The notes beneath the pieces are model-generated. The model was given only the letters and a program-made list of their open reading frames with translations, was not told the origin of the DNA and ran no database searches. Position numbers and translations under genes: made by a program. From positions 3,904,001-3,968,000 of the forward strand of contig OZ253564.1 in the NCBI GenBank assembly GCA_965262915.1: a stretch of 64,000 nucleotides of DNA. The letters are read 5' to 3'. The DNA is from Candidatus Spongiisociaceae bacterium. Its GTDB lineage: Bacteria > Actinomycetota > Acidimicrobiia > Spongiisociales > Spongiisociaceae. Shown here one piece after another: positions 1 to 64,000 of this stretch. The stretch's first letter is position 1. Each line of letters begins with the position of its first letter.

Positions 1-1
1 T

Positions 2-451
2 GCGGGGCTACTCGGCGCTGCTGTCGGCCTAGGCGCACTAGCCGCTGTTCCGCCGGAGTGGAGCGAGAAGCTATTTTCTCGGGTCGGGCGCTGGCCCGGT
101 CCCACGATTGCGGAGTATATAGAGAACAGACGAGCGCGTGGTCCCATCGCACCGGAGTCAGGATGGGGGGTCGCATTCCATGAGAAGCCAGACCGGATGG
201 TGTATGTCGGCCTCCGCTTAAGGGACGAGACCTATCTCGACGGCCCGCTTCTGTCCTTCAGTTCCCAGATCGAGGAGAACGACCAGCGCAGCATCAAACT
301 CGGGAGACCCGTCCGGATAAGCTTTCCCTCGGCCACCGAAGCGGAGCTGCTCCCCTGGGACGTGGATGCAGTTATCGTCTCGGCGAGCGAGATCAAGATG
401 ATCTCTGTCAACTATTTGCCGAAGGGCTTCATCAAGCGGGTAGATGGCTGA
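2..451 (+). CDS. 3' part of a membrane-associated hypothetical protein (DUF6338-like); starts before the window
   Basis: Frame is open from base 2 (AGLLGAAVGLGALAAVPPEW...SGWGVAFHEKPDRMVYVGLRLRDETYLDGPLLSFS...). A hydrophobic segment is followed by a W..F / V.LRD..Y.G.L..FS beta-rich domain. Confidence 0.5.
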   Translation, partial: AGLLGAAVGLGALAAVPPEWSEKLFSRVGRWPGPTIAEYIENRRARGPIAPESGWGVAFHEKPDRMVYVGLRLRDETYLDGPLLSFSSQIEENDQRSIKLGRPVRISFPSATEAELLPWDVDAVIVSASEIKMISVNYLPKGFIKRVDG

Positions 452-659
452 GGGAACGCTCGGGCCAGGGAGATAGGGAACTCCTGAAGAGGGCGAACAC
501 CCGCCGGCTGATATCGGGTGCTCCCCCGCCCACAGGGTGGCACTAAAAGTGGGACTTGGCTCTGATGTGCAAACTTTGTATCTCGTAATGTGCACACGGC
601 GTATCTACAGGTGCGCATATCTTGTAGTTTGATTCGTGCAGGATTGGTAGTGTTAGGCT

Positions 660-812
660 ATGAATCGTTACCTCGAGCGTCTGGTGGACCCGTGGATCGC
701 CGAGGTGCTCGCGTCGGTGCCTGCGGTGATGATCACCGGCGGCCGGGCCGTCGGTAAGACCACCACCGCGCTAAGCCTGAATCCACCGATGGGGAGGGCG
801 CAGCGGACATAG
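660..812 (+). pseudogene. N-terminal remnant of an AAA_14/DUF4143-type ATP-binding protein, interrupted by a MITE
   Basis: Translation MNRYLERLVDPWIAEVLASVPAVMITGGRAVGKTTTAL contains a Walker A, then reads into the MITE and stops at 810-812. A TAGTGT -10-like box sits 6 bp before the ATG (leaderless). Confidence 0.75.
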
Positions 813-963
813 AGATATGGTGGAAATGCCTCCTGATCTGCGGCGATAGCTATTGGTAAGGATGGTTCGGTCCTGGGAAGAGGAGCAACTTCCTGTGAGT
901 GGTGGATCCCGGAGATCGCCCTGGTCAGGATTGGTTTTCGGAATATGAATCGGTGGATTCAGG
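776..963. mobile_element. 188-bp MITE, IS1380-like ends
   Basis: Perfect terminal inverted repeat CCTGAATCCACCGAT (776-790) / ATCGGTGGATTCAGG (949-963), flanked by the direct repeat CTAAG (771-775, 964-968). No transposase inside. Confidence 0.85.
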
Positions 964-1084
964 CTAAGAGGGTGCGCTGGTAGGTGCTCACCGGGGGAAA
1001 CAGCGAGTACGACCGTTGACGAGTACACACCGATGACCAGGGGTTCTTCGATCTGGAGCCGGGTAGGTCCATTGACAGGGGCGG

Positions 1085-1477
1085 TTACGGTCCGCCTACC
1101 CGCGCACCCTCTAAGAACCAAGAACGGCCGGCTTCTTCAAAAGTGGTGCACCCGGGGGGTAGCTCGAGACGGCGGGGCGGGTTCTCTACGGCCCAGCGCC
1201 AGTTGGCGCACACCCGGGCGAACCGCGTCGGGTCGGCGGTGATCTCGATCAGCAGTTCCAGATCTTCGGTGTCCTCGGCATAATAGGGCAGGATCCCGGC
1301 GGCATGGAAGCGGCGCAGTTGCTCCAACTGCACTAGGCGTGCCTCTTCAACCCGGTCCGGCGGGATCTCCGCCCAGCCCAACTCGACCAAGGGGTGCTCG
1401 TCGATCTGCTGGTCCGTCCAGTCGGCGGGGTCCCGCTCGAAGGGTGACAAGACGTCTCCGGTGGTTCGGGTAGCCAT
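1085..1477 (-). CDS. Hypothetical protein (130 aa), probably leaderless
   Basis: ORF MATRTTGDVLSPFERDPADW... with coding-like codon use. TACAGT lies 6 bp upstream of the ATG at 1477. Confidence 0.6.
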   Translation of the reverse strand: MATRTTGDVLSPFERDPADWTDQQIDEHPLVELGWAEIPPDRVEEARLVQLEQLRRFHAAGILPYYAEDTEDLELLIEITADPTRFARVCANWRWAVENPPRRLELPPGCTTFEEAGRSWFLEGARVGGP

Positions 1478-1532
1478 ACCGGGACTGTAACAGCCCCTCG
1501 CGCGCAACGCGCAGGTTAACAACCACTAACTA

Positions 1533-2885
1533 TCAATTACTTTCGATAGTGAAATCGTCGGCGCCCGGGACCCGCACCACCTCCGGATAGGTAACACCGA
1601 ACGGTCGGGTCGCGTCGATACCCCACACCGAGATGACCTCCTTCTCCGGGGCCGAGGGATCCAGGGGGCCACCCGCCACGCGTGGAACGATGATCACGTC
1701 CTCGGCCGGTTGGCTCCGGGTCATGATCGCCCAGTTGACCGCTTCGGTGTCGTACACGTCTATGTCCTCGTCCACCATGACCACCAGCTTCGGCCGCGAC
1801 GAGTCCCCGAGAGCGGTGAGGATCACATGTCGCGCCTGTGCCTTGTAGCGCTGCTCCAGGGCGATGACCGCCGCGTACTGGACACCGCCCCAGTTCGGGT
1901 AGGAGACGGCAGTGACCTCCGGGAAGGTCTCCCGTAGCTTCTCGTAGAGGGCGCTCTCGTACGCGAACGACTTGAGGACGTGGTTGTCGGTGGGAGGTAT
2001 GCCGGTCATCCCCGCCAGGAAGATCGGATCGCGACGGTGGGTGATCGCAGTCACCTCGATGACATGGTTCTCCTCCGCAGGTCCGTAGTAGCCGGTGAAC
2101 TCACCGAACGGTCCCTCCATCACCCGCTCGCCCGGCAGCACCCGCCCTTCGATCACGATCTCGGCCGATGCAGGGACCTCGAGATCCACCGAGACACACT
2201 TGACAACGTCCACCGGCTCCCCCCTGATGCCTCCGGCCACCGTCATCTCGTTCACACCTTGGGGAACCTTGGCCTGAGACGCATACAGGAGAACCGGATC
2301 GCAACCGTTAACGATCGCTATGTCCAACGGCTCGTCACGCCGCTCAGCCCGTGCCATGTGCGTTCCGAGACCTTGAAAGGCGTGTGACATGACCGACATA
2401 CGGTCCTTTCCGGTGCGCATCACCCGATACACCGACGCGTTGACCGACCGGTCGATCGGGTCCTTGCTCACTTCGAGCGCCACGGTCACGTACGGACCGC
2501 CGTCCTTTTCGGAATAGACCGGCATAGGTAACGAGTTCAGGTCGATGTCGTTCCCGGTATGAACCACCTCCTGGCACTCCCCTGAGGGGACCAGCCGAGG
2601 CTCGACAGGGTTTCTCAGTCCGTGGGAGAACCGGGCGTTGCCTTCCGCCGCGGAGTCCACCTCCAGAGCCAGCAGGGCCTTGAACCTGTTGGTGAACACG
2701 GCGCCGGCCACCGGCATGTCATGGCCGGTGACGTTCTCGAACATCAGAGCCGGACCACTCGTGTCCGCCATCTTCCGGATGCCCGCGGCAATCTCGAATC
2801 GTGTGTCCACCGGGCGGCTGACGCGCGCCAGGTCCCCTGCTGCTTCCAGTGCCGAGAGAAACTCACGGAGATCATGAAAAGGCAT
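1533..2885 (-). CDS. UbiD-family prFMN-dependent (de)carboxylase 1
   Basis: MPFHDLREFLSALE start with GGAGGT RBS; VNASVYR; canonical EGPFGEFTGYY motif; VDEDID; LDPS; IDATRP. Confidence 0.95.
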   Translation of the reverse strand: MPFHDLREFLSALEAAGDLARVSRPVDTRFEIAAGIRKMADTSGPALMFENVTGHDMPVAGAVFTNRFKALLALEVDSAAEGNARFSHGLRNPVEPRLVPSGECQEVVHTGNDIDLNSLPMPVYSEKDGGPYVTVALEVSKDPIDRSVNASVYRVMRTGKDRMSVMSHAFQGLGTHMARAERRDEPLDIAIVNGCDPVLLYASQAKVPQGVNEMTVAGGIRGEPVDVVKCVSVDLEVPASAEIVIEGRVLPGERVMEGPFGEFTGYYGPAEENHVIEVTAITHRRDPIFLAGMTGIPPTDNHVLKSFAYESALYEKLRETFPEVTAVSYPNWGGVQYAAVIALEQRYKAQARHVILTALGDSSRPKLVVMVDEDIDVYDTEAVNWAIMTRSQPAEDVIIVPRVAGGPLDPSAPEKEVISVWGIDATRPFGVTYPEVVRVPGADDFTIESN

Positions 2886-3167
2886 CGAAACGACCTCCAT
2901 ATCGTGTCGCCGCACCGACTGTACGCATGTGGGCGACCCGGAGCAACAAGCTCTTTGGGGGTGCCGGCCGGCCACGACCCGATCGTCGGACGCCAAGCGG
3001 GCACCTGACGGGCCACCGACCGGCCGTCGCAGCATCGTCATGCTCCTGCCTATCCCGGGGGATATCCGGACAAGAGAAGTCCGAAGCCATGCAGAACCGT
3101 CCCGAGAACTCTTTGCCGCTTCAAGCCGTCGATGGGACGACGGGAATCAGTGGTTCTTCTGCGTGAT

Positions 3168-3635
3168 CTACGAGGAGCCGGCTCGGCGTTCTTCCAGAAG
3201 CCGGGACACGTTCGCAAGCGACCCGATCACGACCTGCTCCGCCTTGATGCCGACTATCCGTTGGCCGAACGTCGCCACACGGCCGACCATCCGGACATCG
3301 GCGGTGATGGCGATCTCGGTCGCCGCTCCGTCGTCCGCCTCGGTGAAGGCGAAGACCTGCTCGGAGTGGACGGAGCTTCCAAGACCCGTGTCCGTGCCAT
3401 CAACCACGGCAGTGACGCTCTTGAGTGGATCGAGATCCGTGAGTTTCGTAGTCAGCTTGAACCGGGCCGTCACGGGCCCGACCCGCTGCGTGAGCAGGGC
3501 ACTGAACGCCTTGGGTCCTGTCGCCTTGTAGTTGCTGATTCCCGGAATGCACAGAGCCACTGCTTCGATGTCGTCCATCAGACCCCAGATCTCGGCGGGC
3601 GGGGCTCCGATTCTCACCGTCTTTTCGAATTTCAT
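3168..3635 (-). CDS. coxG: CoxG/SRPBCC-family protein
   Basis: MKFEKTVRIGAPPAEIWGLMDDIEAVALCIPG...VGPVTARF...GRVATFGQRIV; GGAGGT RBS before the ATG at 3635. Confidence 0.85.
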   Translation of the reverse strand: MKFEKTVRIGAPPAEIWGLMDDIEAVALCIPGISNYKATGPKAFSALLTQRVGPVTARFKLTTKLTDLDPLKSVTAVVDGTDTGLGSSVHSEQVFAFTEADDGAATEIAITADVRMVGRVATFGQRIVGIKAEQVVIGSLANVSRLLEERRAGSS

Positions 3636-3875
3636 CCCATATACCTCCGTCGTCGGAAACGCCCCGCTGCCCGCCCTGACCGGTTCGCCGGTGAGCGGGG
3701 TGTTGCGAAGCTTCGTGGCCCGCAGCTGGATCGCCAGGCGGCATGCTTCGGGAACAAGCGGGAACTTAACAGCCGCCCCGGTTCGGCAGGAACCCCGGTT
3801 CGCAGAATGAGAACAGCCGGCGAAGCCGACCTTCCGCAACCGCCGGATGGCTCCGAGGACCGCATCGACGGTCAC

Positions 3876-3924
3876 TTCCACCGTACGAAGGACGGTTGAA
3901 TGAGCACTGCTCACTCTGTAGCAT
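3876..3924 (+). promoter_or_regulatory. Operator TTCCACCGTACGAAG plus sigma70-type promoter (TTGAAT-17 bp-TAGCAT)
   Basis: -35 at 3896-3901, -10 at 3919-3924. The 15-bp motif at 3876-3890 is shared with three other promoters. Confidence 0.6.
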
Positions 3925-4012
3925 CCCGTCCAGTGTCGGGACGCCCTTCGATTCCCGCAAACACTGCCCCGGCTCCTAGCGGGGATGGAACACACAACGG
4001 GGGAGGCCCATC

Positions 4013-4894
4013 GTGCGACGTGATATGGAACTACTACGCGGAGCAATCGACATGCATGCGCACACCGCGCCCGCTCTGTTTCCCCGTCCTATTACCGACC
4101 AGGATCTCGGCAGCTACGCGCTCGACTACGGCATGCGCGGGTTCGTGTTGAAGGACCATGACAGCGCCACTTTTCACCGCGCCGCCCAGCTGAAGCGTTC
4201 CATGCCCGGCATCGACCCCGTCGGCGCGATCGTGTTGAATCGCTCGGTCGGAGGAATCAACCCCTACGTCGTCGAAGCAGCCCTCCATTACGGCGCCAGA
4301 GTGATCTGGATGCCCAGCAACCACTCGCAGCACCACGACGACTACTTCGGGATACCGGACTACCCGCAGTTGGGTCGCATGCGGCGACAACTTCCCGGCC
4401 CGGGCGTCACCGTCCTTGACGAGAACGGTCGCCTGACCGACGACGCCAAGATGGTCATCAAGCTGGTGGCGGACGCGGGTGCATGCCTTTGCACAGGCCA
4501 CCTGAACCTCGATGAGACCCGCCTTGTCATCAAGGAGGCGAACAGGGTGGGGCTCGAGAGGCTCGTGGTTACCCACGTCAACTGGGCCCTGACCAAGTAC
4601 GACCTGGAAATCCAGCGGGAATTGGTGGCTGCGGGTGCGTACCTAGAGATCGTTGCGATCTCCTGCGTGTCGCCCACCTTCTACGAGCAGGCACCGTCCG
4701 AGCTCGCGCCGATAATCGACGCGCACGCCGGAGAGCGACTGATCCTCACTTCCGACCTCGGCCAGGGTTCGGGACCACCTCATCCCGAGGGGTTGCGCAT
4801 GATCCTCCACTCGCTCCTCGACGAAGGTGTCGACTACAGCGCTCTCGAGAAGATGACCAAGGAAAACCCCGCATTCCTTACGGGTCTGGGTTGA
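4013..4894 (+). CDS. Metal-dependent amidohydrolase-fold protein (DUF6282-like)
   Basis: DMHAH, LKDH, WMPS, TGH, VTH and SDLGQ motifs. Confidence 0.8.
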   Translation: MRRDMELLRGAIDMHAHTAPALFPRPITDQDLGSYALDYGMRGFVLKDHDSATFHRAAQLKRSMPGIDPVGAIVLNRSVGGINPYVVEAALHYGARVIWMPSNHSQHHDDYFGIPDYPQLGRMRRQLPGPGVTVLDENGRLTDDAKMVIKLVADAGACLCTGHLNLDETRLVIKEANRVGLERLVVTHVNWALTKYDLEIQRELVAAGAYLEIVAISCVSPTFYEQAPSELAPIIDAHAGERLILTSDLGQGSGPPHPEGLRMILHSLLDEGVDYSALEKMTKENPAFLTGLG

Positions 4895-5001
4895 TCGGGA
4901 TTCTCACGGTCGAGCCCGCGATACCCGCCGTGTCGCTAACCGGCTCTCGGAGGACCGGCGCCGGTTACCGAGGGATCCGACCGTTCCCTGATCGGACCTG
5001 A

Positions 5002-6597
5002 TTGCCACGGACGTTGCGCCCACAAGTCCGCAAGTCCGCCCAACTGGATGCGGCGGAGGATCTGACTCCGCCGCAGGAGCGGCATCCGTCTGACGGTCCG
5101 GTGCTGAGGATGCGCGGCATCCGGAAGACCTACCCGGGAGTGATCGCGAACGACAATGTCGATCTCGATGTCTATCCCGGGGAGATCCACGGGCTTCTCG
5201 GCGAGAACGGGGCCGGGAAGACCACGCTGATGAAAATCCTCTACGGTCTCTCTCAGCCCGACGCGGGGTCGATCGAGATAAAGGGACGCCCGCTCGTGGT
5301 GCGCTCGCCGAGGGACGCGGTCGATGCCGGCATCGGCATGGTTCACCAGCATTTCATGCTCGTACCGGACATGACGGTGGCCGAGAACGTGGCGCTCGGG
5401 TTCCGGACCGAACGGTATCCGCTGACGGACCTGGCCAGGATCTCCGCCGATGTGACCGAGCTGTCGCGTGTCCACGGCCTCGAAGTGGATCCCGGGGCCG
5501 TCATCGAAGATCTCTCGGTCGGAACCAGGCAGCGGGTGGAGATCCTCAAGCTGCTTCATCGTTCAGCCGAGATCCTGATCCTCGACGAGCCCACATCGGT
5601 CCTGACACCCCAGGAATGGGAGGACCTCGCCGCGGTGCTCCGGTCCCTCGTAGCCGAAGGTCGCGCCGCGGTGTTCATCACCCACAAACTCGACGAGGTG
5701 ATGGCCGTGGCGGATCGGTGCACGGTCCTGCGCGACGGAGCGGTCGTCGGAACGGTAGACGTGGAGGACACCGACAAAGCCTCACTGGCGAGGATGATGG
5801 TCGGCCGGCCAGTTGTCTTCCGCGCTACCCGAGAAGAGGTAGAACCGGGCGAACCGGTGCTCGAAGTGGAGGACCTCTCTCTCACCGACAGCACCGGCAA
5901 GGTAGTCCTCGAGAGGATCACCTTCGAGGTTCGAGCCGGGGAGGTGTTGGGCGTGGCGGGGGTAGACGGAAACGGTCAGACCCAGTTGGTGGACGTCCTC
6001 ACCGGCATGCGGCGGCCGGCCACCGGACGGATCCTCATCGGCGGCGAGGAGATCGACCGCCTCACTCCCGGCGGATTCCGGCGCCGTTCCGGTGGTGTGA
6101 TCACCGAAGACCGGCACGAGAAGGGCCTCGCCCTCGACCTGTCCCTCCGGGACAACCTCATAATGCGTGACTACCGAGATCGTCCTCTTTCGTCCCGGGG
6201 CGTACTCGACCTGGCTTCGATCAGGAAGCACTGCGTCAACCTGATACGCCGCTTCGATGTTCGAACCCCGAGCCAGACGATCCGGATGCGCCAGCTCTCA
6301 GGGGGTAACCAGCAGAAGTCAATCCTGGCGCGGGAGCTCTTCGCTGCCCCGAACCTGCTCATCGCCTCCCAACCGACGCGAGGGCTCGATGTGGGCGCAA
6401 TGGAGTTCGTGTATGCGTCCCTCCTCGAACGGAAGCGGGAAGGAGCCGCCCTGTTGCTCATATCCACCGAACTGGACGAGATCCTCTCTCTCAGCGACCG
6501 GATAGCGGTAATAGCCAATGGGCGATTCCTGCGTATCCTCGACGCACATGACGCGGACGCCGAGACCCTGGGTTTGTTGATGGGAGGTGAGGGGTAG
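5002..6597 (+). CDS. ABC transporter ATP-binding protein, nucleoside/sugar (NupA/YufO type), importer 1
   Basis: Two ABC domains: GENGAGKTT, LDEPT, LSGGNQQK, QPTRGLD. The true start may be near 5101. Confidence 0.95.
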   Translation: MPRTLRPQVRKSAQLDAAEDLTPPQERHPSDGPVLRMRGIRKTYPGVIANDNVDLDVYPGEIHGLLGENGAGKTTLMKILYGLSQPDAGSIEIKGRPLVVRSPRDAVDAGIGMVHQHFMLVPDMTVAENVALGFRTERYPLTDLARISADVTELSRVHGLEVDPGAVIEDLSVGTRQRVEILKLLHRSAEILILDEPTSVLTPQEWEDLAAVLRSLVAEGRAAVFITHKLDEVMAVADRCTVLRDGAVVGTVDVEDTDKASLARMMVGRPVVFRATREEVEPGEPVLEVEDLSLTDSTGKVVLERITFEVRAGEVLGVAGVDGNGQTQLVDVLTGMRRPATGRILIGGEEIDRLTPGGFRRRSGGVITEDRHEKGLALDLSLRDNLIMRDYRDRPLSSRGVLDLASIRKHCVNLIRRFDVRTPSQTIRMRQLSGGNQQKSILARELFAAPNLLIASQPTRGLDVGAMEFVYASLLERKREGAALLLISTELDEILSLSDRIAVIANGRFLRILDAHDADAETLGLLMGGEG

Positions 6598-6601
6598 AGC
6601 C

Positions 6602-7705
6602 ATGCACCCGCTAGTGCGCAAGGTGATGTTGAACGGGGCCATTGCCATCGGCCCGGTCATGGCCGCCCTGCTCGTGGCTGCCGTCGTGCTCGCGCTGGCG
6701 GGCGCCCCACCCGTTGATGCGCTCAAGGCGCTTCTGAGCGGGTCGGTCGGCGGGCGCATCCAACTCGCCCGTACTCTTAGCTTCCTGTTACCGCTCGTTC
6801 TGATCGCGCTGGCGTGGATCCTCGCCTTCACCACCAAGCGGATAAACCTCGGGCTCGAAGGGCAGATCATCGTCGGTGGGATCGTCGCCACCGTGATCGG
6901 GCTCCACCTCACCGGGCTCCCGACCGGCGTCCATATCCCGCTGGCGATGGTCGGAGGCGCCTCGGCGGGTGCTCTCTACGCGGGGATCGCGGCCTGGTTC
7001 TGGGCGAAGAGGGACGTCAACGAGATCATCTCGACCCTCATGCTGACGCTCATCGCGGCGGAGGCGCTCAGCTGGCTCGTGAGGGGGCCCATGCAGGAAC
7101 CGGGCGTCGTGTTCCCCAGAAGCAGCGAGGTGGCGCAAACCGCGCAATGGGGGACGATCGTGGCCAACAGCGCCCTGACGTGGGACATTCTCCTGGTTCC
7201 GGTTGCGGTGATCGCCGTCGCGTTCCTGCAGAACCGGACCACGTTCGGGCTGACGCTGCGGATCACCGGCGCCAATCCGACGGCAGCCCGCCACGTGGGT
7301 ATAAGGACCGTACGTATCAACGCTGCGGCCCTGATCCTGTCGGGCGCGTTGGCGGGAACTGTCGGCGCATCGCTGATCCTCGGCGGGGAAACCGGCCGCA
7401 TGGGCGATGGGTTCTCGGCCGGCTTCGGCTTCGAGGGAATCGTCGTGGCTCTCGTCGCCCGCAACAACCCGTTCGGCGCCGTTCCCGCCGCGCTGCTCTT
7501 CGCCGTGCTCGACTCGGGCAGTGGCCTGATGGAGACCCGCGTCGGGGTCGCTTCCGAACTCGTATACGTGACCCAGGGTCTGGTGATCCTCTTCGTCGCG
7601 GGTACCGCGTACCTGTACAACCGGGCGAGACGAACCCGGGTCGACGCCTCCCAGAACAGCCCAATTCGCCCGTCGACCGGGACGGACATGGTAGGTACGG
7701 GCTGA
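6602..7705 (+). CDS. ABC transporter permease (NupB type), importer 1
   Basis: NLGLEGQ, NEIISTLML, GFGFEGIVVALVARNNP; multiple TM helices. Confidence 0.92.
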   Translation: MHPLVRKVMLNGAIAIGPVMAALLVAAVVLALAGAPPVDALKALLSGSVGGRIQLARTLSFLLPLVLIALAWILAFTTKRINLGLEGQIIVGGIVATVIGLHLTGLPTGVHIPLAMVGGASAGALYAGIAAWFWAKRDVNEIISTLMLTLIAAEALSWLVRGPMQEPGVVFPRSSEVAQTAQWGTIVANSALTWDILLVPVAVIAVAFLQNRTTFGLTLRITGANPTAARHVGIRTVRINAAALILSGALAGTVGASLILGGETGRMGDGFSAGFGFEGIVVALVARNNPFGAVPAALLFAVLDSGSGLMETRVGVASELVYVTQGLVILFVAGTAYLYNRARRTRVDASQNSPIRPSTGTDMVGTG

Positions 7706-8781
7706 TGGGAGTGTTCGACGTCTTCTGGCTGGCCACCACACTGCGTCTCGCAACGCCCTTGATCTTTGCGTCAAGCGGTGAACTGCTTGCCGAACGTACG
7801 GGCGTTCTGAATATCGGCCTCGAGGGTTTCATGCTGTCCGGCGCTTTCTTCGGGTTCCTGGGTACGTACCTGACCGGTAGCTTCGTGGTGGGCGTCGCAT
7901 TGGCGATAGTGGCCGGGATCATCTTCGCCGCCGCGATGGCGTTCCTCTCCATCCGCCTCCGCGCCGACCAGATAGTGGTAGGCATCGGGATCAACATCCT
8001 GGCCCTCGGGGTGACATCCTTCGCCTTCCGCGAGATATTCAGCGGCCCGCAGGTCCTCCTGGATCGGCCCGAGCCATGGGAATGGCCGCTCCTGTCCCGT
8101 ATCCCGGGTGTGGGTCAGGCGCTGTTCGCCCAACCCGGGTGGGTCTACTTTGCGCTGGTAGTCGTGGCGGCCGTCTGGTTCGTGCTGCAACGCACCACTT
8201 GGGGACTGTCGATGCGGGCCACCGGCGAGCTACCCGAGGCGGCCGACACGGCCGGATCGAGCGTCTTTCGCAACCGCTGGATCGCCACGTTGGTAGCGGG
8301 GGGACTCGCCGCCGGAGGAGGCTCATTCCTGTCGATCGAGCTCGGAGTATTCATCGAGGGAATGACCAACGGGCGAGGCTACCTGGCGCTTGCTGCGGTC
8401 ATCTTCGGTCGCTGGCGGGCAACCGGCGTCCTCTTCGCATGCCTCCTCTTCGGCGGGGCGGACGCCCTGCAGCTTCGACTCCAAGCGGAGGCGGCTGTCC
8501 CCTTCGAGGTCTGGTTGGTCCTGGCTCTCCTCGGTCCTGCGTATCTGGTGGCCGCAAGGCGATCTCTCAAGTCCCGTCACCCACTCACTCTGGCCACCAT
8601 CGGTTGCCTGACGCTGATCGGGTTGGTGCTGGCAGTGATCCAGCCGCAGTTCACGCTGCCCGCACAGCTCTGGCGGACGCTCCCGTTCGTGCTCACGATC
8701 ATCGTTCTGGCCGGGTTCATCGGACGCTCATGGATGCCCTCCACCTTGGCTATCCCGTACAGCCGGGAGGCTGAAACGTGA
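7705..8781 (+). CDS. ABC transporter permease (NupC type), importer 1
   Basis: ATG overlaps the upstream TGA; ATPLIFASSGELLAERTGVLNIGLEG; GRGYLALAAVIFGRW; P..LAIPY.RE end. Confidence 0.92.
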   Translation: MGVFDVFWLATTLRLATPLIFASSGELLAERTGVLNIGLEGFMLSGAFFGFLGTYLTGSFVVGVALAIVAGIIFAAAMAFLSIRLRADQIVVGIGINILALGVTSFAFREIFSGPQVLLDRPEPWEWPLLSRIPGVGQALFAQPGWVYFALVVVAAVWFVLQRTTWGLSMRATGELPEAADTAGSSVFRNRWIATLVAGGLAAGGGSFLSIELGVFIEGMTNGRGYLALAAVIFGRWRATGVLFACLLFGGADALQLRLQAEAAVPFEVWLVLALLGPAYLVAARRSLKSRHPLTLATIGCLTLIGLVLAVIQPQFTLPAQLWRTLPFVLTIIVLAGFIGRSWMPSTLAIPYSREAET

Positions 8782-8897
8782 GCACTACCGCTTCGGTTAG
8801 AGTGCATATCTCACGAGACGAGAACCGGCTGTCGCGGGGTGGAGACGCTCCTTAGAATCGGTCGGTATATCGCACCTCGAGTTGAAGGATTCGCCAC

Positions 8898-9959
8898 ATG
8901 GGAGGGATCGTGCGGGCAAGAACATCGGCTTATCGGATACGGATACTCACAGTCTTGCTGGCTCTGGGAGTGGTCGCCGCGGCATGCGGTGGAGACGACG
9001 CGGAAGAAACGACCACCACCGCCGCACCCGCCACCACAACAACCGCGGCCCCGGCGGAGCCAGAACCGCTCACCGTGGGCATGGCACTGCCCGGTCCGAA
9101 GAACGATAAGGGCTTCTCCCAGGCTCACTACAACGGGCTCCTGCTGGTGGAGAGCGAGATGGGGGTGAAGGTCTCCGTACGGGAGAACGTTCTGGATCCA
9201 CAGGCCCGGGTCGAGGCGCTACGCGACCTCGCGCAGGACAACGAACTGGTCATCGGAGTCGGCGCCGAGTACGCAGAGCCAGGCGTGACCGTCGCCCCGC
9301 AGTTCCCCGACACCACCTTCATGGTGATCAACGGGCAGACCTCCGACGCGCCGAACCTGTTCGTCTACGGCGTGAGAGAAGGCGTTCCCGCCTACATCGC
9401 CGGCGTCGTGGCGGCTCATCTGACGACATCGAACCAGGCCGGGTTCGTCGGCGGTGAAGAGATACCGCCCCTGTACATGGCCGACGACGGTTTCTCCGCC
9501 GGTCTGAAGTCGGTGAACCCCGACATCGAGATCACGTCGACGATCGTCGGTTCGTTCATCGATCCGCAGGGTGCTTTCGCGGCCGCCTCCGCCCAGCTAG
9601 CGGTCGGTGCGGACGTTATATACAGCTACGTGGATTCGGGCATCGCCGGGGTAATCGAGGCAATCGGCGACGCGGGAGGCAACGCCCTCACCTTCGGGAT
9701 CATCTTCCCCCGCTGCGGTGACTTCCCCGAGATCGTCGGTACGTCGATTCTCAATGCGTCGGGACTCGTTCTGACCATGACCAACGACTACGTCAACGGC
9801 ACGGTTCCTGACGTGCCCCAGTTCTTCGGCGTCGAGAACCCGGATGTCCAGCGGTTCGAACTCTGCCCGGACCACGTCACCGACGAGTTGCGCAAGATCG
9901 TCGACGACACCACGGCGGGGATCAACGACGGCTCGATCACCCTTCCGGAAGGAATCTGA
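8898..9959 (+). CDS. BMP-family ABC substrate-binding lipoprotein, importer 1
   Basis: Lipobox AAAC; T/A/P linker; PGPKNDKGFSQAHYNG; AGFVGG. Confidence 0.9.
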   Translation: MGGIVRARTSAYRIRILTVLLALGVVAAACGGDDAEETTTTAAPATTTTAAPAEPEPLTVGMALPGPKNDKGFSQAHYNGLLLVESEMGVKVSVRENVLDPQARVEALRDLAQDNELVIGVGAEYAEPGVTVAPQFPDTTFMVINGQTSDAPNLFVYGVREGVPAYIAGVVAAHLTTSNQAGFVGGEEIPPLYMADDGFSAGLKSVNPDIEITSTIVGSFIDPQGAFAAASAQLAVGADVIYSYVDSGIAGVIEAIGDAGGNALTFGIIFPRCGDFPEIVGTSILNASGLVLTMTNDYVNGTVPDVPQFFGVENPDVQRFELCPDHVTDELRKIVDDTTAGINDGSITLPEGI

Positions 9960-10067
9960 ACCCGAACAGCAGCCCGACAGCTGCGACAACCGGATGACAC
10001 ACTTGGCGGCTGGACCTCCCAGCCGCCAAGACCGTTTGCGGAGAGTCGATCGCGGCAACGACCTTGA

Positions 10068-11660
10068 CTACCAGTCCTCGAAGAAACCGTACCCCTCCAG
10101 GAACGCCGGCTTGGGCCACCAACGCTTGATCTTCAGATCCTCGGCTATCACGTTGACCGCGTTGTAGCCGGGGGCAAAGGTGATCGAGCCACCCGGGTGG
10201 CAGCAGGATCCGCACATGTACAGAGCCTCGACGGGCGTACGGTAGGGCTGCCGGCCGATCCCCACCTGCCCGCTGCTGTAACTCCCCATGTGGTCATCGC
10301 CCTGGACCATGTTGATGATGGCGTTGGCGTTGTCAACCGGGGTGTAGGTGAAGCGGTGAACGACGTTGTCCGGGGTCATGTTGGGCGCGTACTCCCGCCA
10401 GCGGGCCAGGATCCGGTCGAAGTACGCTTCCTTTATCTCTTCCCAGTACTCGGGCCCACGTCCCTCAACATCGTAAGGAACGAACTGCCAGAATCCGGCC
10501 GTGTGGAAACCGCCGGGACCTTGGGACGGATCGAACAGGGTCGGCACCCACGCTTCCCCGCCCGGTTTGGAGGGAGGTTTGCCTTCTTCTATCTCGCGGA
10601 AGTGTTGGTGTATCTCCTCGGGTACGTCGTAGCCGAAAGTCTGGTGGAACGTCTCGTTCATGTCGGGATATCTCTCGGCGACCGCGTAGTCCGGAGGGTT
10701 CCGCAGCACCATGTGGGCTCCGAACAGGGCGGATTCGTTCATCTGCCAGCCCTCCACGCGGGCAAGCTCTTCCGGGGGGAGGTGTTCGGCGCCCACCATT
10801 CGCAGGAACGTCTGGGCGGGATCGACGTTGCTGACGACGGCTTGGCGGGCCCGGTACACCGTTCCGTCACGGAGCCTCACCCCGACCGCTCTCCCCTGCT
10901 CCACCAGGATCTTCTCCACATGCGCCTGCTGCCGTATCTGGCCGCCGTGGGCGGTCAGGAAGTTGACCAGGGCTTTGGCGATCATGTTGCTACCTCCCCG
11001 GGCGAGCCCGTACCGGCCGAGACGCAGCAGCATGCGAAGCGTGCCGAATCCCGTTCCCGGCAGGGCCTCTCTCATCCGCACCGCGCTGGTGCTGAAGAAC
11101 AGACTCGACCGGACGGTCGGATGTTCAAAGAGACCTTCCACGACCTCAGACGGGCTCTGCTGGGAGAGGTCGAAGAACTCCGTACCCACCGCACCGAAAC
11201 GGCGCTCCAGACGATCCCGCCACTCCCCTGCCGGCAGGGGAGGCGCGTAGTGGTAGGCGCGCATCGCCTCGTAGTACCTCTGCATGTCCAGAAGAGTCTC
11301 CGCGTCGGTCTTCGAGAACTGCGAGAGGGCTTGGCGGGTACGCTCCCGATCGCTGTATATCAGCAGGCATCGCCCGTCCCGTAGCGGTATGCCGAAGTTC
11401 TTGTCGGGAACGATGTAGACACCGCCGTACCTGTCGAGTTCGAAGTCCTGATAGGCGGGTGGTTCCGAAGCGAAGATGTGGAACACCGAATGGAAGTTGA
11501 AGTAGTAACCGGGGAAGATGTGCTCCGTTGACAGGCCCCCGCCTTCTTCGAGCCGGCGCTCGAGCACCATCACGGAGAGTCCGGCCTTGGCCAGGTAGTT
11601 CGCCACGGTCAAACCGTTGTTTCCTGAACCGATTACAACGATGTCGAACGTATCCACCAC
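10068..11660 (-). CDS. FAD-dependent oxidoreductase, phytoene desaturase-like (COG1233)
   Basis: VIGSGNNGL Rossmann motif; ERRLEEGG; GGSNMIAKAL; YRTPVEALYMCGSCCHPGGSITFAPGYNA. Confidence 0.9.
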   Translation of the reverse strand: MVDTFDIVVIGSGNNGLTVANYLAKAGLSVMVLERRLEEGGGLSTEHIFPGYYFNFHSVFHIFASEPPAYQDFELDRYGGVYIVPDKNFGIPLRDGRCLLIYSDRERTRQALSQFSKTDAETLLDMQRYYEAMRAYHYAPPLPAGEWRDRLERRFGAVGTEFFDLSQQSPSEVVEGLFEHPTVRSSLFFSTSAVRMREALPGTGFGTLRMLLRLGRYGLARGGSNMIAKALVNFLTAHGGQIRQQAHVEKILVEQGRAVGVRLRDGTVYRARQAVVSNVDPAQTFLRMVGAEHLPPEELARVEGWQMNESALFGAHMVLRNPPDYAVAERYPDMNETFHQTFGYDVPEEIHQHFREIEEGKPPSKPGGEAWVPTLFDPSQGPGGFHTAGFWQFVPYDVEGRGPEYWEEIKEAYFDRILARWREYAPNMTPDNVVHRFTYTPVDNANAIINMVQGDDHMGSYSSGQVGIGRQPYRTPVEALYMCGSCCHPGGSITFAPGYNAVNVIAEDLKIKRWWPKPAFLEGYGFFEDW

Positions 11661-12221
11661 ATTCCCCTTTCAACACACCGGGCTACTTCGTACCCGGCGG
11701 GATACCCGTTGTGAGCCGGCATCAGCCGTCCACGCCACAGGCTCGCGAGCTAACTCGGACGCTCGTTCTCAAGCCGTCGCCTGCCCGCTCAAACGGGACC
11801 GACGGCCCTATCAACGAGGGTGGCAGCACTTGAACGCGGTGTCAACGGTTGTATCGGGCAGACCTTTCCGGTTTGCCCGGCGTCGACCGGATGGCACCGT
11901 GTTTCTCGATGGCGGGATGGGACGGGACACGAACGCCAGGAGGAATCGGCGCCAGGGGGAAGCGGAGCCTCGGGGAATCGCTATCGAGACTCATCCTCGG
12001 ATGGCTGGTCTCCATGTCGTTGTACACCGACTCGGCCTCGACCCTCTCGAACAGGCCTGCAAGCCCGCCGTAGACGATCCCCGGCGGCCGTCTGGGGCAT
12101 CACTCCGACGCCGGCATCGCACCGGCGGCCGTGTCTGTGGCGATTCCCACAACAACGCGGCCTCCGTCGAATCGGTCCTGTGAACACTTCACGGTCGCTG
12201 GAAACCATCCACCGATGGCAG

Positions 12222-12271
12222 TTCCACAGTATGAACAATCCCCGAACGGTGACAGGGCGTTCTGATAGGCT
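12222..12271 (+). promoter_or_regulatory. Operator TTCCACAGTATGAAC with downstream -10 TAGGCT
   Basis: 15-bp motif at 12222-12236, -10-like box at 12266-12271 (29-bp gap), upstream of the NMT1/THI5 operon. Confidence 0.55.
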
Positions 12272-12342
12272 CTGGCGGCTAAACTCGACCGGCGTCGTGT
12301 CCAAACTCGGCGCAGGATAGTCCTTGAACCATTGGAGGGACC

Positions 12343-13428
12343 GTGAACCTTATTCGAGGCAGGATTCTGGTTGGATTCGTCGCTCTCGCGCTCGTTGCTA
12401 TGGCGTGCGGCGACGGCGATGAACCGGCACCCACGACCGCTGCACCAACCACCGCCGCCGCGCCGACCACCGCAGCCGCGCCGACCACGACCGCGCCGGA
12501 GAGGGTGAGCCTGGTGATGCAGCTCACTTGGGTGCCGCAGTCGCAGTTCGCCGGCTACATCATGGCCGACCGCAAGGGCTTCTACGATGACGAGAACCTC
12601 GACGTTGAGGTACTCCCCGGCGGACCGGATGTCAGTCCTGACCAGCAGATCATCACCGGCGCCGCCGACCTGACGCTCGGTAAGGCGGCAGCTATCTTCG
12701 TCGCCCGCAGCCGCGGAGTCCCGCTGATTGCGGTCGCCCAGTTCCACCGCAAGTCCGGGTTCCCCATCGTGGCGATGGCAGACAGCGGGATCCAGGGTCC
12801 CGAGGATCTGGCCGGCAAGACCGTGGCGGCCTTCCAGGGAGGAGGCGACGAGGTCGAGTTGCTTGCGCTTGCCGCCCAGATCGGCCTTGAGCCCGGTGTC
12901 GACTTCGAGCTGGTCGAGCAGGGTTTCAGCCTCGATCCTTTCCTGAACGGGGACTTCGACACGATCACCCCCACCTACTGGAACGAACTCCAGTCGCTCT
13001 ACGAGGAGGGCTTCACCCCCGATGATCTCGTCATAATCGACTTCGATGACTACGGCGTAGGCAGCCCTCACGGGGTGCTGCACACCACCGAGGAGATCCT
13101 CGCCGAGAAGGGCGAAGCCATCTCGCGGTTCGTCAAGGCAACCATCCGGGGATGGAAGTACGCCTTCGACAATCCGGAGGAGACCGTCAGCGTGATCCTC
13201 GAGCAGGCGATCCAGGCGTCGGAACTGCACCAAGCCAACATGCTCACCGCGCTCGAGGACCTGCACTTCCCAGCGGGCTTCCCCGAGGCGGACTACGGAA
13301 GCATCGATGTTGCGGCGTTCGAGCGGCTCTCCACAGACCTCTTCGGGTTCGGACTCCTCGATGAGGAAGTCCCCGCTGGGGACGCCTACGACCCATCGAT
13401 CTGGGCGATGGCGTCTCACGGGATGTAG
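12343..13428 (+). CDS. NMT1/THI5 (ThiY/SsuA-like) ABC substrate-binding lipoprotein
   Basis: Lipobox AMAC; LTWVPQSQFAGYIMADRKGFY; GIQGPEDLAGKTV; RFVKATIRGWKYA. Confidence 0.92.
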   Translation: MNLIRGRILVGFVALALVAMACGDGDEPAPTTAAPTTAAAPTTAAAPTTTAPERVSLVMQLTWVPQSQFAGYIMADRKGFYDDENLDVEVLPGGPDVSPDQQIITGAADLTLGKAAAIFVARSRGVPLIAVAQFHRKSGFPIVAMADSGIQGPEDLAGKTVAAFQGGGDEVELLALAAQIGLEPGVDFELVEQGFSLDPFLNGDFDTITPTYWNELQSLYEEGFTPDDLVIIDFDDYGVGSPHGVLHTTEEILAEKGEAISRFVKATIRGWKYAFDNPEETVSVILEQAIQASELHQANMLTALEDLHFPAGFPEADYGSIDVAAFERLSTDLFGFGLLDEEVPAGDAYDPSIWAMASHGM

Positions 13429-13452
13429 CAACCAAGGCGTCGAACTCCCGAG

Positions 13453-14307
13453 ATGGACGTGAGCGAACCAGATGTGATCGACCGGAGAAGCGGTAAACCG
13501 GCTTCCCCGGTCGATTCGCGATCGATGTGGCCCAAGCTGCGGACTTGGGGCATCGGCACCCTGCTGGTGCTCGTCGTGGGTAGTCTCTGGCAACTCAACG
13601 CTTGGCGGGTGGCAGCGAGCGAGACGCCGCTGGCCAGCAAGAAGTTCCCCTACCTGCACGACGTGGCAATAGCCATATTCCAGAACTGGCCGGATCTGTG
13701 GTCGGCTGTACGTACCACCGCCACCGGCGCCCTGGTCGGGTTGGGGATCGGGACGACGATAGGCGTGGTCCTCGCCCTCATCGCGGGTCGCTCCCGAATC
13801 TGGGAGAGCGCGTTCTACCCCTACGTAGTGTTCGGCCAGATGGTTCCGACCATCGCCCTGGCGCCCATCCTGCTGGCGATCCTGCGGGACTTCACCATCA
13901 CCCGTATCGTGGTGGCGAGCTACATTACGTTCTTCCCCATGTCTCTCAACGTACTGAAGGGACTCAAGAGCGTGCCCGATGACGAGGCAGAGTTGATGGC
14001 CAGCTACAACTCCTCCCGACGGCAGACACTGACGAAGCTGCGGATCCCGGCTGCGGCGCCTTTCTTCTTCACCGGGTTCAAGATCGCTGCTCCGTTGGCC
14101 GTCGTCGCCGAAATAGTCGTGGAGCTCTCCGGCGCCACCGACGGGGTCGGGTACCTGATCCTCATCACCCAGTACTACGGGCCCCAGTTCGCGAGCCTGT
14201 TCTGGGCGGCCGTGATCCTGACCCTCCTGCTGGGAGTCCTCTTCTACCGGGGGGCCGCCCTCCTCGAACGGTTGATCACCCCGTGGCAACCCGAGTTCAG
14301 GACATAG
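13453..14307 (+). CDS. NitT/TauT-type ABC permease
   Basis: QMVPTIALAP; FFP...LKGL; KLRIPAAAPFFFTGFK (EAA loop). Confidence 0.92.
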   Translation: MDVSEPDVIDRRSGKPASPVDSRSMWPKLRTWGIGTLLVLVVGSLWQLNAWRVAASETPLASKKFPYLHDVAIAIFQNWPDLWSAVRTTATGALVGLGIGTTIGVVLALIAGRSRIWESAFYPYVVFGQMVPTIALAPILLAILRDFTITRIVVASYITFFPMSLNVLKGLKSVPDDEAELMASYNSSRRQTLTKLRIPAAAPFFFTGFKIAAPLAVVAEIVVELSGATDGVGYLILITQYYGPQFASLFWAAVILTLLLGVLFYRGAALLERLITPWQPEFRT

Positions 14308-14314
14308 GGGCCGC

Positions 14315-15106
14315 ATGATCCGGGACCGGGTCCGCCTTATCGCCTTCCGGACCGTCCCCCCGTTGGCCATTCTGGTAGCGCTGCTCGTGACGTGGGAGAT
14401 GGGCGTTTACCACGACCTGTTCGACCTGAAGATCTTCACGGTCCCCTACCCGACCGCCGTGGTGGAGGCCTTCTTCGAGGGATGGTGGTTCTTCCGCAAG
14501 AACGCCTACGACACCTTCTACGCAGCCGGGATCGGATACGTGCTCGGATCGATCGCCGGTATCAGCCTCGCCATCATCCTCTCCGAGATCGACCCGCTGC
14601 GCCGCTACCTCCTCCCGGTCGTCAGCGGTTTCGCCGCCATGCCGATTCTCGCCACCGCCCCGCTGATGGCCCTCTACTTCGGACTCGGCCCGAATTCGGC
14701 GATCGCGGTAGTGGTCCTGATGTCAGTGCCGCCTACCGTGATCTCCGTGTACAAGGGTCTGATCTCCATCGAACGCGAGTCCGAGGAATTGCTCGAATCC
14801 CTCGCGGTCGGCCGTCTGGGCGGGTTGACCAAGTTGAAGCTCCCGAGCGCTCTCCCCTGGATCTTCACATCGCTCAAACTCAACGTCACGCTGGCCCTCG
14901 TGGGGGTGATCGTCACCGAGTTCGTGATCGTGCAAAGGGGCCTGGGAACGCTGCTGACGAGGAGCCTGGAAACATTCGACACACCGGATGCCTACGCGTC
15001 CATGCTCATCGTCGCGATCCTGGGCGTGGTCTGGTTCCAGATCGTCCAACTCATCGAGACTCTCGCGATTCCCTGGCATTCGTCCGTCCGGTCGACGGGA
15101 GGCTGA
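14315..15106 (+). CDS. NitT/TauT-type ABC permease
   Basis: MPILATAPL; KLKLPSALPWIFTSLK; LVGVIVTEF. Confidence 0.92.
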   Translation: MIRDRVRLIAFRTVPPLAILVALLVTWEMGVYHDLFDLKIFTVPYPTAVVEAFFEGWWFFRKNAYDTFYAAGIGYVLGSIAGISLAIILSEIDPLRRYLLPVVSGFAAMPILATAPLMALYFGLGPNSAIAVVVLMSVPPTVISVYKGLISIERESEELLESLAVGRLGGLTKLKLPSALPWIFTSLKLNVTLALVGVIVTEFVIVQRGLGTLLTRSLETFDTPDAYASMLIVAILGVVWFQIVQLIETLAIPWHSSVRSTGG

Positions 15107-15112
15107 TCGCGC

Positions 15113-16480
15113 ATGGGCAGGATTCCGATAGAGCCGAACGCCACGGATCTCACTCTCAGCGGAGGAAGGATCATCGATGGTTCCGGCCGGGAGCCGATCG
15201 AGGACGCCGTCGTCGAGGTAGCGGGCGGGCGTATCGCGAACATCTACCGTCGGGGCGAGGTCTCCCCGCCGGAAGGATCGACAACCGTCGATGTCACGGG
15301 CAAGACCATCCTCCCGGGGCTGATCGACAGCCATGTCCACTTGGGGCTGCTTCCCTACAACCGGTTCGGCGTCGACGATCCGATGCCTCTATTCGACCGG
15401 TTCATGAACGATTTCGTCGAGTACGGGGTAACAACGGTCAGATGTACGGGTAGTCCGGAACTCGACTGGTCCTTCCGGCTTCTCAAAGGAGGCAACCCCC
15501 GGTGGCCGCGCTTCTACGGCTCGGGACCCAACCTGGACGGGCCGCCAGGAGGGACCCATCCGGGCCTCCGGGTGGTCAGCGACCCCGCGGAAGCCCGGGC
15601 CCAGACACTAGACCTCCTCGCCAACGGCGCCGACTTCATCAAGGTATACGTATGGATGACCGAGGAGCCCCTACGAGCGATCGTCTCGGTGGCCCATTCG
15701 CACGGCAAGATGGTGGCTGCCCATGTGGGCAACTCCTTAACGGCCGAGGCGGCCGTACTGCTCGGGGTCGATGCATTGGAACACATCCGCATCGGCTCCG
15801 AGTTGCTCACCGACCGCCAGCGCGCCGAGGTCGCCCGGCTCCCACGCCGCGCCCACGATCACCTCCTGTCGTTCCGACCGTGGCGCTACATCGATGTCGA
15901 GTCCGACCGCACGGGCGCTCTGCTCGATCTCCTAGTGGAGCGAGGCGTCTACCTAACACCGACTCTGACCCTGTCCCGGAGCGCGTTGCTCAACTCGGAG
16001 GAGGCGGTACGCAAACCGGCGGGCATAGAACGGATGCCGCAAGCGGTCATAGATCATTGGGAACAGAAGGGCTGGATAGACGACTTCTCCACCGGGGACT
16101 GGGAAGCGGCGCCTGTCGAGTGGCGACGTCAACTGGAGTTCGTTGGTCGAGCACATCGGCACGGGGTCAAGATCGCGGCGGGCACCGACATGCCGAACCC
16201 GTTCATACTCCCCGGGTCGGGGCTGCACGACGAGCTGGGGCTGCTCCATTCGACCGGCATGTCACGCCACGCCGTCCTGCGGGCCGCCACCCGCACCGGC
16301 GCCGAACTCCTAGGCCTGGGCCAGGATCTGGGCACCGTGGAGAAGGGGAAAGTAGCGGACCTGTTGATCGTAGATGGGGACCCGCTCCAGGACCTGGGCC
16401 ACCTCCGCCGCCCGCGGGCGGTTCTCAAAGCCGGGAAGAAGGTCGCTGGGTACGGTGGCGAATCCTTCGTCGCTGCTTGA
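15113..16480 (+). CDS. Amidohydrolase_1 family protein (binuclear, HutI/prolidase-like)
   Basis: PGLIDSHVH, FIKVY (carboxylated-Lys position), AAHV, LEHI, AGTD, GTVEKGKVADL. Confidence 0.9.
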   Translation: MGRIPIEPNATDLTLSGGRIIDGSGREPIEDAVVEVAGGRIANIYRRGEVSPPEGSTTVDVTGKTILPGLIDSHVHLGLLPYNRFGVDDPMPLFDRFMNDFVEYGVTTVRCTGSPELDWSFRLLKGGNPRWPRFYGSGPNLDGPPGGTHPGLRVVSDPAEARAQTLDLLANGADFIKVYVWMTEEPLRAIVSVAHSHGKMVAAHVGNSLTAEAAVLLGVDALEHIRIGSELLTDRQRAEVARLPRRAHDHLLSFRPWRYIDVESDRTGALLDLLVERGVYLTPTLTLSRSALLNSEEAVRKPAGIERMPQAVIDHWEQKGWIDDFSTGDWEAAPVEWRRQLEFVGRAHRHGVKIAAGTDMPNPFILPGSGLHDELGLLHSTGMSRHAVLRAATRTGAELLGLGQDLGTVEKGKVADLLIVDGDPLQDLGHLRRPRAVLKAGKKVAGYGGESFVAA

Positions 16481-16517
16481 TCAACTCATCGACTCGAGTC
16501 GGGTCTTCGATCCCGGC

Positions 16518-17081
16518 TCAGATACCGGCCCACCGCGTGATCAGATTCGCCTCGATACCGAACTGATCAAGGATCTTGGTCACGGTGTGGTCGACGATAT
16601 CCCTTACCGATCTCGGGCGGGTGTAGAACCCGGGCACCGGTGGGAGGACCACCCCTCCGGACTCGGTGACCCGGCACATCAACCTGAGATGGCCGAGATG
16701 CAGAGGAGTCTCCCGCGTTACCAGGACCAGCTTGCGCCGTTCTTTCAGGCAAACATCCGCGGCTCTGGCAATGAGCGTGCTGCCGTAGCTGTTGGCGATA
16801 GAGCTGAGCGTCTTCATCGAGCAGGGGGCCACGATCATGCCATCCGTGACGAAGGTGCCCGACGCGAGCGCAGCGCCCACTTTGGAGTTGTGATAGACCT
16901 CGTCCGCCATGGCGAAGACACGGGCGGGCTCGTGGTCGGTCTCGTACGAGATGGTGGCCTCTGCCCCGGAGGACACGATCAGATGGGTCTCGACCTCGGG
17001 AACCGTGGATAGCACCTCAACGAGCCTGACGCCGTATATCGCGCCGCTCGACCCGGAAATGCCCACGATCAGCCGTCGCAC
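16518..17081 (-). CDS. ubiX: Flavin prenyltransferase UbiX
   Basis: RRLIVGISGSSGAIYG; ASGTF; VAPCSMKTL; RAADVCLKERRKLVLVTRETP; PGFY. GTG start at 17081 with a GAAAGGGG RBS. Confidence 0.97.
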   Translation of the reverse strand: MRRLIVGISGSSGAIYGVRLVEVLSTVPEVETHLIVSSGAEATISYETDHEPARVFAMADEVYHNSKVGAALASGTFVTDGMIVAPCSMKTLSSIANSYGSTLIARAADVCLKERRKLVLVTRETPLHLGHLRLMCRVTESGGVVLPPVPGFYTRPRSVRDIVDHTVTKILDQFGIEANLITRWAGI

Positions 17082-17133
17082 GGATCCCCTTTCCGTGCCG
17101 CTCTCGGCCGGCGGAGGTCCACGTCCGTCGTTG

Positions 17134-18108
17134 TCAGTGATGCCATGCGACGCCGCGATCGCGCAGCATCCGGCGGTAGGCCAAGGCACCGGCATCCGTC
17201 CCGCGCAGATGGAGTTCAGCGGTCAGATCCAGCGGTAGTTCCTCGGGACGCTGGTTCTCGACCACCATCTGATCCTGGGACATGACGACCGCGTCGAAGG
17301 CATACCAGTCCTCATCCGGCTTGGTGAGGCTCCAGTCACGCGATGTGAAGAAGTATTGGATGGTCTCTCCGGATGAGACCGGGCAGCACGTGAACATCAT
17401 GGAGTAGTTCCGGCCCTTGGGGCTCATCGGGTTGGTTTGCCGTTCGTGCTCAGGGATGCGGGTGGTAACTGTCAGCCTGACTGTGAACGGCAGGAACAGC
17501 CTGTACGAGCGGGTGGTGTTGTTGCGGTCGTCGGGTACGTCGTAACTGAACCCGACGTCGGAGGTTTGCGGTCTCACGTGGGGGTAAGTGGGCTCGCTAC
17601 GCTGGCCGAGCAGGCCGTCGTGAACCCACGGGAAATGCGTGTAGTCCAAGACGTTCTCGATGACCCGGGCGGCGTTGGCCTTCCAACGGAAGTCGTCGTA
17701 GAGGACCGTCGTCATCGACTCGCTCTCGTACGCGGGATAATCGGGAATGGGGTACTTCGGTTCGTCGAGCGCCACCCATACCAACCCGTAGCGCTGCTCG
17801 GTTCGGAACCGTGGAACCCTGGCTGCCGATGGTATGCGGCCACCGGGGGGAAGGGTCGGTATGAGGGTGCAGACCCCGGTCCTGTCGTATCGCCAACCGT
17901 GGTAGTGGCAGACTATCTGGTCACCCTCCATCCACCCCAGAGACAATGGTGTACCGCGGTGGATGCAGAGATCCCTCAGAGCAACGATCTCGTCGCCGAC
18001 CCGGAACAGGACCATCTGCTCTCCAAGAAGGGTGGCGGCCACCGGGTTGGCTCCTACAGATGCCACCCTCTCCACCGGATGCCAGTAGTTGCGAAGTTCA
18101 TCTCCCAT
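17134..18108 (-). CDS. Rieske non-heme iron oxygenase alpha subunit 1 (NdmA/VanA/SxtT-like)
   Basis: CIHRG...CHYHGW Rieske site; ENVLDYTHFPWVH and QD mononuclear Fe ligands; QRPEELPLDLTAELH...YRR tail. Confidence 0.93.
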   Translation of the reverse strand: MGDELRNYWHPVERVASVGANPVAATLLGEQMVLFRVGDEIVALRDLCIHRGTPLSLGWMEGDQIVCHYHGWRYDRTGVCTLIPTLPPGGRIPSAARVPRFRTEQRYGLVWVALDEPKYPIPDYPAYESESMTTVLYDDFRWKANAARVIENVLDYTHFPWVHDGLLGQRSEPTYPHVRPQTSDVGFSYDVPDDRNNTTRSYRLFLPFTVRLTVTTRIPEHERQTNPMSPKGRNYSMMFTCCPVSSGETIQYFFTSRDWSLTKPDEDWYAFDAVVMSQDQMVVENQRPEELPLDLTAELHLRGTDAGALAYRRMLRDRGVAWHH

Positions 18109-18197
18109 CGCATGATCCCTTCAACTGGGCTTCCGTTCGGCCGAGAGTATCACGTGGCTTGATCGCTACGTCTACGGGTACCGCCAGTACCAACCGT

Positions 18198-18246
18198 TCC
18201 CACCATGTGGAACCGGGTACCGGCCGCTATCGTCGCAACTTACGAT
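18198..18246 (+). promoter_or_regulatory. Operator TCCCACCATGTGGAA with downstream -10 TACGAT
   Basis: Near-palindromic 15-mer at 18198-18212; -10 at 18241-18246 (28-bp gap); lies in the divergent Rieske 1/ADH intergenic region. Confidence 0.6.
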
Positions 18247-18300
18247 CGAACGTCGCGCATCGGGGCAAGGACCGAAGGACAGTTCGGGAAGGATAGGAAC

Positions 18301-19392
18301 GTGGGGTCTAGAGTCGGAAAGGGTGTCATATCCGCAGTCAGGGGTGGGCCCGTCTCCGTCGAGGAACTTACGGTCGGGGATCCGGGTCCCGGGGAAGTGC
18401 TCGTTCGGGTCGCCGCTAGTGGAGTCTGCCACAGCGACATGCACTACGTGGATGGTCACCTCGGAGAAGACTTTCCCTTCCTACTGGGTCACGAAGGTTC
18501 CGGGTACATCGAGGCAGTCGGCGACGGGGTCGATGTGGCAAGAGTCGGCCAGTTCGTCGTGCTCACATACCGCGCGCCTTGCCATGAGTGCCCTTGCTGC
18601 CTGGCAGGTCGGAGCGACCACTGTCGTCAACCTCTCGAAGCCGCGACGCGACCCGAGACGCGCGACGGTCGGCAACTCACACCCGCCCTCAGCCTCGGTA
18701 CGTTCTCCGAATACCTCATCGTTGCAGCACCGCAAGCAATCCCGGTCTCGACCGACTGCCCGCCGGAGCAGGCCTCACTCCTGGGATGCGCCGTTTCGAC
18801 GGGTGTGGGCTCGGTCCTGCGGACCGCCGGAGTCGAGCCCGGCCGGACCGTCGCAGTATTCGGAGCCGGGGGAGTCGGAGTCAACGTGATCCAGGGAGCA
18901 CGTTTGGCGCGAGCCGGCCGCATCATCGCCGTGGATCTGGTATCCAAGAAGCTCGATTGGGCGACATCCTTCGGCGCTACGGACGTGGTCGACGCCTCAC
19001 GAACGGATCCCGTCGAGGAAGTCCGGGAACTCACCGGAGGGTACGGCGTGGACTATTCGTTCGATGCAGTAGGCCTATCAACCACACTCCGGCAGTGCGT
19101 GGAGGTCCTTGACTACAGGGGTACCGCCGTGCTGATCGGATTCCCTTCCGCAGATCAGGTCTTGACACTTCCGATGCAGAGGTTCTTCTTCCCTGGGACC
19201 ACACTGAGGGTCTCGCTGAACGGCGACTCGCTGGCTTCCCGGGATTTCCCTCAACTCATCCGTTGGTACCTCGATGGTCAGCTCGATCTGGACAGCCTGG
19301 TCACAGAGAGAATCGGTCTGGCTGATGTGGGAGCCGCTTTCGAGGGGATACATCGGGGCGACACCATCCGGAGCGTGATCAGCCTCCCTTGA
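18301..19392 (+). CDS. Zn-dependent alcohol dehydrogenase, MscR-like S-(hydroxymethyl)mycothiol/formaldehyde dehydrogenase
   Basis: GVCHSDMHY..G...FPFLLGHE; structural Zn Cys cluster; DG..LTPAL.LG; GD.L.SRDFP; H-RGDTIRSVI. This pattern follows actinobacterial MscR as I recall it. Confidence 0.8.
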   Translation: MGSRVGKGVISAVRGGPVSVEELTVGDPGPGEVLVRVAASGVCHSDMHYVDGHLGEDFPFLLGHEGSGYIEAVGDGVDVARVGQFVVLTYRAPCHECPCCLAGRSDHCRQPLEAATRPETRDGRQLTPALSLGTFSEYLIVAAPQAIPVSTDCPPEQASLLGCAVSTGVGSVLRTAGVEPGRTVAVFGAGGVGVNVIQGARLARAGRIIAVDLVSKKLDWATSFGATDVVDASRTDPVEEVRELTGGYGVDYSFDAVGLSTTLRQCVEVLDYRGTAVLIGFPSADQVLTLPMQRFFFPGTTLRVSLNGDSLASRDFPQLIRWYLDGQLDLDSLVTERIGLADVGAAFEGIHRGDTIRSVISLP

Positions 19393-19477
19393 CGACCCGG
19401 GCACTCTCTGCGACTCGACCCCAGGAGCCGAACTCGGTCGGGCGAGGTGTGTGGTCCTTGGTCAGATGTCCGGACTC

Positions 19478-20425
19478 TCAGCGACTTTCCCGTCGATATG
19501 GAATCGCAAGCGCAGCCGGTGCGCCCAGTTTCCTGGCGAGTCTCGTACTACTCGTAAACAGGACAAGGAAGACGAGAGTAAAGACGAACGGCATCATGAG
19601 CAAGAAATCGGACGGAATCGGGATGTCCAGAAGCTGAAAGGTAAGGCCGAGATTGGCAAGCCCTCCGAAAGCGTACGACGCGAACAGTGCTCTCCAGGGC
19701 CGCCAGCCGGAGAACGCCACCATCGCGAACGCGATCCAGCCCAGTCCGCCCGAGAACCCTTGCTGCCACGCTCCGATGAGCACCACCGAGAGATAGCCAC
19801 CTGCCAGCCCCGTGAAAGCGCCACCCACCAGAACATGCATGTACCGCGTCAGGGTCACCGGTACGCCGGCCGCGTCCGCTGTGGCGGGATCCTCACCGAC
19901 CGCCCTCGCTGCGAGACCGCGACGTGTTCTGAAGAGGTAGAAACTGGCCGATCCGACGAGCAACCAAGATATGTAAACGAGCGCGTCATGGCCTAGGAGT
20001 ATCGGCCCCAAGATAGGCAGGTCGGAGAGGGCCTCGGGAAATACGGGGCCCAGGTCTCGAGGTGGTGACCTGCGTATCAGTGGCGGGCTGCCGATCTCAC
20101 CCAGATACGCGGAGAGCCCACTTCCCAGGATGAACAGCCCCAGACCGGAGACGATCTGGTTGACGCGGAAACTCACCGCCAGGACCGCATGGATCAGGGA
20201 GAACACCATCCCCATCAACATGGCCACGAATAGACCCAGCCAAGGGTTGTCTGTCCCCGATGCAGCCCAGAACCCGGTGACCGCGCCGATCAGCAGCATC
20301 CCCTCGATACCCAGATTCATCACACCCGAACGCTCGGTGAGGATCTCACCGACCGAAACAAGCACAAGGGTGGTTCCAGAAGCGATCGCGGCGACGATCG
20401 AGAGAATGAAGACCGTATCGTTCAT
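19478..20425 (-). CDS. ABC permease (NupC type), importer 2
   Basis: GEILTERSGVMNLGIEG; GLGWIAFAMVAFSGWRP; GAPAALAIPYRRESR. Confidence 0.93.
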   Translation of the reverse strand: MNDTVFILSIVAAIASGTTLVLVSVGEILTERSGVMNLGIEGMLLIGAVTGFWAASGTDNPWLGLFVAMLMGMVFSLIHAVLAVSFRVNQIVSGLGLFILGSGLSAYLGEIGSPPLIRRSPPRDLGPVFPEALSDLPILGPILLGHDALVYISWLLVGSASFYLFRTRRGLAARAVGEDPATADAAGVPVTLTRYMHVLVGGAFTGLAGGYLSVVLIGAWQQGFSGGLGWIAFAMVAFSGWRPWRALFASYAFGGLANLGLTFQLLDIPIPSDFLLMMPFVFTLVFLVLFTSSTRLARKLGAPAALAIPYRRESR

Positions 20426-21561
20426 AGAGGCACCCCTTCGAGCGCTACCAGCGGCTCGGTTCGATCAACTACTCGAAGCCGGTAGAGGGCGAAGAACTGG
20501 CCGGCCGCGGCAGCCAGCAGGAGAATACCGTGAAATGCGATGACGACGGAGTTAGGAATCCCGAGGGTCTGCAACGCTTGGCCGGAGTTCGTGATCGCCG
20601 CGACAACAACCCCAACGGGTATCACCGCGGCCAGATTGAAACGCGCCAGCGCCGCGACAACGATGCCCGTGTAGCCCAGGCCAATCGACAACGCGCCCGG
20701 TTCGAGAGCACGGAGCACTCCTGATACCTCTATCCCGCCTGCCAAGCCGGCAAGGCCTCCAGAAAGAACGAGCACCGAGATGATCTTCCGTGTCACGTTC
20801 ATGCCCGCATAACGTGCGGCTTTCCGGGAGTCCCCGATCGCCCTCACCTCGAACCCCCACGGGGTGTACCTGATGGCAGCCCACAGCCCGACGGCAAGCA
20901 TCACCGCGATCAGGACGCCTATGTGCAGTCCGCGACGTCCTCCTCCCCAGAGAAGGGCGAGTTCGGCGACTTGGGGAATCGGTTCCCCGGTGGGGAAGTT
21001 CGCCCGGTCGAGATCCCGCCATAGGCTCCTGCTACCCAGCACGAGGTAGTTCATGACGAAGAGCGCGATGAAGTTCAACATGAGCGTCGATGTGACCTCG
21101 TCCGTGCCGAAGTATGCACGTGGCAGAGCAGCGATCAAGGCGAGCAGGCATCCACCGAGGACGCCGGCAGCGAGCACCACCGGGACAGCAATCCAGGGAG
21201 ACCAACCGTCCACGAAGAGGATCGCGACCCCGGATGCGCCGATCGCACCGAAGTACAACTGCCCCTCTGCGCCGATGTTCCAGATGACCATCTTGAAGGA
21301 GAGCGCGGCGGCGAGCCCGGTCAGTATGAGCGGAGTCGCCAGTATCAGCGTCCGTCTCAAAGCCAACTCGGAGCGGATACCGCCCGTGATCATCAGTTGT
21401 AGCGACGGTATCGGTTCGAAGCCGGTGACCAGAAGCAGTAACGCTCCCGCGAGGATGGCCCCGCATAGGACTCCCAACACCAGGGCCAGCTTGAATCGAG
21501 CCGACTGGCGTGGCCGAGGCTCCACCCGCAACGTACCCACGAACGCGAGGAGGCCACTCAT
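20422..21561 (-). CDS. ABC permease (NupB type), importer 2
   Basis: WNIGAEGQ; DEVTSTLMLN; GYTGIVVAALARFN. Confidence 0.93.
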   Translation of the reverse strand: MSGLLAFVGTLRVEPRPRQSARFKLALVLGVLCGAILAGALLLLVTGFEPIPSLQLMITGGIRSELALRRTLILATPLILTGLAAALSFKMVIWNIGAEGQLYFGAIGASGVAILFVDGWSPWIAVPVVLAAGVLGGCLLALIAALPRAYFGTDEVTSTLMLNFIALFVMNYLVLGSRSLWRDLDRANFPTGEPIPQVAELALLWGGGRRGLHIGVLIAVMLAVGLWAAIRYTPWGFEVRAIGDSRKAARYAGMNVTRKIISVLVLSGGLAGLAGGIEVSGVLRALEPGALSIGLGYTGIVVAALARFNLAAVIPVGVVVAAITNSGQALQTLGIPNSVVIAFHGILLLAAAAGQFFALYRLRVVDRTEPLVALEGVPL

Positions 21562-21782
21562 GAGCTCAGCGGATACACCGCTTCAATCGACCGGGTGCCG
21601 GACGACGGGTAATGGGCCCGCATCCGTGAGACAACGTATCTCGCGCCAAGCCGGCCGGGTCCCGATCAGGGACACTGGACAACGTGGGGGTGCGATGGTC
21701 CTCGTCGTCTCTCGACTCATCCCGAGCAGATCCGGCGAGACCCGGACGAGTGCCCGTTCATCAACCCGGGCCTGCCCGGCCC

Positions 21783-21937
21783 GTGGTCTGTCTGTGAAGG
21801 GCCGGTGCGGCGTGCGCCGGCAGCGGCCTCGCGATGCCCACCGACCAAGGCGAACCGCAGGGGTACGTTTAGCGTCGGAGTGGCGAAGGGCGCCGCCGGC
21901 AAGCAGGACATGGCGAGTCAAATTGCAGCCAGACCAC
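21783..21937 (+). mobile_element. MITE-like repeat, copy A (ends GTGGTCTG...CAGACCAC)
   Basis: Aligns along its whole length with the reverse complement of 28468-28629; terminal inverted repeats; TAG on the right flank. Confidence 0.7.
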
Positions 21938-22040
21938 TAGGCGGGTGGTCTAAAACGGTGGGGAGCAACGGCCCGTCTTCCTCTGAACAGGCACTATGTT
22001 ATCGCTCGACGGGCCGTGAAGGGAGTTTCACACCACCCTC

Positions 22041-23225
22041 CTAGGTTGGAATGCTCGCTCCCTCGAGGAATGACACCAGCCAGTCGCAGCATGCCTGGAC
22101 TTCCACGAGGCCCAGAGATGCTCCGGCCGGTACCCGTTCGGTACCCTCGTTGTCGACGAGCGGTCCCCCGAAGACCTCGAAACTGCCGCTGACCAACTCC
22201 GCCTTCTTCGCCTCGATTGCCTCGAGGATGGCCGGAGTAACGGCGGGCCCGTACGTAGCCTCGATCAACATGCCTTCGGCAATACCGCCGTAATAGAGTT
22301 CAGGCTGCCAAACACCTGCGATCATGTCCTCGACGGCCTTCTGGTAGTACGCGTCCCACCGGATATGGAAACCGCCGGCCCAGGACTGCGGGTTGACATC
22401 TGACAAGTCCTGGTCGTAACTGCTGAACAGTATCCCCTCGCGATCGGCAAAGGACGGGATCCCCGGCGAACTCATGTCGCTGACGATCACATCCGCGCCG
22501 GCTTCGAAAAGCGTGCGCGCCGCTTCCCGTTCGAGGTCAGGGTCGTACCACGAGTTCACCCACAAGATCTCCATCCTGGCGTCCGGATTCACGGACTCCA
22601 CTCCCAAAGCAACTGCGTTGAGGGTCCGGACCTCGATCGGAACAGGGAAGCCGGAGATGAAGCCGACCACTCCGGTTTCGGTCAGCAGTCCCGCCATCAT
22701 CCCGTGGAGGTATCGGACTTGCTCGATTGAGGTGAAGTATTGAGCGAGGTTGTCGGCAAGCATCGTTCCGCCCACAGTTGCAAACTTCGAGTCGGTATAG
22801 TCCTCGTTGATCGTGAGAATGTCCTCGGTATGACTCGAACCGGTGGCCAGGATCAGCTGGTGGCCTTGCGACGCCAGTTCCTCTAGGGCAAGCTGAGCCC
22901 GCTGGCCCGGGTTGGCACCCTCGATCCTCGTGATCTCGATTCCCGGATACTTCTCTTTCACACGGTCGATAGCTGCGTTGTGCGATTCGTTCCAACCACC
23001 GTCCAGTAGTGGCCCATCGAAGATCACGCCGACTTTCAGACCGGAGCCGTCGGCACCTAATTCACTGCCCGACGCGGCTGTCGTAGCTACCGTGGTCGTA
23101 GCGGCTTGAGTAGTCGCCGGAGCCTGTGTGGCCACCGTTGTCTCGGCGATGTCGTCATCGTCGCCACACGCTCCGGCCAGGAGGGCGAGAGCCAGTGTCA
23201 GAGCTAGTAGTCGCCTCCAGGTCAT
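22041..23225 (-). CDS. BMP-family ABC substrate-binding lipoprotein, importer 2
   Basis: MTWRRLLALTLALALLAGAC lipobox; DGGWNESH; PIEVRTLNAVALG; WVNSWYDP. GAGGAG RBS. Confidence 0.93.
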   Translation of the reverse strand: MTWRRLLALTLALALLAGACGDDDDIAETTVATQAPATTQAATTTVATTAASGSELGADGSGLKVGVIFDGPLLDGGWNESHNAAIDRVKEKYPGIEITRIEGANPGQRAQLALEELASQGHQLILATGSSHTEDILTINEDYTDSKFATVGGTMLADNLAQYFTSIEQVRYLHGMMAGLLTETGVVGFISGFPVPIEVRTLNAVALGVESVNPDARMEILWVNSWYDPDLEREAARTLFEAGADVIVSDMSSPGIPSFADREGILFSSYDQDLSDVNPQSWAGGFHIRWDAYYQKAVEDMIAGVWQPELYYGGIAEGMLIEATYGPAVTPAILEAIEAKKAELVSGSFEVFGGPLVDNEGTERVPAGASLGLVEVQACCDWLVSFLEGASIPT

Positions 23226-23262
23226 AGTGCTTCTCCTCAACTCGCACGGTACGTTGGAGCTT

Positions 23263-23290
23263 TGATAACCGGTTGTCATATCCGTGTCAA
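23263..23290 (-). promoter_or_regulatory. Palindromic operator TGATAACCGGTTGTCA overlapping a TTGACA-type promoter for BMP 2
   Basis: 16-bp near-perfect palindrome at 23263-23278; minus-strand TTGACA at 23290-23285; a related palindrome TCATAATGGTTATGA at 23438-23452. Confidence 0.5.
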
Positions 23291-23514
23291 GCTATAGCCC
23301 GAATCTCCAAGGTTGGCTGGTGTGGTGAGGGTCCACTACAAGGGTCACAGGATCTCGCTTCGGCGACTGCCAGAAGTGGCGCGGTCCGCAGACTGCTTGG
23401 GCGCCGCCACGGAGATGGCGGTGCTGGGTGGGTCATGTCATAATGGTTATGAATTCTGTCTTCTGAGACCGGTCGTGTGTCCGAGAAACGATTCGACGTG
23501 TCACGCCAAGCCCG

Positions 23515-25110
23515 ATGGGCTTGACTAAGCGGGCGCGGCGTTCCCACGGTCCCGGCGAACCGGGGCCGAGTCGGGAGGAGTCGGCGACTCTCGATGCCGG
23601 GAGTGGATTCGCCGCCGAACTCCGTTCGATCCGCAAGTCCTTCTTCGGTGTGCCCGCCAATCACAACATCGATTTCACTGTCAGGTGGGGTGAGGTTCAT
23701 GCGCTACTCGGCGAGAACGGTGCCGGCAAGTCGACTCTGTGTTCGGTCCTCGCCGGGCTCTACCGACCTGACGCCGGCGAGATCATCATCGATGGAGCAC
23801 CGGTAGAGTTCCGATCGCCCCATGACGCATTGGCCGCCGGTGTCGGGATGGTCTACCAGCACTTCCGCCTGGTCGACACATTCACGGTGGCCGAGAACCT
23901 CGCGCTCGGCCACGAAGCAGAAGGCCGCCTGTCCCGCAAGAAGATCGAGGCCGACGTCAGCGCGCTCAGCAAGGCTTACGAGCTGCCGGTGTCTCCAAGG
24001 GCCCGGATCTGGCAGCTCTCTGTGGGTGAGCAGCAGCGCGTCGAGATCCTGAAGCTATTGCACCGCGGCGTCCGTATCCTCATTCTGGACGAGCCGACCG
24101 CAGTCCTGACGCTGCAGGAGTCAGAGGCGCTGTTCCGAACGGTTCGGCTCATGGCCGATGAGGGCAAAGCCGTCATCTTCGTATCTCACAAGCTCGACGA
24201 GGTCCTCGCCGTGTCGGACCGCATAACGGTCCTGCGGGACACCGAGAAGGTCGTAGAGATGCCGGCGGCATCTGCCGATGCCGCCGGCTTGGCGCGCATG
24301 ATGGTCGGACGCGATGTGAAACTGCCTCAACGGGGGAGTTCCGAGGCGCCAGGCGCACCGGTACTGACCGTACGGGGAATGACGGTGGTAGGCGATCGCG
24401 GTGTCAAAGCCGTCCGCGGTGTCGATCTGAACCTACGCAGGGGCGAGATCGTGGGGATCGCCGGTGTTGCCGGAAACGGTCAGCGCGAACTCGCCGAAGC
24501 CCTCGTGGGTCTCCGACGTACCGAAAATGGAACGGTGACTCTCGATGACACCGACATAACCAAGGCATCTCCTCTGGACCGTATCCGGCTGGGTCTGGGT
24601 TTCGTACCCGAGGATCGCCTCGGCATGGGTCTCGCAGGCGGCCTGTCGCTCGAGGACAATCTGATCCTGAAGTCGTACCGGTGGCCCCCCTATCGACGCG
24701 GCCTCCGACTGTCATCCCGGGTGATTCGGAAGAGTGCGCGGCATCTGACCGAACGATTCGACATCCGAGGGGCCCTCACGGATTTGCCGGTTCGCTTTCT
24801 CTCGGGAGGGAATCTTCAACGGGCGATACTTGCCCGGGAGATATCCCAACAACCCAAGGTGCTGATCGCCGGCTCACCCACGAGGGGCCTGGACATCGCC
24901 GCCATCGCAGCCGTCCGCGAGATGCTGCTCGAACAGCGCGAGAACGGCAAGGCCATTCTTCTGTTGTCCGAAGACCTCGACGAGCTGCATTCCCTGGCGG
25001 ATGCCATCCTCGTCATGTACGAGGGCCGAATCGTCGGGCAGATTGCGCCTGACCGATTCGACCCCGAAGAGGTCGGACTGATGATGTCGGGGCTCAGCGA
25101 CACCCGATAG
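23515..25110 (+). CDS. ABC ATP-binding protein (NupA type), importer 2, divergently transcribed
   Basis: GENGAGKST; LDEPTAVLT; LSGGNLQR; SPTRGLD. Confidence 0.95.
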   Translation: MGLTKRARRSHGPGEPGPSREESATLDAGSGFAAELRSIRKSFFGVPANHNIDFTVRWGEVHALLGENGAGKSTLCSVLAGLYRPDAGEIIIDGAPVEFRSPHDALAAGVGMVYQHFRLVDTFTVAENLALGHEAEGRLSRKKIEADVSALSKAYELPVSPRARIWQLSVGEQQRVEILKLLHRGVRILILDEPTAVLTLQESEALFRTVRLMADEGKAVIFVSHKLDEVLAVSDRITVLRDTEKVVEMPAASADAAGLARMMVGRDVKLPQRGSSEAPGAPVLTVRGMTVVGDRGVKAVRGVDLNLRRGEIVGIAGVAGNGQRELAEALVGLRRTENGTVTLDDTDITKASPLDRIRLGLGFVPEDRLGMGLAGGLSLEDNLILKSYRWPPYRRGLRLSSRVIRKSARHLTERFDIRGALTDLPVRFLSGGNLQRAILAREISQQPKVLIAGSPTRGLDIAAIAAVREMLLEQRENGKAILLLSEDLDELHSLADAILVMYEGRIVGQIAPDRFDPEEVGLMMSGLSDTR

Positions 25111-25407
25111 GGGACCACCATCCGGGCCGTTTCGGGACTCCGGGTAGATGAACATCGAACATCGCCCCCGGATACCTCCTCGCGCGACTCCATCCCGGAC
25201 GGACCGCCGCTCGAAGTTGCCGAAACCGGAGGTAGACCCTGTGCGCGACGAGGCTGGATTGCGGATCGGATGCGCCACTCTCTAACTGAAATGCCTGGTC
25301 CGCGACGTGTTTCCGTAGGTTAGGGTCGAAGGGGCTCGGCGGGCACCGGAACCCGGGCATCAACCTTGCTCCGAACCAACATGAGCGGGCCCTACCTAGG
25401 AGGACAG

Positions 25408-26163
25408 ATGGGTACTTTCGATGACAAGGTCGTGATCGTCACCGGCGCGGCGATGGGGATCGGCCAAGCATACGCACTGGCCTTTGCGCGGGAAGGCGCC
25501 CACGTCGTCGTCGCAGACATTGCCGACAGCAGCGAAACGGTCGGCCTGATCGGGGCAGAAGGGGGTGATGTCCTACCCATCCATGTTGACGTGACGGAAC
25601 TCGAGTCGACTGCTGCGATGGCTGGCGCCGTTGGTCGCGCCTACGGGAGAATCGATGTCCTCGTCAACAACGCCGCCTACTACCGGACCCAGAAAATGCT
25701 CCCGTTCGATCAGATGTCTGTCGAGGAATGGGACAAGGCCTTTGCCGTCAATACCCGCGGGTCTTGGTTGTGTGCTCGAGCGGTGTTCCCGTACATGAAA
25801 GAGCAGCGGTCGGGAAAGGTCATCAACATCTCGTCGATGACCGCATTCAAGAAGTATGTCCTCCCTGAGGGTCAAGGATTCCTTCACTATGTTGCGTCCA
25901 AAGCCGCAGTAATCGGCCTGACCCGCGGTCTTGCCATCGAGATGGGCCCGCACAACATCTGTGTCAACACTGTTGTACCGGAATACATTCCAACAGGTAT
26001 CTGGGGGGATGAGGTCGACCATTACGTGATCGAAGAACGCATATTCAAGCGTACCCAAACCCCTGAGGACATGGTTGGGATCGTACTCTTCTTGGCCGGA
26101 TCCGGATCGGACATGATCACCGGCCAGACGATCATGGTGAACGGAGGAACCCTCCTCCATTGA
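25408..26163 (+). CDS. Short-chain dehydrogenase/reductase
   Basis: TGAAMGIG, NNAA, NISS, YVASK. AGGAGG RBS before ATG 25408. Confidence 0.93.
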   Translation: MGTFDDKVVIVTGAAMGIGQAYALAFAREGAHVVVADIADSSETVGLIGAEGGDVLPIHVDVTELESTAAMAGAVGRAYGRIDVLVNNAAYYRTQKMLPFDQMSVEEWDKAFAVNTRGSWLCARAVFPYMKEQRSGKVINISSMTAFKKYVLPEGQGFLHYVASKAAVIGLTRGLAIEMGPHNICVNTVVPEYIPTGIWGDEVDHYVIEERIFKRTQTPEDMVGIVLFLAGSGSDMITGQTIMVNGGTLLH

Positions 26164-26277
26164 GCGAGACCGACGGTTCTGTCAACATGGACCAGACTGA
26201 GCGGCTCGCCTGACGGGGGACGTCCTTTCGTAGCGCTTTTGCGAGCGTGCGATTCCGGCGGCGCTCGAGATCGGCGG

Positions 26278-27270
26278 CTACGGCAGGTATGAACCGGTGT
26301 GGTCGAGGGATCTCAAGAGACGACGGTAGGAAATAGCCCCCGCATCGGGAACCTTGAGGTGAAGCTCGTCCCTCAGATCGAGCGGGATCTCTTCAGGACG
26401 CTGTGACTCGACGATGGCTTTGTCCTGCAGGAGAACGAACCTCTGGAACTCGGCAAGCTCGTCGTCGCTCTCGTCGAAGGAGTGGTCCCGTGACCGCCAA
26501 CAGAAGACCCGCGTCCTGTTCGAGGAGATCGGCGAAGCCACCATCGAGATGTAGTCATGCTCGCCCGGTCTCTGGTCCCATCCTCCCTCGATGTGAGCGG
26601 TGAAGGGAAGATGCAACAGATAGGAGTAGTAGGAGTGGTTCCCGGCTCCTTGATCGGTTGCTCCTCGGAGATCGGTCGGCAGAGGTGGCCAGATGGTGTA
26701 CTTGATGTTCGAGCCGTCCACTTCAACCTCGTGGCGCGGGGTCACGGTGTTGTCGCGCGTACCGAGGAGCCCGTCGTGTACCCAGGCGAAGTGGGACACG
26801 TCTAGGAAGTTCTCTATCGCTCTGCCGGCCGATGTCGACCACGCTGCGTCATATACGAGGAGGGTACGGTACCGGTCTTTGTCCCAAAACCCGTCGGGGA
26901 AGGGAGGGACCGGTGACACCGGATCATCCAGGCAAACCCACACGAGGTCGTAGGCCTCCACCGCCCGAAAGGCGGGCGTGCGGGCTTTAGGGGGGATGGG
27001 GGAGCCTTCGGGCAGGGAGGGAATCCTTACGCAGCGACCGGTTGGGTCGTACTGCCATCCGTGGTAGGCGCAGGTGAGTTTGCCATCGTCGATCCAACCG
27101 AGAGACAGCGCCGTTCCCCGGTGTATGCACAGATCCTTGAGCGCGGAGATTCCGGACTCGGTCCGAAACAGCACCACCTTTTCGTCGAGCAACTGCACGG
27201 ATGCCGGCTGTCTCGATACATCGTCGGCCTTCGCTACCGGATGCCAGTAGTTACGCAGGCTCGCGCCCAA
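26278..27270 (-). CDS. Rieske oxygenase alpha subunit 2 (NdmA/SxtT-like)
   Basis: CIHRG...CAYHGW; ENFLDVSHFAWVH; QDKAIVESQRPEEIPLDL..ELH...YRR. Confidence 0.93.
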   Translation of the reverse strand: MGASLRNYWHPVAKADDVSRQPASVQLLDEKVVLFRTESGISALKDLCIHRGTALSLGWIDDGKLTCAYHGWQYDPTGRCVRIPSLPEGSPIPPKARTPAFRAVEAYDLVWVCLDDPVSPVPPFPDGFWDKDRYRTLLVYDAAWSTSAGRAIENFLDVSHFAWVHDGLLGTRDNTVTPRHEVEVDGSNIKYTIWPPLPTDLRGATDQGAGNHSYYSYLLHLPFTAHIEGGWDQRPGEHDYISMVASPISSNRTRVFCWRSRDHSFDESDDELAEFQRFVLLQDKAIVESQRPEEIPLDLRDELHLKVPDAGAISYRRLLRSLDHTGSYLP

Positions 27271-27385
27271 TCAACACCCCCTCCAACTCGATCGGTAGCC
27301 AGGCCATCTATCACGACGGTACCACCGCCCGGTCTCCGGCGGTAGGCCCGCTCATTCCATGAGACAGTGCCACATGCCCGGTCCG

Positions 27386-28444
27386 TCATGGTGCCAGCGC
27401 GCTGGCACCGAGGCCTCTCTCCGCCAGTAGTTTGCGCAGGGCTATCGCAGGGGCGTCGACACCCTTGATATGTAATTCGGCGGTGATGTCGAGCGGTAAC
27501 TCTTCGGGACGCTGTGCCTCCACGATGGGCTGATCCTGCATGGCGACCGTGTACTGGGTGGAACTGTACTTCTCGTCCGACGCCGGATCGAGGTCGTAGT
27601 TTCGGGTTATCCACGTGAACCGGCGAGTCCTGGTCGGGGCCATGGGTTGCAGAACGATGTCAAACCGGTAGTGCGCGTCAGCCTCTGCTTCCCTATCGTG
27701 ATCGTCTTCGGCACCATGAACCACCTTCTCGGTCGGTCGAAAGCCCGCTTCCGTGATCACGAACCAGAAGGGCAGCGTGAATCGATAGAAGATGCCTTCG
27801 CGGACCCAACCATCCTCTGCGGTCTCGTCCCGGATGTCCGTCTCGACCACATAGCTGAACCCCTCCGGCTCCGTCGTGAGCGGACCGGTGTACACCATCG
27901 GCCGTTCCGGATCACCGAGCAGACCCGTGTGAACCCATGCGAAGTGACCGGCGTCGAGAAAGTTCTCCATCATCCGGCCTGCACTCGCCTCCCACTCGAA
28001 GGGAGGCAGGAAGATGGTTCTGCACGTGGGATCTTCCCATTCCGGCATAGAGCCCGGTCCATTGACCGGATTACCGAGGGTCGCCCAGATGACACCAAAC
28101 CGCTCGATGGTGGGATAGGTCGGAACCCTGGCCTTGGGCGGGATGGGGGCCGCCGGATCCCGCTGTGGAATACGGACACATGCTCCCGACCGGTCGTACT
28201 GCCAGCCGTGGTAACCGCAGGTAAGTTTCGATCCGTCGACCCAACCCATCGACAGCGGGCTCCCCCGGTGAATACAGAGATCCTTGTAGACCACCGGGTC
28301 TGCATCGAGCCTGACAACCGCCAGCCTTTCTCCGAACAAGCTGGTTCCGACCGGCTTGTCGGTGACTTCCGACGACATCGCCACCGGGTACCAGTAATCC
28401 CGCGGAGCCGGGTGAGCACCGGGACGTCGCTTCGTGTCAGTCAT
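27386..28444 (-). CDS. Rieske oxygenase alpha subunit 3 (NdmA/SxtT-like)
   Basis: CIHRG...CGYHGW; ENFLDAGHFAWVH; QDQPIVEAQRPEELPLD. AGGAGG RBS before ATG 28444. Confidence 0.93.
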   Translation of the reverse strand: MTDTKRRPGAHPAPRDYWYPVAMSSEVTDKPVGTSLFGERLAVVRLDADPVVYKDLCIHRGSPLSMGWVDGSKLTCGYHGWQYDRSGACVRIPQRDPAAPIPPKARVPTYPTIERFGVIWATLGNPVNGPGSMPEWEDPTCRTIFLPPFEWEASAGRMMENFLDAGHFAWVHTGLLGDPERPMVYTGPLTTEPEGFSYVVETDIRDETAEDGWVREGIFYRFTLPFWFVITEAGFRPTEKVVHGAEDDHDREAEADAHYRFDIVLQPMAPTRTRRFTWITRNYDLDPASDEKYSSTQYTVAMQDQPIVEAQRPEELPLDITAELHIKGVDAPAIALRKLLAERGLGASALAP

Positions 28445-28467
28445 AGTCGCAATGCCTCCTATCCTTA

Positions 28468-28629
28468 GTGGTCTGTCTGCCAAATGATTCGCCGTGTCCT
28501 GCTTGCCATCGACGCCCCTCGCTGTGTTCCGCCTCCTCGACGTACGCTACCGGTACGCCTTCGTCGGCGGGCCTTGCGAAGAACACCGCTGCCGGCGCAT
28601 GCCACACCACCCTTTGACGGGCAGACCAC
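28468..28629 (-). mobile_element. MITE-like repeat, copy B
   Basis: Imperfect inverted repeats TAGTGGTCTGTCTGCCAAA (28466-28484) / TTTGACGGGCAGACCACTA (28613-28631), 16/19 matches; TA(G) on both flanks; homologous to 21783-21937. Confidence 0.75.
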
Positions 28630-28660
28630 TAGTCGTCTCCGGACCGGCGGCACCACTCCG

Positions 28661-29608
28661 CTACCGGCTCTCTCTCGCAAATGGTCTGCCCAAGGCAGCC
28701 GGCGCTCCCAAGCGACGGGCGGCCTCAGGACGGGACGAGATGACTGCGAGCACCAAGATGGTCATGATGAACGGGAGCATGGCCAAGAAATCAGTGGGTA
28801 CACCGAATCCAACGATCTGAAACGTGAACCCCAATGTAGTGAGCGCACCGAACACATACGCGGCCAACATCGCCCGCCACGGCCTCCATCCGGAGAATAT
28901 CACGAGACAGAACGCGATCCAGCCCAGTCCGGCGGTGAGCGAGTCCTGCCAGGTACCGAGTATCTGGATTGAAAGGTATGCCCCCGCCATGCCGGCCAGC
29001 GCTCCACCCACCAGTGTTGCACTGTAGCGAACCGCAACAACTGGAATTCCCGCCGCATCGGCCGTAGCAGGATCATCACCCACCGCCCACAATGAGAGTC
29101 CCGGCCTAGTACGAAACAGGAAGTAGCTTGCAACGGCCACGATCACCCAGGACAGATAGACAACGACATCATGGTCGAAGACAAGCGGGCCTACGACCGG
29201 CAGACCGGTCATACCTTCTGGAAAGACACTGGAGAATCGAGCACCTGGGGGCCGTCCCGTGAGCTTTGGGGTGGTGGCGTCACCGAGGAAACCCGACATA
29301 CCCGTCCCGATGATCACGAGCGCCAATCCGGAGATGATCTGGTTGACACGCAGGCTGACGGCCAGTAGGGCATGCACGGTAGCGAGTAGCGTGGCTGCCA
29401 GTATGCCCACGAGCATCCCCAGCGCGAGGCTCTCCGTTTCGCTCGTAACCCAGAAGCCGCTCGCCGCCGATATCAGCATCATTCCCTCGATCCCGAGGTT
29501 CATGACCCCGGACCGCTCCGCAAGGATCTCCCCTATCGCGGCCAGCAGCATCGGGGTCCCGGCGGCGATCATGGAAGCTATCGACAGGACCAGGATCGTG
29601 TCGTTCAC
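28661..29608 (-). CDS. ABC permease (NupC type), importer 3
   Basis: GEILAERSGVMNLGIEG; close paralogue of 19478-20425. Confidence 0.93.
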   Translation of the reverse strand: MNDTILVLSIASMIAAGTPMLLAAIGEILAERSGVMNLGIEGMMLISAASGFWVTSETESLALGMLVGILAATLLATVHALLAVSLRVNQIISGLALVIIGTGMSGFLGDATTPKLTGRPPGARFSSVFPEGMTGLPVVGPLVFDHDVVVYLSWVIVAVASYFLFRTRPGLSLWAVGDDPATADAAGIPVVAVRYSATLVGGALAGMAGAYLSIQILGTWQDSLTAGLGWIAFCLVIFSGWRPWRAMLAAYVFGALTTLGFTFQIVGFGVPTDFLAMLPFIMTILVLAVISSRPEAARRLGAPAALGRPFARESR

Positions 29609-30708
29609 GGGGGACCGCGCTTTGACACAAGAGTGACCCGGTAGCGGAGGAGGAACTCCCCTGCCGCCACGAATAGCAGAACGAGCCCTTGCAGGAATAG
29701 GACGATATCGATCGGAATACCCATCTGCTGGAGCGCGGTCCCCGAACTGACGAGCCCGGACAGGAAGACCGCCACCGGTACCAGCATCAAGGGATGCAGT
29801 CGCGCCATGGAGGCCGCGATTATCCCGGTGAAGCCCACTCCCGTCTCCAGCGCCGTGGGCTGGAGTGCGTGGTTGACGCCGGCCACCTCAACGGCTCCGC
29901 CGAGGCCGGCCAGCGCGCCGGACACACACAGCACGGCGATGATGTTACGCGAGACGCTCATCCCGGCATACCTGCCGGCGGTCGGCGAGTCTCCGATGAC
30001 CTTCGTCTCATAGCCCCACCGGCTCGCCTTGAGGATCCACCACATCAGAACGGCGACAACGAGCGCTATGAGGAAGCCGACATGTAAGCGCCCCCAGAAC
30101 CGCGGAAGCTCCGCCACCTCGGGAATGGGCTTCCCGGTTGCGTAAGCAACGCTCTCCGGATCTCGCCAGTAGCTGAAGCTCCCGAATATCAGGTATTCCA
30201 TGAAGTGGGTCGCTATGAAGGTGAGCATGAGCGTGGAGATGACCTCATCGGTCGAGAAAAAGACCTTGAGCACTGCACCGATTCCGGCCCACAACATCCC
30301 GCCGACGATTCCTGCAACCATGATGGCGGGCATCAGCACCCAGAATGGTGATTGCGGTAAAGAAATGGCGATACCGCTTGCCGCGATCGCTCCCATCATC
30401 AGCTGGCCGTCCCCGCCGATGTTCCAGATTCTCATCCTGAACGAGACTGCTGCAGCGAGCGCCGTGAATACCAGCGGTGTGGACAGGAGAAGCGTTCTCA
30501 CCAGTGGATTCCTGCCACCGAAGGCCGATTGAAAGAGCTCTGCATAGGCTTCCAGCGGCGAGTGGCCGTCGACCGCCAGTGCGAGTGCACCGGCCAGCGT
30601 CGCCGTCAAGACGGAGGCAATCGGAACCACAATCCGGGCCTGCCACGAGGCCCTCTCCTTTGGCTCGAGACGCAGGCGAGCCCGCGGGATCTCGAAGGTC
30701 GCGCTCAT
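29605..30708 (-). CDS. ABC permease (NupB type), importer 3
   Basis: WNIGGDGQ; DEVISTLML; paralogue of 20422-21561. Confidence 0.93.
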   Translation of the reverse strand: MSATFEIPRARLRLEPKERASWQARIVVPIASVLTATLAGALALAVDGHSPLEAYAELFQSAFGGRNPLVRTLLLSTPLVFTALAAAVSFRMRIWNIGGDGQLMMGAIAASGIAISLPQSPFWVLMPAIMVAGIVGGMLWAGIGAVLKVFFSTDEVISTLMLTFIATHFMEYLIFGSFSYWRDPESVAYATGKPIPEVAELPRFWGRLHVGFLIALVVAVLMWWILKASRWGYETKVIGDSPTAGRYAGMSVSRNIIAVLCVSGALAGLGGAVEVAGVNHALQPTALETGVGFTGIIAASMARLHPLMLVPVAVFLSGLVSSGTALQQMGIPIDIVLFLQGLVLLFVAAGEFLLRYRVTLVSKRGPP

Positions 30709-30712
30709 CGAC

Positions 30713-32278
30713 TCACGATCTGCGTGCCCCGGCCATCATCAACCCGATCGCTTCGAGGTCGAACTCCATTGGATCCATCTCCCCGACGATTTCGCCCTCG
30801 AACATCACCAGAATGATATCGGCGAGGGCCCGGACCTCATCGAGATCCTCCGAGATGAGCAAGATGCCGAGTCCATTCCGTGCGGCGTTCACAAGGAGGC
30901 GACGGACAGAATCTGTTGCGGCAAGATCAAGCCCCCTCGTCGGAGATGCCGCTAGCAACACGTCCGGATCCTCCGAGATCTCGCGAGCCAGAATGGATCG
31001 TTGGAGGTTTCCTCCCGAGAGGAGGCGGATGGGGAGTTCGCCCCGGCCACCGCGGATATCGTATTCCGCCACCAGACGCTTCGCCCTCTTGCGGATCTCC
31101 CTTTCCGAGAGCAGTAGACCGCGCGAGATGGGATGCCGTCGGTAGGCCTTGAGAACGAGATTCTCCTTCAGGGACAGATTGGAAGCCAACCCCATCACAA
31201 GCCGGTCTTCAGGGACGAAACCGAATCCCGCCTTGATGCGCGCAAGCGGACTCCCATGGGTCACATCAACCCCATCGATCGTCACAGACCCCCCGGAAAC
31301 AGGACGCAGCCCGGCGATCGCCTCAGCGAGTTCGCGCTGCCCGTTACCGGCGACACCGGCGATCCCGACCACCCGGCCTCTGTGCACGTCGATGTTGACA
31401 CCCTTGACGGCGTCCCTCCCCCGGTCACCCAATACCGCCAGGTCTCTCAGTGCGAGAACCGGCTCCTCCGGTTCGGGTTCCCCAGCCGATGGAGCGCTGG
31501 GCTCCTTGTTTGGCCCGCGCAGGACGAAGTCTCTGCCCACCATCATCCTGGCCAGCCGGCTCGCATCGGCTTCAGCCGTGGCCACTTCGCCTGTCTTTCG
31601 ACCGTCGACCAGGACGGAGACCCGGTCGGAGACCTCCAACACCTCGTCGAGTTTGTGGGACACGAAGACGACTGCTCTTCCGTCCTCGGCGAGCTTCCGG
31701 ACCCTCGCGATGAGTAGGTGGGACTCCTGTGGCGTCAGGACGGCCGTCGGCTCGTCGAGGATCAGCACCCGCACTCCGCGATAGAGAAGCCGAAGGATCT
31801 CCACACGCTGTTGCTCACCGACAGAAAGCTGCCAGGTTCTTGCTGAAGGAGAAACGGGCAACCCCATATCTTCGATGAATTCGCCGATCTCTCTCTCGAT
31901 CTGGCTTCTGGGTAAACGTATCGGGGTTCTCGGATGTCCAAGCACCAGGTTCTCGGCCACGGTGAACCGTTCCACCAGCCTGAAGTGCTGGTACACCATG
32001 CCGATTCCGTTCGCCAAGGCGTCGCTCGGCGACCTGAAGACCACAGGTTGCCCGTCGACGGTGATCTCACCCGAGTCGGGCCGGTAAAGACCGGCGAGAA
32101 CCGAGCACAAGGTGGACTTGCCCGCCCCGTTCTCGCCCAGCAACGCGTGAACCTCGCCCCAGCGAAGGTCGAGGTCTATGCGGTCGTTGGCCTGGACTCC
32201 GTAGAAGGCCTTGGAGATCGATTCCAAGCGGACAGCGGCACCCGATGCTCCATGCGCACTCTTCGGTTCGTCAGCCAC
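30713..32278 (-). CDS. ABC ATP-binding protein (NupA type), importer 3
   Basis: GENGAGKSTLCSVLAGLYRPD is identical to importer 2; LSGGNLQR. Confidence 0.95.
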   Translation of the reverse strand: MADEPKSAHGASGAAVRLESISKAFYGVQANDRIDLDLRWGEVHALLGENGAGKSTLCSVLAGLYRPDSGEITVDGQPVVFRSPSDALANGIGMVYQHFRLVERFTVAENLVLGHPRTPIRLPRSQIEREIGEFIEDMGLPVSPSARTWQLSVGEQQRVEILRLLYRGVRVLILDEPTAVLTPQESHLLIARVRKLAEDGRAVVFVSHKLDEVLEVSDRVSVLVDGRKTGEVATAEADASRLARMMVGRDFVLRGPNKEPSAPSAGEPEPEEPVLALRDLAVLGDRGRDAVKGVNIDVHRGRVVGIAGVAGNGQRELAEAIAGLRPVSGGSVTIDGVDVTHGSPLARIKAGFGFVPEDRLVMGLASNLSLKENLVLKAYRRHPISRGLLLSEREIRKRAKRLVAEYDIRGGRGELPIRLLSGGNLQRSILAREISEDPDVLLAASPTRGLDLAATDSVRRLLVNAARNGLGILLISEDLDEVRALADIILVMFEGEIVGEMDPMEFDLEAIGLMMAGARRS

Positions 32279-32327
32279 AGGGACTCTGCATAGTCGCCGA
32301 CCGGGAAGCCCTCTTGCCGAGGACTGG

Positions 32328-33482
32328 TCAGGACTCAGCTATCTCGCCTTCGATATTCTGGTTCAGCCACGTACAACAAAGGACTCGCTCGTTCATCGGG
32401 ATGGTCTCGCCTGCGGCGATCTGCGTGTTTCCTTCATTGTCGACGACGGGCCCGGCGAAGATGTCGAACGTGCCGTCAATGATCTGTTGACGCCGCTCCA
32501 GCGCCCTATCGAGGACGTCTTGAGGAACGTCCTCGTGGAACTTGGAGAGCCCCATGACGCCGTCAGCCAGTCCCCCGTAGAAAAAGTGCGGCTCAAAGGT
32601 GCCATCACGGACCGACTCTGCCACCGAGACGTAGTAGGGACCCCACTCGTAGGTGAAGGAGGTGACCCAATGGTCGGGCGCCAGACCCGACTCGTCTTCG
32701 CCGTAACCGAGATACCACTTGTCCTCCCCAGTTGCCACCTGCGCCATGGCCGGCGAGTTCAGGTTGGAGACCAGCACGTCGGCGCCTGCCGCCACGAAAG
32801 CCTCCCCTGCCTGCTGCTCCTTTGGCGGGTCGAACCACGAGTTCGTGAATATGGCAATGACCCTGGCATCAGGGTTCACCTCCTGAACACCTAACGCGAA
32901 GCCGTTCAAATGCTTCACGACGCCCTCGAGCGGGAAACCAAGCACAGCACCTATGATGTTGGACTCTGTCATGGCACCGGCGATCATGCCGTCCACGTAC
33001 CTTCCCTCCTCGGAGGCGATATCAAAGGCCGCCGAGTTCTCCGTATTCTGGTACCCGCCCCAATGGAGGAACACGGTGTCGGGGTACTGGGGGGCCACCT
33101 CGAGGATGTCGGGCTGGAAGAAGCTCGTAAGAATGACAATGTCATAGCCATCCTCCGCAAGCTCCGCCATCGCAGCCTGGCCGGGCTGCCCGGGCAGGAT
33201 CTGCTCGACGTTGACAGTTTCGATCCCGGGAAGGTGCTGCTCCACGTATTGACGGGCGCGGTCGTGACCCTGGCCCCAGCCACCAACGATACCGCCGTCG
33301 TAGATCCACGCCATCCGGAGACCCTCACCAGGCATACTTGCCTCAGTGGTTGCCGGGGCTTGCGTAGTCGGCGCCTGAGTCGTCGGCGCCTGAGTCGTAG
33401 CAACCTCATCGTCACCGCAAGCTACCGCGACGAGCATCAAGACCGCAGCTACAACAACCGCCTTGGTCATCCGATGGATCAT
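32328..33482 (-). CDS. BMP-family ABC substrate-binding lipoprotein, importer 3
   Basis: Lipobox AVAC; TTQAP repeats; GGWGQGHD; NGFALG; TNSWFDPPKE. Confidence 0.93.
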   Translation of the reverse strand: MIHRMTKAVVVAAVLMLVAVACGDDEVATTQAPTTQAPTTQAPATTEASMPGEGLRMAWIYDGGIVGGWGQGHDRARQYVEQHLPGIETVNVEQILPGQPGQAAMAELAEDGYDIVILTSFFQPDILEVAPQYPDTVFLHWGGYQNTENSAAFDIASEEGRYVDGMIAGAMTESNIIGAVLGFPLEGVVKHLNGFALGVQEVNPDARVIAIFTNSWFDPPKEQQAGEAFVAAGADVLVSNLNSPAMAQVATGEDKWYLGYGEDESGLAPDHWVTSFTYEWGPYYVSVAESVRDGTFEPHFFYGGLADGVMGLSKFHEDVPQDVLDRALERRQQIIDGTFDIFAGPVVDNEGNTQIAAGETIPMNERVLCCTWLNQNIEGEIAES

Positions 33483-33803
33483 CTTGACTCCTCCCTATTC
33501 GAACCTGCCGTACACACTGCCTTGCGGTTACGCCGACGGGTCCTCCGAAAATCCGACACTAGCAACGATAGGTCGACAGTGACCTCCGTTGTCCGGCTTA
33601 TCGAGTTTCGGGGAGCTCCTAGGAGGATGCTGAATTACCCCCGGTTGGCCCGGCCGTCGATAACAAACTACCTGTTCAGGGAATGCCGGGCCAAGCGCTG
33701 CCATCGTTTTTCGGCACCCTCCAATGCCAAGTTGGGGGCAGGCGCACACCGAAAGCACAACTCGCTCGGTCCCCGCGCTGCGGTCGATCGAGTCGGGGCG
33801 GTC

Positions 33804-34556
33804 TCATTGAAACATCAGACCTCCGTTGACGATGAGCGACTGCCCGGTGATGAAGTCGGATTCGGGCCCTGCGAAGAACAGGGCCGCCCCCACCATATCG
33901 TCCGGAACCTGGGTGCGCTTGAGGGACCGGTTGGCCACGATCCTCTCGTTCACCTCATGGCCCTGTTTGGTCAGGATCTCGTCGTCCGGGATCAGGTCCG
34001 GGGCCAGGGTGTTGACCCGGATTCCATCGTCACCCACTTCCCGGGCCAGCGACCTCGTGAAGCCCACGAGCGCTGACTTCGAGGCAACGTAGTGCAGGAA
34101 GCCGGGTATGCCTTCCCAGGCCACGGTGGAACTGATGTTGATGATCTTCCCGTAGCCCGCTTCCTTCATGTATGGATGGACGGCCCGGCAGCAGAGGAAC
34201 ACGCCCCGAACGTTGACCGCCATCGCCAGATCCCATTCCTCGTCGGTGAGGTCGATCCAGGGACCTACGGTCGCTTTCTTGAAGAAGGCGGCATTGTTGA
34301 TGAGGATGTCGATCCTTCCGAACCGATCGTGAACGGTCTTGGCCATCTTCTCCGTGGAACGCCGGTCGGCCACATCTACTTCGACTCCGAGCGCGGTACC
34401 GCCGAACTCCGATATCTCCGCCACCGTCGAAGAGGGGTCTGATATATCGGCAACCGCCACGGCGGCGCCCTCCCGAGCCAGCCCGAGACAGTACGCGCGC
34501 CCTAGTCCCTGTGCGCCTCCGGTCACGATCGCCACACGCTCGCGAAGCAGACTCAT
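33804..34556 (-). CDS. Short-chain dehydrogenase/reductase
   Basis: TGGAQGLG, NNAA, NISS, YVASK; paralogue of 25408-26163. Confidence 0.93.
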   Translation of the reverse strand: MSLLRERVAIVTGGAQGLGRAYCLGLAREGAAVAVADISDPSSTVAEISEFGGTALGVEVDVADRRSTEKMAKTVHDRFGRIDILINNAAFFKKATVGPWIDLTDEEWDLAMAVNVRGVFLCCRAVHPYMKEAGYGKIINISSTVAWEGIPGFLHYVASKSALVGFTRSLAREVGDDGIRVNTLAPDLIPDDEILTKQGHEVNERIVANRSLKRTQVPDDMVGAALFFAGPESDFITGQSLIVNGGLMFQ

Positions 34557-34923
34557 CCATTGAACCTCAAGGTCGAGACCAGAACCGCGGATTGTCGGTC
34601 CCGACTCGGCCTGTACTCCCGACTCGCCAGGGTAACACCTCGTTCCTCAGGCTCCCTGCCGGTTAGTATGAGCAAGCGGACAGTTCGACTGGACCCGAAT
34701 GCTGATCGGGCTACGGTGACGGCGCCTCCAATCGGCGTGATGAGGGTGACGACGACATCTCCTCAACGAACGGTATCCGAATTCGAATTCAAGAAGGTAA
34801 GCTCGCCGGCTCTTGAGCAACAGAGTCCGGAAATGCTGTCCCCAGGCTGTCTTGTTTCCCTGCAGACCCACCGCCGGGGTCATCCGGCTCCAGCGGGCTG
34901 CTAAACGGAGGGGGTTAGCTGCA

Positions 34924-35979
34924 ATGACGAACTACGTTGATTTACCGGAGAGCTCGATCCACAACGAATTGGACGCCGCCACCGAAATGCGCCTCTACGC
35001 AGCGATGCGGAACTTCTGGCATCCGGTCATGTACGCGGGCGACCTTGAGGACGATCCCGAACCCGCCGTCCTACTCGGCGAACAGCTGGTGCTTGCGCGT
35101 ATGGAAGGTGCGGTACGGAGTTTCCGCGATCTGTGTTGCCACCGAGGGGCCGCCTTGTCGCTCGGCTGGAACGAAGGAACCCAACTGCGTTGTTTGTATC
35201 ACGGCTGGACCTACGGAGTAGACGGTGTTTGCACCTCGATCCCCGCTCGTTTCGGTATGAGGATCCCGACTCGTGCGAGGTTGAAGGCTTTTCATGCGCG
35301 CGAGGCGGCGGGTTTGATCTGGGTTTGCCTGGCGGACCAGCCGGTATTCGATATTCCCGAGTTCCCGGAGTTCGAGAATCCGACGTTCAAGGTTCTCCAA
35401 GGGCCGTTCTATGACTGGAGAACGAGCGCCCATCGGCGACTCGAGAACTTCATGGACTTTGCCCACTTCGCCTACGTGCACGACGGTGTGCTCGGGAGCA
35501 GGGACGATCCCGAAGTTCCCGATCATGACGTATGGAAGGAAACCGATTCGGAACTCGCGTTCTACCGAACTGTGAAGGAACCGATCGAGGGCCTCACCGG
35601 CTACGAATCGGATGAAACACTCGTCGACGTCGACTACACCTACCGGCTGACAATGCCCATCAGCATCCATTTCGACCGTCACTACCTTCCCGGCGAGTCG
35701 CGCTACGTCTTGTTTCTGGCTTGTTCACCGGTCGGCCCCAAACATACTCGGTCGTTCTGGTTCCTGGCCAGGAACTATGCCCTCGACGCGAACGATCAGG
35801 AGTTCCTGGACTTCGAGCGGTTCGTCCAGGAACAGGACCGTCCGGTCGTCGAGAGCCAACGACCCGAGATGCTCCCCTATGATCTCACCGCCGAGTTACA
35901 CGTGAGAGCAGCGGACAAAGTCTCCGTTGCCTACCGGCGATGGCTAGTCAAGTTGACCAGCGAACTCAATCCAGCCTGA
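34924..35979 (+). CDS. Rieske oxygenase alpha subunit 4 (NdmA/NdmB-like)
   Basis: CCHRG...CLYHGW; ENFMDFAHFAYVH; QDRPVVESQRP...ADKVSVAYRRWL. Confidence 0.93.
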   Translation: MTNYVDLPESSIHNELDAATEMRLYAAMRNFWHPVMYAGDLEDDPEPAVLLGEQLVLARMEGAVRSFRDLCCHRGAALSLGWNEGTQLRCLYHGWTYGVDGVCTSIPARFGMRIPTRARLKAFHAREAAGLIWVCLADQPVFDIPEFPEFENPTFKVLQGPFYDWRTSAHRRLENFMDFAHFAYVHDGVLGSRDDPEVPDHDVWKETDSELAFYRTVKEPIEGLTGYESDETLVDVDYTYRLTMPISIHFDRHYLPGESRYVLFLACSPVGPKHTRSFWFLARNYALDANDQEFLDFERFVQEQDRPVVESQRPEMLPYDLTAELHVRAADKVSVAYRRWLVKLTSELNPA

Positions 35980-36087
35980 GCCTCCGACGCTCAAGCCCTA
36001 TTCCGCGGCAACGGCAACGCCGGCCCCTTACCATGGCACCACAGTAGGAGGCTGGCTCGAGGCATGTTTACCGGGTCGTATATTCCT

Positions 36088-36957
36088 CTATCGGCCATTG
36101 AGAAAGAGGCGCTCCGCGTTTCCGAAGAGTACAGCCTCAATGTCTGGCGCTTCGCTACCGTATTGTTTTAGGATCCGAACTGTTTCACTGTACAGTTCCA
36201 TGAACTTGTCCGGACTCCACGGGCTCGAGTCAGAACCAAACATAAGCCGCCGAGCGCCGAACCCTGGGAGGCAGTGCCGGAAAGTCTCCTCATAGAGTGC
36301 TATCGGTAGCTGTGACCAGGTGAGATCGATCCACACGTTCGGAAGATTGGCAAGGCACAGTGTCTCCTGCCACAGCGGTCGCCCGGCGTGCCCGACTATG
36401 ACCTGCAGGTTGGGGAAGGTCCGAGCCACCGCATCCAGATCAATCGGTCGGCAATAGGTTACAAGGTTGCCAGTCGGCCGATCCGAATCCGACGATCTCG
36501 TATAGATTGCACCTGTATGAAACATGATCGGAATACCTGCACCTTGGCAGTAGTCATAGAAATCGAACGCTCGTCGATCATCAAAGTGGTATGGCCGTCC
36601 GTCACTCGACCAGGCAGGAACCGGTGCTAGTTTCACACCTACGAATAAACCGGATCCGAAACACGACTCCAGCGTCCTTATGGCGTCACCAGTCTGGCGT
36701 GGATCGACAACAGCCATCCCACGAAAGCGATCTCCGAACCATGTACAGAATTTCGTGGTACGCGCCCAATCCCAATCGAATACGAAGGCATGAGTAATCC
36801 CGATCCTGTCTTGCTTCTCGATCCACTCCTGGCCAAGTACACGAAGCCGATCGTCGGCTATGGGAGTAGTTCTCGGCCCGGTTGGGCCACTGTGTGGACT
36901 ATCTTTGTAGAGATTGACTATGGAACTCAAGTGATTGTGTATGTCGATGACAGCCAT
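36088..36957 (-). CDS. Amidohydrolase_2 family protein (hydrolase/decarboxylase fold)
   Basis: IDIHNH, FVGVKL, FHTG, LQVIVGHAG, NVWIDL, FGSD, NAERLF. Confidence 0.88.
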   Translation of the reverse strand: MAVIDIHNHLSSIVNLYKDSPHSGPTGPRTTPIADDRLRVLGQEWIEKQDRIGITHAFVFDWDWARTTKFCTWFGDRFRGMAVVDPRQTGDAIRTLESCFGSGLFVGVKLAPVPAWSSDGRPYHFDDRRAFDFYDYCQGAGIPIMFHTGAIYTRSSDSDRPTGNLVTYCRPIDLDAVARTFPNLQVIVGHAGRPLWQETLCLANLPNVWIDLTWSQLPIALYEETFRHCLPGFGARRLMFGSDSSPWSPDKFMELYSETVRILKQYGSEAPDIEAVLFGNAERLFLNGR

Positions 36958-37110
36958 GTAAGTATGGCCTCCCCTCTATCGTGACCCAGAACCTCTCCCG
37001 AACTAGATGTTGATGGTATCAGAACGGTATCGTCGTTCTGGATATAGCTCCTAGGCTGTAGCAATTACACCGAGGGAGAGATCGGTAGGCAGGAGAGCCA
37101 CCAGAAAGCC

Positions 37111-37988
37111 TCATTTCGGTCCCTTCAAGAACAACCTCTCAGCATTCTTGTACATAACCCGAGCGATATCCGACTCACTGCACCCTCTCTGTCGAAGAAG
37201 GTCGACGGTCGCCGCATGGAGTGTTTCACACTTGTCGCTCGACGAGGGAGTGGAATCAGATCCGAACATGACACGATCCAGACCGAATCCGAGCAAGGAG
37301 TACCGGATACTTTCCTCGTAGAGTGCTGTCGGCAACTGTGACCAAGTGAGGTCAATCCAGACATTCGGGAGATTCGCGAGGCATAGTGTCTCCTGCCACA
37401 GAGGTCGCCCTGCATGTCCCACAATGACCTGAAGATCGGGGAAGGTACGAGCAATCACATCTAGATCGAGAGGATGGCAGAACTTGACTAGATTACCGGT
37501 CGGATGGCGCGAGTTGGCCGACTTGGTATAAATCGCTCCCGTGTGGAATAGGATCGGCAGCTTCTTACTCTGGCAATAACTGTAGAAGTCGAAAGCAGCC
37601 GGATCATTGAGACGATAGGGTCGACCGTCAATCGACATGTTCGGAGTCGGTGCCAACTTGATTCCCAGAGAAATACCTGTTGCCGTGCTCTGTTCTACTT
37701 TCTTGATCGAGATTGCGGACGACCGGGGATCTACCACAACCAATCCGTAGAATCGGTCAGGGAACCAGCGACAGAAGCGCTCTACCCATGCAGAATCCCA
37801 ATCGAAGACAAGCGCTCGTCGTATGCCGACCCGGTCCTGGCTTCCATCCACGCCACACCCATCCGTTTCAGGTCACCATCCGCCACAGGGTAAGATCGTC
37901 GCGAGGAAGGACCGGGATACTCATAGCTCTCGTCATCGTACATGTTGAGGGAGAACGTCAAATGGTTGTGAATGTCGAAGGCTCTCAA
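37111..37988 (-). pseudogene. Amidohydrolase_2 paralogue with a single-base frameshift near 37840
   Basis: The N-terminus LRAFDIHNHL...WMEA is in one frame and QDRVGIRRALVFDWD... in another. The neighbour reads WIEKQDRIG continuously. Could be a sequencing error. Confidence 0.8.
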
Positions 37989-38082
37989 TTGGCACCCCAA
38001 TCGCCGTGACCGACCATCACACAGCAACGGTGTGACTTATCCTCATGATTGACTATACACTCAGGCGTTTCCCGAGGTGCCG

Positions 38083-38118
38083 GGGTTCGGGTTCGGGTTC
38101 GGGTTCAGGTTCGGGTTC
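38083..38118. repeat. Hexamer tandem repeat (GGGTTC)x6, one unit AGGTTC
   Basis: Read directly; lies in the divergent intergenic region between the amidohydrolase_2 pair and the formamidase. Confidence 0.9.
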
Positions 38119-38349
38119 TCTTCCTAGCAAGCCAGCGTGTGAGAAGATTCCGGGGCGTTCACTCGAAAGACGCAAGACGGTCCGGGGCAGATCCACAACG
38201 CAAAGATTCTCCGGGAGCCCGCCGGCTCAGAAAGAAGTTGCCCGGACCGGCATACTCTCTTGCCGTTTGGGCACGACCGCTACTTCAGCGAGTGACGGGC
38301 CAGGAGCAATCGTCTTCGTTCAGAATTCGGCTAGGGAGGGGATCCGAAG

Positions 38350-39456
38350 TTGACCGTCCATGAGATTCGAATCGACTACGGTGTTCCCCTCTCACGGGAA
38401 CCGCACAAGGGTCACAACCGGTGGCACCCGGCGGTGGACCCGGTGCTCCGGTGTCGCGCCGGTGACGAGGTTGTCATCGAAGCTCGCGACGGAACGGATC
38501 TTCAGTTCAACTGCGATTCGACCTCCGCGGACATCGAATCGATGAACCCGAGCCGTGTCCATCCCCTGACCGGTCCCATCTACGTGGACGGTGCCGAACC
38601 CGGTGACCTACTTGCGGTCGAGATCCTGGATGTCGCTACCGGCTCGTTCGGGTTCACGGCCCAGATTCCGGGCTTCGGGTTTCTTAGGGACAAGTTTCCA
38701 GAGGCGCATCTGACGCGTTGGGAGATCGCCGGCGGTTGGGCAACGTCTCCCGACCTGGCCGGAGTGAGAGTGCCCGGCGCTCCTTTCATGGGGATCATGG
38801 GCGTCGCCCCCTCCACCGAGATGCTGCTCCGCGTCACGGCCCGCGAGGACGAAATGTTACGACGGGGAGAGCTCGCGTTGCCGCCTGAACCGATGGGCGC
38901 TGTTCCCGCGGGGGGTGACATCGCCGAGACGGGTTTGCGGACCATCCCGCCGCGCGAGAACGGTGGCAACGTCGACATCAAGCAACTGACAGCGGGGACA
39001 ACAGTATTGCTACCGGTATTCGTGGAAGGCGCCCTGTTCTCGGCCGGGGACGGCCACTTCGCCCAAGGAGACGGAGAGGTCTGCGGGACGGCAATCGAAA
39101 CCAACGCAACCCTCCGAGCCCGTTTCGGTCTCCGCAAGGGGCAGGCGACGGGCCCCGGCGCGGGGATACGGTTCGAACAGTCCGACAGGAGCAGGCCCAT
39201 CGGCGGTCCGACCTACGCGACCACCGGTCTACCGATCGACTCGGAAGGAGTCGGTCACGCCGAGAACCTCACATTGGCCGCGCGGAACGCCACGCTGAGC
39301 ATGATCGACTACCTTGAGGCTCCGCACGGGTACACCCGACAGGAGGCTTACACGATCTGCAGCGTGGCCGTAGACCTTCAGGTCAGCGAGGTGGTAGACG
39401 TCCCGAACTTCGTGGTTACGGCCTTCCTCCCCCTCGCGGTGCTCGGCGGCGCGTAG
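38350..39456 (+). CDS. Acetamidase/formamidase (FmdA/AmdA family)
   Basis: HNRWHP; HPLTGPIYVDGAEPGD; PPRENGGNVD; GDGHFAQGDGEVCGTAIE; VVDVPN. Confidence 0.93.
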   Translation: MTVHEIRIDYGVPLSREPHKGHNRWHPAVDPVLRCRAGDEVVIEARDGTDLQFNCDSTSADIESMNPSRVHPLTGPIYVDGAEPGDLLAVEILDVATGSFGFTAQIPGFGFLRDKFPEAHLTRWEIAGGWATSPDLAGVRVPGAPFMGIMGVAPSTEMLLRVTAREDEMLRRGELALPPEPMGAVPAGGDIAETGLRTIPPRENGGNVDIKQLTAGTTVLLPVFVEGALFSAGDGHFAQGDGEVCGTAIETNATLRARFGLRKGQATGPGAGIRFEQSDRSRPIGGPTYATTGLPIDSEGVGHAENLTLAARNATLSMIDYLEAPHGYTRQEAYTICSVAVDLQVSEVVDVPNFVVTAFLPLAVLGGA

Positions 39457-39490
39457 CAGTGCCGCGGCCGGATCATGCCGATGCACCGAA

Positions 39491-39595
39491 CCCGGCTACA
39501 ACGCCGCGAACGTGATCGCCGAGGATTTGAGGCTACAACGCTGGTGGCCCAGGCCGGGCTTCTAGGAGGGATACGGATTCTTCGAGGACTGGTAG
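39491..39595 (+). pseudogene. 3'-terminal remnant of a COG1233 oxidoreductase paralogue
   Basis: Translates PGYNAANVIAEDLRLQRWWPRPGF*EGYGFFEDW*, matching the C-terminus PGYNAVNVIAEDLKIKRWWPKPAFLEGYGFFEDW of 10068-11660; internal TAG at 39563-39565. Confidence 0.88.
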
Positions 39596-39730
39596 CGGGT
39601 CAGGCATCACCGGTTGCCAATAGTTCGTTCTCACTATCCGAGAAGCAGCTTTCGTTCCACGACAGTAGAGACGTAGACTGCCTGGCAGCGTAAGCAGGCC
39701 CGTAACGACTATCGAGGAACAGAGGAACAT

Positions 39731-41179
39731 ATGACGCTCTCATCGCTTCTTTCCACGACCGCACTCCCCTTTCAACCCGACCTGTTCTCAGCCGGAGAGA
39801 AACTCTCAGGTGATCCCCTCGAAGTGCGCTCCCCCTGGGACGGCTCCGTCGTGGGGACAGTCCCGACAGGTGGAAGAGCCGATACAGCGGATGCGATAGA
39901 GGCTGCCCACCGAGCCACGCTCAACCCTCTTCCGGCCTACCGCCGGGCCGAGATACTCGACGGGGCTGCCGCCCGGATCGAAGCCAACCGGGACGCGTTC
40001 GCCCGCATCCTGGCACTTGAAATCGGAAAGCCGGTCAGCCAGGCGCTGGTTGAAGTCGACCGGTGCGTCCAGACCTTCCGGTTCTCGGCAGCGGAAGCGC
40101 GCACCCTGACCGGGACCGGCGTTGCGTTCGACGCCCATCCGGCCGGCGTGGGCCACCGTGGTTTCACCATCCGGGTTCCGATCGGGGTGATCGCAGCCAT
40201 CACACCGTTCAACTTCCCGCTGAACCTGGCAGCACACAAGATCGGGCCTGCGATCGCGACCGGATGCGGTGTGGTGCTGAAGCCATCGAGGGAGGCACCG
40301 CTGGCAGCCGCCGGCCTCGCCTACGTTCTGTACGACGCCGGGTTACCTCGGGAAGCCCTGTCTGTCGTGGTGGGCTCCTCCTCCGACATCGGTGATGTGC
40401 TCATCGCCGATAACCGGGTAGGCATGATCACCTTCACCGGTTCCAGTGAAGTCGGGTGGCACCTGGCGGCCAGAGCACCGCAGAAGCGGGTCAGTCTCGA
40501 GTTGGGCAACTCGACACCGGTCATCGTGTGCGCCGACGCGGACATCGCCGCGGCAGCCGGGGCGGCAGCAGCGAGTGGGTTCGCCTTCGCCGGCCAGTCC
40601 TGCATCTCCGTACAACGGGTCATCGTCGAGGAGTCCGTACACACCCGGTTCGTCGAGGAACTGGTGGACGCCACCGTCGGCAAGATCCTCGGAGACCCCT
40701 TGGACCCTGCCACTTTCGTCGGTCCATTGATCAACCACAGCGCCCGCGAACGGGTAGCCGCCTGGATCGATGAAGCACAACACACGGGAGCCACCTCACT
40801 CGTCTACTCAGGGAGCAGCGGACCACACCTCGGGCCGACCGTGCTGGACGATGTCGACCCGACGAATCGGCTCTGGTGCGACGAGGTGTTCGGACCCGTG
40901 GTCGGCATCCGGACCTTTGCCGACTTCTCCGAGGCGATCGAGGCGGCTAACGCCACCGAGTACGGACTCCAGGCGGGCATCTTCACCAACGACATCCGCA
41001 AGGCCCTCGACGCTGCCGAGCAACTCGACTTCGGCGGTGTGACCATCAACGAAACACCGACTTTCCGCGTCGATCAGATGCCTTACGGAGGGACGAAGAT
41101 CTCCGGCAACACGAGGGAGGGCCCCAGATACACGGTCCGGGAGATGACCGAAGAACGCGTCGTCGTGATCGGAGGTTGA
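39731..41179 (+). CDS. NAD(P)-dependent aldehyde dehydrogenase
   Basis: ITPFNFP; LKPS; FTGS; LELG; AGQSCIS catalytic Cys; EVFGP; MPYGGTK.SG. Confidence 0.95.
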   Translation: MTLSSLLSTTALPFQPDLFSAGEKLSGDPLEVRSPWDGSVVGTVPTGGRADTADAIEAAHRATLNPLPAYRRAEILDGAAARIEANRDAFARILALEIGKPVSQALVEVDRCVQTFRFSAAEARTLTGTGVAFDAHPAGVGHRGFTIRVPIGVIAAITPFNFPLNLAAHKIGPAIATGCGVVLKPSREAPLAAAGLAYVLYDAGLPREALSVVVGSSSDIGDVLIADNRVGMITFTGSSEVGWHLAARAPQKRVSLELGNSTPVIVCADADIAAAAGAAAASGFAFAGQSCISVQRVIVEESVHTRFVEELVDATVGKILGDPLDPATFVGPLINHSARERVAAWIDEAQHTGATSLVYSGSSGPHLGPTVLDDVDPTNRLWCDEVFGPVVGIRTFADFSEAIEAANATEYGLQAGIFTNDIRKALDAAEQLDFGGVTINETPTFRVDQMPYGGTKISGNTREGPRYTVREMTEERVVVIGG

Positions 41180-41180
41180 T

Positions 41181-42059
41181 CTGACCGCGTCCACTGCGTC
41201 CCGTAACCTTGAGGCCGCCGACCCCTTCTACCCGCGGGTCGAGACCACCGGTTCGGGTCCGCGGGTTCTCGACCGGACGTTCGCGATCTTGCGGTTGTTC
41301 ACGCCCGACGCGCCTGATTGGACCGTCACCGAGGCAGCCGAAGCACTCGACCTACCCGTTCCGACCGTGCACCGGCTCCTGGCCGCCCTCCAGCGGCACG
41401 GGTTCGTCTCTCGGGACGATGCGTCCAAGCGGTACCGGCTCGGCGTCGCAGCCTTTGAACTCGGAAGGCGGGCAACGGCGTCCACCGACCTGCAAACAAC
41501 CAGCCTCAAAGTTCTGGAGTCGATGGCCGCGGCGAGCGGTGAGACCGTTCTGCTGACAGTGATCGGCCCTGATCGGCGCACCTCGGTTTGTCTCGAACGC
41601 GTCGAGAGCCGAAACCCTCTACGGCTGTCGGTCGTTCCCGGTCTACGGGTTCCGCTCCACGCGGGGGCCTCCCAGAAGGCGCTGCTCGCCTACATGAGCG
41701 ACTCCGACCTGCAAGCGTTCATCGACGGTGGCCTACCGGCCTTGTGTGATGCGACGATCACGGATCCGAGCGTACTCACGAAGGAGTTGCGGTCCATTCG
41801 CACACGGGGTTGGGCTACCTCCTATCAGGAGACAAACCTAGGCCTATGGGGGATTGCGATCACTCTGCTCGACTCCGACACGAACGCTGTTGCGGCGGTC
41901 GGTCTTGCCGGACCACGGGACCGTCTACCGAAGTCACGGATACCCGAAGTTCTCCATGTGCTGGACGAGGGTGCTCGCGCCATAGCAGCAACCAGGGCAC
42001 TGAAGACCTCGACACAACTGAGCGGCGAATGGTCCGAGAACAGTCTCAAAGAGAGTTAG
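41181..42059 (+). CDS. IclR-family transcriptional regulator (start probably non-canonical CTG)
   Basis: VLDRTFAILRLF, LPVPTVHRLL, YRLG, PLHAGASQKALLA, IRTRGWA. The first HTH helix lies upstream of the first ATG/GTG/TTG (41289). GGAGGT precedes an in-frame CTG at 41181. Confidence 0.9.
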   Translation: MTASTASRNLEAADPFYPRVETTGSGPRVLDRTFAILRLFTPDAPDWTVTEAAEALDLPVPTVHRLLAALQRHGFVSRDDASKRYRLGVAAFELGRRATASTDLQTTSLKVLESMAAASGETVLLTVIGPDRRTSVCLERVESRNPLRLSVVPGLRVPLHAGASQKALLAYMSDSDLQAFIDGGLPALCDATITDPSVLTKELRSIRTRGWATSYQETNLGLWGIAITLLDSDTNAVAAVGLAGPRDRLPKSRIPEVLHVLDEGARAIAATRALKTSTQLSGEWSENSLKES

Positions 42060-42090
42060 ATCCACAACCCACGGCAAAGGAGAAGGCCCG

Positions 42091-42921
42091 TTGACGACAT
42101 CAATTCAGACACTTCTAGAGTCATCGACACCGACGTCGGCACTCTCCGGGAAGGTGGCGTTGGTCACGGGAGCCGCGAAGGGACTGGGTGCGGCCATCAC
42201 CATGGACCTGGCCCGCCAGGGTGCAGACATCGTTCTCAGCGCCCGGGACGAAGATGCCCTCCGCCAACACGCCGACCACCTGGATGCCGAGTTCGATCAC
42301 CGTTCGTCTCTCGTAGTCCGCGCGGATGTTCTCTCCGAAGATGACGTGCAGCAGATCGTCAACCAAACGGTGGACCGATTCGGGGGCATCGATATCCTGG
42401 TCAACACCGCAGGTGGCACCGGACCGATCGAAACGCCCGCTCAGAACGTCGAAGTACAGGCTTTCAGGGAGATACTCGAACTGAACGTGCTCGGTACCTT
42501 CATCGTCTGCAAGTACGCCATCCCCAGCATGATCGAGCGGCGCGACGGCCGCATCGTCAACATATCCGGCACCAGCGGTCTGCGCGGGTATATCAACCGG
42601 GCCGGATACTCCTCGTCGAAATGGGCGGTTCGGGGCCTGACCAGGACGCTGGCGCTCGAACTCGGCCCGTACGGCATAACCGTCAACGCGGTCTGCCCGA
42701 ACGTCACCCACGGCGACCGGATGACGAAGATCGTGAACACGAAGGCCGCCACTCTGGGAGTGACTCCCGAGGAGGTCTACGCCGACTTCGCATCGCAGAC
42801 CGCCCTGGGCAGGTTCATCGACAGCGTTGACATTGCTGCCGCGGTTTCGTTCCTGGTGTCGAACGGCGCCCGCAACATCACCGGGCACGACATCGTGGTG
42901 GATGCCGGTTGGGACGTGTGA
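42091..42921 (+). CDS. Short-chain dehydrogenase/reductase
   Basis: TGAAKGLG; NTAG; YSSSK; VNAVCP. Confidence 0.93.
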   Translation: MTTSIQTLLESSTPTSALSGKVALVTGAAKGLGAAITMDLARQGADIVLSARDEDALRQHADHLDAEFDHRSSLVVRADVLSEDDVQQIVNQTVDRFGGIDILVNTAGGTGPIETPAQNVEVQAFREILELNVLGTFIVCKYAIPSMIERRDGRIVNISGTSGLRGYINRAGYSSSKWAVRGLTRTLALELGPYGITVNAVCPNVTHGDRMTKIVNTKAATLGVTPEEVYADFASQTALGRFIDSVDIAAAVSFLVSNGARNITGHDIVVDAGWDV

Positions 42922-42955
42922 GACGATTCATCGCGGATAGCAGGAGTGAGTCCGG

Positions 42956-43822
42956 ATGCGAGTAGCCGGCGTCCAGAACGGTCCGGTCGGCGACCGGCCG
43001 TCCTCGGCGGTACGCCTGGCGTTCCGCCAACTCGGTGACGAAACACCCGACCTAGTCGTTTTCGCCGAGCTGTTCAGCTTGCCCTTCTGGTGCGTCGGCC
43101 ATACCCGCCAGGACTATTTCGCCTGGGCTGAGAATCTCGAGGGAGAGACGCTGACCACCGCCCGAGAAGAGGTGCAGAAACGGGGATGCCATGCGGTCGT
43201 ACCGTTCTTCGAACGGGGCCCGATCGCAGGCGAGTACTTCAACAGCGCAGCCGTGCTGGGACCTGACGGATCGGTCATCCCGGGGGTTCTCCCCACCGGG
43301 GAGGAGACCCCCGTCTACAGGAAGAACGCCATCTCGTCATATAACTGGGGAGGATCCGTCAACGACGAGAAGTACTACTTCCGCCCCGGGCCTGGATACC
43401 CGATCTTCACGACGAGCATCGGACAGATTGGGGTGCTTATCTGTTACGACAGGTGGTTCTCCGAGGCTTGGAGACTCCTCGCCCTCGCAGGCGCCGAAGT
43501 CATCTGCGTTCCGAACGCTTCGAGCGGGACTGTCTCCGAATTGTTCGTGCCGTCTATCAGGACCTGGTCGGCCCAGAACATCGTCTTCACGGTCGGCGTG
43601 AACCGTGCCGGCCACGAAACCGTGAACGGAGTGTCCACTTACTTCTACGGTCTCAGCTGCGTGGCATCCCCCCGCGGTAAGTTGCTGGCGGTCGCACCGG
43701 AAGGGGAACCCGGTGTCGCAACGGCAGTTATAGACCCCGAGGAAGTCGCCGCAGCTCGAATGGATCAGACCATGTATCGCGATCGGAGACCGGAGCTGTA
43801 CTCTCCGTTGACCCGATCATGA
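42956..43822 (+). CDS. Nitrilase-superfamily C-N hydrolase (beta-ureidopropionase/N-carbamoylase-like)
   Basis: Catalytic triad E (FAELF), K (YRKN), C (ICYDRWF); EKYYFRPG; YRDRRPELY. Confidence 0.92.
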   Translation: MRVAGVQNGPVGDRPSSAVRLAFRQLGDETPDLVVFAELFSLPFWCVGHTRQDYFAWAENLEGETLTTAREEVQKRGCHAVVPFFERGPIAGEYFNSAAVLGPDGSVIPGVLPTGEETPVYRKNAISSYNWGGSVNDEKYYFRPGPGYPIFTTSIGQIGVLICYDRWFSEAWRLLALAGAEVICVPNASSGTVSELFVPSIRTWSAQNIVFTVGVNRAGHETVNGVSTYFYGLSCVASPRGKLLAVAPEGEPGVATAVIDPEEVAAARMDQTMYRDRRPELYSPLTRS

Positions 43823-45228
43823 GCATCCCGACCAGTCTGCGAGCCGGGATCGATCTGCTCGACCGGAAAGGCGGCCTGGTCCGCATCAAGCGGCCCGTGG
43901 ATCCGGTCGGCGAGCTCACTGCGGTCATGGGGGCGCTCGAGGAGCGGGGCGATTGGTCGGCCGTTCTCTTCGAGTCGGTAAAGGGATACGAAGGCTGGCG
44001 CATCGCGGGTTCGCTCTTCTCCGACCGGTCCAACGTCGCAACGATGCTGGGAGTCGACCAGGTCCGGCTGGTCGCCGAGTTGAGTGACAGGTTCAGCCAT
44101 CCTCTACCGACCACGAACGCACGGTCGGCGCCGGTCCAGGAGGTCGTTGTGACCGGTGACGATGCCTCGCTGGACGATATCCCCCTCGTATGGCACCACG
44201 AGAGGGACGCCGGCCGCTACATATCCATGGGGCTGACCTTCGTCAAGGATCCGGACACCGGCATGCCCAACGCCGGGATCTACCGGTTCATGCAACGCGA
44301 TGCCAGGACTCTCGTTCCTTCCCTGACATCCATTTCGAACATCGCCGACATCTTCCGCCGCCAGGAAGCGCGCGGTAAGCCTCTCGACATAGCCATCGTG
44401 CCGTCGGCTTCCGCGGCACTCACCTTGGCGGCGAGCTACCGGGCGGCGCTGGGCACTGATGAGTGCACCCTGGCGGGCGGCCTGCAGAAGGCCCCGGTGG
44501 AGTTGGTACCGGCACGAACCGTGGATGTGGATGTTCCGGCTGATGCGGAGTTGGTCATCGAGGCCCGCATCCAACCGGGTGAACGGCATCCGGAGGCCCC
44601 CTTCGCCGACATGTCCGGGTCCTACAGCCGCGTCAAGTATGGCCCTCTGGTCTCGGTGAGTGCCATCACCCGGCGGCGGGACCCGATCCTACAACTCGCA
44701 TTCTCGGGTCACGCCGACTCCACCAATATGGCCGCGATCGGACATGAGGTAGCGATATGGAGGGCCGTCCAAGCGTCCTCATCGAACGTCGTAGCGGTTC
44801 ATGTCCCGGCCAGCGGATACGGGTTCCATTGCTATCTGGCTATCCGCAAGGCACCTACCGTCGAAGGGGGTGAGCGTGGTGAGCAGCGCAACGCCATGCT
44901 GGCCGCATTGGGGGCCGTACCGCAGATCAAGCTGATCGTCGCCTTCGACCATGACGTGGACATCTTCAACGAACACCGGGTGCTCGGTGCACTGGCGCGC
45001 AGGTTCCAGGCCGTCGATCCCCGCACCGGTCGGAGCCACCTCACCGTCATCGGAGACGCCAAGGGCGCCACCTACGATCCGAGTAGCTTCCATCGGGAGT
45101 ACCCGAATTCGAAACTGATGATCGACGCCACCATCCCGACCGATCTGGACCCTGCGGTTCGGGCCGCATTCGAGGAAGCGAAACCGGGATGGCATGAAGA
45201 CATCAACCTGGCCCGGTACCTGGAATAG
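43819..45228 (+). CDS. UbiD-family (de)carboxylase 2, divergent active-site motif
   Basis: DAGRYI; NAGIYR; VPADAELVIE; EAPFADMSGSY in place of EGPFGEFTGYY; DVDIF; YDPS; IDAT. Confidence 0.88.
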   Translation: MSIPTSLRAGIDLLDRKGGLVRIKRPVDPVGELTAVMGALEERGDWSAVLFESVKGYEGWRIAGSLFSDRSNVATMLGVDQVRLVAELSDRFSHPLPTTNARSAPVQEVVVTGDDASLDDIPLVWHHERDAGRYISMGLTFVKDPDTGMPNAGIYRFMQRDARTLVPSLTSISNIADIFRRQEARGKPLDIAIVPSASAALTLAASYRAALGTDECTLAGGLQKAPVELVPARTVDVDVPADAELVIEARIQPGERHPEAPFADMSGSYSRVKYGPLVSVSAITRRRDPILQLAFSGHADSTNMAAIGHEVAIWRAVQASSSNVVAVHVPASGYGFHCYLAIRKAPTVEGGERGEQRNAMLAALGAVPQIKLIVAFDHDVDIFNEHRVLGALARRFQAVDPRTGRSHLTVIGDAKGATYDPSSFHREYPNSKLMIDATIPTDLDPAVRAAFEEAKPGWHEDINLARYLE

Positions 45229-45658
45229 TCCGGCCATTGGATATCGTTGCAATGCACCCGTCGGACCTCGATGTTGCCGATGACCGAGCGTTTGTGATGT
45301 CGCCTGGTCTTCCTCTCGGTCAGATCCCCGGAGATTGTCGAGGCTCTCCTGCCGTCACTACCAGTAGCCGGGACATCCTCGGTGTGCCGGCCGCGAGCGG
45401 CTTCCCGACTTGCACACCATGGGTCCCGGACAGCAGACCGGTGCCCTGGCGAGGCGATCCTGAAATCCAGCCCCACCAACCGGACCCGCTTCGCCACCCT
45501 CGCCACCGACACCCTGCCTGACCTACACGCCGTCGACCCCACCGACCGGGCAGTCTCTAGGCACACGCCGGCTGCTGCCCTCCAGACAACCCACACTATT
45601 CTTGTATAGTATTATCAGGAGCAATCTTGAGCCCATCAGCCTATTGGACGAGGTGGTC

Positions 45659-45958
45659 ATGGACCGAGTACCCGGCTTAACCCCTGAAGAGGATGCGCTC
45701 ATCACGGAGCTAGCCGGCGACCCGAGCAAATGGGTACCCGCCGGACCCGAAGCGTGGGAACAAGGACGGCGCATGGCACAGGCCATAGCCGATACCTATA
45801 CCGACGAAGACTGGCGTCGGGTGCTTAATCGGTTAGCCCCGCCCAGAGCAGCTAGGCAGATCGCACGCCGCCCCGCGGCAGATCGCGCACACCTGCTGAG
45901 CCTATTGGGCCCCGAGCAACGGACTGAGGTCGAGCATCTGTTAGCCGTGACCGCATAA
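45659..45958 (+). CDS. Hypothetical protein, candidate antitoxin
   Basis: 99-aa helical ORF with a GAGGTGG RBS, directly upstream of the BrnT-like ORF. Confidence 0.5.
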   Translation: MDRVPGLTPEEDALITELAGDPSKWVPAGPEAWEQGRRMAQAIADTYTDEDWRRVLNRLAPPRAARQIARRPAADRAHLLSLLGPEQRTEVEHLLAVTA

Positions 45959-45965
45959 CACTGGT

Positions 45966-46232
45966 TTGACCAAGCCACCCTACATCGCCCGGTCCGCATG
46001 TAGACACGGCATCACTTCGGATGATGTCCGCTTGACACTGGACGAGCCGGAATGGGTGACGCCACTACCGGTCCTGGTAACGGGAGAAGATGATCAAGCC
46101 GATCGCTCCAACGTCAACGTGTACGGTGGGTATGACACGTTCGGGCGATCCCTGGTCGTTTTTGTAGACAGATTCGAGAACATCGCCTTCCACTCCGAAC
46201 GCGGCGATCGGCGCTTCGGCTGGTTGTTCTGA
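45966..46232 (+). CDS. Small BrnT/RelE-fold-like protein, candidate toxin
   Basis: ARSACRHGITSDDV...GGYDTFGRSLVVFV...IAFH pattern, 88 aa. Confidence 0.5.
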   Translation: MTKPPYIARSACRHGITSDDVRLTLDEPEWVTPLPVLVTGEDDQADRSNVNVYGGYDTFGRSLVVFVDRFENIAFHSERGDRRFGWLF

Positions 46233-46378
46233 AGCCTCATGCGGGGCATATCCTGATCGTCTCGTCAAGTCAATACAATTCCCAATGATCAGCGGATTGC
46301 ACGCCGTTTGGTCTTCGGTGTGCGAAGTTGTTTGATTGTCCTTGAACGCTGGACCCGCAGCGAGAAGGAAGGAATAAG

Positions 46379-47806
46379 ATGAGTGAGCCCTCGCGTGGCA
46401 GGATCTCCCGGTTCGTATTACCGCCCGGCGGCTCGTACATCCTGGAACCCGAGATCGTTCTGACTCCGGATGGACCACAACGCGGTTGCGCAGCCGCCAT
46501 CGAAGACGAGGCCTTCACGGCTGTGGACACCGTGAGCCGCGTTGCCGACTCCCGTCCGGGTCTCTTGTCGACTTCGCTGCCCGGAGTCGCGATGATTCCT
46601 GGCTTCGTGGACTCTCACCAGCACCCGACCCAGACCTTCGGGAAGGCGATCATCGGGGGCCAGCCCGCCCAGATCTGGAAGCGAATCTGGTTACCGCTCG
46701 GTGAAGAAATGAGTGCTGAGGCAATCTACGTCGCCGCAAAATGGGCCGGCATCGAAGCCCTCCGGGGAGGCTTCACGACCATGGTCGCGTCAGGCGAGCT
46801 CGACGAGGAGAAGAGCCGTGCCGTTGAGAGAGCTATAGACGAAGTCGGGATCCGGTGCGTGCTCAGTCGGAGGTTCAGTGACGCCGCGCATTACGAGAGT
46901 CCTGCGAAGGATACGGTCACCGGTAGATCGGCAAGAGAATGCCTCTCGGTCGCGGAGGAGGTTGGTCGCGCCCCGACAGTAAGCCCGCGCATCACCACCT
47001 CGCTTGCTTGCGACTCGGTCCAGGCTGCTTCACCCGAGCTCCTCCATGGGATCGCAGCGCTGTGTGGAGAGCTGGGTCTCGTGTTCCAGATTCACGCCAA
47101 CGAACACACTCCCGAAGTCGAGGGGTCAATGGAGCGCTACGGCCTGCGTCCGATCGAGCTGCTCGGGTCTCTTGATGCGTTAGGCCCGCAGACACTCATC
47201 GCGCATGCAACGCTGGTGACGCCCCATGAGATCGGTCTCCTAGCGGAGCGCGGCGCCATCGTGAGCTACAACCCCGTGGCCAGCGCGTGGAAGGGGAACG
47301 CAGTGGCTCCGGCACTCGAGTTTGCCAGTGCCGGGGTTCGTTTCGGGTTGGGCACGGACGGTACGCGAAGTGACGGATTCCGGCTCATGGACGCCGCGGA
47401 AACGGCTCAGCGCCTCACCACCGGCATCAGAGTCGATGACTGGTTGGCGGGCAGCGGGCGCCTGTGGCTCGAGGCGGCAACCGTCGGTGGCGGAGCAGCA
47501 GCTGGACTCGGTGACCAGATCGGGGCGATCGCTCCAGGAAGGAGAGCCGACTACCTGCTGCTCGACGTGACGGCACCCGAGTGCCTCCCGAGCTGGGACT
47601 TCGTTTGGGAACTGGTGCGCTACTACGACCGAACGCACCTGTTGGCGGTCTATGTCGACGGGGAGAAGCTCGTAGAGGGAGGCCAACCCGTCGGGTGGAA
47701 CCTTGCTGCCTTCATCGCCGAGCATGCGGCCATGGCACGAGACATCGTCCGGCGAGCCGATCTGATCCTCGTAGGAGATCGACCGGACCCTCGTCAAACC
47801 GCTTGA
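46379..47806 (+). CDS. Amidohydrolase, SsnA/MtaD/8-oxoguanine deaminase/AtzA-type
   Basis: PGFVDSHQH; RGGFTT; IHANEH; AHAT; YNPVAS; GLGTDG. Confidence 0.9.
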   Translation: MSEPSRGRISRFVLPPGGSYILEPEIVLTPDGPQRGCAAAIEDEAFTAVDTVSRVADSRPGLLSTSLPGVAMIPGFVDSHQHPTQTFGKAIIGGQPAQIWKRIWLPLGEEMSAEAIYVAAKWAGIEALRGGFTTMVASGELDEEKSRAVERAIDEVGIRCVLSRRFSDAAHYESPAKDTVTGRSARECLSVAEEVGRAPTVSPRITTSLACDSVQAASPELLHGIAALCGELGLVFQIHANEHTPEVEGSMERYGLRPIELLGSLDALGPQTLIAHATLVTPHEIGLLAERGAIVSYNPVASAWKGNAVAPALEFASAGVRFGLGTDGTRSDGFRLMDAAETAQRLTTGIRVDDWLAGSGRLWLEAATVGGGAAAGLGDQIGAIAPGRRADYLLLDVTAPECLPSWDFVWELVRYYDRTHLLAVYVDGEKLVEGGQPVGWNLAAFIAEHAAMARDIVRRADLILVGDRPDPRQTA

Positions 47807-47883
47807 AGCCGCATCGGGCGACGGGTCGCGGACGGCCAGAGGCCTCCTGCGCCTGATCCCCCGGGCCGGCTCGGCAATGGTCT

Positions 47884-49332
47884 ATGGTGACGTTCCATGA
47901 GGGATTCATGGTCCCGGTAACCAGCGGCATCTTCGCCAGAGACCCCTACGCGCTCCAGCCCGATGCGATGGTTCTTCCTGGTGGCGTCATGACCGATTCC
48001 CCCGTCCTCGTCGTCGATGCCGGGGGAGTTGGCTTCGCCGGACATCGGCAAGGTGCCTTGGGGCGTTACCCAGGCATAGAGATCGAGCGAATCAAGGGCA
48101 AGGTGATCGTTCCGGGTTTCGTGGATACGCATCACCACGTCACACCATCGTTTGTCAAGGCTATCTCGTTCGGTGAGCCGGCCCAGATGTGGACCCGGAT
48201 ATGGATGCCGTACGAGGCCGCTCTCGATCCGGAGATGAGTTACTACGGGGCAAAATGGACCTTTGTGGAGGCTCTGCGCGGCGGTTTCACGACGCTCGTG
48301 GACAGTGCGATCCGCCCCGCTGAACACACGGCCGCTGTGCTCAAAGCTGCCGATGAGTGCGGCATCCGGCTGGTCCTTTCCACCGGTGTGTTCGACCTTA
48401 GTGACTTCGGGACCGAAGCTCCCACGCCAGATCTCGGGGGTTCGATCCACGGTGTTGTGGAGCTGGCCGAAGAGCACCTCGACATGTGCGCCGGCTACGC
48501 CAATGTAGAGCCGTCGATGGCCTGTGGGACGGTGCAGTCGAACTCCGGCCGACTGATCACAGCCCTGGCACGGTGGTGCCAGGAACACGATGTGTTGTTC
48601 CAGATCCATGCCAACGAACATACGGGAGAGGTTCACCGTTCGGTGGAGCGCCATGGTCTGAGACCGATCCAATACCTGGACGCACTGGATGCGCTGGGTC
48701 CGATGACGCTGCTGGCGCACACCACGCTGGTCACACCTGCCGAGGCTCGACGCCTGCGCGACACCGACACGGCCGTGAGTTACAACCCGGTTGCTAGCCA
48801 GTGGAAGGGCAATGCGGTTGCACCGGCACTCTGGTTTCACGAGTTGGGCATCCGTTTTGGAATCGGAACGGACAACACCCGCAACGACGCCTTCCGGCTG
48901 CTCGACGCCGCGGAGGCGACCCAGCGCATCGCGTACGGCGTACCACTCGACGACTTCTCGACGGGCGGTGGTCTTTTGTGGCTGACCGCGGCTACAGCCG
49001 GCGGAGCAGATGCCGCAGGTCTGGGTGGCAAGGTAGGCGCGCTCGCCGATGGTCAGCAGGCCGACTTCTTGATTCTGGATGCGACCGGTCCCGAGCGGCA
49101 GCCATCCTGGGATCTGGCGTGGGAACTCGTCCGCTTCTACGATCGATCAACCATCGCGGCCGCGGTGGTGGCCGGCGTTCCCAGAGTCATTGGGGGATCT
49201 CCCGTCGGTTGGGACCTGCAAGCCTTCCTGACCGATGCGCTTCCCAAAGGCATCGACCTGGTCCGGAAGGCGGGAATGGTGCAGCTCCACAAACCCTCGT
49301 CCTTGGGACTGAGCAGTTCGATGGACCGGTAG
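47884..49332 (+). CDS. Amidohydrolase, SsnA/MtaD-type, tandem paralogue
   Basis: PGFVDTHHH; IHANEH; YNPVASQWKGNAVAPA; GIGTDN. Confidence 0.9.
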   Translation: MVTFHEGFMVPVTSGIFARDPYALQPDAMVLPGGVMTDSPVLVVDAGGVGFAGHRQGALGRYPGIEIERIKGKVIVPGFVDTHHHVTPSFVKAISFGEPAQMWTRIWMPYEAALDPEMSYYGAKWTFVEALRGGFTTLVDSAIRPAEHTAAVLKAADECGIRLVLSTGVFDLSDFGTEAPTPDLGGSIHGVVELAEEHLDMCAGYANVEPSMACGTVQSNSGRLITALARWCQEHDVLFQIHANEHTGEVHRSVERHGLRPIQYLDALDALGPMTLLAHTTLVTPAEARRLRDTDTAVSYNPVASQWKGNAVAPALWFHELGIRFGIGTDNTRNDAFRLLDAAEATQRIAYGVPLDDFSTGGGLLWLTAATAGGADAAGLGGKVGALADGQQADFLILDATGPERQPSWDLAWELVRFYDRSTIAAAVVAGVPRVIGGSPVGWDLQAFLTDALPKGIDLVRKAGMVQLHKPSSLGLSSSMDR

Positions 49333-50040
49333 GTGGACGAGCTCCTCCTTGCGTCGGCCGTGGTTGTCGTCGCCGCCGCAATCCAAGGCTCGGTCGGATT
49401 CGGAATGAACGCGCTCTCGTTCCCAATCCTCCTAGTGATCGACGACTCACTAGTGCCGGGCCCGCTGCTCATCGCTCACCTTTCCCTCGTTCTCATGATG
49501 AGCGCCTCTGAGATGTCCCAGAGGGACTCCCGGGCCCTTGCCTGGGCTGTGGGTGGTTCAATTCCGGGGGTTGCCGCGGGTGCATGGCTGATTTCCCTGG
49601 CCAGCAAGGCACAACTCGTAGCCCTGGCCATCGCCGCGCTGGTTCTCGTGATAGTCGTGGTCCTGCGCGGAGTCGAGCTGGGCCGCGGTAGAGGCACCCT
49701 TGCCGGTGTCGGTGTCCTGTCCGGCCTCCTGGGAACCACCGTGTCGGTGAACGGTCCTCCGCTGGCCCTCGCGCTGATCAGTGGACCAGGCGCCGTCCGG
49801 CGGGGAACGATGGCGGTTTTCCTAACGATCGGCACCGCTTTCTCGATCGTGGCCCTGATCGGCGTCGGGAGGTTCGGCTCATCCGAACTGGTCTCGGGTT
49901 TGGCACTTGTCCCGGCCGCCGGCATCGGCATGCTCATAGCAGTTTCGGTCCGCAGCATCGTCGATCGGATCGACGCGCGGCTCGTCGTGATACCTCTGGC
50001 CGTGGTTTCCGCGGTAATCGGAGTGGCCGGTATCTCCTAG
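49333..50040 (+). CDS. TauE/SafE-family (sulfite exporter-like) membrane protein
   Basis: IQGSVGFG; SGLLGTTVSVNGPPLAL; about 8 TM segments. Confidence 0.85.
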   Translation: MDELLLASAVVVVAAAIQGSVGFGMNALSFPILLVIDDSLVPGPLLIAHLSLVLMMSASEMSQRDSRALAWAVGGSIPGVAAGAWLISLASKAQLVALAIAALVLVIVVVLRGVELGRGRGTLAGVGVLSGLLGTTVSVNGPPLALALISGPGAVRRGTMAVFLTIGTAFSIVALIGVGRFGSSELVSGLALVPAAGIGMLIAVSVRSIVDRIDARLVVIPLAVVSAVIGVAGIS

Positions 50041-50150
50041 CTGATGTCTCCAGTCGCCCTCGCGGCATCTGGTGGCATTGCGGGCGTGGCACAGCGGTCA
50101 AGGAGTCTGGCCCGCTTCCAGCGGTGCGGCGGACTGGACATGTGGCTCAG

Positions 50151-51413
50151 CTAGAGCCTTCGGAGTTGCAGGAAGGGCAGTTCAGCGACTGTTGCTGCGA
50201 TCCCGGCGGTCTCGCCCGTGCCCGCTATGTCCCACTCGACCGCGACCCGTACTCCGACCTCGGCGACTTCTCGATTCAGGTGGCCGAACCCGATGAGCTT
50301 GCCGATGGTCGGGGCCCATGTGATGCTCGAGGCGCGACCAACAACCGCGTGATCCGCTCGTACCGGTTTGGCTACCCACTCGACCCGGGGGGAGACGTTG
50401 GGCGCAATACCCCGGTCGACGTGCTCGGTCACTACCTGGCGCCAGTCGATATCGAGACCGACGAGCGTCCGTGGCGGTCCACCGGCCTCCTGCTCGTTCA
50501 GCAGCGCTTCCTTGCCGATGAAGTCTCCCTTGTCGAAGTCGACGAACCGGCCGATCCCCAGCTCGAACGGTGACGACATGTACTCTGGTTCAGAGGCCGA
50601 GACGGTGTGTGAACCGACCGGATCGGGCCCGGCGTTGGCGTAGTCGGGACCCGCTATCAACAGCCCGGCCTCGACTCGGGCCACGTCGATGGCCCATTCT
50701 CCACATGGGCGCATGAACAAGCCCTCGCCGGCAGCGGCCACGGCGTCCCACACCGCCGGCGCTCCGCTGAGAGGGGTGAAGAGCTCGTACCCGAGTTCTC
50801 CCGTAAACCCTTGCCGGGCCACCTCGACCTCGACACCGGCGATATCGGCGGGTTCGAGCCGCGAGAAGTCGAGGTGCGACCAATCCCGGCCGGTTGCCCG
50901 CTCGAGCACCTCGAGGGAGTTGGGCCCCTGCACCGTCAGGATGCCGGAGTCGTCGGTCACATCCACAACCGAGACGTCGTACCCCTCGGCCTGCCGGGTG
51001 AACCACGCCAAGCTCCGGTCCCCGGTGAGCCGATAAGCCGACTCCCCCCTCCTGAACACCAGGCCCGCGACGATGACTTTGCCGTCGTCGTTGCACCAGG
51101 GTGTGTAGTAGATCGAGCCCACCGCCAGCGCATAGGCGTCACGGGTGATAACGCAGTCGACGGCGGCCGTGGCATCCGGCCCCGAGATCTCGCACTTGGA
51201 CAGGGGCGACATGTCGCCCATGGCGACCGTCTCCCGGATGGCGCGTAGCTCGGCATGGAAGTCGTCGTACACGTCGACCACGTGGTGCAGATCCCAATTG
51301 AAGTACCAGGGCGTTGCACTGTCCCGCGCCGTCCGTGTATGGAACGGCGTCCCGATCCGCCCGTCGGGACGGTACCGGCTGGCAGCAGCATGCGACCACT
51401 CTTGTTCCGCCAT
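50151..51413 (-). CDS. GcvT-family aminomethyltransferase-like protein (THF-dependent demethylase candidate)
   Basis: TPFH; IRE.V...DMSPL.K..ISGPDA; YTPWC.DDGKV; VQGP.S; RQGFTGELGYE; ARVEAGL; F.KGDFIGKEAL. Confidence 0.9.
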   Translation of the reverse strand: MAEQEWSHAAASRYRPDGRIGTPFHTRTARDSATPWYFNWDLHHVVDVYDDFHAELRAIRETVAMGDMSPLSKCEISGPDATAAVDCVITRDAYALAVGSIYYTPWCNDDGKVIVAGLVFRRGESAYRLTGDRSLAWFTRQAEGYDVSVVDVTDDSGILTVQGPNSLEVLERATGRDWSHLDFSRLEPADIAGVEVEVARQGFTGELGYELFTPLSGAPAVWDAVAAAGEGLFMRPCGEWAIDVARVEAGLLIAGPDYANAGPDPVGSHTVSASEPEYMSSPFELGIGRFVDFDKGDFIGKEALLNEQEAGGPPRTLVGLDIDWRQVVTEHVDRGIAPNVSPRVEWVAKPVRADHAVVGRASSITWAPTIGKLIGFGHLNREVAEVGVRVAVEWDIAGTGETAGIAATVAELPFLQLRRL

Positions 51414-51580
51414 TCTCTTCCTCCTTTCGATGCTCCGAATCGGGCCCGGCGCATTCGGATGCTGGGATCCGGCTACGACACGGGACCCGCTTGGGAGACG
51501 TGAATCGTCGGCATCGCACGGTCTCGCGCGGGGGGCTCACCCCATTCAAGAACCTGAGAAGACATCCCCGGTCATCACAA

Positions 51581-52745
51581 CTAGTCGGAGAGGGTCGGCT
51601 CAGCCGTCATGATGGGGTATGACATAGGGGATGATTCGTCGGCTGTCTTGCTGAGTGGGTCCCAGTGGTGGGCGGTGTCCCAATAGTGCTGGGCGGCAAC
51701 TTGCAAGTCGTCTAGCAACTCCGGGAGGTCGAGGTCGGGGATTACCCGGTTGCTCATGACGATCTTTCCGTCGACGAGCACGGTTTCCACGTCGTCTCCT
51801 ATACCGCAGTCCACCAGGGCGCTGATCGGGTCTCGGATGACGCCATAGCGGAGACTGTCGGGCGCCCGCAGCCCGATGACCACGATATCGGCTTTGGCGC
51901 CGGGAGCGATACGGCCCAGGTCGTCACGGCCCAAGGCTCGAGCACCGCCCAGGGTTGCCGCTTCGAACACTTCTCCTGCGGTGGCAGCGGCGAAGTCTCG
52001 CTCCATGATCTTTCCAACATACGAGGCCATCCTCATCTGCATGATCAGGTCGCGGGGATAGGTGTCGGCGCCGAGGGCGATGTTGACCCCGGCTTTCTTG
52101 TATTTGGTGAACGAGTCGAGGAACCGTCCCCTCCTGAACAGGTTGACCGGGGAGTGGGAAACGGAGGTTCCGGTGCCCCCCAGGATCTCGAGGTCCCTAC
52201 CACCGGCCCAGTTGGTCAACGGGTTCTCTGCAACCAGTTGGCCGTGACCGATGATCACTTCAGGCCCGAGCAGCCCGACTCGTTCGAGCAGTTCGATGGG
52301 GGTACACCCGTGGCGTTCCACGATGTATTGCCATTCCAGGGGACTGTATGCGGCGTGGGTCTGCACCGGTACACCGAGCTCCTCCTTGAGCGCTACCGTC
52401 TTCTCGAGCAGCGGCACCGAGCAGTACTCCAGTTCCTCAGGAACGAGGATTCCCCGGATGCGGCCGTCGGCGGCGCCGTCGTACTCCTTGATGAACTCCA
52501 CCGCCTCGCGCAGTTCACCCTCACCGTCGTCCTTGGTCGGTACCCGCCGCCAGCGGCCATCCTCGGTACCCTCGAATACCTCGGATTCGTAACCGGGGCT
52601 CAGATACGCCCGGGATCCCATCTCCTCGACCACAGCCGCAGTCGGAGTCACGCGTTCCTTAGCACTGCCGACATCGACGAACGTCGTCACCCCATTCCGA
52701 AGCAACTCGGTCACGACGAACCGCGCCGTCAGCAGATCAGCCTCG
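51581..52745 (-). pseudogene. 5'-truncated chlorohydrolase/SsnA-type amidohydrolase
   Basis: ARFVVTELLRNGVTT, THAAY, IGHG, LGADT, RIAPGAKAD are present, but the N-terminal beta-domain and HxH metal motif are missing; in-frame TAG at 52769-52771. Confidence 0.75.
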
Positions 52746-53068
52746 CGGTCACGATCCTTCCGATCATGCTACGCGAGCACCCGTCGGAGTAGCCGCAGAC
52801 GCTGTTCAATCGCTGAAACGTTCGGCTCCTCGTCAGGAACGCCGCGTATACGCGTATATAGGTGCGAAAGGTCTGGAGTTCTCCCGAGAACCCGACACTT
52901 GGTCTGTGCGACTCGGTGATGATGAATAGTCGTCCTCCCACTCCTCCAATGGCTGGTGTCCGATGGTGGAGCGAATCCGGTCCGGGGGTTGAGGGTGATC
53001 GAAAACCACGAGCCAACCCCCCATCTCTCGACTGACCACGCGTCCTCAACATCCTTCCGACACCGGCA

Positions 53069-53117
53069 TTCCATCATGTGGAGATGATTCTTGAACAGAA
53101 CCCCTTTCTGCTACCTT
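53069..53117 (+). promoter_or_regulatory. Operator TTCCATCATGTGGAG with downstream -10 TACCTT
   Basis: 15-mer at 53069-53083; -10-like box at 53112-53117 (28-bp gap); upstream of the Mo-hydroxylase operon. Confidence 0.55.
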
Positions 53118-53253
53118 CACGCGCCATGTATGTCGACGGATCGGGCCCCTCGGATCAAGCTGGGCATATAGGGCTGCGAGTACCCGCGGGTGCGTCACGT
53201 TCTCTTCCAGAGCCGCCGATCCCTCCGCCGTTCAGGAGTTCTAAGGGGGAACA

Positions 53254-55662
53254 GTGACCACCACGAGTACCCTTCGTCATGTCGGTAAGCCATACCTGGG
53301 TCTCACCAACCGAGAGCTAGCCGCCGGGAAAGGCCTGTTCGTCTCCGACATCGTCCTCCCTGGCATGGCCCACCTGGCGATCCTGAGAAGCCCTCACGCG
53401 GCCGCACGCATCGTTTCGATCGACACTTCCGCAGCCGAGGAACTCGACGGCGTGGTGTACGTGATGACCGGGGATGAGGCGAAAGCCCAGATGCGCCCGA
53501 TCCCCGAAGCGTGGAACACCAAGGAGATCGGCGCCAAGGGCGTCGACTGGTACGCGCTAGCGCCGGACCGGGTCCGTTACGTGGGCGAAGCAGTAGCTGC
53601 GGTTGTCGCCGAGTCGAAGAACACCGCTTTCGAAGCGGTCGAACTGATCGATGTCACGTACGAGGTGCTGCCCGCCGTGACCGACCCGCGAGCAGCCCTC
53701 GCAGAGGATTCGGTGCTGGTCGAGCCCGAGTGGGGCGACAACCTCCTGATCACGAGGGACTGGCGCACCGGCGACATGGAAGGTGCTTTCGAGCGCGCCG
53801 AGCGAATCATCGAAGGCGAAGTCCGGTCTGAACGGATAACCGGTGTTTCGATAGAACCGAGAGGCTCGGTTGCCCAGTACGACATCTACCAAGACAAGCT
53901 GACGCTCTGGGAATCGACCCAGAACCCCCACCCGCTGAGAACCTTCCTCGCCGAGACGCTAGGCATCCCCGAGAGGACCATACACGTGATCCAGCCCAAC
54001 GTCGGGGGCGCGTTCGGGCTCAAGCAGCCGCCCTTCCAAGAGCAACCCCTCATCGCATATCTGGCGCGAAAGCTCGGTCGGCCCATCAAATGGATCGAGG
54101 GACGGGACGAGAACTTCGCAACCACCGGCCATTCCCGCGACGTGGGGTTCCACTACCGGGCGGCGTTCGACAGTGAAGGCATCGTCAGCGGCCTCGACAT
54201 CGAGGTGGTGGCGGATGTAGGCGCGCCGACCGCCCTCCTGGGCTGGGGCCAGTCGTTCGTCACCGCCTACTGCTTGCCCACGGTGTACCGCGTCCCCAAC
54301 AACCGCATCCAACTGTCGGTCGTGGTCACCAACAAGACACCGTGGAATGCCTACCGGGGATTCGGAAAGGACTCCGCCACCTTCCTCATGGAGCGGATCA
54401 TCGATCGCGTGGCCCGCGAAACCGGTCTCGATCGCGCAACCGTCCGCTATCGCAACTTCATCCAGCCGGACGAGTTCCCGTACTCGCAACCATCCGGAGC
54501 CATGCTCGACAGCGGCAACTATCCGGGAACCCTGGACAAGGTTCTCGCGATGGTCGGCTGGGACGACTTCCCGGACATGCAGCGCCGGGCGCGCGAGGAG
54601 GGTCGCTACATCGGAATCGGTCTCAGCCACGAACTGACCCCCGAGGGTTGCGCGATGCCCGGGGCGGTGCTGATCTCGGCCTATGAAGGAGCCACCGTGC
54701 GAGTCGCCCCGTCGGGCGACGTCACGGTCCTCACCGGCATCACCTCACCCGGTTGCGGCAACGAGACTGCAATGGCCCAGATCGCCGCCGAATTCCTGGG
54801 CTGCGAGATCGAGCACATCAAGGTAATCCAAGGCGACACGGAATCCTGTCCCTACGGTCTGGGTAACTTCAGCTCCAGAGCCACCATGTACGGCGGCTCG
54901 GCCGTGCAAGCCGCCGCCACGGAATTGCGCGAGAAGATGTTCCGCATCGCCGGCAAGATGCTGGAGGCCGCGCCCGAGGACCTCGATGCCGCGCACGGCA
55001 AGATCTTCGTGCTGGGGGCGGAGAGCCGCAATGTCGGTTTCGCGGACGTCGCCAACCAGGTCTACCGCCACACCTTCGGACAGTACGCCGACGAGGAGGA
55101 ACCCGGACTCGAATCGACTCGCTATTTCAGGATGGGGAACGTCTACCACCAACCCGAGAAGCAGGGCCGTTTCAGCAACTACCCGGCTTGGCCCAGCGGG
55201 AGCGCAGCGTGCATCATCGAGGTTGACCCGGATACCGGAGCGGTAAAGGTCCTGCGATTCTGCCTGGTGGACGATGCGGGCACGGTTATCAACCCCCTAC
55301 TCGTAACGGCGAACCTGCACGGATCCCTGGCCCAGGGCATCGGCGGGTCCATGTACGAACAACTGGCCTACGACTCCAACGGGCAGTTGCTGACAGCGAC
55401 ATTGATGGACTACACCATTCCGACCGCGGTCGAGATGCCCAGGTTCGAGATCGAGCACCAGGAAACCCCCTCACCCTTCACCCCGCTAGGAATGAAGGGT
55501 GTGGGTGAATCCGGTATCGGCGTGTGCCTGAACGCATTGTGCAGCGCCATCGAGAACGCCTTTCCCGAACTCGACCTGGAGATCAACGAGTTGATCCTGA
55601 CACCGGGCCGGGTCTGGCACGCCATCAACGAATCACGACGACGCCTGGGGGTCACGCTTTGA
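53254..55662 (+). CDS. Xanthine dehydrogenase-family molybdopterin-binding large subunit (CoxL-like; not form I CODH)
   Basis: RSPHAAARI; VRYVGE; STQNPH; VGGAFGLK; AYRGFG; SSR; DAGTVINP; DYTIPT; KGVGESG. Confidence 0.95.
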   Translation: MTTTSTLRHVGKPYLGLTNRELAAGKGLFVSDIVLPGMAHLAILRSPHAAARIVSIDTSAAEELDGVVYVMTGDEAKAQMRPIPEAWNTKEIGAKGVDWYALAPDRVRYVGEAVAAVVAESKNTAFEAVELIDVTYEVLPAVTDPRAALAEDSVLVEPEWGDNLLITRDWRTGDMEGAFERAERIIEGEVRSERITGVSIEPRGSVAQYDIYQDKLTLWESTQNPHPLRTFLAETLGIPERTIHVIQPNVGGAFGLKQPPFQEQPLIAYLARKLGRPIKWIEGRDENFATTGHSRDVGFHYRAAFDSEGIVSGLDIEVVADVGAPTALLGWGQSFVTAYCLPTVYRVPNNRIQLSVVVTNKTPWNAYRGFGKDSATFLMERIIDRVARETGLDRATVRYRNFIQPDEFPYSQPSGAMLDSGNYPGTLDKVLAMVGWDDFPDMQRRAREEGRYIGIGLSHELTPEGCAMPGAVLISAYEGATVRVAPSGDVTVLTGITSPGCGNETAMAQIAAEFLGCEIEHIKVIQGDTESCPYGLGNFSSRATMYGGSAVQAAATELREKMFRIAGKMLEAAPEDLDAAHGKIFVLGAESRNVGFADVANQVYRHTFGQYADEEEPGLESTRYFRMGNVYHQPEKQGRFSNYPAWPSGSAACIIEVDPDTGAVKVLRFCLVDDAGTVINPLLVTANLHGSLAQGIGGSMYEQLAYDSNGQLLTATLMDYTIPTAVEMPRFEIEHQETPSPFTPLGMKGVGESGIGVCLNALCSAIENAFPELDLEINELILTPGRVWHAINESRRRLGVTL

Positions 55663-56504
55663 TCACGCGGGAACTGGAACTGCTGAGACCGAAGACCAGC
55701 GCAGAGGCGGTGGCGCTGCTCGCCGAACGGGGCGAGGACATCACCGTCCTGGCAGGAGGCATGAGCCTCGTTCCGATGATGAACCTGGGAATCGTGCAGC
55801 CTGACGTCGTCATGTCGCTCAACCACATCACCGACCTCGTCGGCGTAACCTACGAGGGCGAGCTCCGGATCGGCGCCATGGTCCGTCACCGGGAGGTGAA
55901 GGAAAACGAGCTCATCAGAACCCACGCTCCGATGATGTCCGCGGCTGCCGGCCTGGTCGGGGACGTGCAGGTAAGGAATCGCGGGACCATCGCGGGGAGC
56001 CTCTGCCATGCCGATCCTGCCGGCGAGTACTCGCCGGTGGCTGTGGTCTCGGGCGCCGATATCGAGTTGGCCAGCAGCGCCGGGACCCGCCGGATGCCCG
56101 CGGACGAGTTTCTTATCGATCTCATGTTCACCGCCCGCGAGTTGGACGAACTCGTCACCGCCGTCATAGTGCCCAGCCAGCCCGCCGGCGCGGGTTCCGG
56201 ATACGTACGTTTTGCCCGGGTAGAGGGCAGCTTCGCTATCGTCAACGCAGCCGCTCTGATCGCGCCCGGCTTCCGGTCGACGAAGGTAGCCATCGGCGGA
56301 GTGGGAGCCACGCCGGTAGTGGTCGATGCCTCGGACACCTTCGCCAACGGTCCCGAACCCGCCGCCTTCGAAGAACTGGCCACGAGAGCATACGAGGCCG
56401 CTGAGTATGCCTCATCGGACATCCACTCCGATGCCGAGTACCGGCGGCACATGGCGGGCGTGTTCGCCAACCGAGCGGTCCAGCAAGCCATCACGAGCAT
56501 GTGA
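55659..56504 (+). CDS. Mo-hydroxylase FAD-binding medium subunit (CoxM-like)
   Basis: LAGGMSLVPMMN; QVRNRGTIAGSLCHADP; SDIHSDAEYRR. TTG start overlaps the large-subunit stop. Confidence 0.93.
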   Translation: MITRELELLRPKTSAEAVALLAERGEDITVLAGGMSLVPMMNLGIVQPDVVMSLNHITDLVGVTYEGELRIGAMVRHREVKENELIRTHAPMMSAAAGLVGDVQVRNRGTIAGSLCHADPAGEYSPVAVVSGADIELASSAGTRRMPADEFLIDLMFTARELDELVTAVIVPSQPAGAGSGYVRFARVEGSFAIVNAAALIAPGFRSTKVAIGGVGATPVVVDASDTFANGPEPAAFEELATRAYEAAEYASSDIHSDAEYRRHMAGVFANRAVQQAITSM

Positions 56505-56520
56505 TCGAGGTGAATGAGTC

Positions 56521-57009
56521 ATGAACACCCGGATCAGCCTGAAGGTAAACGGTAAGCACGCAACCGTCGACATCGACACTCGGACGATCCTGGTCGACAT
56601 GATTCGGGACGAGTTGCGACTTACCGGTTCCCACGTCGGTTGCGCGACCGGCAACTGCGGGGCATGCACGGTGCTCCTCAACGGCAAGACCGTCAAGTCG
56701 TGCTGCGTGCTGGCCGCCGACGCCCACGGCCAAGAGGTGCAAACCATCGAGTCCTTGAGTTCCGGTCCCAATGATCTGCATCCCATCCAGGAGGCGTACA
56801 TCGATAATCAGGGGTTGCAGTGCGGCTTCTGCACCCCGGGAATGATCCTGTCAACCCTCGTCCTCCTGCAGGAGAATCCCGATCCGAGCGAGTCCGAGAT
56901 ACGTCACGGAATAGCAGGTAATCTCTGCCGCTGTACGGGGTACCACTTCATCGTCGACTCGATCGAGGACGCCGCGGCCCGCCTACGTTCGGGGGCGGAG
57001 GCTCCGTGA
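56521..57009 (+). CDS. Mo-hydroxylase 2x[2Fe-2S] small subunit (CoxS-like)
   Basis: [12 protein letters not shown]; KSC; QCGFCTPG; NLCRCTGY. Confidence 0.95.
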
Positions 57010-57093
57010 TCGGGCAACGCCACCGGGTAGGACAGGGAGTCCTGCCCCACCCGGGATGATGGCGCCCTCAAGAACCAAGCACAACGATCCGGA

Positions 57094-58350
57094 GTGAAAG
57101 TGACAAAGTACTGGCATCCGTTCGCAGATATGCGAGCCATCACCCGAGGTTCGGAACTCGTCCTCGACCGGACCGAGGGCTATTACGTCTACGACACCGA
57201 CGGCCGCCGCTACCTCGACGCCACAGCGAGCCTCTGGTATTGCAACGTCGGCCACGGTCGCACCGAGATTGCACGGGCCGCGTTCGAGCAGATGCAGCAG
57301 CTCGAGGCCTACTCGACCTTCGGCGACCTGACCAACCGGCCCGTGATGGCGCTGACGGACCGGCTCGCCCAGATCGCTCCGGTCCCGGACAGCGTGTCCT
57401 TCCTGACCAGCGGGGGCTCGGATTCGATCGACACCGCCGTCAAGCTGGCCCGCCTTTACCACAAGGTCATGGGCGAACCGCAGCGAACCTATGTGCTGAG
57501 CAGGTTCAGGGCGTACCACGGCATGCACACGGCCGGGACCAGCGTGGCCGGCATTGCGGCCAACCTGGACGGGTACGGACCGCTCCTGTCCAAGACCCGG
57601 GTGGTCGGCTGGGATTCGCACGACGACCTCGTCGAAGCTCTTGACGAGTTGGGTCCGGAGAACGTTGCCGCCTTCGTGTGCGAACCCGTGATCGGGGCAG
57701 GCGGCGTCCTCGCCCCTCCCCCCGGCTACCTCGAGAAGGTCCGCGGTATCTGCCGCGACTCAGGGGTGCTCTTCATAGCCGATGAGGTGATAACAGGCTT
57801 CGGTAGGACCGGAGCATGGTTCGCGAGTGAGCGATGGAACCTGACCCCGGACCTCATCACCTGCGCCAAGGGAATAACGTCCGGCTACCTGCCGCTCGGT
57901 GCGGTGATCGTCTCCCCGTGGATCGCCGAACCGTGGTTCGAAGGAAGTGCCGGCATGTGGCGGCACGGCTACACGTACTCGGGACATGCCACGGTTGCCG
58001 CAGCGGCAAACGCCAACCTCGACATCATGGAACGCGAGGGTCTGGTACGGGCGGCGGTGCGACTGGAGGCCAGTCTGGCGACCGGGCTCACCCCCCTATC
58101 GAACCACCATCTCGTCAGCGAGGTACGCGCCGGTGTGGGAGCGTTGGCCGCCGTACAGTTGTCCTCGGAAGCGGTGGATGAGGATCCCGGGCTGCCCAAC
58201 AGGCTCGTTGGTGCGTTGCGCGAGCACGGAATCCTAACCCGGATGCTGTTCGGCGATGCCGTACAGGTGTCACCACCGCTCACCCTTGACGACGCCGGTG
58301 TCAAGGAACTCGCCGACGGAATCCGCGGCGCCTTGGACGCTGTGGGCTGA
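57094..58350 (+). CDS. Class III PLP-dependent aminotransferase
   Basis: YWHPF; SLWYCNVGHG; SGGSD; AYHG; ADEVITGFGRTG; AKGITSGY; HGYTYSGH. Confidence 0.95.
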   Translation: MKVTKYWHPFADMRAITRGSELVLDRTEGYYVYDTDGRRYLDATASLWYCNVGHGRTEIARAAFEQMQQLEAYSTFGDLTNRPVMALTDRLAQIAPVPDSVSFLTSGGSDSIDTAVKLARLYHKVMGEPQRTYVLSRFRAYHGMHTAGTSVAGIAANLDGYGPLLSKTRVVGWDSHDDLVEALDELGPENVAAFVCEPVIGAGGVLAPPPGYLEKVRGICRDSGVLFIADEVITGFGRTGAWFASERWNLTPDLITCAKGITSGYLPLGAVIVSPWIAEPWFEGSAGMWRHGYTYSGHATVAAAANANLDIMEREGLVRAAVRLEASLATGLTPLSNHHLVSEVRAGVGALAAVQLSSEAVDEDPGLPNRLVGALREHGILTRMLFGDAVQVSPPLTLDDAGVKELADGIRGALDAVG

Positions 58351-58464
58351 AAGATGTGCCCGACCGGGGGCACGACCCCGAGGCCGTCCCATAAGTGTCC
58401 GATCGGTCAAGCGATCAAGTTTGCCGTAACCAGATAGACAAGCAGAACAGGAGATCAAGATTCA

Positions 58465-59871
58465 ATGAGCAAGTTCGATCTGGTAATCCACGGGGGAACC
58501 CTGGTTTTCACCGATGAGGCTGTTCCCGGCGATATCGGGGTCAGAGACGGGAAGATCGCCGCAATCGCCGCGCCCGGGATGCTCGGCAACGGTACCCGGA
58601 CCATCGATGCCACCGACCTGCATATCTTTCCGGGTGCCGTAGATCCTCACGTCCACCTCCAGACCTTCCAGAGCCCGTTCGATGTGAACGTGAAGACCGA
58701 AACCCGGAATGCCGCCATCGGTGGATGCACGACCATGGTCCCGACTCTCCTCAACCGGGAGGATGCCTCGGTTTCGTTCCTCGACTACTACCCCTGGGCG
58801 CTGGAAGCCGTCCAGCGTGATTCCATCATCGATGCCGGTTTCAGTGCCGTGATAGGAACTGATCAGCAGATCGAAGAGCTACCGGCGATGGCTTACGACT
58901 GCGGCATAACGTCCTACAAGTTCTACATGGCCTACACCCAGGACGAGGCGTCGGTGTTCGGCATCCTGGCGGTCGACGATGCACAGTTCCTGGCCGGCCT
59001 CCGGCAGGTGGCGGCCATCGGCAAGCCCGCGATCGCCATGGTGCATGCGGAGAACATGTCCATCATCCACAACCTGAAGGCCAAGTACATAGCCGCCGGA
59101 CGCGACGACCTCAAGGCATGGACCGACGCCCGCCCCGACATCGCCGAGGAGGAAGCCACCCGCCGGGCGATCTGGTACACCAAGGAAACCGGCTCCCAGC
59201 TCTACATCGTCCACATGACGATCGGCCGCGGAGTCGACTGGGTCCGCCAGGCAAAGGCCGAAGGCGTTGACGTGATCGCCGAAACCTGCCCGCACTACCT
59301 GGTACTGACCAAGTACGACAACGACAAGGTGGGAAGCCTGGCCAAGGTGAACCCGCCGCTGCGCGACGCCGAGAGCCAGGAGAAACTCTGGGAGGGTCTC
59401 CGCGACGGCACCGTAACGTGTGTCGGTTCCGACCATTCGACGGTGGTCGCCAAGCCGGACAAGGTCAACACCAGCATATGGGACGCCGTGCCGGGTTTCC
59501 CCGGGATGGGGATGCTGCTGCCCGTCATGCTCAGCGAGGGCTACCACAAGGGCCGTATCTCGTTGCCGGACGTCTCCCGGATCCTGGGCCTGCAGAACGC
59601 CGAGGTATGGGGTCTCTACCCCAAGAAGGGTGTCCTCCGGGTCGGCTCCGACGCCGACTTCGCCATCGTCGACCTCGATCAGGAGCGGGTGGTAACGCCC
59701 GAGTACATGCAGTCGGCGGCCAACTGGGGCCTGTACGACGGTTGGAACCTGAAGGGGTGGCCGACCCAGACCATCGTGAGAGGCACCGTCGTCATGGACT
59801 CCGGCGAGATTGTCGGCGACCCATCGTACGGTCAGTACATCCCGAGGTATCCGTACGACAAGACAAGCTAG
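58465..59871 (+). CDS. Cyclic amidohydrolase (dihydropyrimidinase/allantoinase/dihydroorotase family)
   Basis: VDPHVH; SYKFYMAY; VHAEN; VHMT; ETCPHYL; KVNPPLR; GSDH; KKG..VGSDAD. Confidence 0.93.
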   Translation: MSKFDLVIHGGTLVFTDEAVPGDIGVRDGKIAAIAAPGMLGNGTRTIDATDLHIFPGAVDPHVHLQTFQSPFDVNVKTETRNAAIGGCTTMVPTLLNREDASVSFLDYYPWALEAVQRDSIIDAGFSAVIGTDQQIEELPAMAYDCGITSYKFYMAYTQDEASVFGILAVDDAQFLAGLRQVAAIGKPAIAMVHAENMSIIHNLKAKYIAAGRDDLKAWTDARPDIAEEEATRRAIWYTKETGSQLYIVHMTIGRGVDWVRQAKAEGVDVIAETCPHYLVLTKYDNDKVGSLAKVNPPLRDAESQEKLWEGLRDGTVTCVGSDHSTVVAKPDKVNTSIWDAVPGFPGMGMLLPVMLSEGYHKGRISLPDVSRILGLQNAEVWGLYPKKGVLRVGSDADFAIVDLDQERVVTPEYMQSAANWGLYDGWNLKGWPTQTIVRGTVVMDSGEIVGDPSYGQYIPRYPYDKTS

Positions 59872-59943
59872 TGGTCTGAGGTAACCACCTGAGACTGCTC
59901 GGTGTGCCTCACCCATCCGGAAACGCCTACTGAAGATCGAGCG

Positions 59944-60855
59944 ATGAACCCAGAAACCTATCCCGGGGCTGGTTCCTGGCCGGTACGCCGCTGGTTCGCG
60001 GACGTTGTTGACGTGGAGCGGCAATTGGCCGCCCACGACTACCTGGCCGATCGAGGGTTGGCGACCGCGGTATTCCTCGCCACGTCCCTGAACCTACCCC
60101 TGCTGCTCGAAGGGGAGGTAGGGGTGGGCAAGACCGAGGTGGCTAAGGCGGTCGCCCAAGCCCTGGACCGCCGGGTCGTGCGCCTCCAGTGTTATGAAGG
60201 TATCGACTCGAGCCAGGCGCTGTACGAATGGGACTACCCCCGCCAGCTTCTGTATCTCCGAGCGGTGGGAGACACCAGATCCGATAAGGAGAATGTTGTC
60301 GAAGATCTGTACGGGCCCCGCTTCCTGAACGAGCGTCCGCTGCTCGAGGCCATACGAACCGGTTCGGGAGCGGTGCTGCTCATCGACGAGATCGACCGAG
60401 CCGATGACGAGTTCGAGGCGTTCCTGCTCGAGGTTCTGGCCGACTTCCAGATCTCGATCCCTGAGATCGGCGCCATCCGAGCCGAGCAACCTCCCATCGT
60501 GGTGCTGACCACCAACCGGACACGTGAGCTCCACGATGCTCTCAAGCGACGCTGCCTGTATCACTGGATCGATTACCCGGATCTGGATCGCGAGATGGCG
60601 ATCGTGCGCGCCCGGGTTCCAGAACTCCCAGAGGATCTGGCCCGGCGGATCGTCGAAGCGGTCCACCGTTTCCGGCGGCTCGACCTGATCAAGCTGCCGG
60701 GTATCGCCGAGACCATCAACTGGGCCCTAACGCTCGACCTTCTAGGGGTCGACCAGCTCGAGCCCGATCCGGTGGCACCGACCCTCGGCGCCCTGCTCAA
60801 GGAGAGAGAGGACATCGACCGGGTGAAGCCTCTCCTCGAAGAGATACTCGATTGA
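59944..60855 (+). CDS. coxD: MoxR-type AAA+ ATPase, CoxD-like
   Basis: LLEGEVGVGKTE; RLQCYEG; ALYEWDY; LIDEIDRADDEFEAFLLE; HDALKRRC. Confidence 0.9.
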   Translation: MNPETYPGAGSWPVRRWFADVVDVERQLAAHDYLADRGLATAVFLATSLNLPLLLEGEVGVGKTEVAKAVAQALDRRVVRLQCYEGIDSSQALYEWDYPRQLLYLRAVGDTRSDKENVVEDLYGPRFLNERPLLEAIRTGSGAVLLIDEIDRADDEFEAFLLEVLADFQISIPEIGAIRAEQPPIVVLTTNRTRELHDALKRRCLYHWIDYPDLDREMAIVRARVPELPEDLARRIVEAVHRFRRLDLIKLPGIAETINWALTLDLLGVDQLEPDPVAPTLGALLKEREDIDRVKPLLEEILD

Positions 60856-62033
60856 TCCCACCTGCCGCTGATCCGGCTCAGGTGCTGGTTTCCTTCGGTC
60901 ACGCGCTTCGTGATCAGGGCATAAGCGTGAGCCCTGCCGAGATCGTGACGTTCTGCAGGGCTGTATCCGTGCTCGGCGCCGATCACCTGGATGATGTCTA
61001 CTGGTCCGGGAGAACGTGCCTGGTTTCCGAGCACGCCGACATCCCAGCTTACGACGTCGCCTTCGCCTCGTTCTTCCTCGGCTCGGAACCGGAGTTATCG
61101 TCCGAGAGCGGGGAGGAGCCGGACTCCCCACCCGGTGAGGTAGCCACCTCGGATCCGAGCGGGGAGCGGTCTTCGTTCGTCGACTCCGCAGATGTCCACA
61201 CTGGTAGCGGGGAATCAGAGCACGAGGAAGAGCCGGACCCGGGTGCCGTGGCCTCACTCTACGAAACGCTCCGGCACCGATCGTTCTCGGAATGGACCGA
61301 GGAGGAGAAGTCCGCCCTCGCCATGCTCATCGCCCGGATCGAGGTCCGGGTACCGCGCCGATGCACCAGGCGACTACGTCCGGCCCCGACCGGAACCCGG
61401 CTAGATCTGCGCAGAACCGTCCGCAGCGCTCTGCAGAGCGACGGCGAAGTCCTTCGCAGATCGTGGAGGCGGCGCGTCGTCAAATCGAGGCGCATCCTGC
61501 TGTTGGTGGATGTCTCAGGGTCCATGTCCACCCAGTCGAGAGCCATGCTGCACCTCGCCTACGGACTGGTGACAAGTACCTTGAATACCGAAATCTTCTG
61601 CTTCGGCACGAGGCTCACGCGGACCACCGAATTGCTCAGGGGACGCGACCCCGACCGCGCCGTCGATCGGGCTTGCGCCGGGGTGGTCGACTGGGCGGGC
61701 GGTACCAGGATCGGTGACTCGCTCGTGTCGCTCCTCCGGGATCCCATCGCCCTCAGGCAGGTGCGGGGATCAGTGGTTCTGGTCGCATCGGACGGTCTCG
61801 AGACGGGGGATCCCGAGTTGATGGCGAGTCAGGTCGCTCGCCTGTCCCGGCTGGCCTACTCGGTCGTATGGATGAGCCCCCTCAAGGCAGATCCTTCCTA
61901 CCGTCCCCTGACCCGGGGCATGCGGCGCGCCTTCCCCCATCTCGATCATCTGGTAGCTGCGGATTCGTTGAACGATCTCGAGAAAGTCGCCCATCTCCTC
62001 CCGATGCTCGTCTCCGGCATCCGCTCCCCATAG
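60852..62033 (+). CDS. coxE: vWA-domain protein, CoxE-like
   Basis: DLRRTVR; DVSGSM; FGTRLTR; WAGGTRIG; SDGLETGD; PLTRGM. Confidence 0.9.
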   Translation: MIPPAADPAQVLVSFGHALRDQGISVSPAEIVTFCRAVSVLGADHLDDVYWSGRTCLVSEHADIPAYDVAFASFFLGSEPELSSESGEEPDSPPGEVATSDPSGERSSFVDSADVHTGSGESEHEEEPDPGAVASLYETLRHRSFSEWTEEEKSALAMLIARIEVRVPRRCTRRLRPAPTGTRLDLRRTVRSALQSDGEVLRRSWRRRVVKSRRILLLVDVSGSMSTQSRAMLHLAYGLVTSTLNTEIFCFGTRLTRTTELLRGRDPDRAVDRACAGVVDWAGGTRIGDSLVSLLRDPIALRQVRGSVVLVASDGLETGDPELMASQVARLSRLAYSVVWMSPLKADPSYRPLTRGMRRAFPHLDHLVAADSLNDLEKVAHLLPMLVSGIRSP

Positions 62034-62264
62034 CGGCAAGCAGAAGCCGACTACCGGCAACAGGCTGCGCGCGAGCGCGACCCCTCCGCCGGGTTTCCCT
62101 TAGTTCACGGCATCGGAGGCCCTATCAGCAACGACGAGCCGATCACAGCCGTACGTCCGTGGCTCCGAGGCTGGACGTGGTTTGCAAACGCATTCCTGTG
62201 TCTTCACGAGGCTATCCCCATTGGTTATCACCCGTTGTCGTGCTCCTGACCGACGACGGACCGG

Positions 62265-62930
62265 TCAGTTGTTCGGGTTGGGCGGTTCCGCTGCGCTTCT
62301 GATGATCCCGTCGAGGTCACATGCGACCGTGATGCTGTTTCCGATGGTTCCGGGTCGGCGGGTTACCAGAAACCTACGGTCGGCACCGATCATGTCTGCT
62401 GTCTTGTTGAGCCGGGTCATGATCGCGCGGCTCGGGTTGGTCGTGAGCTTGATCTCGATTGCCCAGATCTCGCGTCCGACCCGTACGACCAGATCGATCT
62501 CACGACCTGACGTCGTGCGGAGATGCCAGGCGTCGAAGTCGCGCCCTGTCTGTGTCAGAGCGGTGAGGATCTGGTCGATGACATGGCCTTCCCAACTTGC
62601 ACCCGCCGTCGGTAGTGAGGCGATGTCGTCGTCGGCGCTCATCCCGAGGAGGCTGTGTAGTAGTCCGCTGTCCCGCCAAAATACCTTGGGTCTTTTGATG
62701 AACTGCTTGGCGGGGTTCGTGCTGTAGGCAGGCAGGCGGCGAATGAGGAAGGCCCCTTCAAGATAGTCAAGATAGTCGTTGACAGTGTGATACGAGAGTC
62801 CGAGCGCTCGACCGATGTCGCTGGCGTTCCACTGTTGCCCGTGACGGGCGGCGAGAAGTCCGAAGAGTCGTCGGGTGGTTTGGGCGCTTGCGGGCAGGCC
62901 CCACGAGGGCAGGTCGCGTTGGGCCAGCAA
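62265..62930 (-). pseudogene. C-terminal DUF4143 part of an AAA_14/DUF4143 ATPase; N-terminal ATPase domain missing
   Basis: LAQRDLP; NASDIGRALG; YLDYLE; KRPKVFWRDSGLLH; GASWEG; RTTSGREIDL; AIEIK. No Walker A upstream. Confidence 0.8.
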
Positions 62931-63225
62931 CCTGAGGGGGTCGCGTTGCAGTCGGTTTCTGTTTCCACAGCCCCTGACTTCTACTTACCGGCCCTCAGAT
63001 TTCTATTCTCAAGCCCTGTCGCCTCTATATCCGGTGTCGATTACCGGCTCTTGACCGTGACACCGAACACTCTTCAACAGAGCGGGACTGTTCGGGCTGC
63101 CTGGCAGGTTCGAGCCTTCTTCGAGGGGTCTGTAGCGATCCGATCTATGGTGGTGGAGGTATCCTCCAGTTGCTGACGGTTGCGAGACGTAGAACAGCAT
63201 GTAGTCGAGCGGAAGGTAGGCAAGG

Positions 63226-63954
63226 GTGGCTAAACCAACCTCGACAGGCACATGTACGTTGTGCGAGCAGACCTACAGCCGGGCCGGGATGGGCCGACAT
63301 CTCAAGGCATGCCGCAGGAAAGTGGGTCTTCAAAGGGTCGTGAGTGGCCAAGAACCCGTAAGGATCGAGCACGGTCGGAGAGCGGCACGGAGCTACCACA
63401 TCGCTGTCGAGGACCGCTACGACCCTCGCTACTGGATGCATCTCGATCTGCCGATGAATCTGGACCTGCGTGGCTTGGACCAGTTCCTTCGCAACATCTG
63501 GTTGGAGTGCTGCGAGCATCTGAGCGCTTTCTACATCTCAGGAGTGATGTACCGATCAGGCAGCATCCATTGGCTCGAGCCGTTTGGCGGCCGCCGCCCC
63601 GAGACCATGCGATGCGCCGCTCACCGGGTTCTTCATCCGGGACAGAGGTTCAGGTACGAGTACGACCTCGGTACGACCACGGAACTGGCGCTCAGGGTGC
63701 TGTCGGAGCAGGAGGCCAAGCTAGGGAAGGGCATCCGGCTGCTGGCGATCAATGACCCTCCCAGAGTGGTCTGCCACTCATGCGGGACTGCACCGGCGGC
63801 CGTGATCTGCACCGAATGCAGCATGGAAAGCTTTCCGTATCCGGACCGAGGCTACCTCTGTAGCGATTGCAGCACCCGACATGGCTGTGACGACATGGTG
63901 TACCTACCGGTGGTCAACTCCCCGAGAGTCGGAATGTGCGGATACGACGGATAG
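63226..63954 (+). CDS. pRiA4b ORF-3-like protein with Cys-rich Zn-binding regions
   Basis: CTLC; LDQFLRNIWLECCEHLSAF; YEYDLGTTT; VVNSPRVGMCGYDG. Confidence 0.8.
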   Translation: MAKPTSTGTCTLCEQTYSRAGMGRHLKACRRKVGLQRVVSGQEPVRIEHGRRAARSYHIAVEDRYDPRYWMHLDLPMNLDLRGLDQFLRNIWLECCEHLSAFYISGVMYRSGSIHWLEPFGGRRPETMRCAAHRVLHPGQRFRYEYDLGTTTELALRVLSEQEAKLGKGIRLLAINDPPRVVCHSCGTAPAAVICTECSMESFPYPDRGYLCSDCSTRHGCDDMVYLPVVNSPRVGMCGYDG

Positions 63955-64000
63955 GCGCCGCGCGGCTTGACGGGTAGTCGCAGACGGCGACAATGGCATG

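Follow-up and report, generated by a model that had tools for sequence, protein, structure and literature searches.

A previously undescribed conserved gene set, probably dismantling nucleobase-like nitrogen rings, in a mosaic catabolic region of a sponge-associated bacterium

Described systems and the locus

The reductive pyrimidine (pyd) pathway comprises a dihydropyrimidinase, a beta-ureidopropionase and a beta-alanine aminotransferase, and the clostridial xanthinase pathway reportedly includes a prFMN decarboxylase. In the latter, as cited from Tong et al. 2023 in PMC12507026, a cyclic amidohydrolase opens the fused uracil ring, and hydrolytic and decarboxylative steps follow. The pairing of a Mo-hydroxylase with a prFMN decarboxylase has been described in lumazine/pterin cluster I of Cupriavidus sp. 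LA-1, whose authors set the ortholog criterion at >60% similarity (PMC12391406).

The window analysed here, a 64,000-nucleotide stretch of a Candidatus Spongiisociaceae genome, held 48 genes within positions 1533-62033, almost every one of them for an importer or a catabolic enzyme. It was the densest 64-kb bin of the genome for these families (20 genes; over 80 bins the median was 1 and the runner-up had 12), a comparison biased in its favour since the family queries were drawn from the window itself. An earlier sequence-only reading had taken it for one 60-kb island with one linear route. The genes split instead into four layers of differing distribution among genomes: layer 1, the core P, with 19 window genes, and layers 2-4 with 29. 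P begins ~17 kb ahead of the window start, the same gene families were found before and after the window, and the catabolic region covers about 230 kb (~3.87-4.10 Mb). Most of the arrangement is retained in two close relatives; nine genes were not seen in relatives' syntenic regions. The GC level was 0.60-0.65 throughout, save 0.54 at 36-38 kb. The window is thus very probably a layered mosaic within a larger catabolic region, not a single bounded island, and the Rieske, BMP and SDR blocks are later additions interrupting P.

Lumazine cluster I, which deals with a bicyclic N-heterocycle without an oxygenase, shares with P a three-subunit Mo-hydroxylase, UbiD/UbiX and amidohydrolases (PMC12391406); P has beyond it a hydantoinase-like enzyme, a carbamoylase, an aminotransferase, an ALDH, an SDR and multiple UbiDs. 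Identities to a lumazine proxy cluster were 34% for UbiD1, 32% for UbiD2, 25% for AH2a and 32% for CoxL. The orthologs proper (77%, 58% and 45%) lie about 410 kb away, at 3.49 Mb: the window UbiDs did not qualify as the XC decarboxylase, whose 58% ortholog is there, as are the 77% and 45% orthologs of the DHL isomerase and GTPase, and the window has no GTPase. P differs from the xanthinase pathway in its five Mo enzymes, four UbiDs and aminotransferase/ALDH/SDR set, and in having uricase alongside in a distant family. With pyd, P shares a four-step lower logic of ring opening, decarbamoylation, transamination and aldehyde oxidation, but its cyclic amidohydrolase, Hyd, scored 304.5 against the dihydropyrimidinase (TIGR02033) cut-off of 393, and P has no PydA/PreTA; a canonical dihydropyrimidinase (562.6, above the cut-off) is encoded about 125 kb downstream. 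We rejected P as a lumazine, pyd or ndm cluster. The aerobic urate (puc/all) pathway was also rejected: its three marker enzymes, uricase, HIU hydrolase and OHCU decarboxylase, gave 0 matches each in the host genome (96% complete), so that purines would need another route. The earlier view that this is not the ndm, puc/all or pyd cluster stands and extends to hpx (see below) and the lumazine cluster. The combination of Rieske oxygenases, prFMN decarboxylases and a Mo-hydroxylase had been called unrecognised; the Mo/prFMN pairing has the lumazine precedent (PMC12391406), although the window genes are not its orthologs.

The core gene set P

The window part of P consists of the following features:
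1533..2885, minus strand: UbiD1, prFMN decarboxylase (Pfam UbiD; 69-70% to the distant-family ortholog)
3168..3635, minus strand: CoxG (PF06240; 43-47% in the distant family)
4013..4894, plus strand: DUF6282 amidohydrolase-fold TIM barrel (invariant HxH, H, H, D; 69-72% in the distant family)
12343..15106, plus strand: NMT1/THI5 binding protein and two permeases (ThiY match of 78 bits only)
16518..17081, minus strand: UbiX (above the TIGR00421 cut-off)
39731..45228, plus strand: ALDH, IclR, SDR3, CN hydrolase and UbiD2 (distant-family orthologs 51-73%)
53254..57009, plus strand: CoxL/M/S molybdenum hydroxylase (CoxL 72-74% in the distant family)
57094..59871, plus strand: class-III aminotransferase and Hyd (60-66% and 76-78% in the distant family)
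59902..62033, plus strand: CoxD and CoxE (family matches; distant-family orthologs)

Of 21 genomes from a distant actinobacterial family, four carry clustered orthologs of these 19 genes, at 41-78% identity. All four carry both UbiD2 and CoxL, three carry UbiD3, and all also encode uricase and OHCU decarboxylase, so P does not merely serve them as a xanthine pathway. In the host's own family, UbiD2 was found in six of seven genus genomes and in none of the 17 others, and the Rieske clade in 20 of 24; as most of those 17 have the Rieske clade, most Rieske products need no P. The order ALDH-IclR-SDR3-CN hydrolase-UbiD2 is kept in 6/7 genus genomes, the last two genes overlapping by 4 nt. Counted with its flanking genes, P has four UbiD decarboxylases, all uncharacterised, and five large subunits of Mo-hydroxylases, alongside a hydantoinase-like enzyme, carbamoylase, omega-aminotransferase, ALDH, SDR and the NMT1 importer. 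P is a conserved, previously undescribed gene set that, judged from its sequence, probably dismantles nucleobase-like N rings.

Both UbiD1 and UbiD2 pass TIGR00148, with the three UbiD domains and the Arg/Glu/Glu motif, in which Asp replaces the catalytic Glu (the second acid) of UbiD2; UbiX is available as the sole copy found in the genome (a single match). The best PDB match of UbiD1 was 6h6v (HmfF; 302 bits). UbiD2 does not have the His retained in HmfF. CoxL matched quinoline 2-oxidoreductase best (466 bits, vs about 160 for xanthine oxidoreductases), being much nearer quinoline, CO and pyridine-ring hydroxylases than xanthine dehydrogenase. The best PDB matches of Hyd were L- and D-hydantoinases, and for the CN hydrolase N-carbamoyl hydrolases scored highest (102 bits, with omega-amidase at 46). 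Hyd, carbamoylase, omega-aminotransferase and ALDH co-occur in P, and an alanine dehydrogenase passes its cut-off in the distant-family cluster. The model of DUF6282 (pLDDT 94) matched lactonase/PTE/dipeptidase folds (TM about 0.5-0.66, identity <=18%), and a relative in Thermus lies within an aromatic ring-cleavage cluster. The NMT1/THI5 system named by the sequence-only reading has its binding protein and permeases but no ATPase in the window; the likely ATPase lies about 12 kb ahead of the window start, and in the distant family ATPase (62-64%), binding protein and permeases are contiguous.

Importers, Rieske oxygenases and other added genes

Layers 2-4 consist of these features:
5110..9959, plus strand: BMP ABC system A (ATPase, two permeases, binding protein), genus-level addition
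10068..11660, minus strand: CrtO/phytoene-desaturase-like FAD oxidoreductase, mobile addition
15113..16480, plus strand: AH1, Xaa-Pro-dipeptidase-like amidohydrolase, genus-level addition
17134..18108, minus strand: RO1, NdmA/HpxD-clade Rieske oxygenase, genus-level addition
18301..19392, plus strand: Zn-dependent dehydrogenase, MscR paralog, divergent from RO1, below the MscR cut-off
19478..25110, permeases and binding protein minus, ATPase plus: BMP ABC system B, sub-lineage insert
25366..26163, plus strand: SDR1, Rieske-associated SDR clade (49-51% to SDR2 and to two SDRs flanking a downstream Rieske gene)
26278..28483, minus strand: RO2 and RO3, tandem Rieske oxygenases (family matches, tree)
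28661..33482, minus strand: BMP ABC system C, AtzT-like binding protein (6pi5 203 bits, 3s99 197 bits)
33804..34556, minus strand: SDR2, Rieske-associated SDR clade, divergent from RO4
34924..35979, plus strand: RO4, Rieske oxygenase of the family-wide clade (clusters with downstream RO5-RO8, support 1.0)
36088..37851, minus strand: AH2a and frameshifted AH2b, Amidohydro_2 pair, species-level insert in the low-GC patch
38350..39456, plus strand: acetamidase/formamidase, species-level insert, not in relatives' syntenic regions
46379..50040, plus strand: AH3, AH4 (SsnA/MtaD-type, deaminase-like) and TauE, species-level insert
50151..52714, minus strand: stand-alone GcvT and N-terminally truncated AH5, species-level insert

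The inventory of the sequence-only reading was largely borne out: three BMP ABC systems, four Rieske/VanA_C oxygenases, GcvT, formamidase, three SDRs, two UbiDs with UbiX, CoxL/M/S/D/E/G, CN hydrolase, class-III aminotransferase and ALDH are all present. So are its eight amidohydrolase-fold genes, the eighth being DUF6282 by predicted model and fold search, but two are broken: AH2b (37111-37851) is frameshifted, contigs of three other studies sharing the one-extra-base allele at that site, and AH5 (51581-52714) has no N-terminal metal-binding part, a contig from another study spanning its 5' end gap-free. AH2a and AH2b are 62% identical to each other and share no more than 25% with the proxy for the lumazine isomerase. 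The inventory had left out the CrtO-like oxidoreductase (a 42% paralog adjoins another BMP system downstream), IclR and TauE. The dehydrogenase called MscR-like is a Zn-ADH scoring 387.9 against the MscR (TIGR03451) cut-off of 512.9, the true MscR (652) being encoded elsewhere.

The BMP-C binding protein resembles AtzT and Brucella 3s99 (PMC6834077). At AtzT positions Y45, S97, F98, E165, N169, W194, N218 and N220 it has W, S, F, G, H, W, N and N, i.e., 6/8 guanine-site positions are kept (Tyr45 as Trp): the stacking aromatics, Ser97, Phe98, Asn218 and Asn220. Unlike AtzT, it has Gly for Glu165 and His for Asn169, swaps that would cost it a hydrogen-bond partner and might make room for a methyl group. 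BMP-B keeps 2/8, the two stacking aromatics, and BMP-A, a weak match to nucleoside/purine-binding lipoprotein structures, the aromatic pair only.

The nearest named relatives of the Rieske enzymes were NdmA/B, SxtT/SxtDIOX and HpxD, with NdmA and SxtDIOX tied (136 vs 134 bits); scores were 113-197 bits to NdmA/NdmB/HpxD proxies, those of NdmA/B picked by gene order and length, and 58-93 to VanA. Identity to NdmA/B-type references was 27-37%, and the window enzymes formed their own clades, not nested with the NdmA/B proxies. On sequence similarity they belong with NdmA/HpxD, not VanA, and the characterised relatives of this clade presumably act on purines or purine-like alkaloids. In Rieske plus VanA_C architecture, broad clade and tandem arrangement of paralogs, as well as in having C1 genes and purine importers nearby, the window enzymes resemble NdmABCDE/HpxDE. 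HpxDE orthology, which requires HpxD with an adjacent PDR/VanB reductase, was rejected at 32-37% to annotated HpxD with no HpxE match. The window has no Rieske reductase or ferredoxin, and the search for NdmD-, NdmE- or HpxE-type partners gave NdmD matches limited to the Rieske domain, without the reductase part, and none for NdmE. A GR-type reductase and a [3Fe-4S]-type ferredoxin (CxxSxxC...C motif) about 55 kb downstream appear to be the substitutes and are the likely electron donors; in two other genera, too, the ferredoxin is linked to the reductase and to Rieske genes. Both belong to a family-wide Rieske cluster, also found in genomes without P, in which isocitrate lyase and genes of the nucleobase-deaminase family lie as well. 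Genus-wide, only RO1 and its dehydrogenase among the Rieske-block genes are physically tied to P; the distant family has one linked Rieske gene, adjoining a nucleobase:cation symporter and an amidohydrolase. GcvT and the MscR paralog adjoin Rieske genes.

Proposed function and competing readings

Overall, we favour the reading that P degrades pyrimidine-containing heteroaromatics and that the added modules are predicted to demethylate host methylpurines (probability about 0.5). That P acts on N-heteroaromatics is highly probable; that these contain a pyrimidine ring is slightly favoured, and methylpurines are narrowly the better guess for the Rieske/BMP modules. Layer 1 is conserved; we infer its chemistry as follows. 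The NMT1 importer would take up nucleobase-like, pyrimidine-containing heteroaromatics, the Mo-hydroxylases would put in water-derived oxo groups and the prFMN-dependent UbiDs would strip carboxyl groups, channelling several related acids into one cyclic ureide. SDR3 is a candidate ring reductase, a guess since no dihydropyrimidine dehydrogenase was found among the 48 window genes (Pfam/profile annotation). Hyd would open the ureide ring and the CN hydrolase would split CO2 and NH3 off the ureido acid; the amine left over would be converted to an acid by the omega-aminotransferase and ALDH, and in the distant family alanine dehydrogenase would recycle the amino acceptor. Equally plausible is an order like that of the xanthinase route, in which Hyd and the carbamoylase would act first on a fused uracil ring and UbiD2 would then decarboxylate the amino-heteroaryl acid. 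Layers 2-4 would be front ends gained within the sponge lineage: BMP purine importers, Rieske oxygenases of the NdmA/HpxD clade, amidohydrolases of deaminase type and the C1-handling MscR paralog, GcvT and formamidase. Most likely these N-demethylate and deaminate host methylpurines, the Rieske electrons coming in trans from the downstream reductase and ferredoxin. The Rieske relatives and the AtzT-like BMP-C agree with the N-heterocycle catabolism with purine bias proposed earlier. The surmised invertebrate symbiont is indeed a sponge-associated member of the Acidimicrobiia, and sponges are a documented source of methylpurines (PMC5793054). Against the favoured reading count the distance of CoxL from xanthine dehydrogenase, the weak NMT1-ThiY match, the Thermus relative of DUF6282, the divergent BMP-A and BMP-B sites, the NdmA/SxtDIOX tie, uricase and OHCU decarboxylase in the four distant genomes that have P, the missing dihydropyrimidine dehydrogenase, the Rieske clade in most of the 17 genomes without UbiD2, and the fact that the characterised relatives of the window enzymes do not exceed about 40% identity.

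CoxL, closest to quinoline and nicotine-pathway enzymes, fits a C-demethylation funnel, in which the Rieske enzymes would hydroxylate C-methyls, the SDRs, Zn-dehydrogenase and ALDH oxidise these to acids and the UbiDs decarboxylate them, P handling pyridine, pyrrole, pyrazine or imidazole carboxylates by 2,6-dihydroxylation, ring reduction and imide or lactam hydrolysis. Four relatives have RO1, its dehydrogenase, ALDH, IclR, SDR3, CN hydrolase and UbiD2 side by side, the SDR clade repeatedly adjoins Rieske genes, the dehydrogenase misses the MscR cut-off, and four UbiDs with five CoxL suggest several isomeric acids. We nevertheless consider it unlikely, given the carbamoyl-hydrolase ranking of the CN hydrolase, the presumed purine-type substrates of the Rieske relatives and the site kept in BMP-C. 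Carbocyclic or furan substrates (vanillate, hydroxybenzoates, furandicarboxylate) are suggested by the VanA_C domain, the 6h6v match and an automatic JGI label of 2,5-furandicarboxylate decarboxylase, yet they are very improbable: VanA scored lowest, no ring-cleavage dioxygenase occurs among the 48 genes, hydantoinase, carbamoylase, deaminases and aminotransferase would have no role, and UbiD2 is without the HmfF His.

One co-regulated island taking methylpurines from import to NH3, formate and CO2, as proposed earlier, has every required enzyme class, a genome without the three urate enzymes and two relatives with most of the arrangement in its favour. It is improbable in view of the four layers, the nine genes not seen in syntenic regions, a core reaching beyond the window, Rieske donors about 55 kb off, and P missing from most Rieske-positive family genomes. 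We would likewise not expect the Rieske enzymes to be HpxD-like ring hydroxylases of modified purines instead of demethylases, even though annotated HpxD is among the nearest named matches and scored at least as high as NdmA for all four: none nests with HpxD in the tree, no HpxE was found, about 26 CoxL-like genes in the genome could hydroxylate rings, and the adjoining genes include GcvT and the MscR paralog.

Extent and composition of the region

The host genome is a single contig of 5.06 Mb, 96% complete. Ca. Spongiisociaceae is a sponge-associated family, and the nearest named record for RO3, one of the window Rieske oxygenases (RO1-RO4), was a genome of this family (88% identity); the remaining matches above 60% were named as bacteria or Acidimicrobiia. 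A self-trained gene caller combined with Pfam and NCBIfam, and with the AH2 amidohydrolase (AH) pair added from the ORF list, gave 48 genes within 1533-62033, and the importers and catabolic enzymes listed by the sequence-only reading were essentially right. Divided into 80 bins, the genome presented 20 genes from twelve catabolic families in the window bin against a median of 1, a difference biased upward because the queries were window-derived. The proposal of a bounded 60-kb island did not hold: GC content was flat across the window except for a 0.54 patch at 36-38 kb, and the same families were found from ~3.87 to 4.10 Mb (ten stretches, flanking or related, with 145 genes called and 137 of these scanned). 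No NMT1 ATPase, Rieske electron donor or tRNA was found in the window. Two window amidohydrolases were broken, and contigs from other runs spoke against assembly error as the cause. A metagenome scan gave three further close loci and one fragment, and atlas searches yielded family names only. The region is real and dense, yet mosaic, and the unit of interest is larger than the proposed island and bounded differently. Other features in the window were:
38074-38126: a short simple repeat that borders the low-GC patch and lies upstream of AH2b.
45602-45958: 118-aa ORF that separates UbiD2 from AH3, matches MgtE_N weakly and has a single paralog, at 51%; at this site relatives carry an unrelated ORF of ~170 aa.
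62265-62930 and 63226-63954: DUF4143 fragment and unannotated cysteine-rich ORF, not catabolic, a local break.

The 60-kb list is reduced to two testable units, a conserved core, named P, and a Rieske array. The most far-reaching reading, to which we assign a probability of about one in four, is that P would be an undescribed, largely oxygenase-free modified-nucleobase funnel in uncultured Actinomycetota, with five Mo-hydroxylases and with UbiDs of four new subfamilies, to which sponge symbionts would have added family-wide, position-specific purine N-demethylases served by a P450-type [3Fe-4S] ferredoxin. If this is true, sponge symbionts would be dedicated consumers of the sponge methylpurine pool that do not depend on uricase. 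Both the enzyme families and the chemical logic are already known; the combination and its substrates have no description in the literature searchable here, and the searches, mostly outside subscription journals, turned up no account of P or of such a Rieske array in sponge symbionts.

Distribution and predicted chemistry of the conserved core

The core comprises the following 19 window genes:
Decarboxylation: UbiD1, UbiD2 and UbiX.
Mo-hydroxylase: CoxL, CoxM, CoxS, CoxD, CoxE and CoxG.
Import: NMT1 protein and two permeases.
Other: DUF6282, ALDH, IclR, SDR3, CN hydrolase, aminotransferase and Hyd.

All 19 had orthologs (41-78% identity) closely packed on contigs of four genomes of a distant actinobacterial family, where the fragmented assemblies meant that the cluster was reconstructed by combining two or three contigs of each genome. 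UbiD2 was present at 60-63% in four of 300 genomes sampled from the phylum, all of this one family (4/21), and the same four carried the CoxL ortholog (72-74%). Their contigs also presented orthologs of genes located just beyond the window (an ATPase, UbiD3, UbiD4, four more CoxL and a PhdC-like gene), and the cluster there contained an alanine dehydrogenase scoring above its cut-off. Among the kin of the host, UbiD2 occurred in 6/7 genomes of the genus and in 0/17 other genomes of the family. Database names of UbiD2 and DUF6282 relatives include Acidimicrobiales, Solirubrobacterales and Actinomycetes. Plasmid searches gave no ortholog above ~40%; a Burkholderia plasmid (L169:10239-28665) carried an analogous cluster of ABC importer, CN hydrolase, amidohydrolase, racemase, ALDH, UbiD/UbiX and Mo enzyme, at only 30-39% identity. 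Downstream of UbiD3, an unannotated 111-aa gene (L033:3253-3588), ~50% conserved in the distant family, is possibly a UbiD accessory subunit.

Hyd was closest to hydantoinases and fell below the dihydropyrimidinase cut-off, which a second, downstream copy passes. For the CN hydrolase, N-carbamoylputrescine amidase was the top match, and beta-ureidopropionases and D-carbamoylases outranked omega-amidase. CoxL was closest to quinoline 2-oxidoreductase, both UbiD1 and UbiD2 to 6h6v (UbiD2 with a conserved Asp in place of the catalytic Glu), and DUF6282 showed an amidohydrolase barrel by predicted model and fold search. The single P-linked Rieske gene of the distant family has a nucleobase:cation symporter and an amidohydrolase as neighbours. 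From these matches and this linkage we infer a pyrimidine-type heteroaromatic route: pyrimidine-containing heteroaromatics would be hydroxylated and decarboxylated to a cyclic ureide, followed by ring opening, decarbamoylation, transamination and oxidation; for fused rings the step order may differ. Judged by sequence similarity, Hyd, CN hydrolase, the class-III aminotransferase, ALDH and alanine dehydrogenase make up the lower logic of ureide breakdown. The core is relevant to N-heterocycle turnover by uncultured actinobacteria, and its four uncharacterised prFMN decarboxylases to catalysis of heteroaromatic (de)carboxylation.

C-demethylation or a pyridine-type funnel is a less probable alternative role for P. 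Thiamine-pyrimidine (HMP) breakdown was weighed on the NMT1 protein and rejected, its ThiY match being weak. Uricase and OHCU decarboxylase, present in 16 and 18 of the 21 distant-family genomes, respectively, occurred together in all four that bear P, which weakens P as a uricase substitute and disfavours a plain xanthine role. The xanthinase pathway, as cited in PMC12507026, could reclassify P. The closest described system is lumazine cluster I (PMC12391406), for which a Paracoccus plasmid cluster that matches the published gene order served as proxy. Orthology rejected the window as a lumazine cluster; the genome has its own orthologs outside it:
L181:9939-17604 (genome ~3.490-3.498 Mb): XC decarboxylase (58%), DHL isomerase (77%, one subunit) and GTPase (45%).

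These would depend on the UbiX of the window, the only copy found. Genes for GrdA, GrdB and component B, of the glycine/sarcosine/betaine reductase selenoproteins, lie near the lumazine genes (L183:18230-18538 and L181:177-4416).

Layers added to the core

Throughout the genus, BMP-A (one of three ABC systems, BMP-A to BMP-C), AH1, RO1 and the Zn-dehydrogenase move together with P, and four relatives have the RO1 and dehydrogenase genes immediately ahead of ALDH-IclR-SDR3-CN hydrolase-UbiD2. In this genome and two relatives BMP-B, BMP-C, SDR1 and RO4 are inserts in that unit. RO3 is wider in distribution, and RO2 and the FAD oxidoreductase change place. Nine genes (SDR2, AH2a/b, formamidase, AH3, AH4, TauE, GcvT and AH5) were unseen in the syntenic stretches of relatives; four sequencing runs, each from a different study, cover them. 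CrtO-like FAD oxidoreductases, 90-96% conserved in relatives, adjoin BMP systems both in the window (10068-11660) and in the downstream cluster (L037:7719-9323).

The Rieske array and its possible link to methylated purines

The genome encodes 16 Rieske domains, nine of them in enzymes of the window Rieske clade. RO3 relatives were found in 20/24 family genomes versus 0/15 other genomes of the order (one unpublished genome excluded), and RO5 relatives, at ~39%, in 2/199 Acidimicrobiia of other families, so that among the Acidimicrobiia searched the array is nearly confined to one sponge-symbiont family. PDB matches placed NdmA, SxtDIOX, SxtT and NdmB above dicamba demethylase, and an annotated HpxD was present among the plasmid matches. 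A FastTree phylogeny of 37 sequences rooted on VanA gave two own clades, RO1/2/3/9 (support 0.93) and RO4-8 with one gammaproteobacterial sequence (support 1.0); poor support at its deeper nodes means that the tree does not separate demethylases from hydroxylases. Neither the reductase part of NdmD nor NdmE or HpxE was found. About 55 kb downstream, RO5/RO6 share one operon with a reductase of the GR type and a ferredoxin of 66 aa that has a three-cysteine motif, a linkage to RO5 kept in two other genera; the four P450 genes of the genome lie elsewhere. The reductase and ferredoxin are the candidate electron donors; to our knowledge, such a pair is unusual for this Rieske clade. They belong to the following cluster:
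L036:14323 to L039:4465 (genome ~4.02-4.07 Mb), family-wide Rieske cluster: reductase, ferredoxin, four Rieske genes, SDR pair, CoxLMS, BMP system, FAD oxidoreductase, amidohydrolases, tautomerase, GcvT, isocitrate lyase, and single and tandem-domain nucleobase-deaminase-family genes.

For the methylpurine hypothesis, this downstream cluster probably makes the better target. BMP-C retained 6/8 AtzT guanine-site positions (residues from PMC6834077); here and in two relatives Glu165 is replaced by Gly, a change predicted to favour a methylated base. Sponges contain many methylated and 8-oxo purines (PMC5793054), and our literature searches found no paper on symbionts degrading them. Uricase, HIU hydrolase and OHCU decarboxylase were not found in the host genome (96% complete), and OHCU decarboxylase was present in 0/24 family genomes versus 7/15 others of the order, the unpublished genome again excluded. 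In family members without P, salvage may be one option for demethylated purines. Position-specific guanine or isoguanine demethylases would widen the caffeine Ndm toolbox.

Betaproteobacteria (L066, L068, L069 and L076) have between one and four Rieske genes from a related clade, not ndm orthologs, together with genes for NMT1 ABC systems and amidohydrolases. A second lineage with similar parts is formed by Ca. Aldehydirespirator and related Acidimicrobiales (L056-L065), in which a single Rieske gene is conserved as a unit with ABC genes, a BMP system and CoxLMS.

Follow-up and report, generated by a model that had tools for sequence, protein, structure and literature searches.

Rieske oxygenases of the NdmA/SxtT branch in a putative N-heterocycle catabolic island of a Candidatus Spongiisociaceae-like sponge symbiont

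The enzymes of solved structure that most resemble the oxygenases described here are NdmA and NdmB of Pseudomonas putida CBB5 (PDB entries 6ICK and 6ICL), which with NdmC act on caffeine as position-specific N-demethylases and yield formaldehyde as co-product, followed by SxtT and GxtA (6WN3 and 6WNC), alpha-only enzymes of the alpha3 type, which act on a nitrogen-rich heterocycle by C-H hydroxylation. Two other kinds of system bear on the gene arrangement. The type V PAH and phthalate dioxygenases are three-component, alpha-beta enzymes; in PhdABCD of Nocardioides KP7 and PhtAa-Ad of Mycobacterium vanbaalenii, a [3Fe-4S] ferredoxin with a Cx5C...C motif and a GR-type reductase with Pyr_redox_2/Reductase_C domains are encoded beside Rieske genes, and one carrier set is common to many oxygenases whose genes are remote from it. 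PAH and phthalate dioxygenases are the type V examples in the relevant section of PMC2358900, which documents shared, remotely encoded carriers for actinobacterial (mycobacterial) and sphingomonad oxygenases. In TsaMBCD of Comamonas testosteroni, according to the portion of PMC10579966 that deals with it, an SDR and an aldehyde dehydrogenase encoded beside a Rieske monooxygenase oxidise the hydroxylated methyl group onward.

The stretch of DNA analysed here, referred to as the window, comprises 64,000 nucleotides and contains four intact oxygenase ORFs, all found where the original prediction had placed them and each with the Pfam domains Rieske (PF00355) and VanA_C (PF19112). R1 (17134..18108, minus strand) encodes an alpha subunit of 324 aa; R2 (26278..27270, minus), of 330 aa, is the last gene of the operon of BMP importer B; R3 (27386..28444, minus) and R4 (34924..35979, plus) have longest ORFs of 27386-28483 and 34813-35979, respectively, and the alignment is consistent with starting them at 28444 and 34924 instead. 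No variation occurs among the nine paralogues of the genome (R1-R9) in the Rieske ligands of CxH...CxxH or in those of the iron, which lie within ENxxDxxHFxxVH and include the Asp of QD as well; this bears out the predicted retention of both metal sites in R1-R4. The predicted tail QRPE.(L/I)P.D...ELH and the H.G.LG motif are also seen in the alignment, but the spacing after ELH had been given off by one: it is four residues, D, five residues and (Y/L)R. Identity to R1 is 46% for R2, 40% for R3 and 39% for R4, and the middles of the catalytic domains are rich in indels, in agreement with the strong differences first noticed there.

As relatives of all four proteins, phmmer searches of the PDB rank NdmA/NdmB and SxtT/GxtA far above DdmC, as had been proposed from the sequence motifs. 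Among solved structures NdmA and NdmB come first (E 1e-37 to 1e-52, with alignments spanning both domains), and SxtT and GxtA second (E 1e-36 to 1e-41); these top matches score 130-181 bits, as against at most 81 bits for DdmC (E 1e-13 to 1e-22, mostly across the Rieske domain). The best match of R1 is NdmA at E 8.6e-49 (DdmC 4.6e-14); R2 matches NdmA at 1.8e-46 and SxtT at 1.8e-40 (DdmC 5.4e-20), R3 matches NdmA at 2.1e-38 and GxtA at 6.8e-38 (DdmC 1e-21), and R4 aligns over its full length with NdmB at 2.3e-52 and NdmA at 1.3e-51. The VanA_C catalytic domain is shared with the aromatic O-demethylases VanA and DdmC, but the DdmC match is weak and no VanB-type reductase adjoins R1-R4. TsaM is absent by name among the PDB matches listed for R1-R4. 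R4 has 736 relatives in the database at E <= 1e-20, and the best 120 of the 736 are 52-97% identical to it and bear automatic names only. Judged by these matches, the products of R1-R4 are probably Rieske non-heme-iron monooxygenases that belong to the NdmA/SxtT branch and consist of alpha subunits only (alpha3 type), a reading included in the somewhat better than even confidence that we place in our explanation as a whole.

The likeness to NdmA and NdmB extends to the ligands of both metal sites (Rieske and 2-His-1-carboxylate) and, at the C-terminus, to the region of ESQ(R/W)P, but not to the pocket, where the positions matching N282/F286 of NdmA are D/M in R1, Q/L in R2, Q/A in R3 and E/Q in R4. 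Eight different pairs occur among the nine paralogues; Q/L, the pair of NdmB, is common to R2 and R5, and the NdmA Asn is kept at the specificity position by R8. The ndm system further differs in its host, a pseudomonad rather than an actinobacterial sponge symbiont, and in its ndmCDE neighbours, in place of which we find BMP importers, SDRs and Mo-hydroxylases. From SxtT and GxtA the present genes differ by their catabolic context, with no biosynthetic genes in Pfam scans of the window.

The 5.06-Mb genome, which most resembles sponge-symbiont MAGs of Candidatus Spongiisociaceae (Acidimicrobiia), encodes nine paralogues above the VanA_C cut-off, eight of them within about 140 kb, and R2-R9 are 31-46% identical to R1. 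In the tree, each of R1-R4, R3 included, belongs to a separate orthogroup; R4 lies in one 47-row clade (SH-aLRT 100) with the ferredoxin-linked R5, R6, L039, L086 and L089, and R1, R2 and R3 lie outside it. The nearest outgroup of the R2 orthogroup is a Mycobacterium MAG locus (L099) with an FNR-type reductase gene directly downstream. In a survey of 40 relatives (24 genomes of the family and 16 from other families of the order), VanA_C Rieske genes are present in 21 of the 24 and none of the 16; R1 orthologues (86-92% identity) occur in six of seven same-genus genomes and in 0 of the 17 other family genomes, and R2 orthologues in two of 24. The suggestion that the four enzymes attack different positions of one scaffold is unlikely because of their low identity, separate orthogroups, and different transporters and enzymes nearby.

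That the window lacks a reductase or ferredoxin, as first noticed, was confirmed by six-frame searches of the whole genome, which place all candidates outside it. PF00175 and PF00970 have one match each in the genome, both at 3.023 Mb; Fer4_13 and Fer4_15 matches, like homologues of the GR-type reductase, occur outside the window only; the genome-wide Rieske search finds nothing in the window beyond the four oxygenases; and the sole Fer2 match there, its only 2Fe-2S ferredoxin-fold domain, is a CoxS subunit (56521-57009). At the scale of the genome the puzzle of the missing donor mostly dissolves. Downstream of flavoprotein, BMP-ABC and CoxLMS genes, at a distance of about 54 kb from the end of the window, lies a module of R6, a single-copy [3Fe-4S]-type ferredoxin (genome 4024652-4024858), R5 and a GR-type NAD(P)H-ferredoxin reductase with Pyr_redox_2/Reductase_C domains (genome 4022326-4023543). 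The ferredoxin bears a Cx5C...CP motif, which the pertinent text of PMC2358900 assigns to [3Fe-4S] RHO ferredoxins.

Relatives retain the module in a single copy: the ferredoxin orthologue, always in one copy, is found in 19 of the 24 family genomes and 0 of the 16 others, 18 of the 24 encode a reductase orthologue at 69% identity or more, as against at most 42% elsewhere, and 2-12 oxygenase genes per genome accompany one carrier set. Such an arrangement resembles the type V systems, but its coupling to alpha-only VanA_C-type oxygenases, as predicted here, is a pairing absent from the abstract of PMC2358900 and from the examples in that section of it. Of 79 related loci, ten contain the ferredoxin gene, eight also the GR-type reductase and one an FNR-type reductase; these counts come from phmmer with the window's own proteins, crude ORFs and loci that vary in length (2-21 kb), which makes absences in them soft. 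The ferredoxin and GR-type reductase would be the most likely donor, especially for R4; we infer their tie to R1-R4 from R5/R6 and from co-occurrence among kin, which are not independent.

A doubtful but possible alternative is that an orphan FNR-Fer2 reductase of the PaaE/KshB/VanB architecture (genome 3023106-3024329, 880 kb away) is the physiological donor of R1-R4, and that the ferredoxin/reductase pair serves R5 and R6 only. This reductase, the single one found in a genome-wide search for the FNR type, is the only FAD_binding_6/NAD_binding_1/C-terminal Fer2 protein of the genome. Its orthologues (at least 56% identity) likewise occur in 18 of the 24 family genomes and 0 of the 16 others, so distribution among relatives does not tell one candidate donor from the other. 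FNR(C)-type reductases are the classical partners of alpha-only VanA-like oxygenases according to PMC2358900, non-native reductases are often accepted by two-component oxygenases according to the corresponding passage of PMC12445004, and the Mycobacterium relative of the R2 orthogroup has such a reductase adjacent. However, the gene sits between those for a LigD primase-polymerase and a DNA ligase, with no catabolic neighbour; an FNR-type reductase adjoins one of the 79 related loci as against eight for the GR type; and two genomes of genus g3 (G009 and G014) keep Rieske, ferredoxin and reductase genes with an FNR protein only 37-38% identical. Neither candidate is NdmD-like, since both are without a Rieske domain, and the PF00175, PF00970 and Rieske searches found no NdmD-type reductase with such a domain in the genome. 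The original prediction had allowed for a shared reductase encoded elsewhere or an unusual partner; the former stands, and the ordinary ferredoxin and reductase pair and ordinary FNR-Fer2 protein give no sign of the latter.

The gene surroundings, assigned by Pfam, include three BMP-type ABC importers. Importer A (19478..25110) has two permeases and a binding protein (22041-23279) on the minus strand and an ATPase (23515-25110) on the plus strand; importer B (28661..33482, minus; binding protein 32328-33482, ATPase, two permeases) precedes R3-R2 in the same orientation; and importer C (ATPase, two permeases, binding protein 8898-9959) lies within 5002..11660 with a CrtI/amine-oxidase-like flavoprotein gene (10068-11660, minus), a pairing that also heads the operon ending in the Rieske-ferredoxin-Rieske-reductase module. 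By overall sequence match, the importer B binding protein resembles AtzT (6PI5, E 8.7e-59) and the Brucella BMP nucleobase-binding protein 3S99 (6.1e-57), its best PDB matches, as against only E 1.9e-7 for nucleoside-binding TmpC/PnrA; identity to this AtzT-like protein is just 26-36% for the remaining BMP proteins of the island. AtzT has been crystallised with guanine and with 2-hydroxyatrazine (PMC6834077). A CoxL-CoxM-CoxS type molybdenum hydroxylase is encoded at 53254..57009 (plus), CoxM having about 20 paralogues genome-wide, and ATZ/TRZ-, 8-oxoguanine- and guanine-deaminase-like amidohydrolase genes, as well as hydantoinase- and carbamoyl-amidase-like ones, lie near oxygenase genes. Taken with the Mo-hydroxylases and ATZ/TRZ-type deaminases, the guanine-type BMP proteins make N-heterocycles the probable substrates.

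Between the permease gene of importer B and R3 lies one copy (28484..28640) of a dispersed intergenic repeat of ~150 bp, which has 95 blastn matches in the genome (at least 39 non-self, 84-93% identical among the matches listed), forms an imperfect hairpin (z -1.76), has no Rfam match and shows very high contig depth in metagenome runs.

The remaining neighbours are mostly dehydrogenases and decarboxylases. A UbiX flavin prenyltransferase gene (16518..17081, minus, GTG start; Pfam Flavoprotein, NCBIfam UbiX at 260 bits, above the cut-off of 188) follows R1 on the same strand after 53 bases (17082-17134), and genes for an NMT1/THI5-type binding protein, two permeases and an Amidohydro_1 enzyme (12343..16480, plus) converge on UbiX-R1; the order R1-Amidohydro_1-NMT1 is kept at all four R1-orthologue loci (L025, L026, L068, L093). 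Divergent from R1 is a Zn-dependent alcohol dehydrogenase gene (18205..19392, plus), which also adjoins R1 orthologues in L025, L068 and L093; in the latter two, an ALDH-IclR pair directly adjoins ADH-R1. SDR genes lie convergent on R2 (25366..26163, plus) and divergent from R4 (33804..34556, minus, heading the BMP-B/R3/R2 strand). These two SDRs are 50% identical, which upholds the claim that two Rieske loci adjoin closely related SDRs and BMP importers; the four SDRs beside R2, R4 and R7 share 48-57% identity, including that at 25366 with the other three, and the window pair show 29-32% (29% for that at 25366) to the unrelated third window SDR at 42091. Two tandem Amidohydro_2 (ACMSD/decarboxylase-type) genes (36088..37851, minus; 62.5% mutual identity; a single weak PDB match, to an uncharacterised protein) converge on R4, a third follows R9 elsewhere in the genome, and formamidase-like, aldehyde dehydrogenase, IclR, SDR, CN-hydrolase and UbiD decarboxylase genes occupy 38350..45228 (plus; Pfam and NCBIfam). 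UbiD occurs in ten and SDR genes in 20 of the 79 related loci.

We regard it as unlikely that R1-R4 form a set of position-specific N-demethylases (or hydroxylases) for one family of polymethylated purine-type heterocycles. Their kinship with NdmA and NdmB, the NdmB-like pair in R2, the NdmA Asn in R8 and the guanine-type binding protein encoded in one operon with R3 and R2 would accord with such a set, as would the formaldehyde-dehydrogenase-like ADH adjoining R1 and the GcvT-like folate-binding aminomethyltransferase genes, one in the window (50151..51413, minus; sub-threshold NCBIfam matches to GcvT, TMAO-demethylase and DmdA models), a paralogue beside R8, and others in seven of the 79 loci. 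Yet the paralogues are divergent and unequally spread, different importers stand beside different ones, no NdmD-type reductase is encoded, and a literature search for bacterial Rieske N-demethylase catabolism of methylguanine returned none among the matches listed. The R1-adjacent ADH scores 387.9 bits with TIGR03451, under the cut-off of 512.9, and by this score is a paralogue of mycothiol-dependent formaldehyde dehydrogenase, not the genome's real one (2603343-2604416; 652 bits). Pure N-demethylation is disfavoured because of this and because the SDR, ALDH, UbiX/UbiD and Amidohydro_2 neighbours would be superfluous for it; they point instead to C-H or C-methyl oxidation followed by dehydrogenation and decarboxylation, and with the ADH paralogue the context suggests C-H/methyl oxidation at least as much as N-demethylation. 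Of the predicted N-heterocycle demethylase/hydroxylase set, the N-heterocycle context is retained (AtzT-like BMP protein, deaminases). The gene logic, and this only, recalls TsaMBCD in joining Rieske, SDR and ALDH genes, here with ADH and decarboxylase genes as well, but no TsaB-like reductase adjoins R1-R4. Ring cis-dihydroxylation, with the adjacent SDRs as dihydrodiol dehydrogenases re-aromatising the product as in classical aromatic degradation, would suit the dedicated SDR subfamily beside R2, R4 and R7 and the SDR genes of related loci but is very improbable, as the nearest characterised relatives (NdmA/B, SxtT/GxtA and DdmC) all carry out monooxygenation or demethylation according to the review PMC12445004, and Pfam scans of the window genes found no extradiol or intradiol ring-cleavage dioxygenase.

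The explanation that we favour, with confidence somewhat above even, is one of trans-fed NdmA/SxtT-branch monooxygenases of separate N-heterocycle routes; its substrate class, reaction type and carrier-oxygenase pairing we infer from family placement and gene context. In this view a catabolic island of the Candidatus Spongiisociaceae-like sponge symbiont, spanning some 140 kb or more, contains nine deep paralogues, R1-R4 among them, and each of these four would be the terminal oxygenase of a different route of uptake and breakdown. BMP- or NMT1-type ABC systems would bring in bases resembling purines, pyrimidines or triazines, as well as methylated derivatives of these, and the oxygenases, receiving electrons in trans from carriers common to all paralogues (most likely the ferredoxin and GR-type reductase, alternatively the FNR-Fer2 protein), would hydroxylate a C-H or N-methyl group. 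Hydroxylation of an N-methyl group would release formaldehyde, and that of a C-methyl group or ring position would give alcohols for oxidation by the adjacent dehydrogenases; further processing may fall to Mo-hydroxylases, ATZ/TRZ-type deaminases, SDR/ADH/ALDH enzymes, and UbiD/UbiX or Amidohydro_2 decarboxylases.

Within the window, which is densely coding and has a base composition of 61-65% G+C throughout except for 54% in the bin 36001-38000, the Pfam families PF00355 (Rieske) and PF19112 (VanA_C) occur together in exactly four ORFs. These are R1 (17134-18108), R2 (26278-27270) and R3 (27386-28483, with its start probably at 28444), all on the minus strand, and R4 (34813-35979, start probably at 34924) on the plus strand. 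In an alignment of their products with five further paralogues encoded elsewhere in the same genome (R5-R9), the Rieske ligands CxH...CxxH are invariant, as are the iron-site residues ENxxDxxHFxxVH and the Asp of QD that complete a 2-His-1-carboxylate site, which confirms the original prediction of four genes with intact Rieske and iron ligands. With both domains and all of the ligand columns in place, R1-R4 fit the alpha-only VanA_C class of Rieske non-heme iron oxygenases, and Pfam scans of the window genes detected no beta-subunit family among their neighbours. The motif H.G.LG and the tail QRPE.(L/I)P.D...ELH are present in the alignment as well; the common tail had been predicted, but its claimed spacing beyond ELH lacks one residue at each of two points. 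The expectation that the substrate-domain middles would differ strongly was borne out by identities to R1 of 46% for R2, 40% for R3 and 39% for R4, and by a catalytic-domain middle that is rich in indels among the paralogues.

A phmmer search of all PDB chains returned NdmA, NdmB, SxtT and "SxtDIOX" as the top matches for all four proteins (E values of 1e-37 to 1e-52); structure 6WNC is named GxtA in the table of a review (PMC12445004). The alignments of R4 to NdmA/B, SxtT and GxtA span both domains, as do the NdmA alignments of R1-R3, whereas several of the stretches aligned between R1-R3 and SxtT or NdmB are confined to the N-terminal half. The same search placed DdmC at 1e-13 to 1e-22, KshA and carbazole dioxygenase (CARDO) at 1e-10 to 1e-17 and Stc2 at 1.7e-9 with R4 only, and CntA scored far below NdmA and NdmB. 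None of the four has an NCBIfam equivalog. At E <= 1e-20, R4 has 736 relatives among database proteins; the best 120 of them are 52-97% identical to it and are metagenome proteins, either unnamed or bearing automatic names only ("vanillate O-demethylase" and "methylxanthine N1-demethylase" are examples). Since NdmA or NdmB is the best PDB match for each of R1-R4 and DdmC lies far lower, the predicted membership in the NdmA/SxtT branch holds at the level of sequence, by pairwise score rather than by a reference-rooted tree. A placement with the VanA/DdmC demethylases is not supported: these enzymes are not the nearest characterised relatives (a comparison made with DdmC only), and the window has no VanB-type reductase. 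The biosynthetic cluster in which SxtT and GxtA act on saxitoxin is not the setting seen here either, the Pfam content of the window being one of transporters and catabolic enzymes.

The caffeine-pocket residues of NdmA and NdmB, the nearest characterised relatives by pairwise score, are not generally retained. Two specificity positions have been described, N282/F286 in NdmA and Q289/L293 in NdmB (bioRxiv 10.1101/2021.12.17.472166), and the equivalent pairs in our alignment are D/M in R1, Q/L in R2, Q/A in R3 and E/Q in R4, with Q/L, A/T, E/L, N/I and S/A in the other five paralogues. R2 alone among R1-R4 thus has the NdmB-like Q/L, and the caffeine-pocket pair is not kept in R1, R3 and R4; the position of the stacking residue F168 is occupied by F in R2-R4 and by V in R1. 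The variation of these pairs and the deep divergence of the nine paralogues point to different substrates rather than to different positions of one scaffold, and argue against the position-specific set that had been proposed.

The closest public loci belong to MAGs labelled Ca. Spongiisociaceae, Ca. Spongiisocius or Acidimicrobiia, in which the R1 orthologues are 86-92% identical. We read these MAGs as sponge-derived, from isolate labels that resemble sponge-metagenome bin names and from the name of the family, which NCBI assigns to the Acidimicrobiia of the Actinomycetota. Of 11 matches in the genome under study, nine VanA_C-type Rieske genes score above the Pfam threshold: the four in the window, four lying 55-94 kb beyond its end (genome coordinates 4023546, 4025039, 4045884 and 4060709) and one at 3622682. 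Such genes were found in 21/24 genomes of the same family, a count that includes one genome (G017) with a weak Rieske match, and in 0/16 genomes from the other families of the order (0/14 without the unpublished G028 and G039). Orthologues of R1 are limited to 6/7 genomes of the same genus, and those of R2 occur in 2/24 family genomes. In a maximum-likelihood tree, built quickly from 104 Rieske proteins, the nine paralogues resolved into nine supported orthogroups with symbiont orthologues; R4, R7 and R8 fall with R5, R6 and the ferredoxin-linked loci L039, L086 and L089 into a clade of 47 rows (SH-aLRT 100), outside of which lie R1, R2 and R3. Searches on the name of the symbiont family and on Rieske enzymes in sponge Acidimicrobiia found no publication on these genes in this lineage, and we regard as new that a Rieske branch with hardly any characterised members has expanded in sponge symbionts of this one family.

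Other features of the genome were observed in passing. Two tandem Rieske oxygenases of the LigXa_C type (438 and 471 aa; L024:8309-11055, genome ~3.558-3.561 Mb) adjoin a CN-hydrolase and an ABC importer with an NMT1-type binding protein, and have no adjacent reductase. Between the Rieske operons of the island lie fragments of integrase-core and DDE transposase genes, together with an ORF that matches the archaeal PaREP1 family (L017:10742-11131, L018:10131-11754). A protein of 1214 aa (L022:3285-6929, minus strand) combines leucine-rich repeats, S-layer homology and an OpuAC glycine-betaine-type binding domain; repeat proteins of this eukaryote-like kind are typical of sponge symbionts.

Scans of the whole genome for PF00175, PF00970 and Fer2 placed no reductase in the window, as the original prediction had it. 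In all 5,055,038 bases there is one PF00175 and one PF00970 match, both in a gene at 3023106-3024329 whose product ends in a Fer2 domain (E <= 1e-8 for NAD_binding_1 and for Fer2; the genome-wide scan placed FAD_binding_6 in this open frame too). The genome's 16 Rieske matches all lie outside this gene, and the NdmD-type reductase that is the obligate partner of NdmA and NdmB (Rieske, flavin/NAD and plant-type Fer2 domains) has no counterpart in the genome. The models closest to this orphan FNR-Fer2 reductase are PaaE, Hcr and BenC, its PDB relatives include the benzoate and phthalate dioxygenase reductases, and the gene is flanked by those of a LigD primase-polymerase and a DNA ligase, 880 kb from the window. 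A second candidate donor lies beside R5 and R6. Six-frame scans with Fer4_13 and Fer4_15 revealed a 68-residue ferredoxin (Fdx, 4024652-4024858) between these two Rieske genes, and phmmer with the genome's own other glutathione-reductase (GR)-type reductase found a ferredoxin reductase of this type (FdR, 4022326-4023543), whose long ORF overlaps the adjoining Rieske gene. The operon runs from a CrtI-like flavoprotein through a BMP-type binding protein, an ATPase, two permeases, CoxL, CoxM, CoxS and a ParE-like ORF to R6, Fdx, R5 and FdR; the ORF between CoxS and R6 (169 aa with a ParE-toxin domain) is at L104:4225-4734 on the minus strand, genome 4026225-4026734. Fdx carries the Cx5C...CP pattern of the [3Fe-4S] ferredoxins that are partnered by GR-type reductases in "type V" Rieske systems (Kweon et al. 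2008, PMC2358900), and both carrier genes of this three-component arrangement are present here, flanking R6 and R5 outside the window.

The missing-donor puzzle would be explained by this Fdx/FdR module together with the orphan reductase elsewhere in the genome. These candidates agree with the suggestion of a donor encoded at a distance, and nothing points to an unusual partner, the module being conventional. Among 79 related loci of 2-21 kb each, fetched around homologues, 10 have an Fdx homologue and 8 of those 10 a GR-type reductase too, usually in the order Rieske-Fdx-Rieske-FdR; an FNR-type reductase stands beside a Rieske gene in one of the 79 (L099, a Mycobacterium MAG), and this locus is included in the sister group of the R2 orthogroup. 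Fdx orthologues, always in single copy, occur in 19/24 family genomes and 0/16 outside (0/14 when G028 and G039 are again set aside), and FdR orthologues (at least 69% identity) in 18/24, the best outside matches being 37-42% identical. A genome has 2-12 Rieske matches against one Fdx and one cognate FdR. Multi-oxygenase arrangements with remote carriers are already known, having been described in mycobacteria and sphingomonads as a "numerical imbalance" and "genetic discreteness" of oxygenases and carriers (Kweon et al., PMC2358900). The FNR-Fer2 reductase, too, is confined to this family (orthologues of at least 56% identity in 18/24 genomes, elsewhere <= 39%), so co-occurrence does not separate the two candidate donors. 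The position of R4 in the same 47-row clade as R5, R6 and the ferredoxin-linked loci favours the ferredoxin route for this enzyme, as a prediction from phylogeny; a predicted complex of two copies of R4 with Fdx scored 0.01 and 0.00, which counts neither for nor against binding. Of the other electron sources considered, a Rieske ferredoxin with a GR-type reductase at 1.164-1.166 Mb is part of a soluble di-iron monooxygenase cluster and would be a back-up donor at most (the potential second electron chain as a whole spans L105:6426-11241, genome ~1.164-1.169 Mb). A Mo-hydroxylase acting as direct donor through CoxLS without its flavoprotein was rejected, given CoxM at window 55524-56504 and in the R6 operon, and the Fer2 match at 3600868 is a succinate-dehydrogenase-type Fe-S protein (Fer2_3 and Fer4).

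From their gene neighbourhoods, the substrates of R1-R4 would be nitrogen heterocycles. For the binding protein that heads the R3-R2 strand, the matches to AtzT (E 8.7e-59) and Brucella 3S99 (6.1e-57) are far stronger than that to the nucleoside-binding TmpC/PnrA (1.9e-7); AtzT structures have been solved with guanine and with 2-hydroxyatrazine (PMC6834077). Three amidohydrolases of the window and two encoded shortly beyond it resemble ATZ/TRZ hydrolases and the deaminases of 5'-deoxyadenosine, 8-oxoguanine and guanine, with every score under its curated cut-off, and dihydropyrimidinase/allantoinase-like, carbamoyl-amidase-like CN-hydrolase and formamidase-like enzymes are also present. Of the 79 related loci, 29 have BMP proteins, 29 CoxL, 21 CoxS, 27 Amidohydro_1 and 20 SDR. 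The tight linkage of the Rieske expansion to nucleobase-type importers is new. About 20 paralogues of CoxM, the FAD subunit, are spread over the genome and indicate many Mo-hydroxylases, a CoxLMS/xanthine-dehydrogenase-family set that is unusually large for a 5 Mb genome. Single- and double-domain proteins of the cytidine/deoxycytidylate-deaminase fold directly follow CoxL at L020:2761-4465 (genome ~4.0708-4.0725 Mb) and are possible nucleobase deaminases belonging to this island.

Two types of reaction might be catalysed. N-demethylation is suggested by the kinship with the Ndm enzymes and by GcvT-like folate proteins, which are encoded once in the window, once next to R8 and in 7/79 of the related loci. 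Another set of neighbours speaks for an attack on C-H or C-methyl groups, in which a hydroxylated product would then be dehydrogenated and decarboxylated. Four SDRs, mutually 48-57% identical, flank R2, R4 and R7; a Zn-ADH divergent from R1 (388 bits) is a paralogue of the true mycothiol formaldehyde dehydrogenase at 2.603 Mb (652 bits) and is joined by an ALDH-IclR pair in two relatives; UbiX follows R1 by 53 bases, the window has two UbiD genes, and Amidohydro_2 genes adjoin R4 and R9. The same gene logic, a Rieske oxygenase with adjacent alcohol and aldehyde dehydrogenase types, has been described for TsaMBCD (PMC10579966), a likeness of gene content. The tandem Amidohydro_2 genes at window 36088-37851, in the 54% G+C bin, are 62.5% identical to each other and have no NCBIfam match and one weak PDB match, to an uncharacterised protein.

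No listed RNA run covers window 26200-36000. One run, of which it is a guess that it is RNA, contained 5% of the words and yielded six short contigs, including error-free pieces on R2 and on a permease gene, which do not serve as evidence of expression. A dispersed intergenic repeat of ~150 bp at window 28484-28640 has 95 blastn matches genome-wide, and the 39 listed non-self matches have identities of 84-93%. The repeat forms an imperfect hairpin when folded and matches nothing in Rfam, and in two metagenome runs its contig depth was very high.

Taken as a whole, these genes might represent an undescribed pathway set, a reading that we offer tentatively and consider rather unlikely. The Ca. 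Spongiisociaceae symbionts would possess a family-specific battery of 2-12 monooxygenases of the NdmA/SxtT branch, wired to a single pair of [3Fe-4S] Fdx and GR-type reductase, to nucleobase-type BMP importers and to many Mo-hydroxylases. Modified or alkaloid purines and pyrimidines from the sponge would lose their N-methyl groups and, by way of an alcohol, an acid and a decarboxylation, their C-methyl groups, and the products would pass into ordinary base catabolism. Concrete candidate partner genes can now be named, which removes the usual obstacle with orphan Rieske enzymes, namely ignorance of the reductant. If the substrates are modified nucleobases or purine alkaloids of the host, these enzymes would show how a widespread lineage of sponge symbionts feeds on the nitrogen-rich metabolites of its host, and would add regio-selective catalysts of C-H and N-methyl oxidation to a Rieske branch with very few characterised members, those among the matched solved structures being NdmA/B and SxtT/GxtA.
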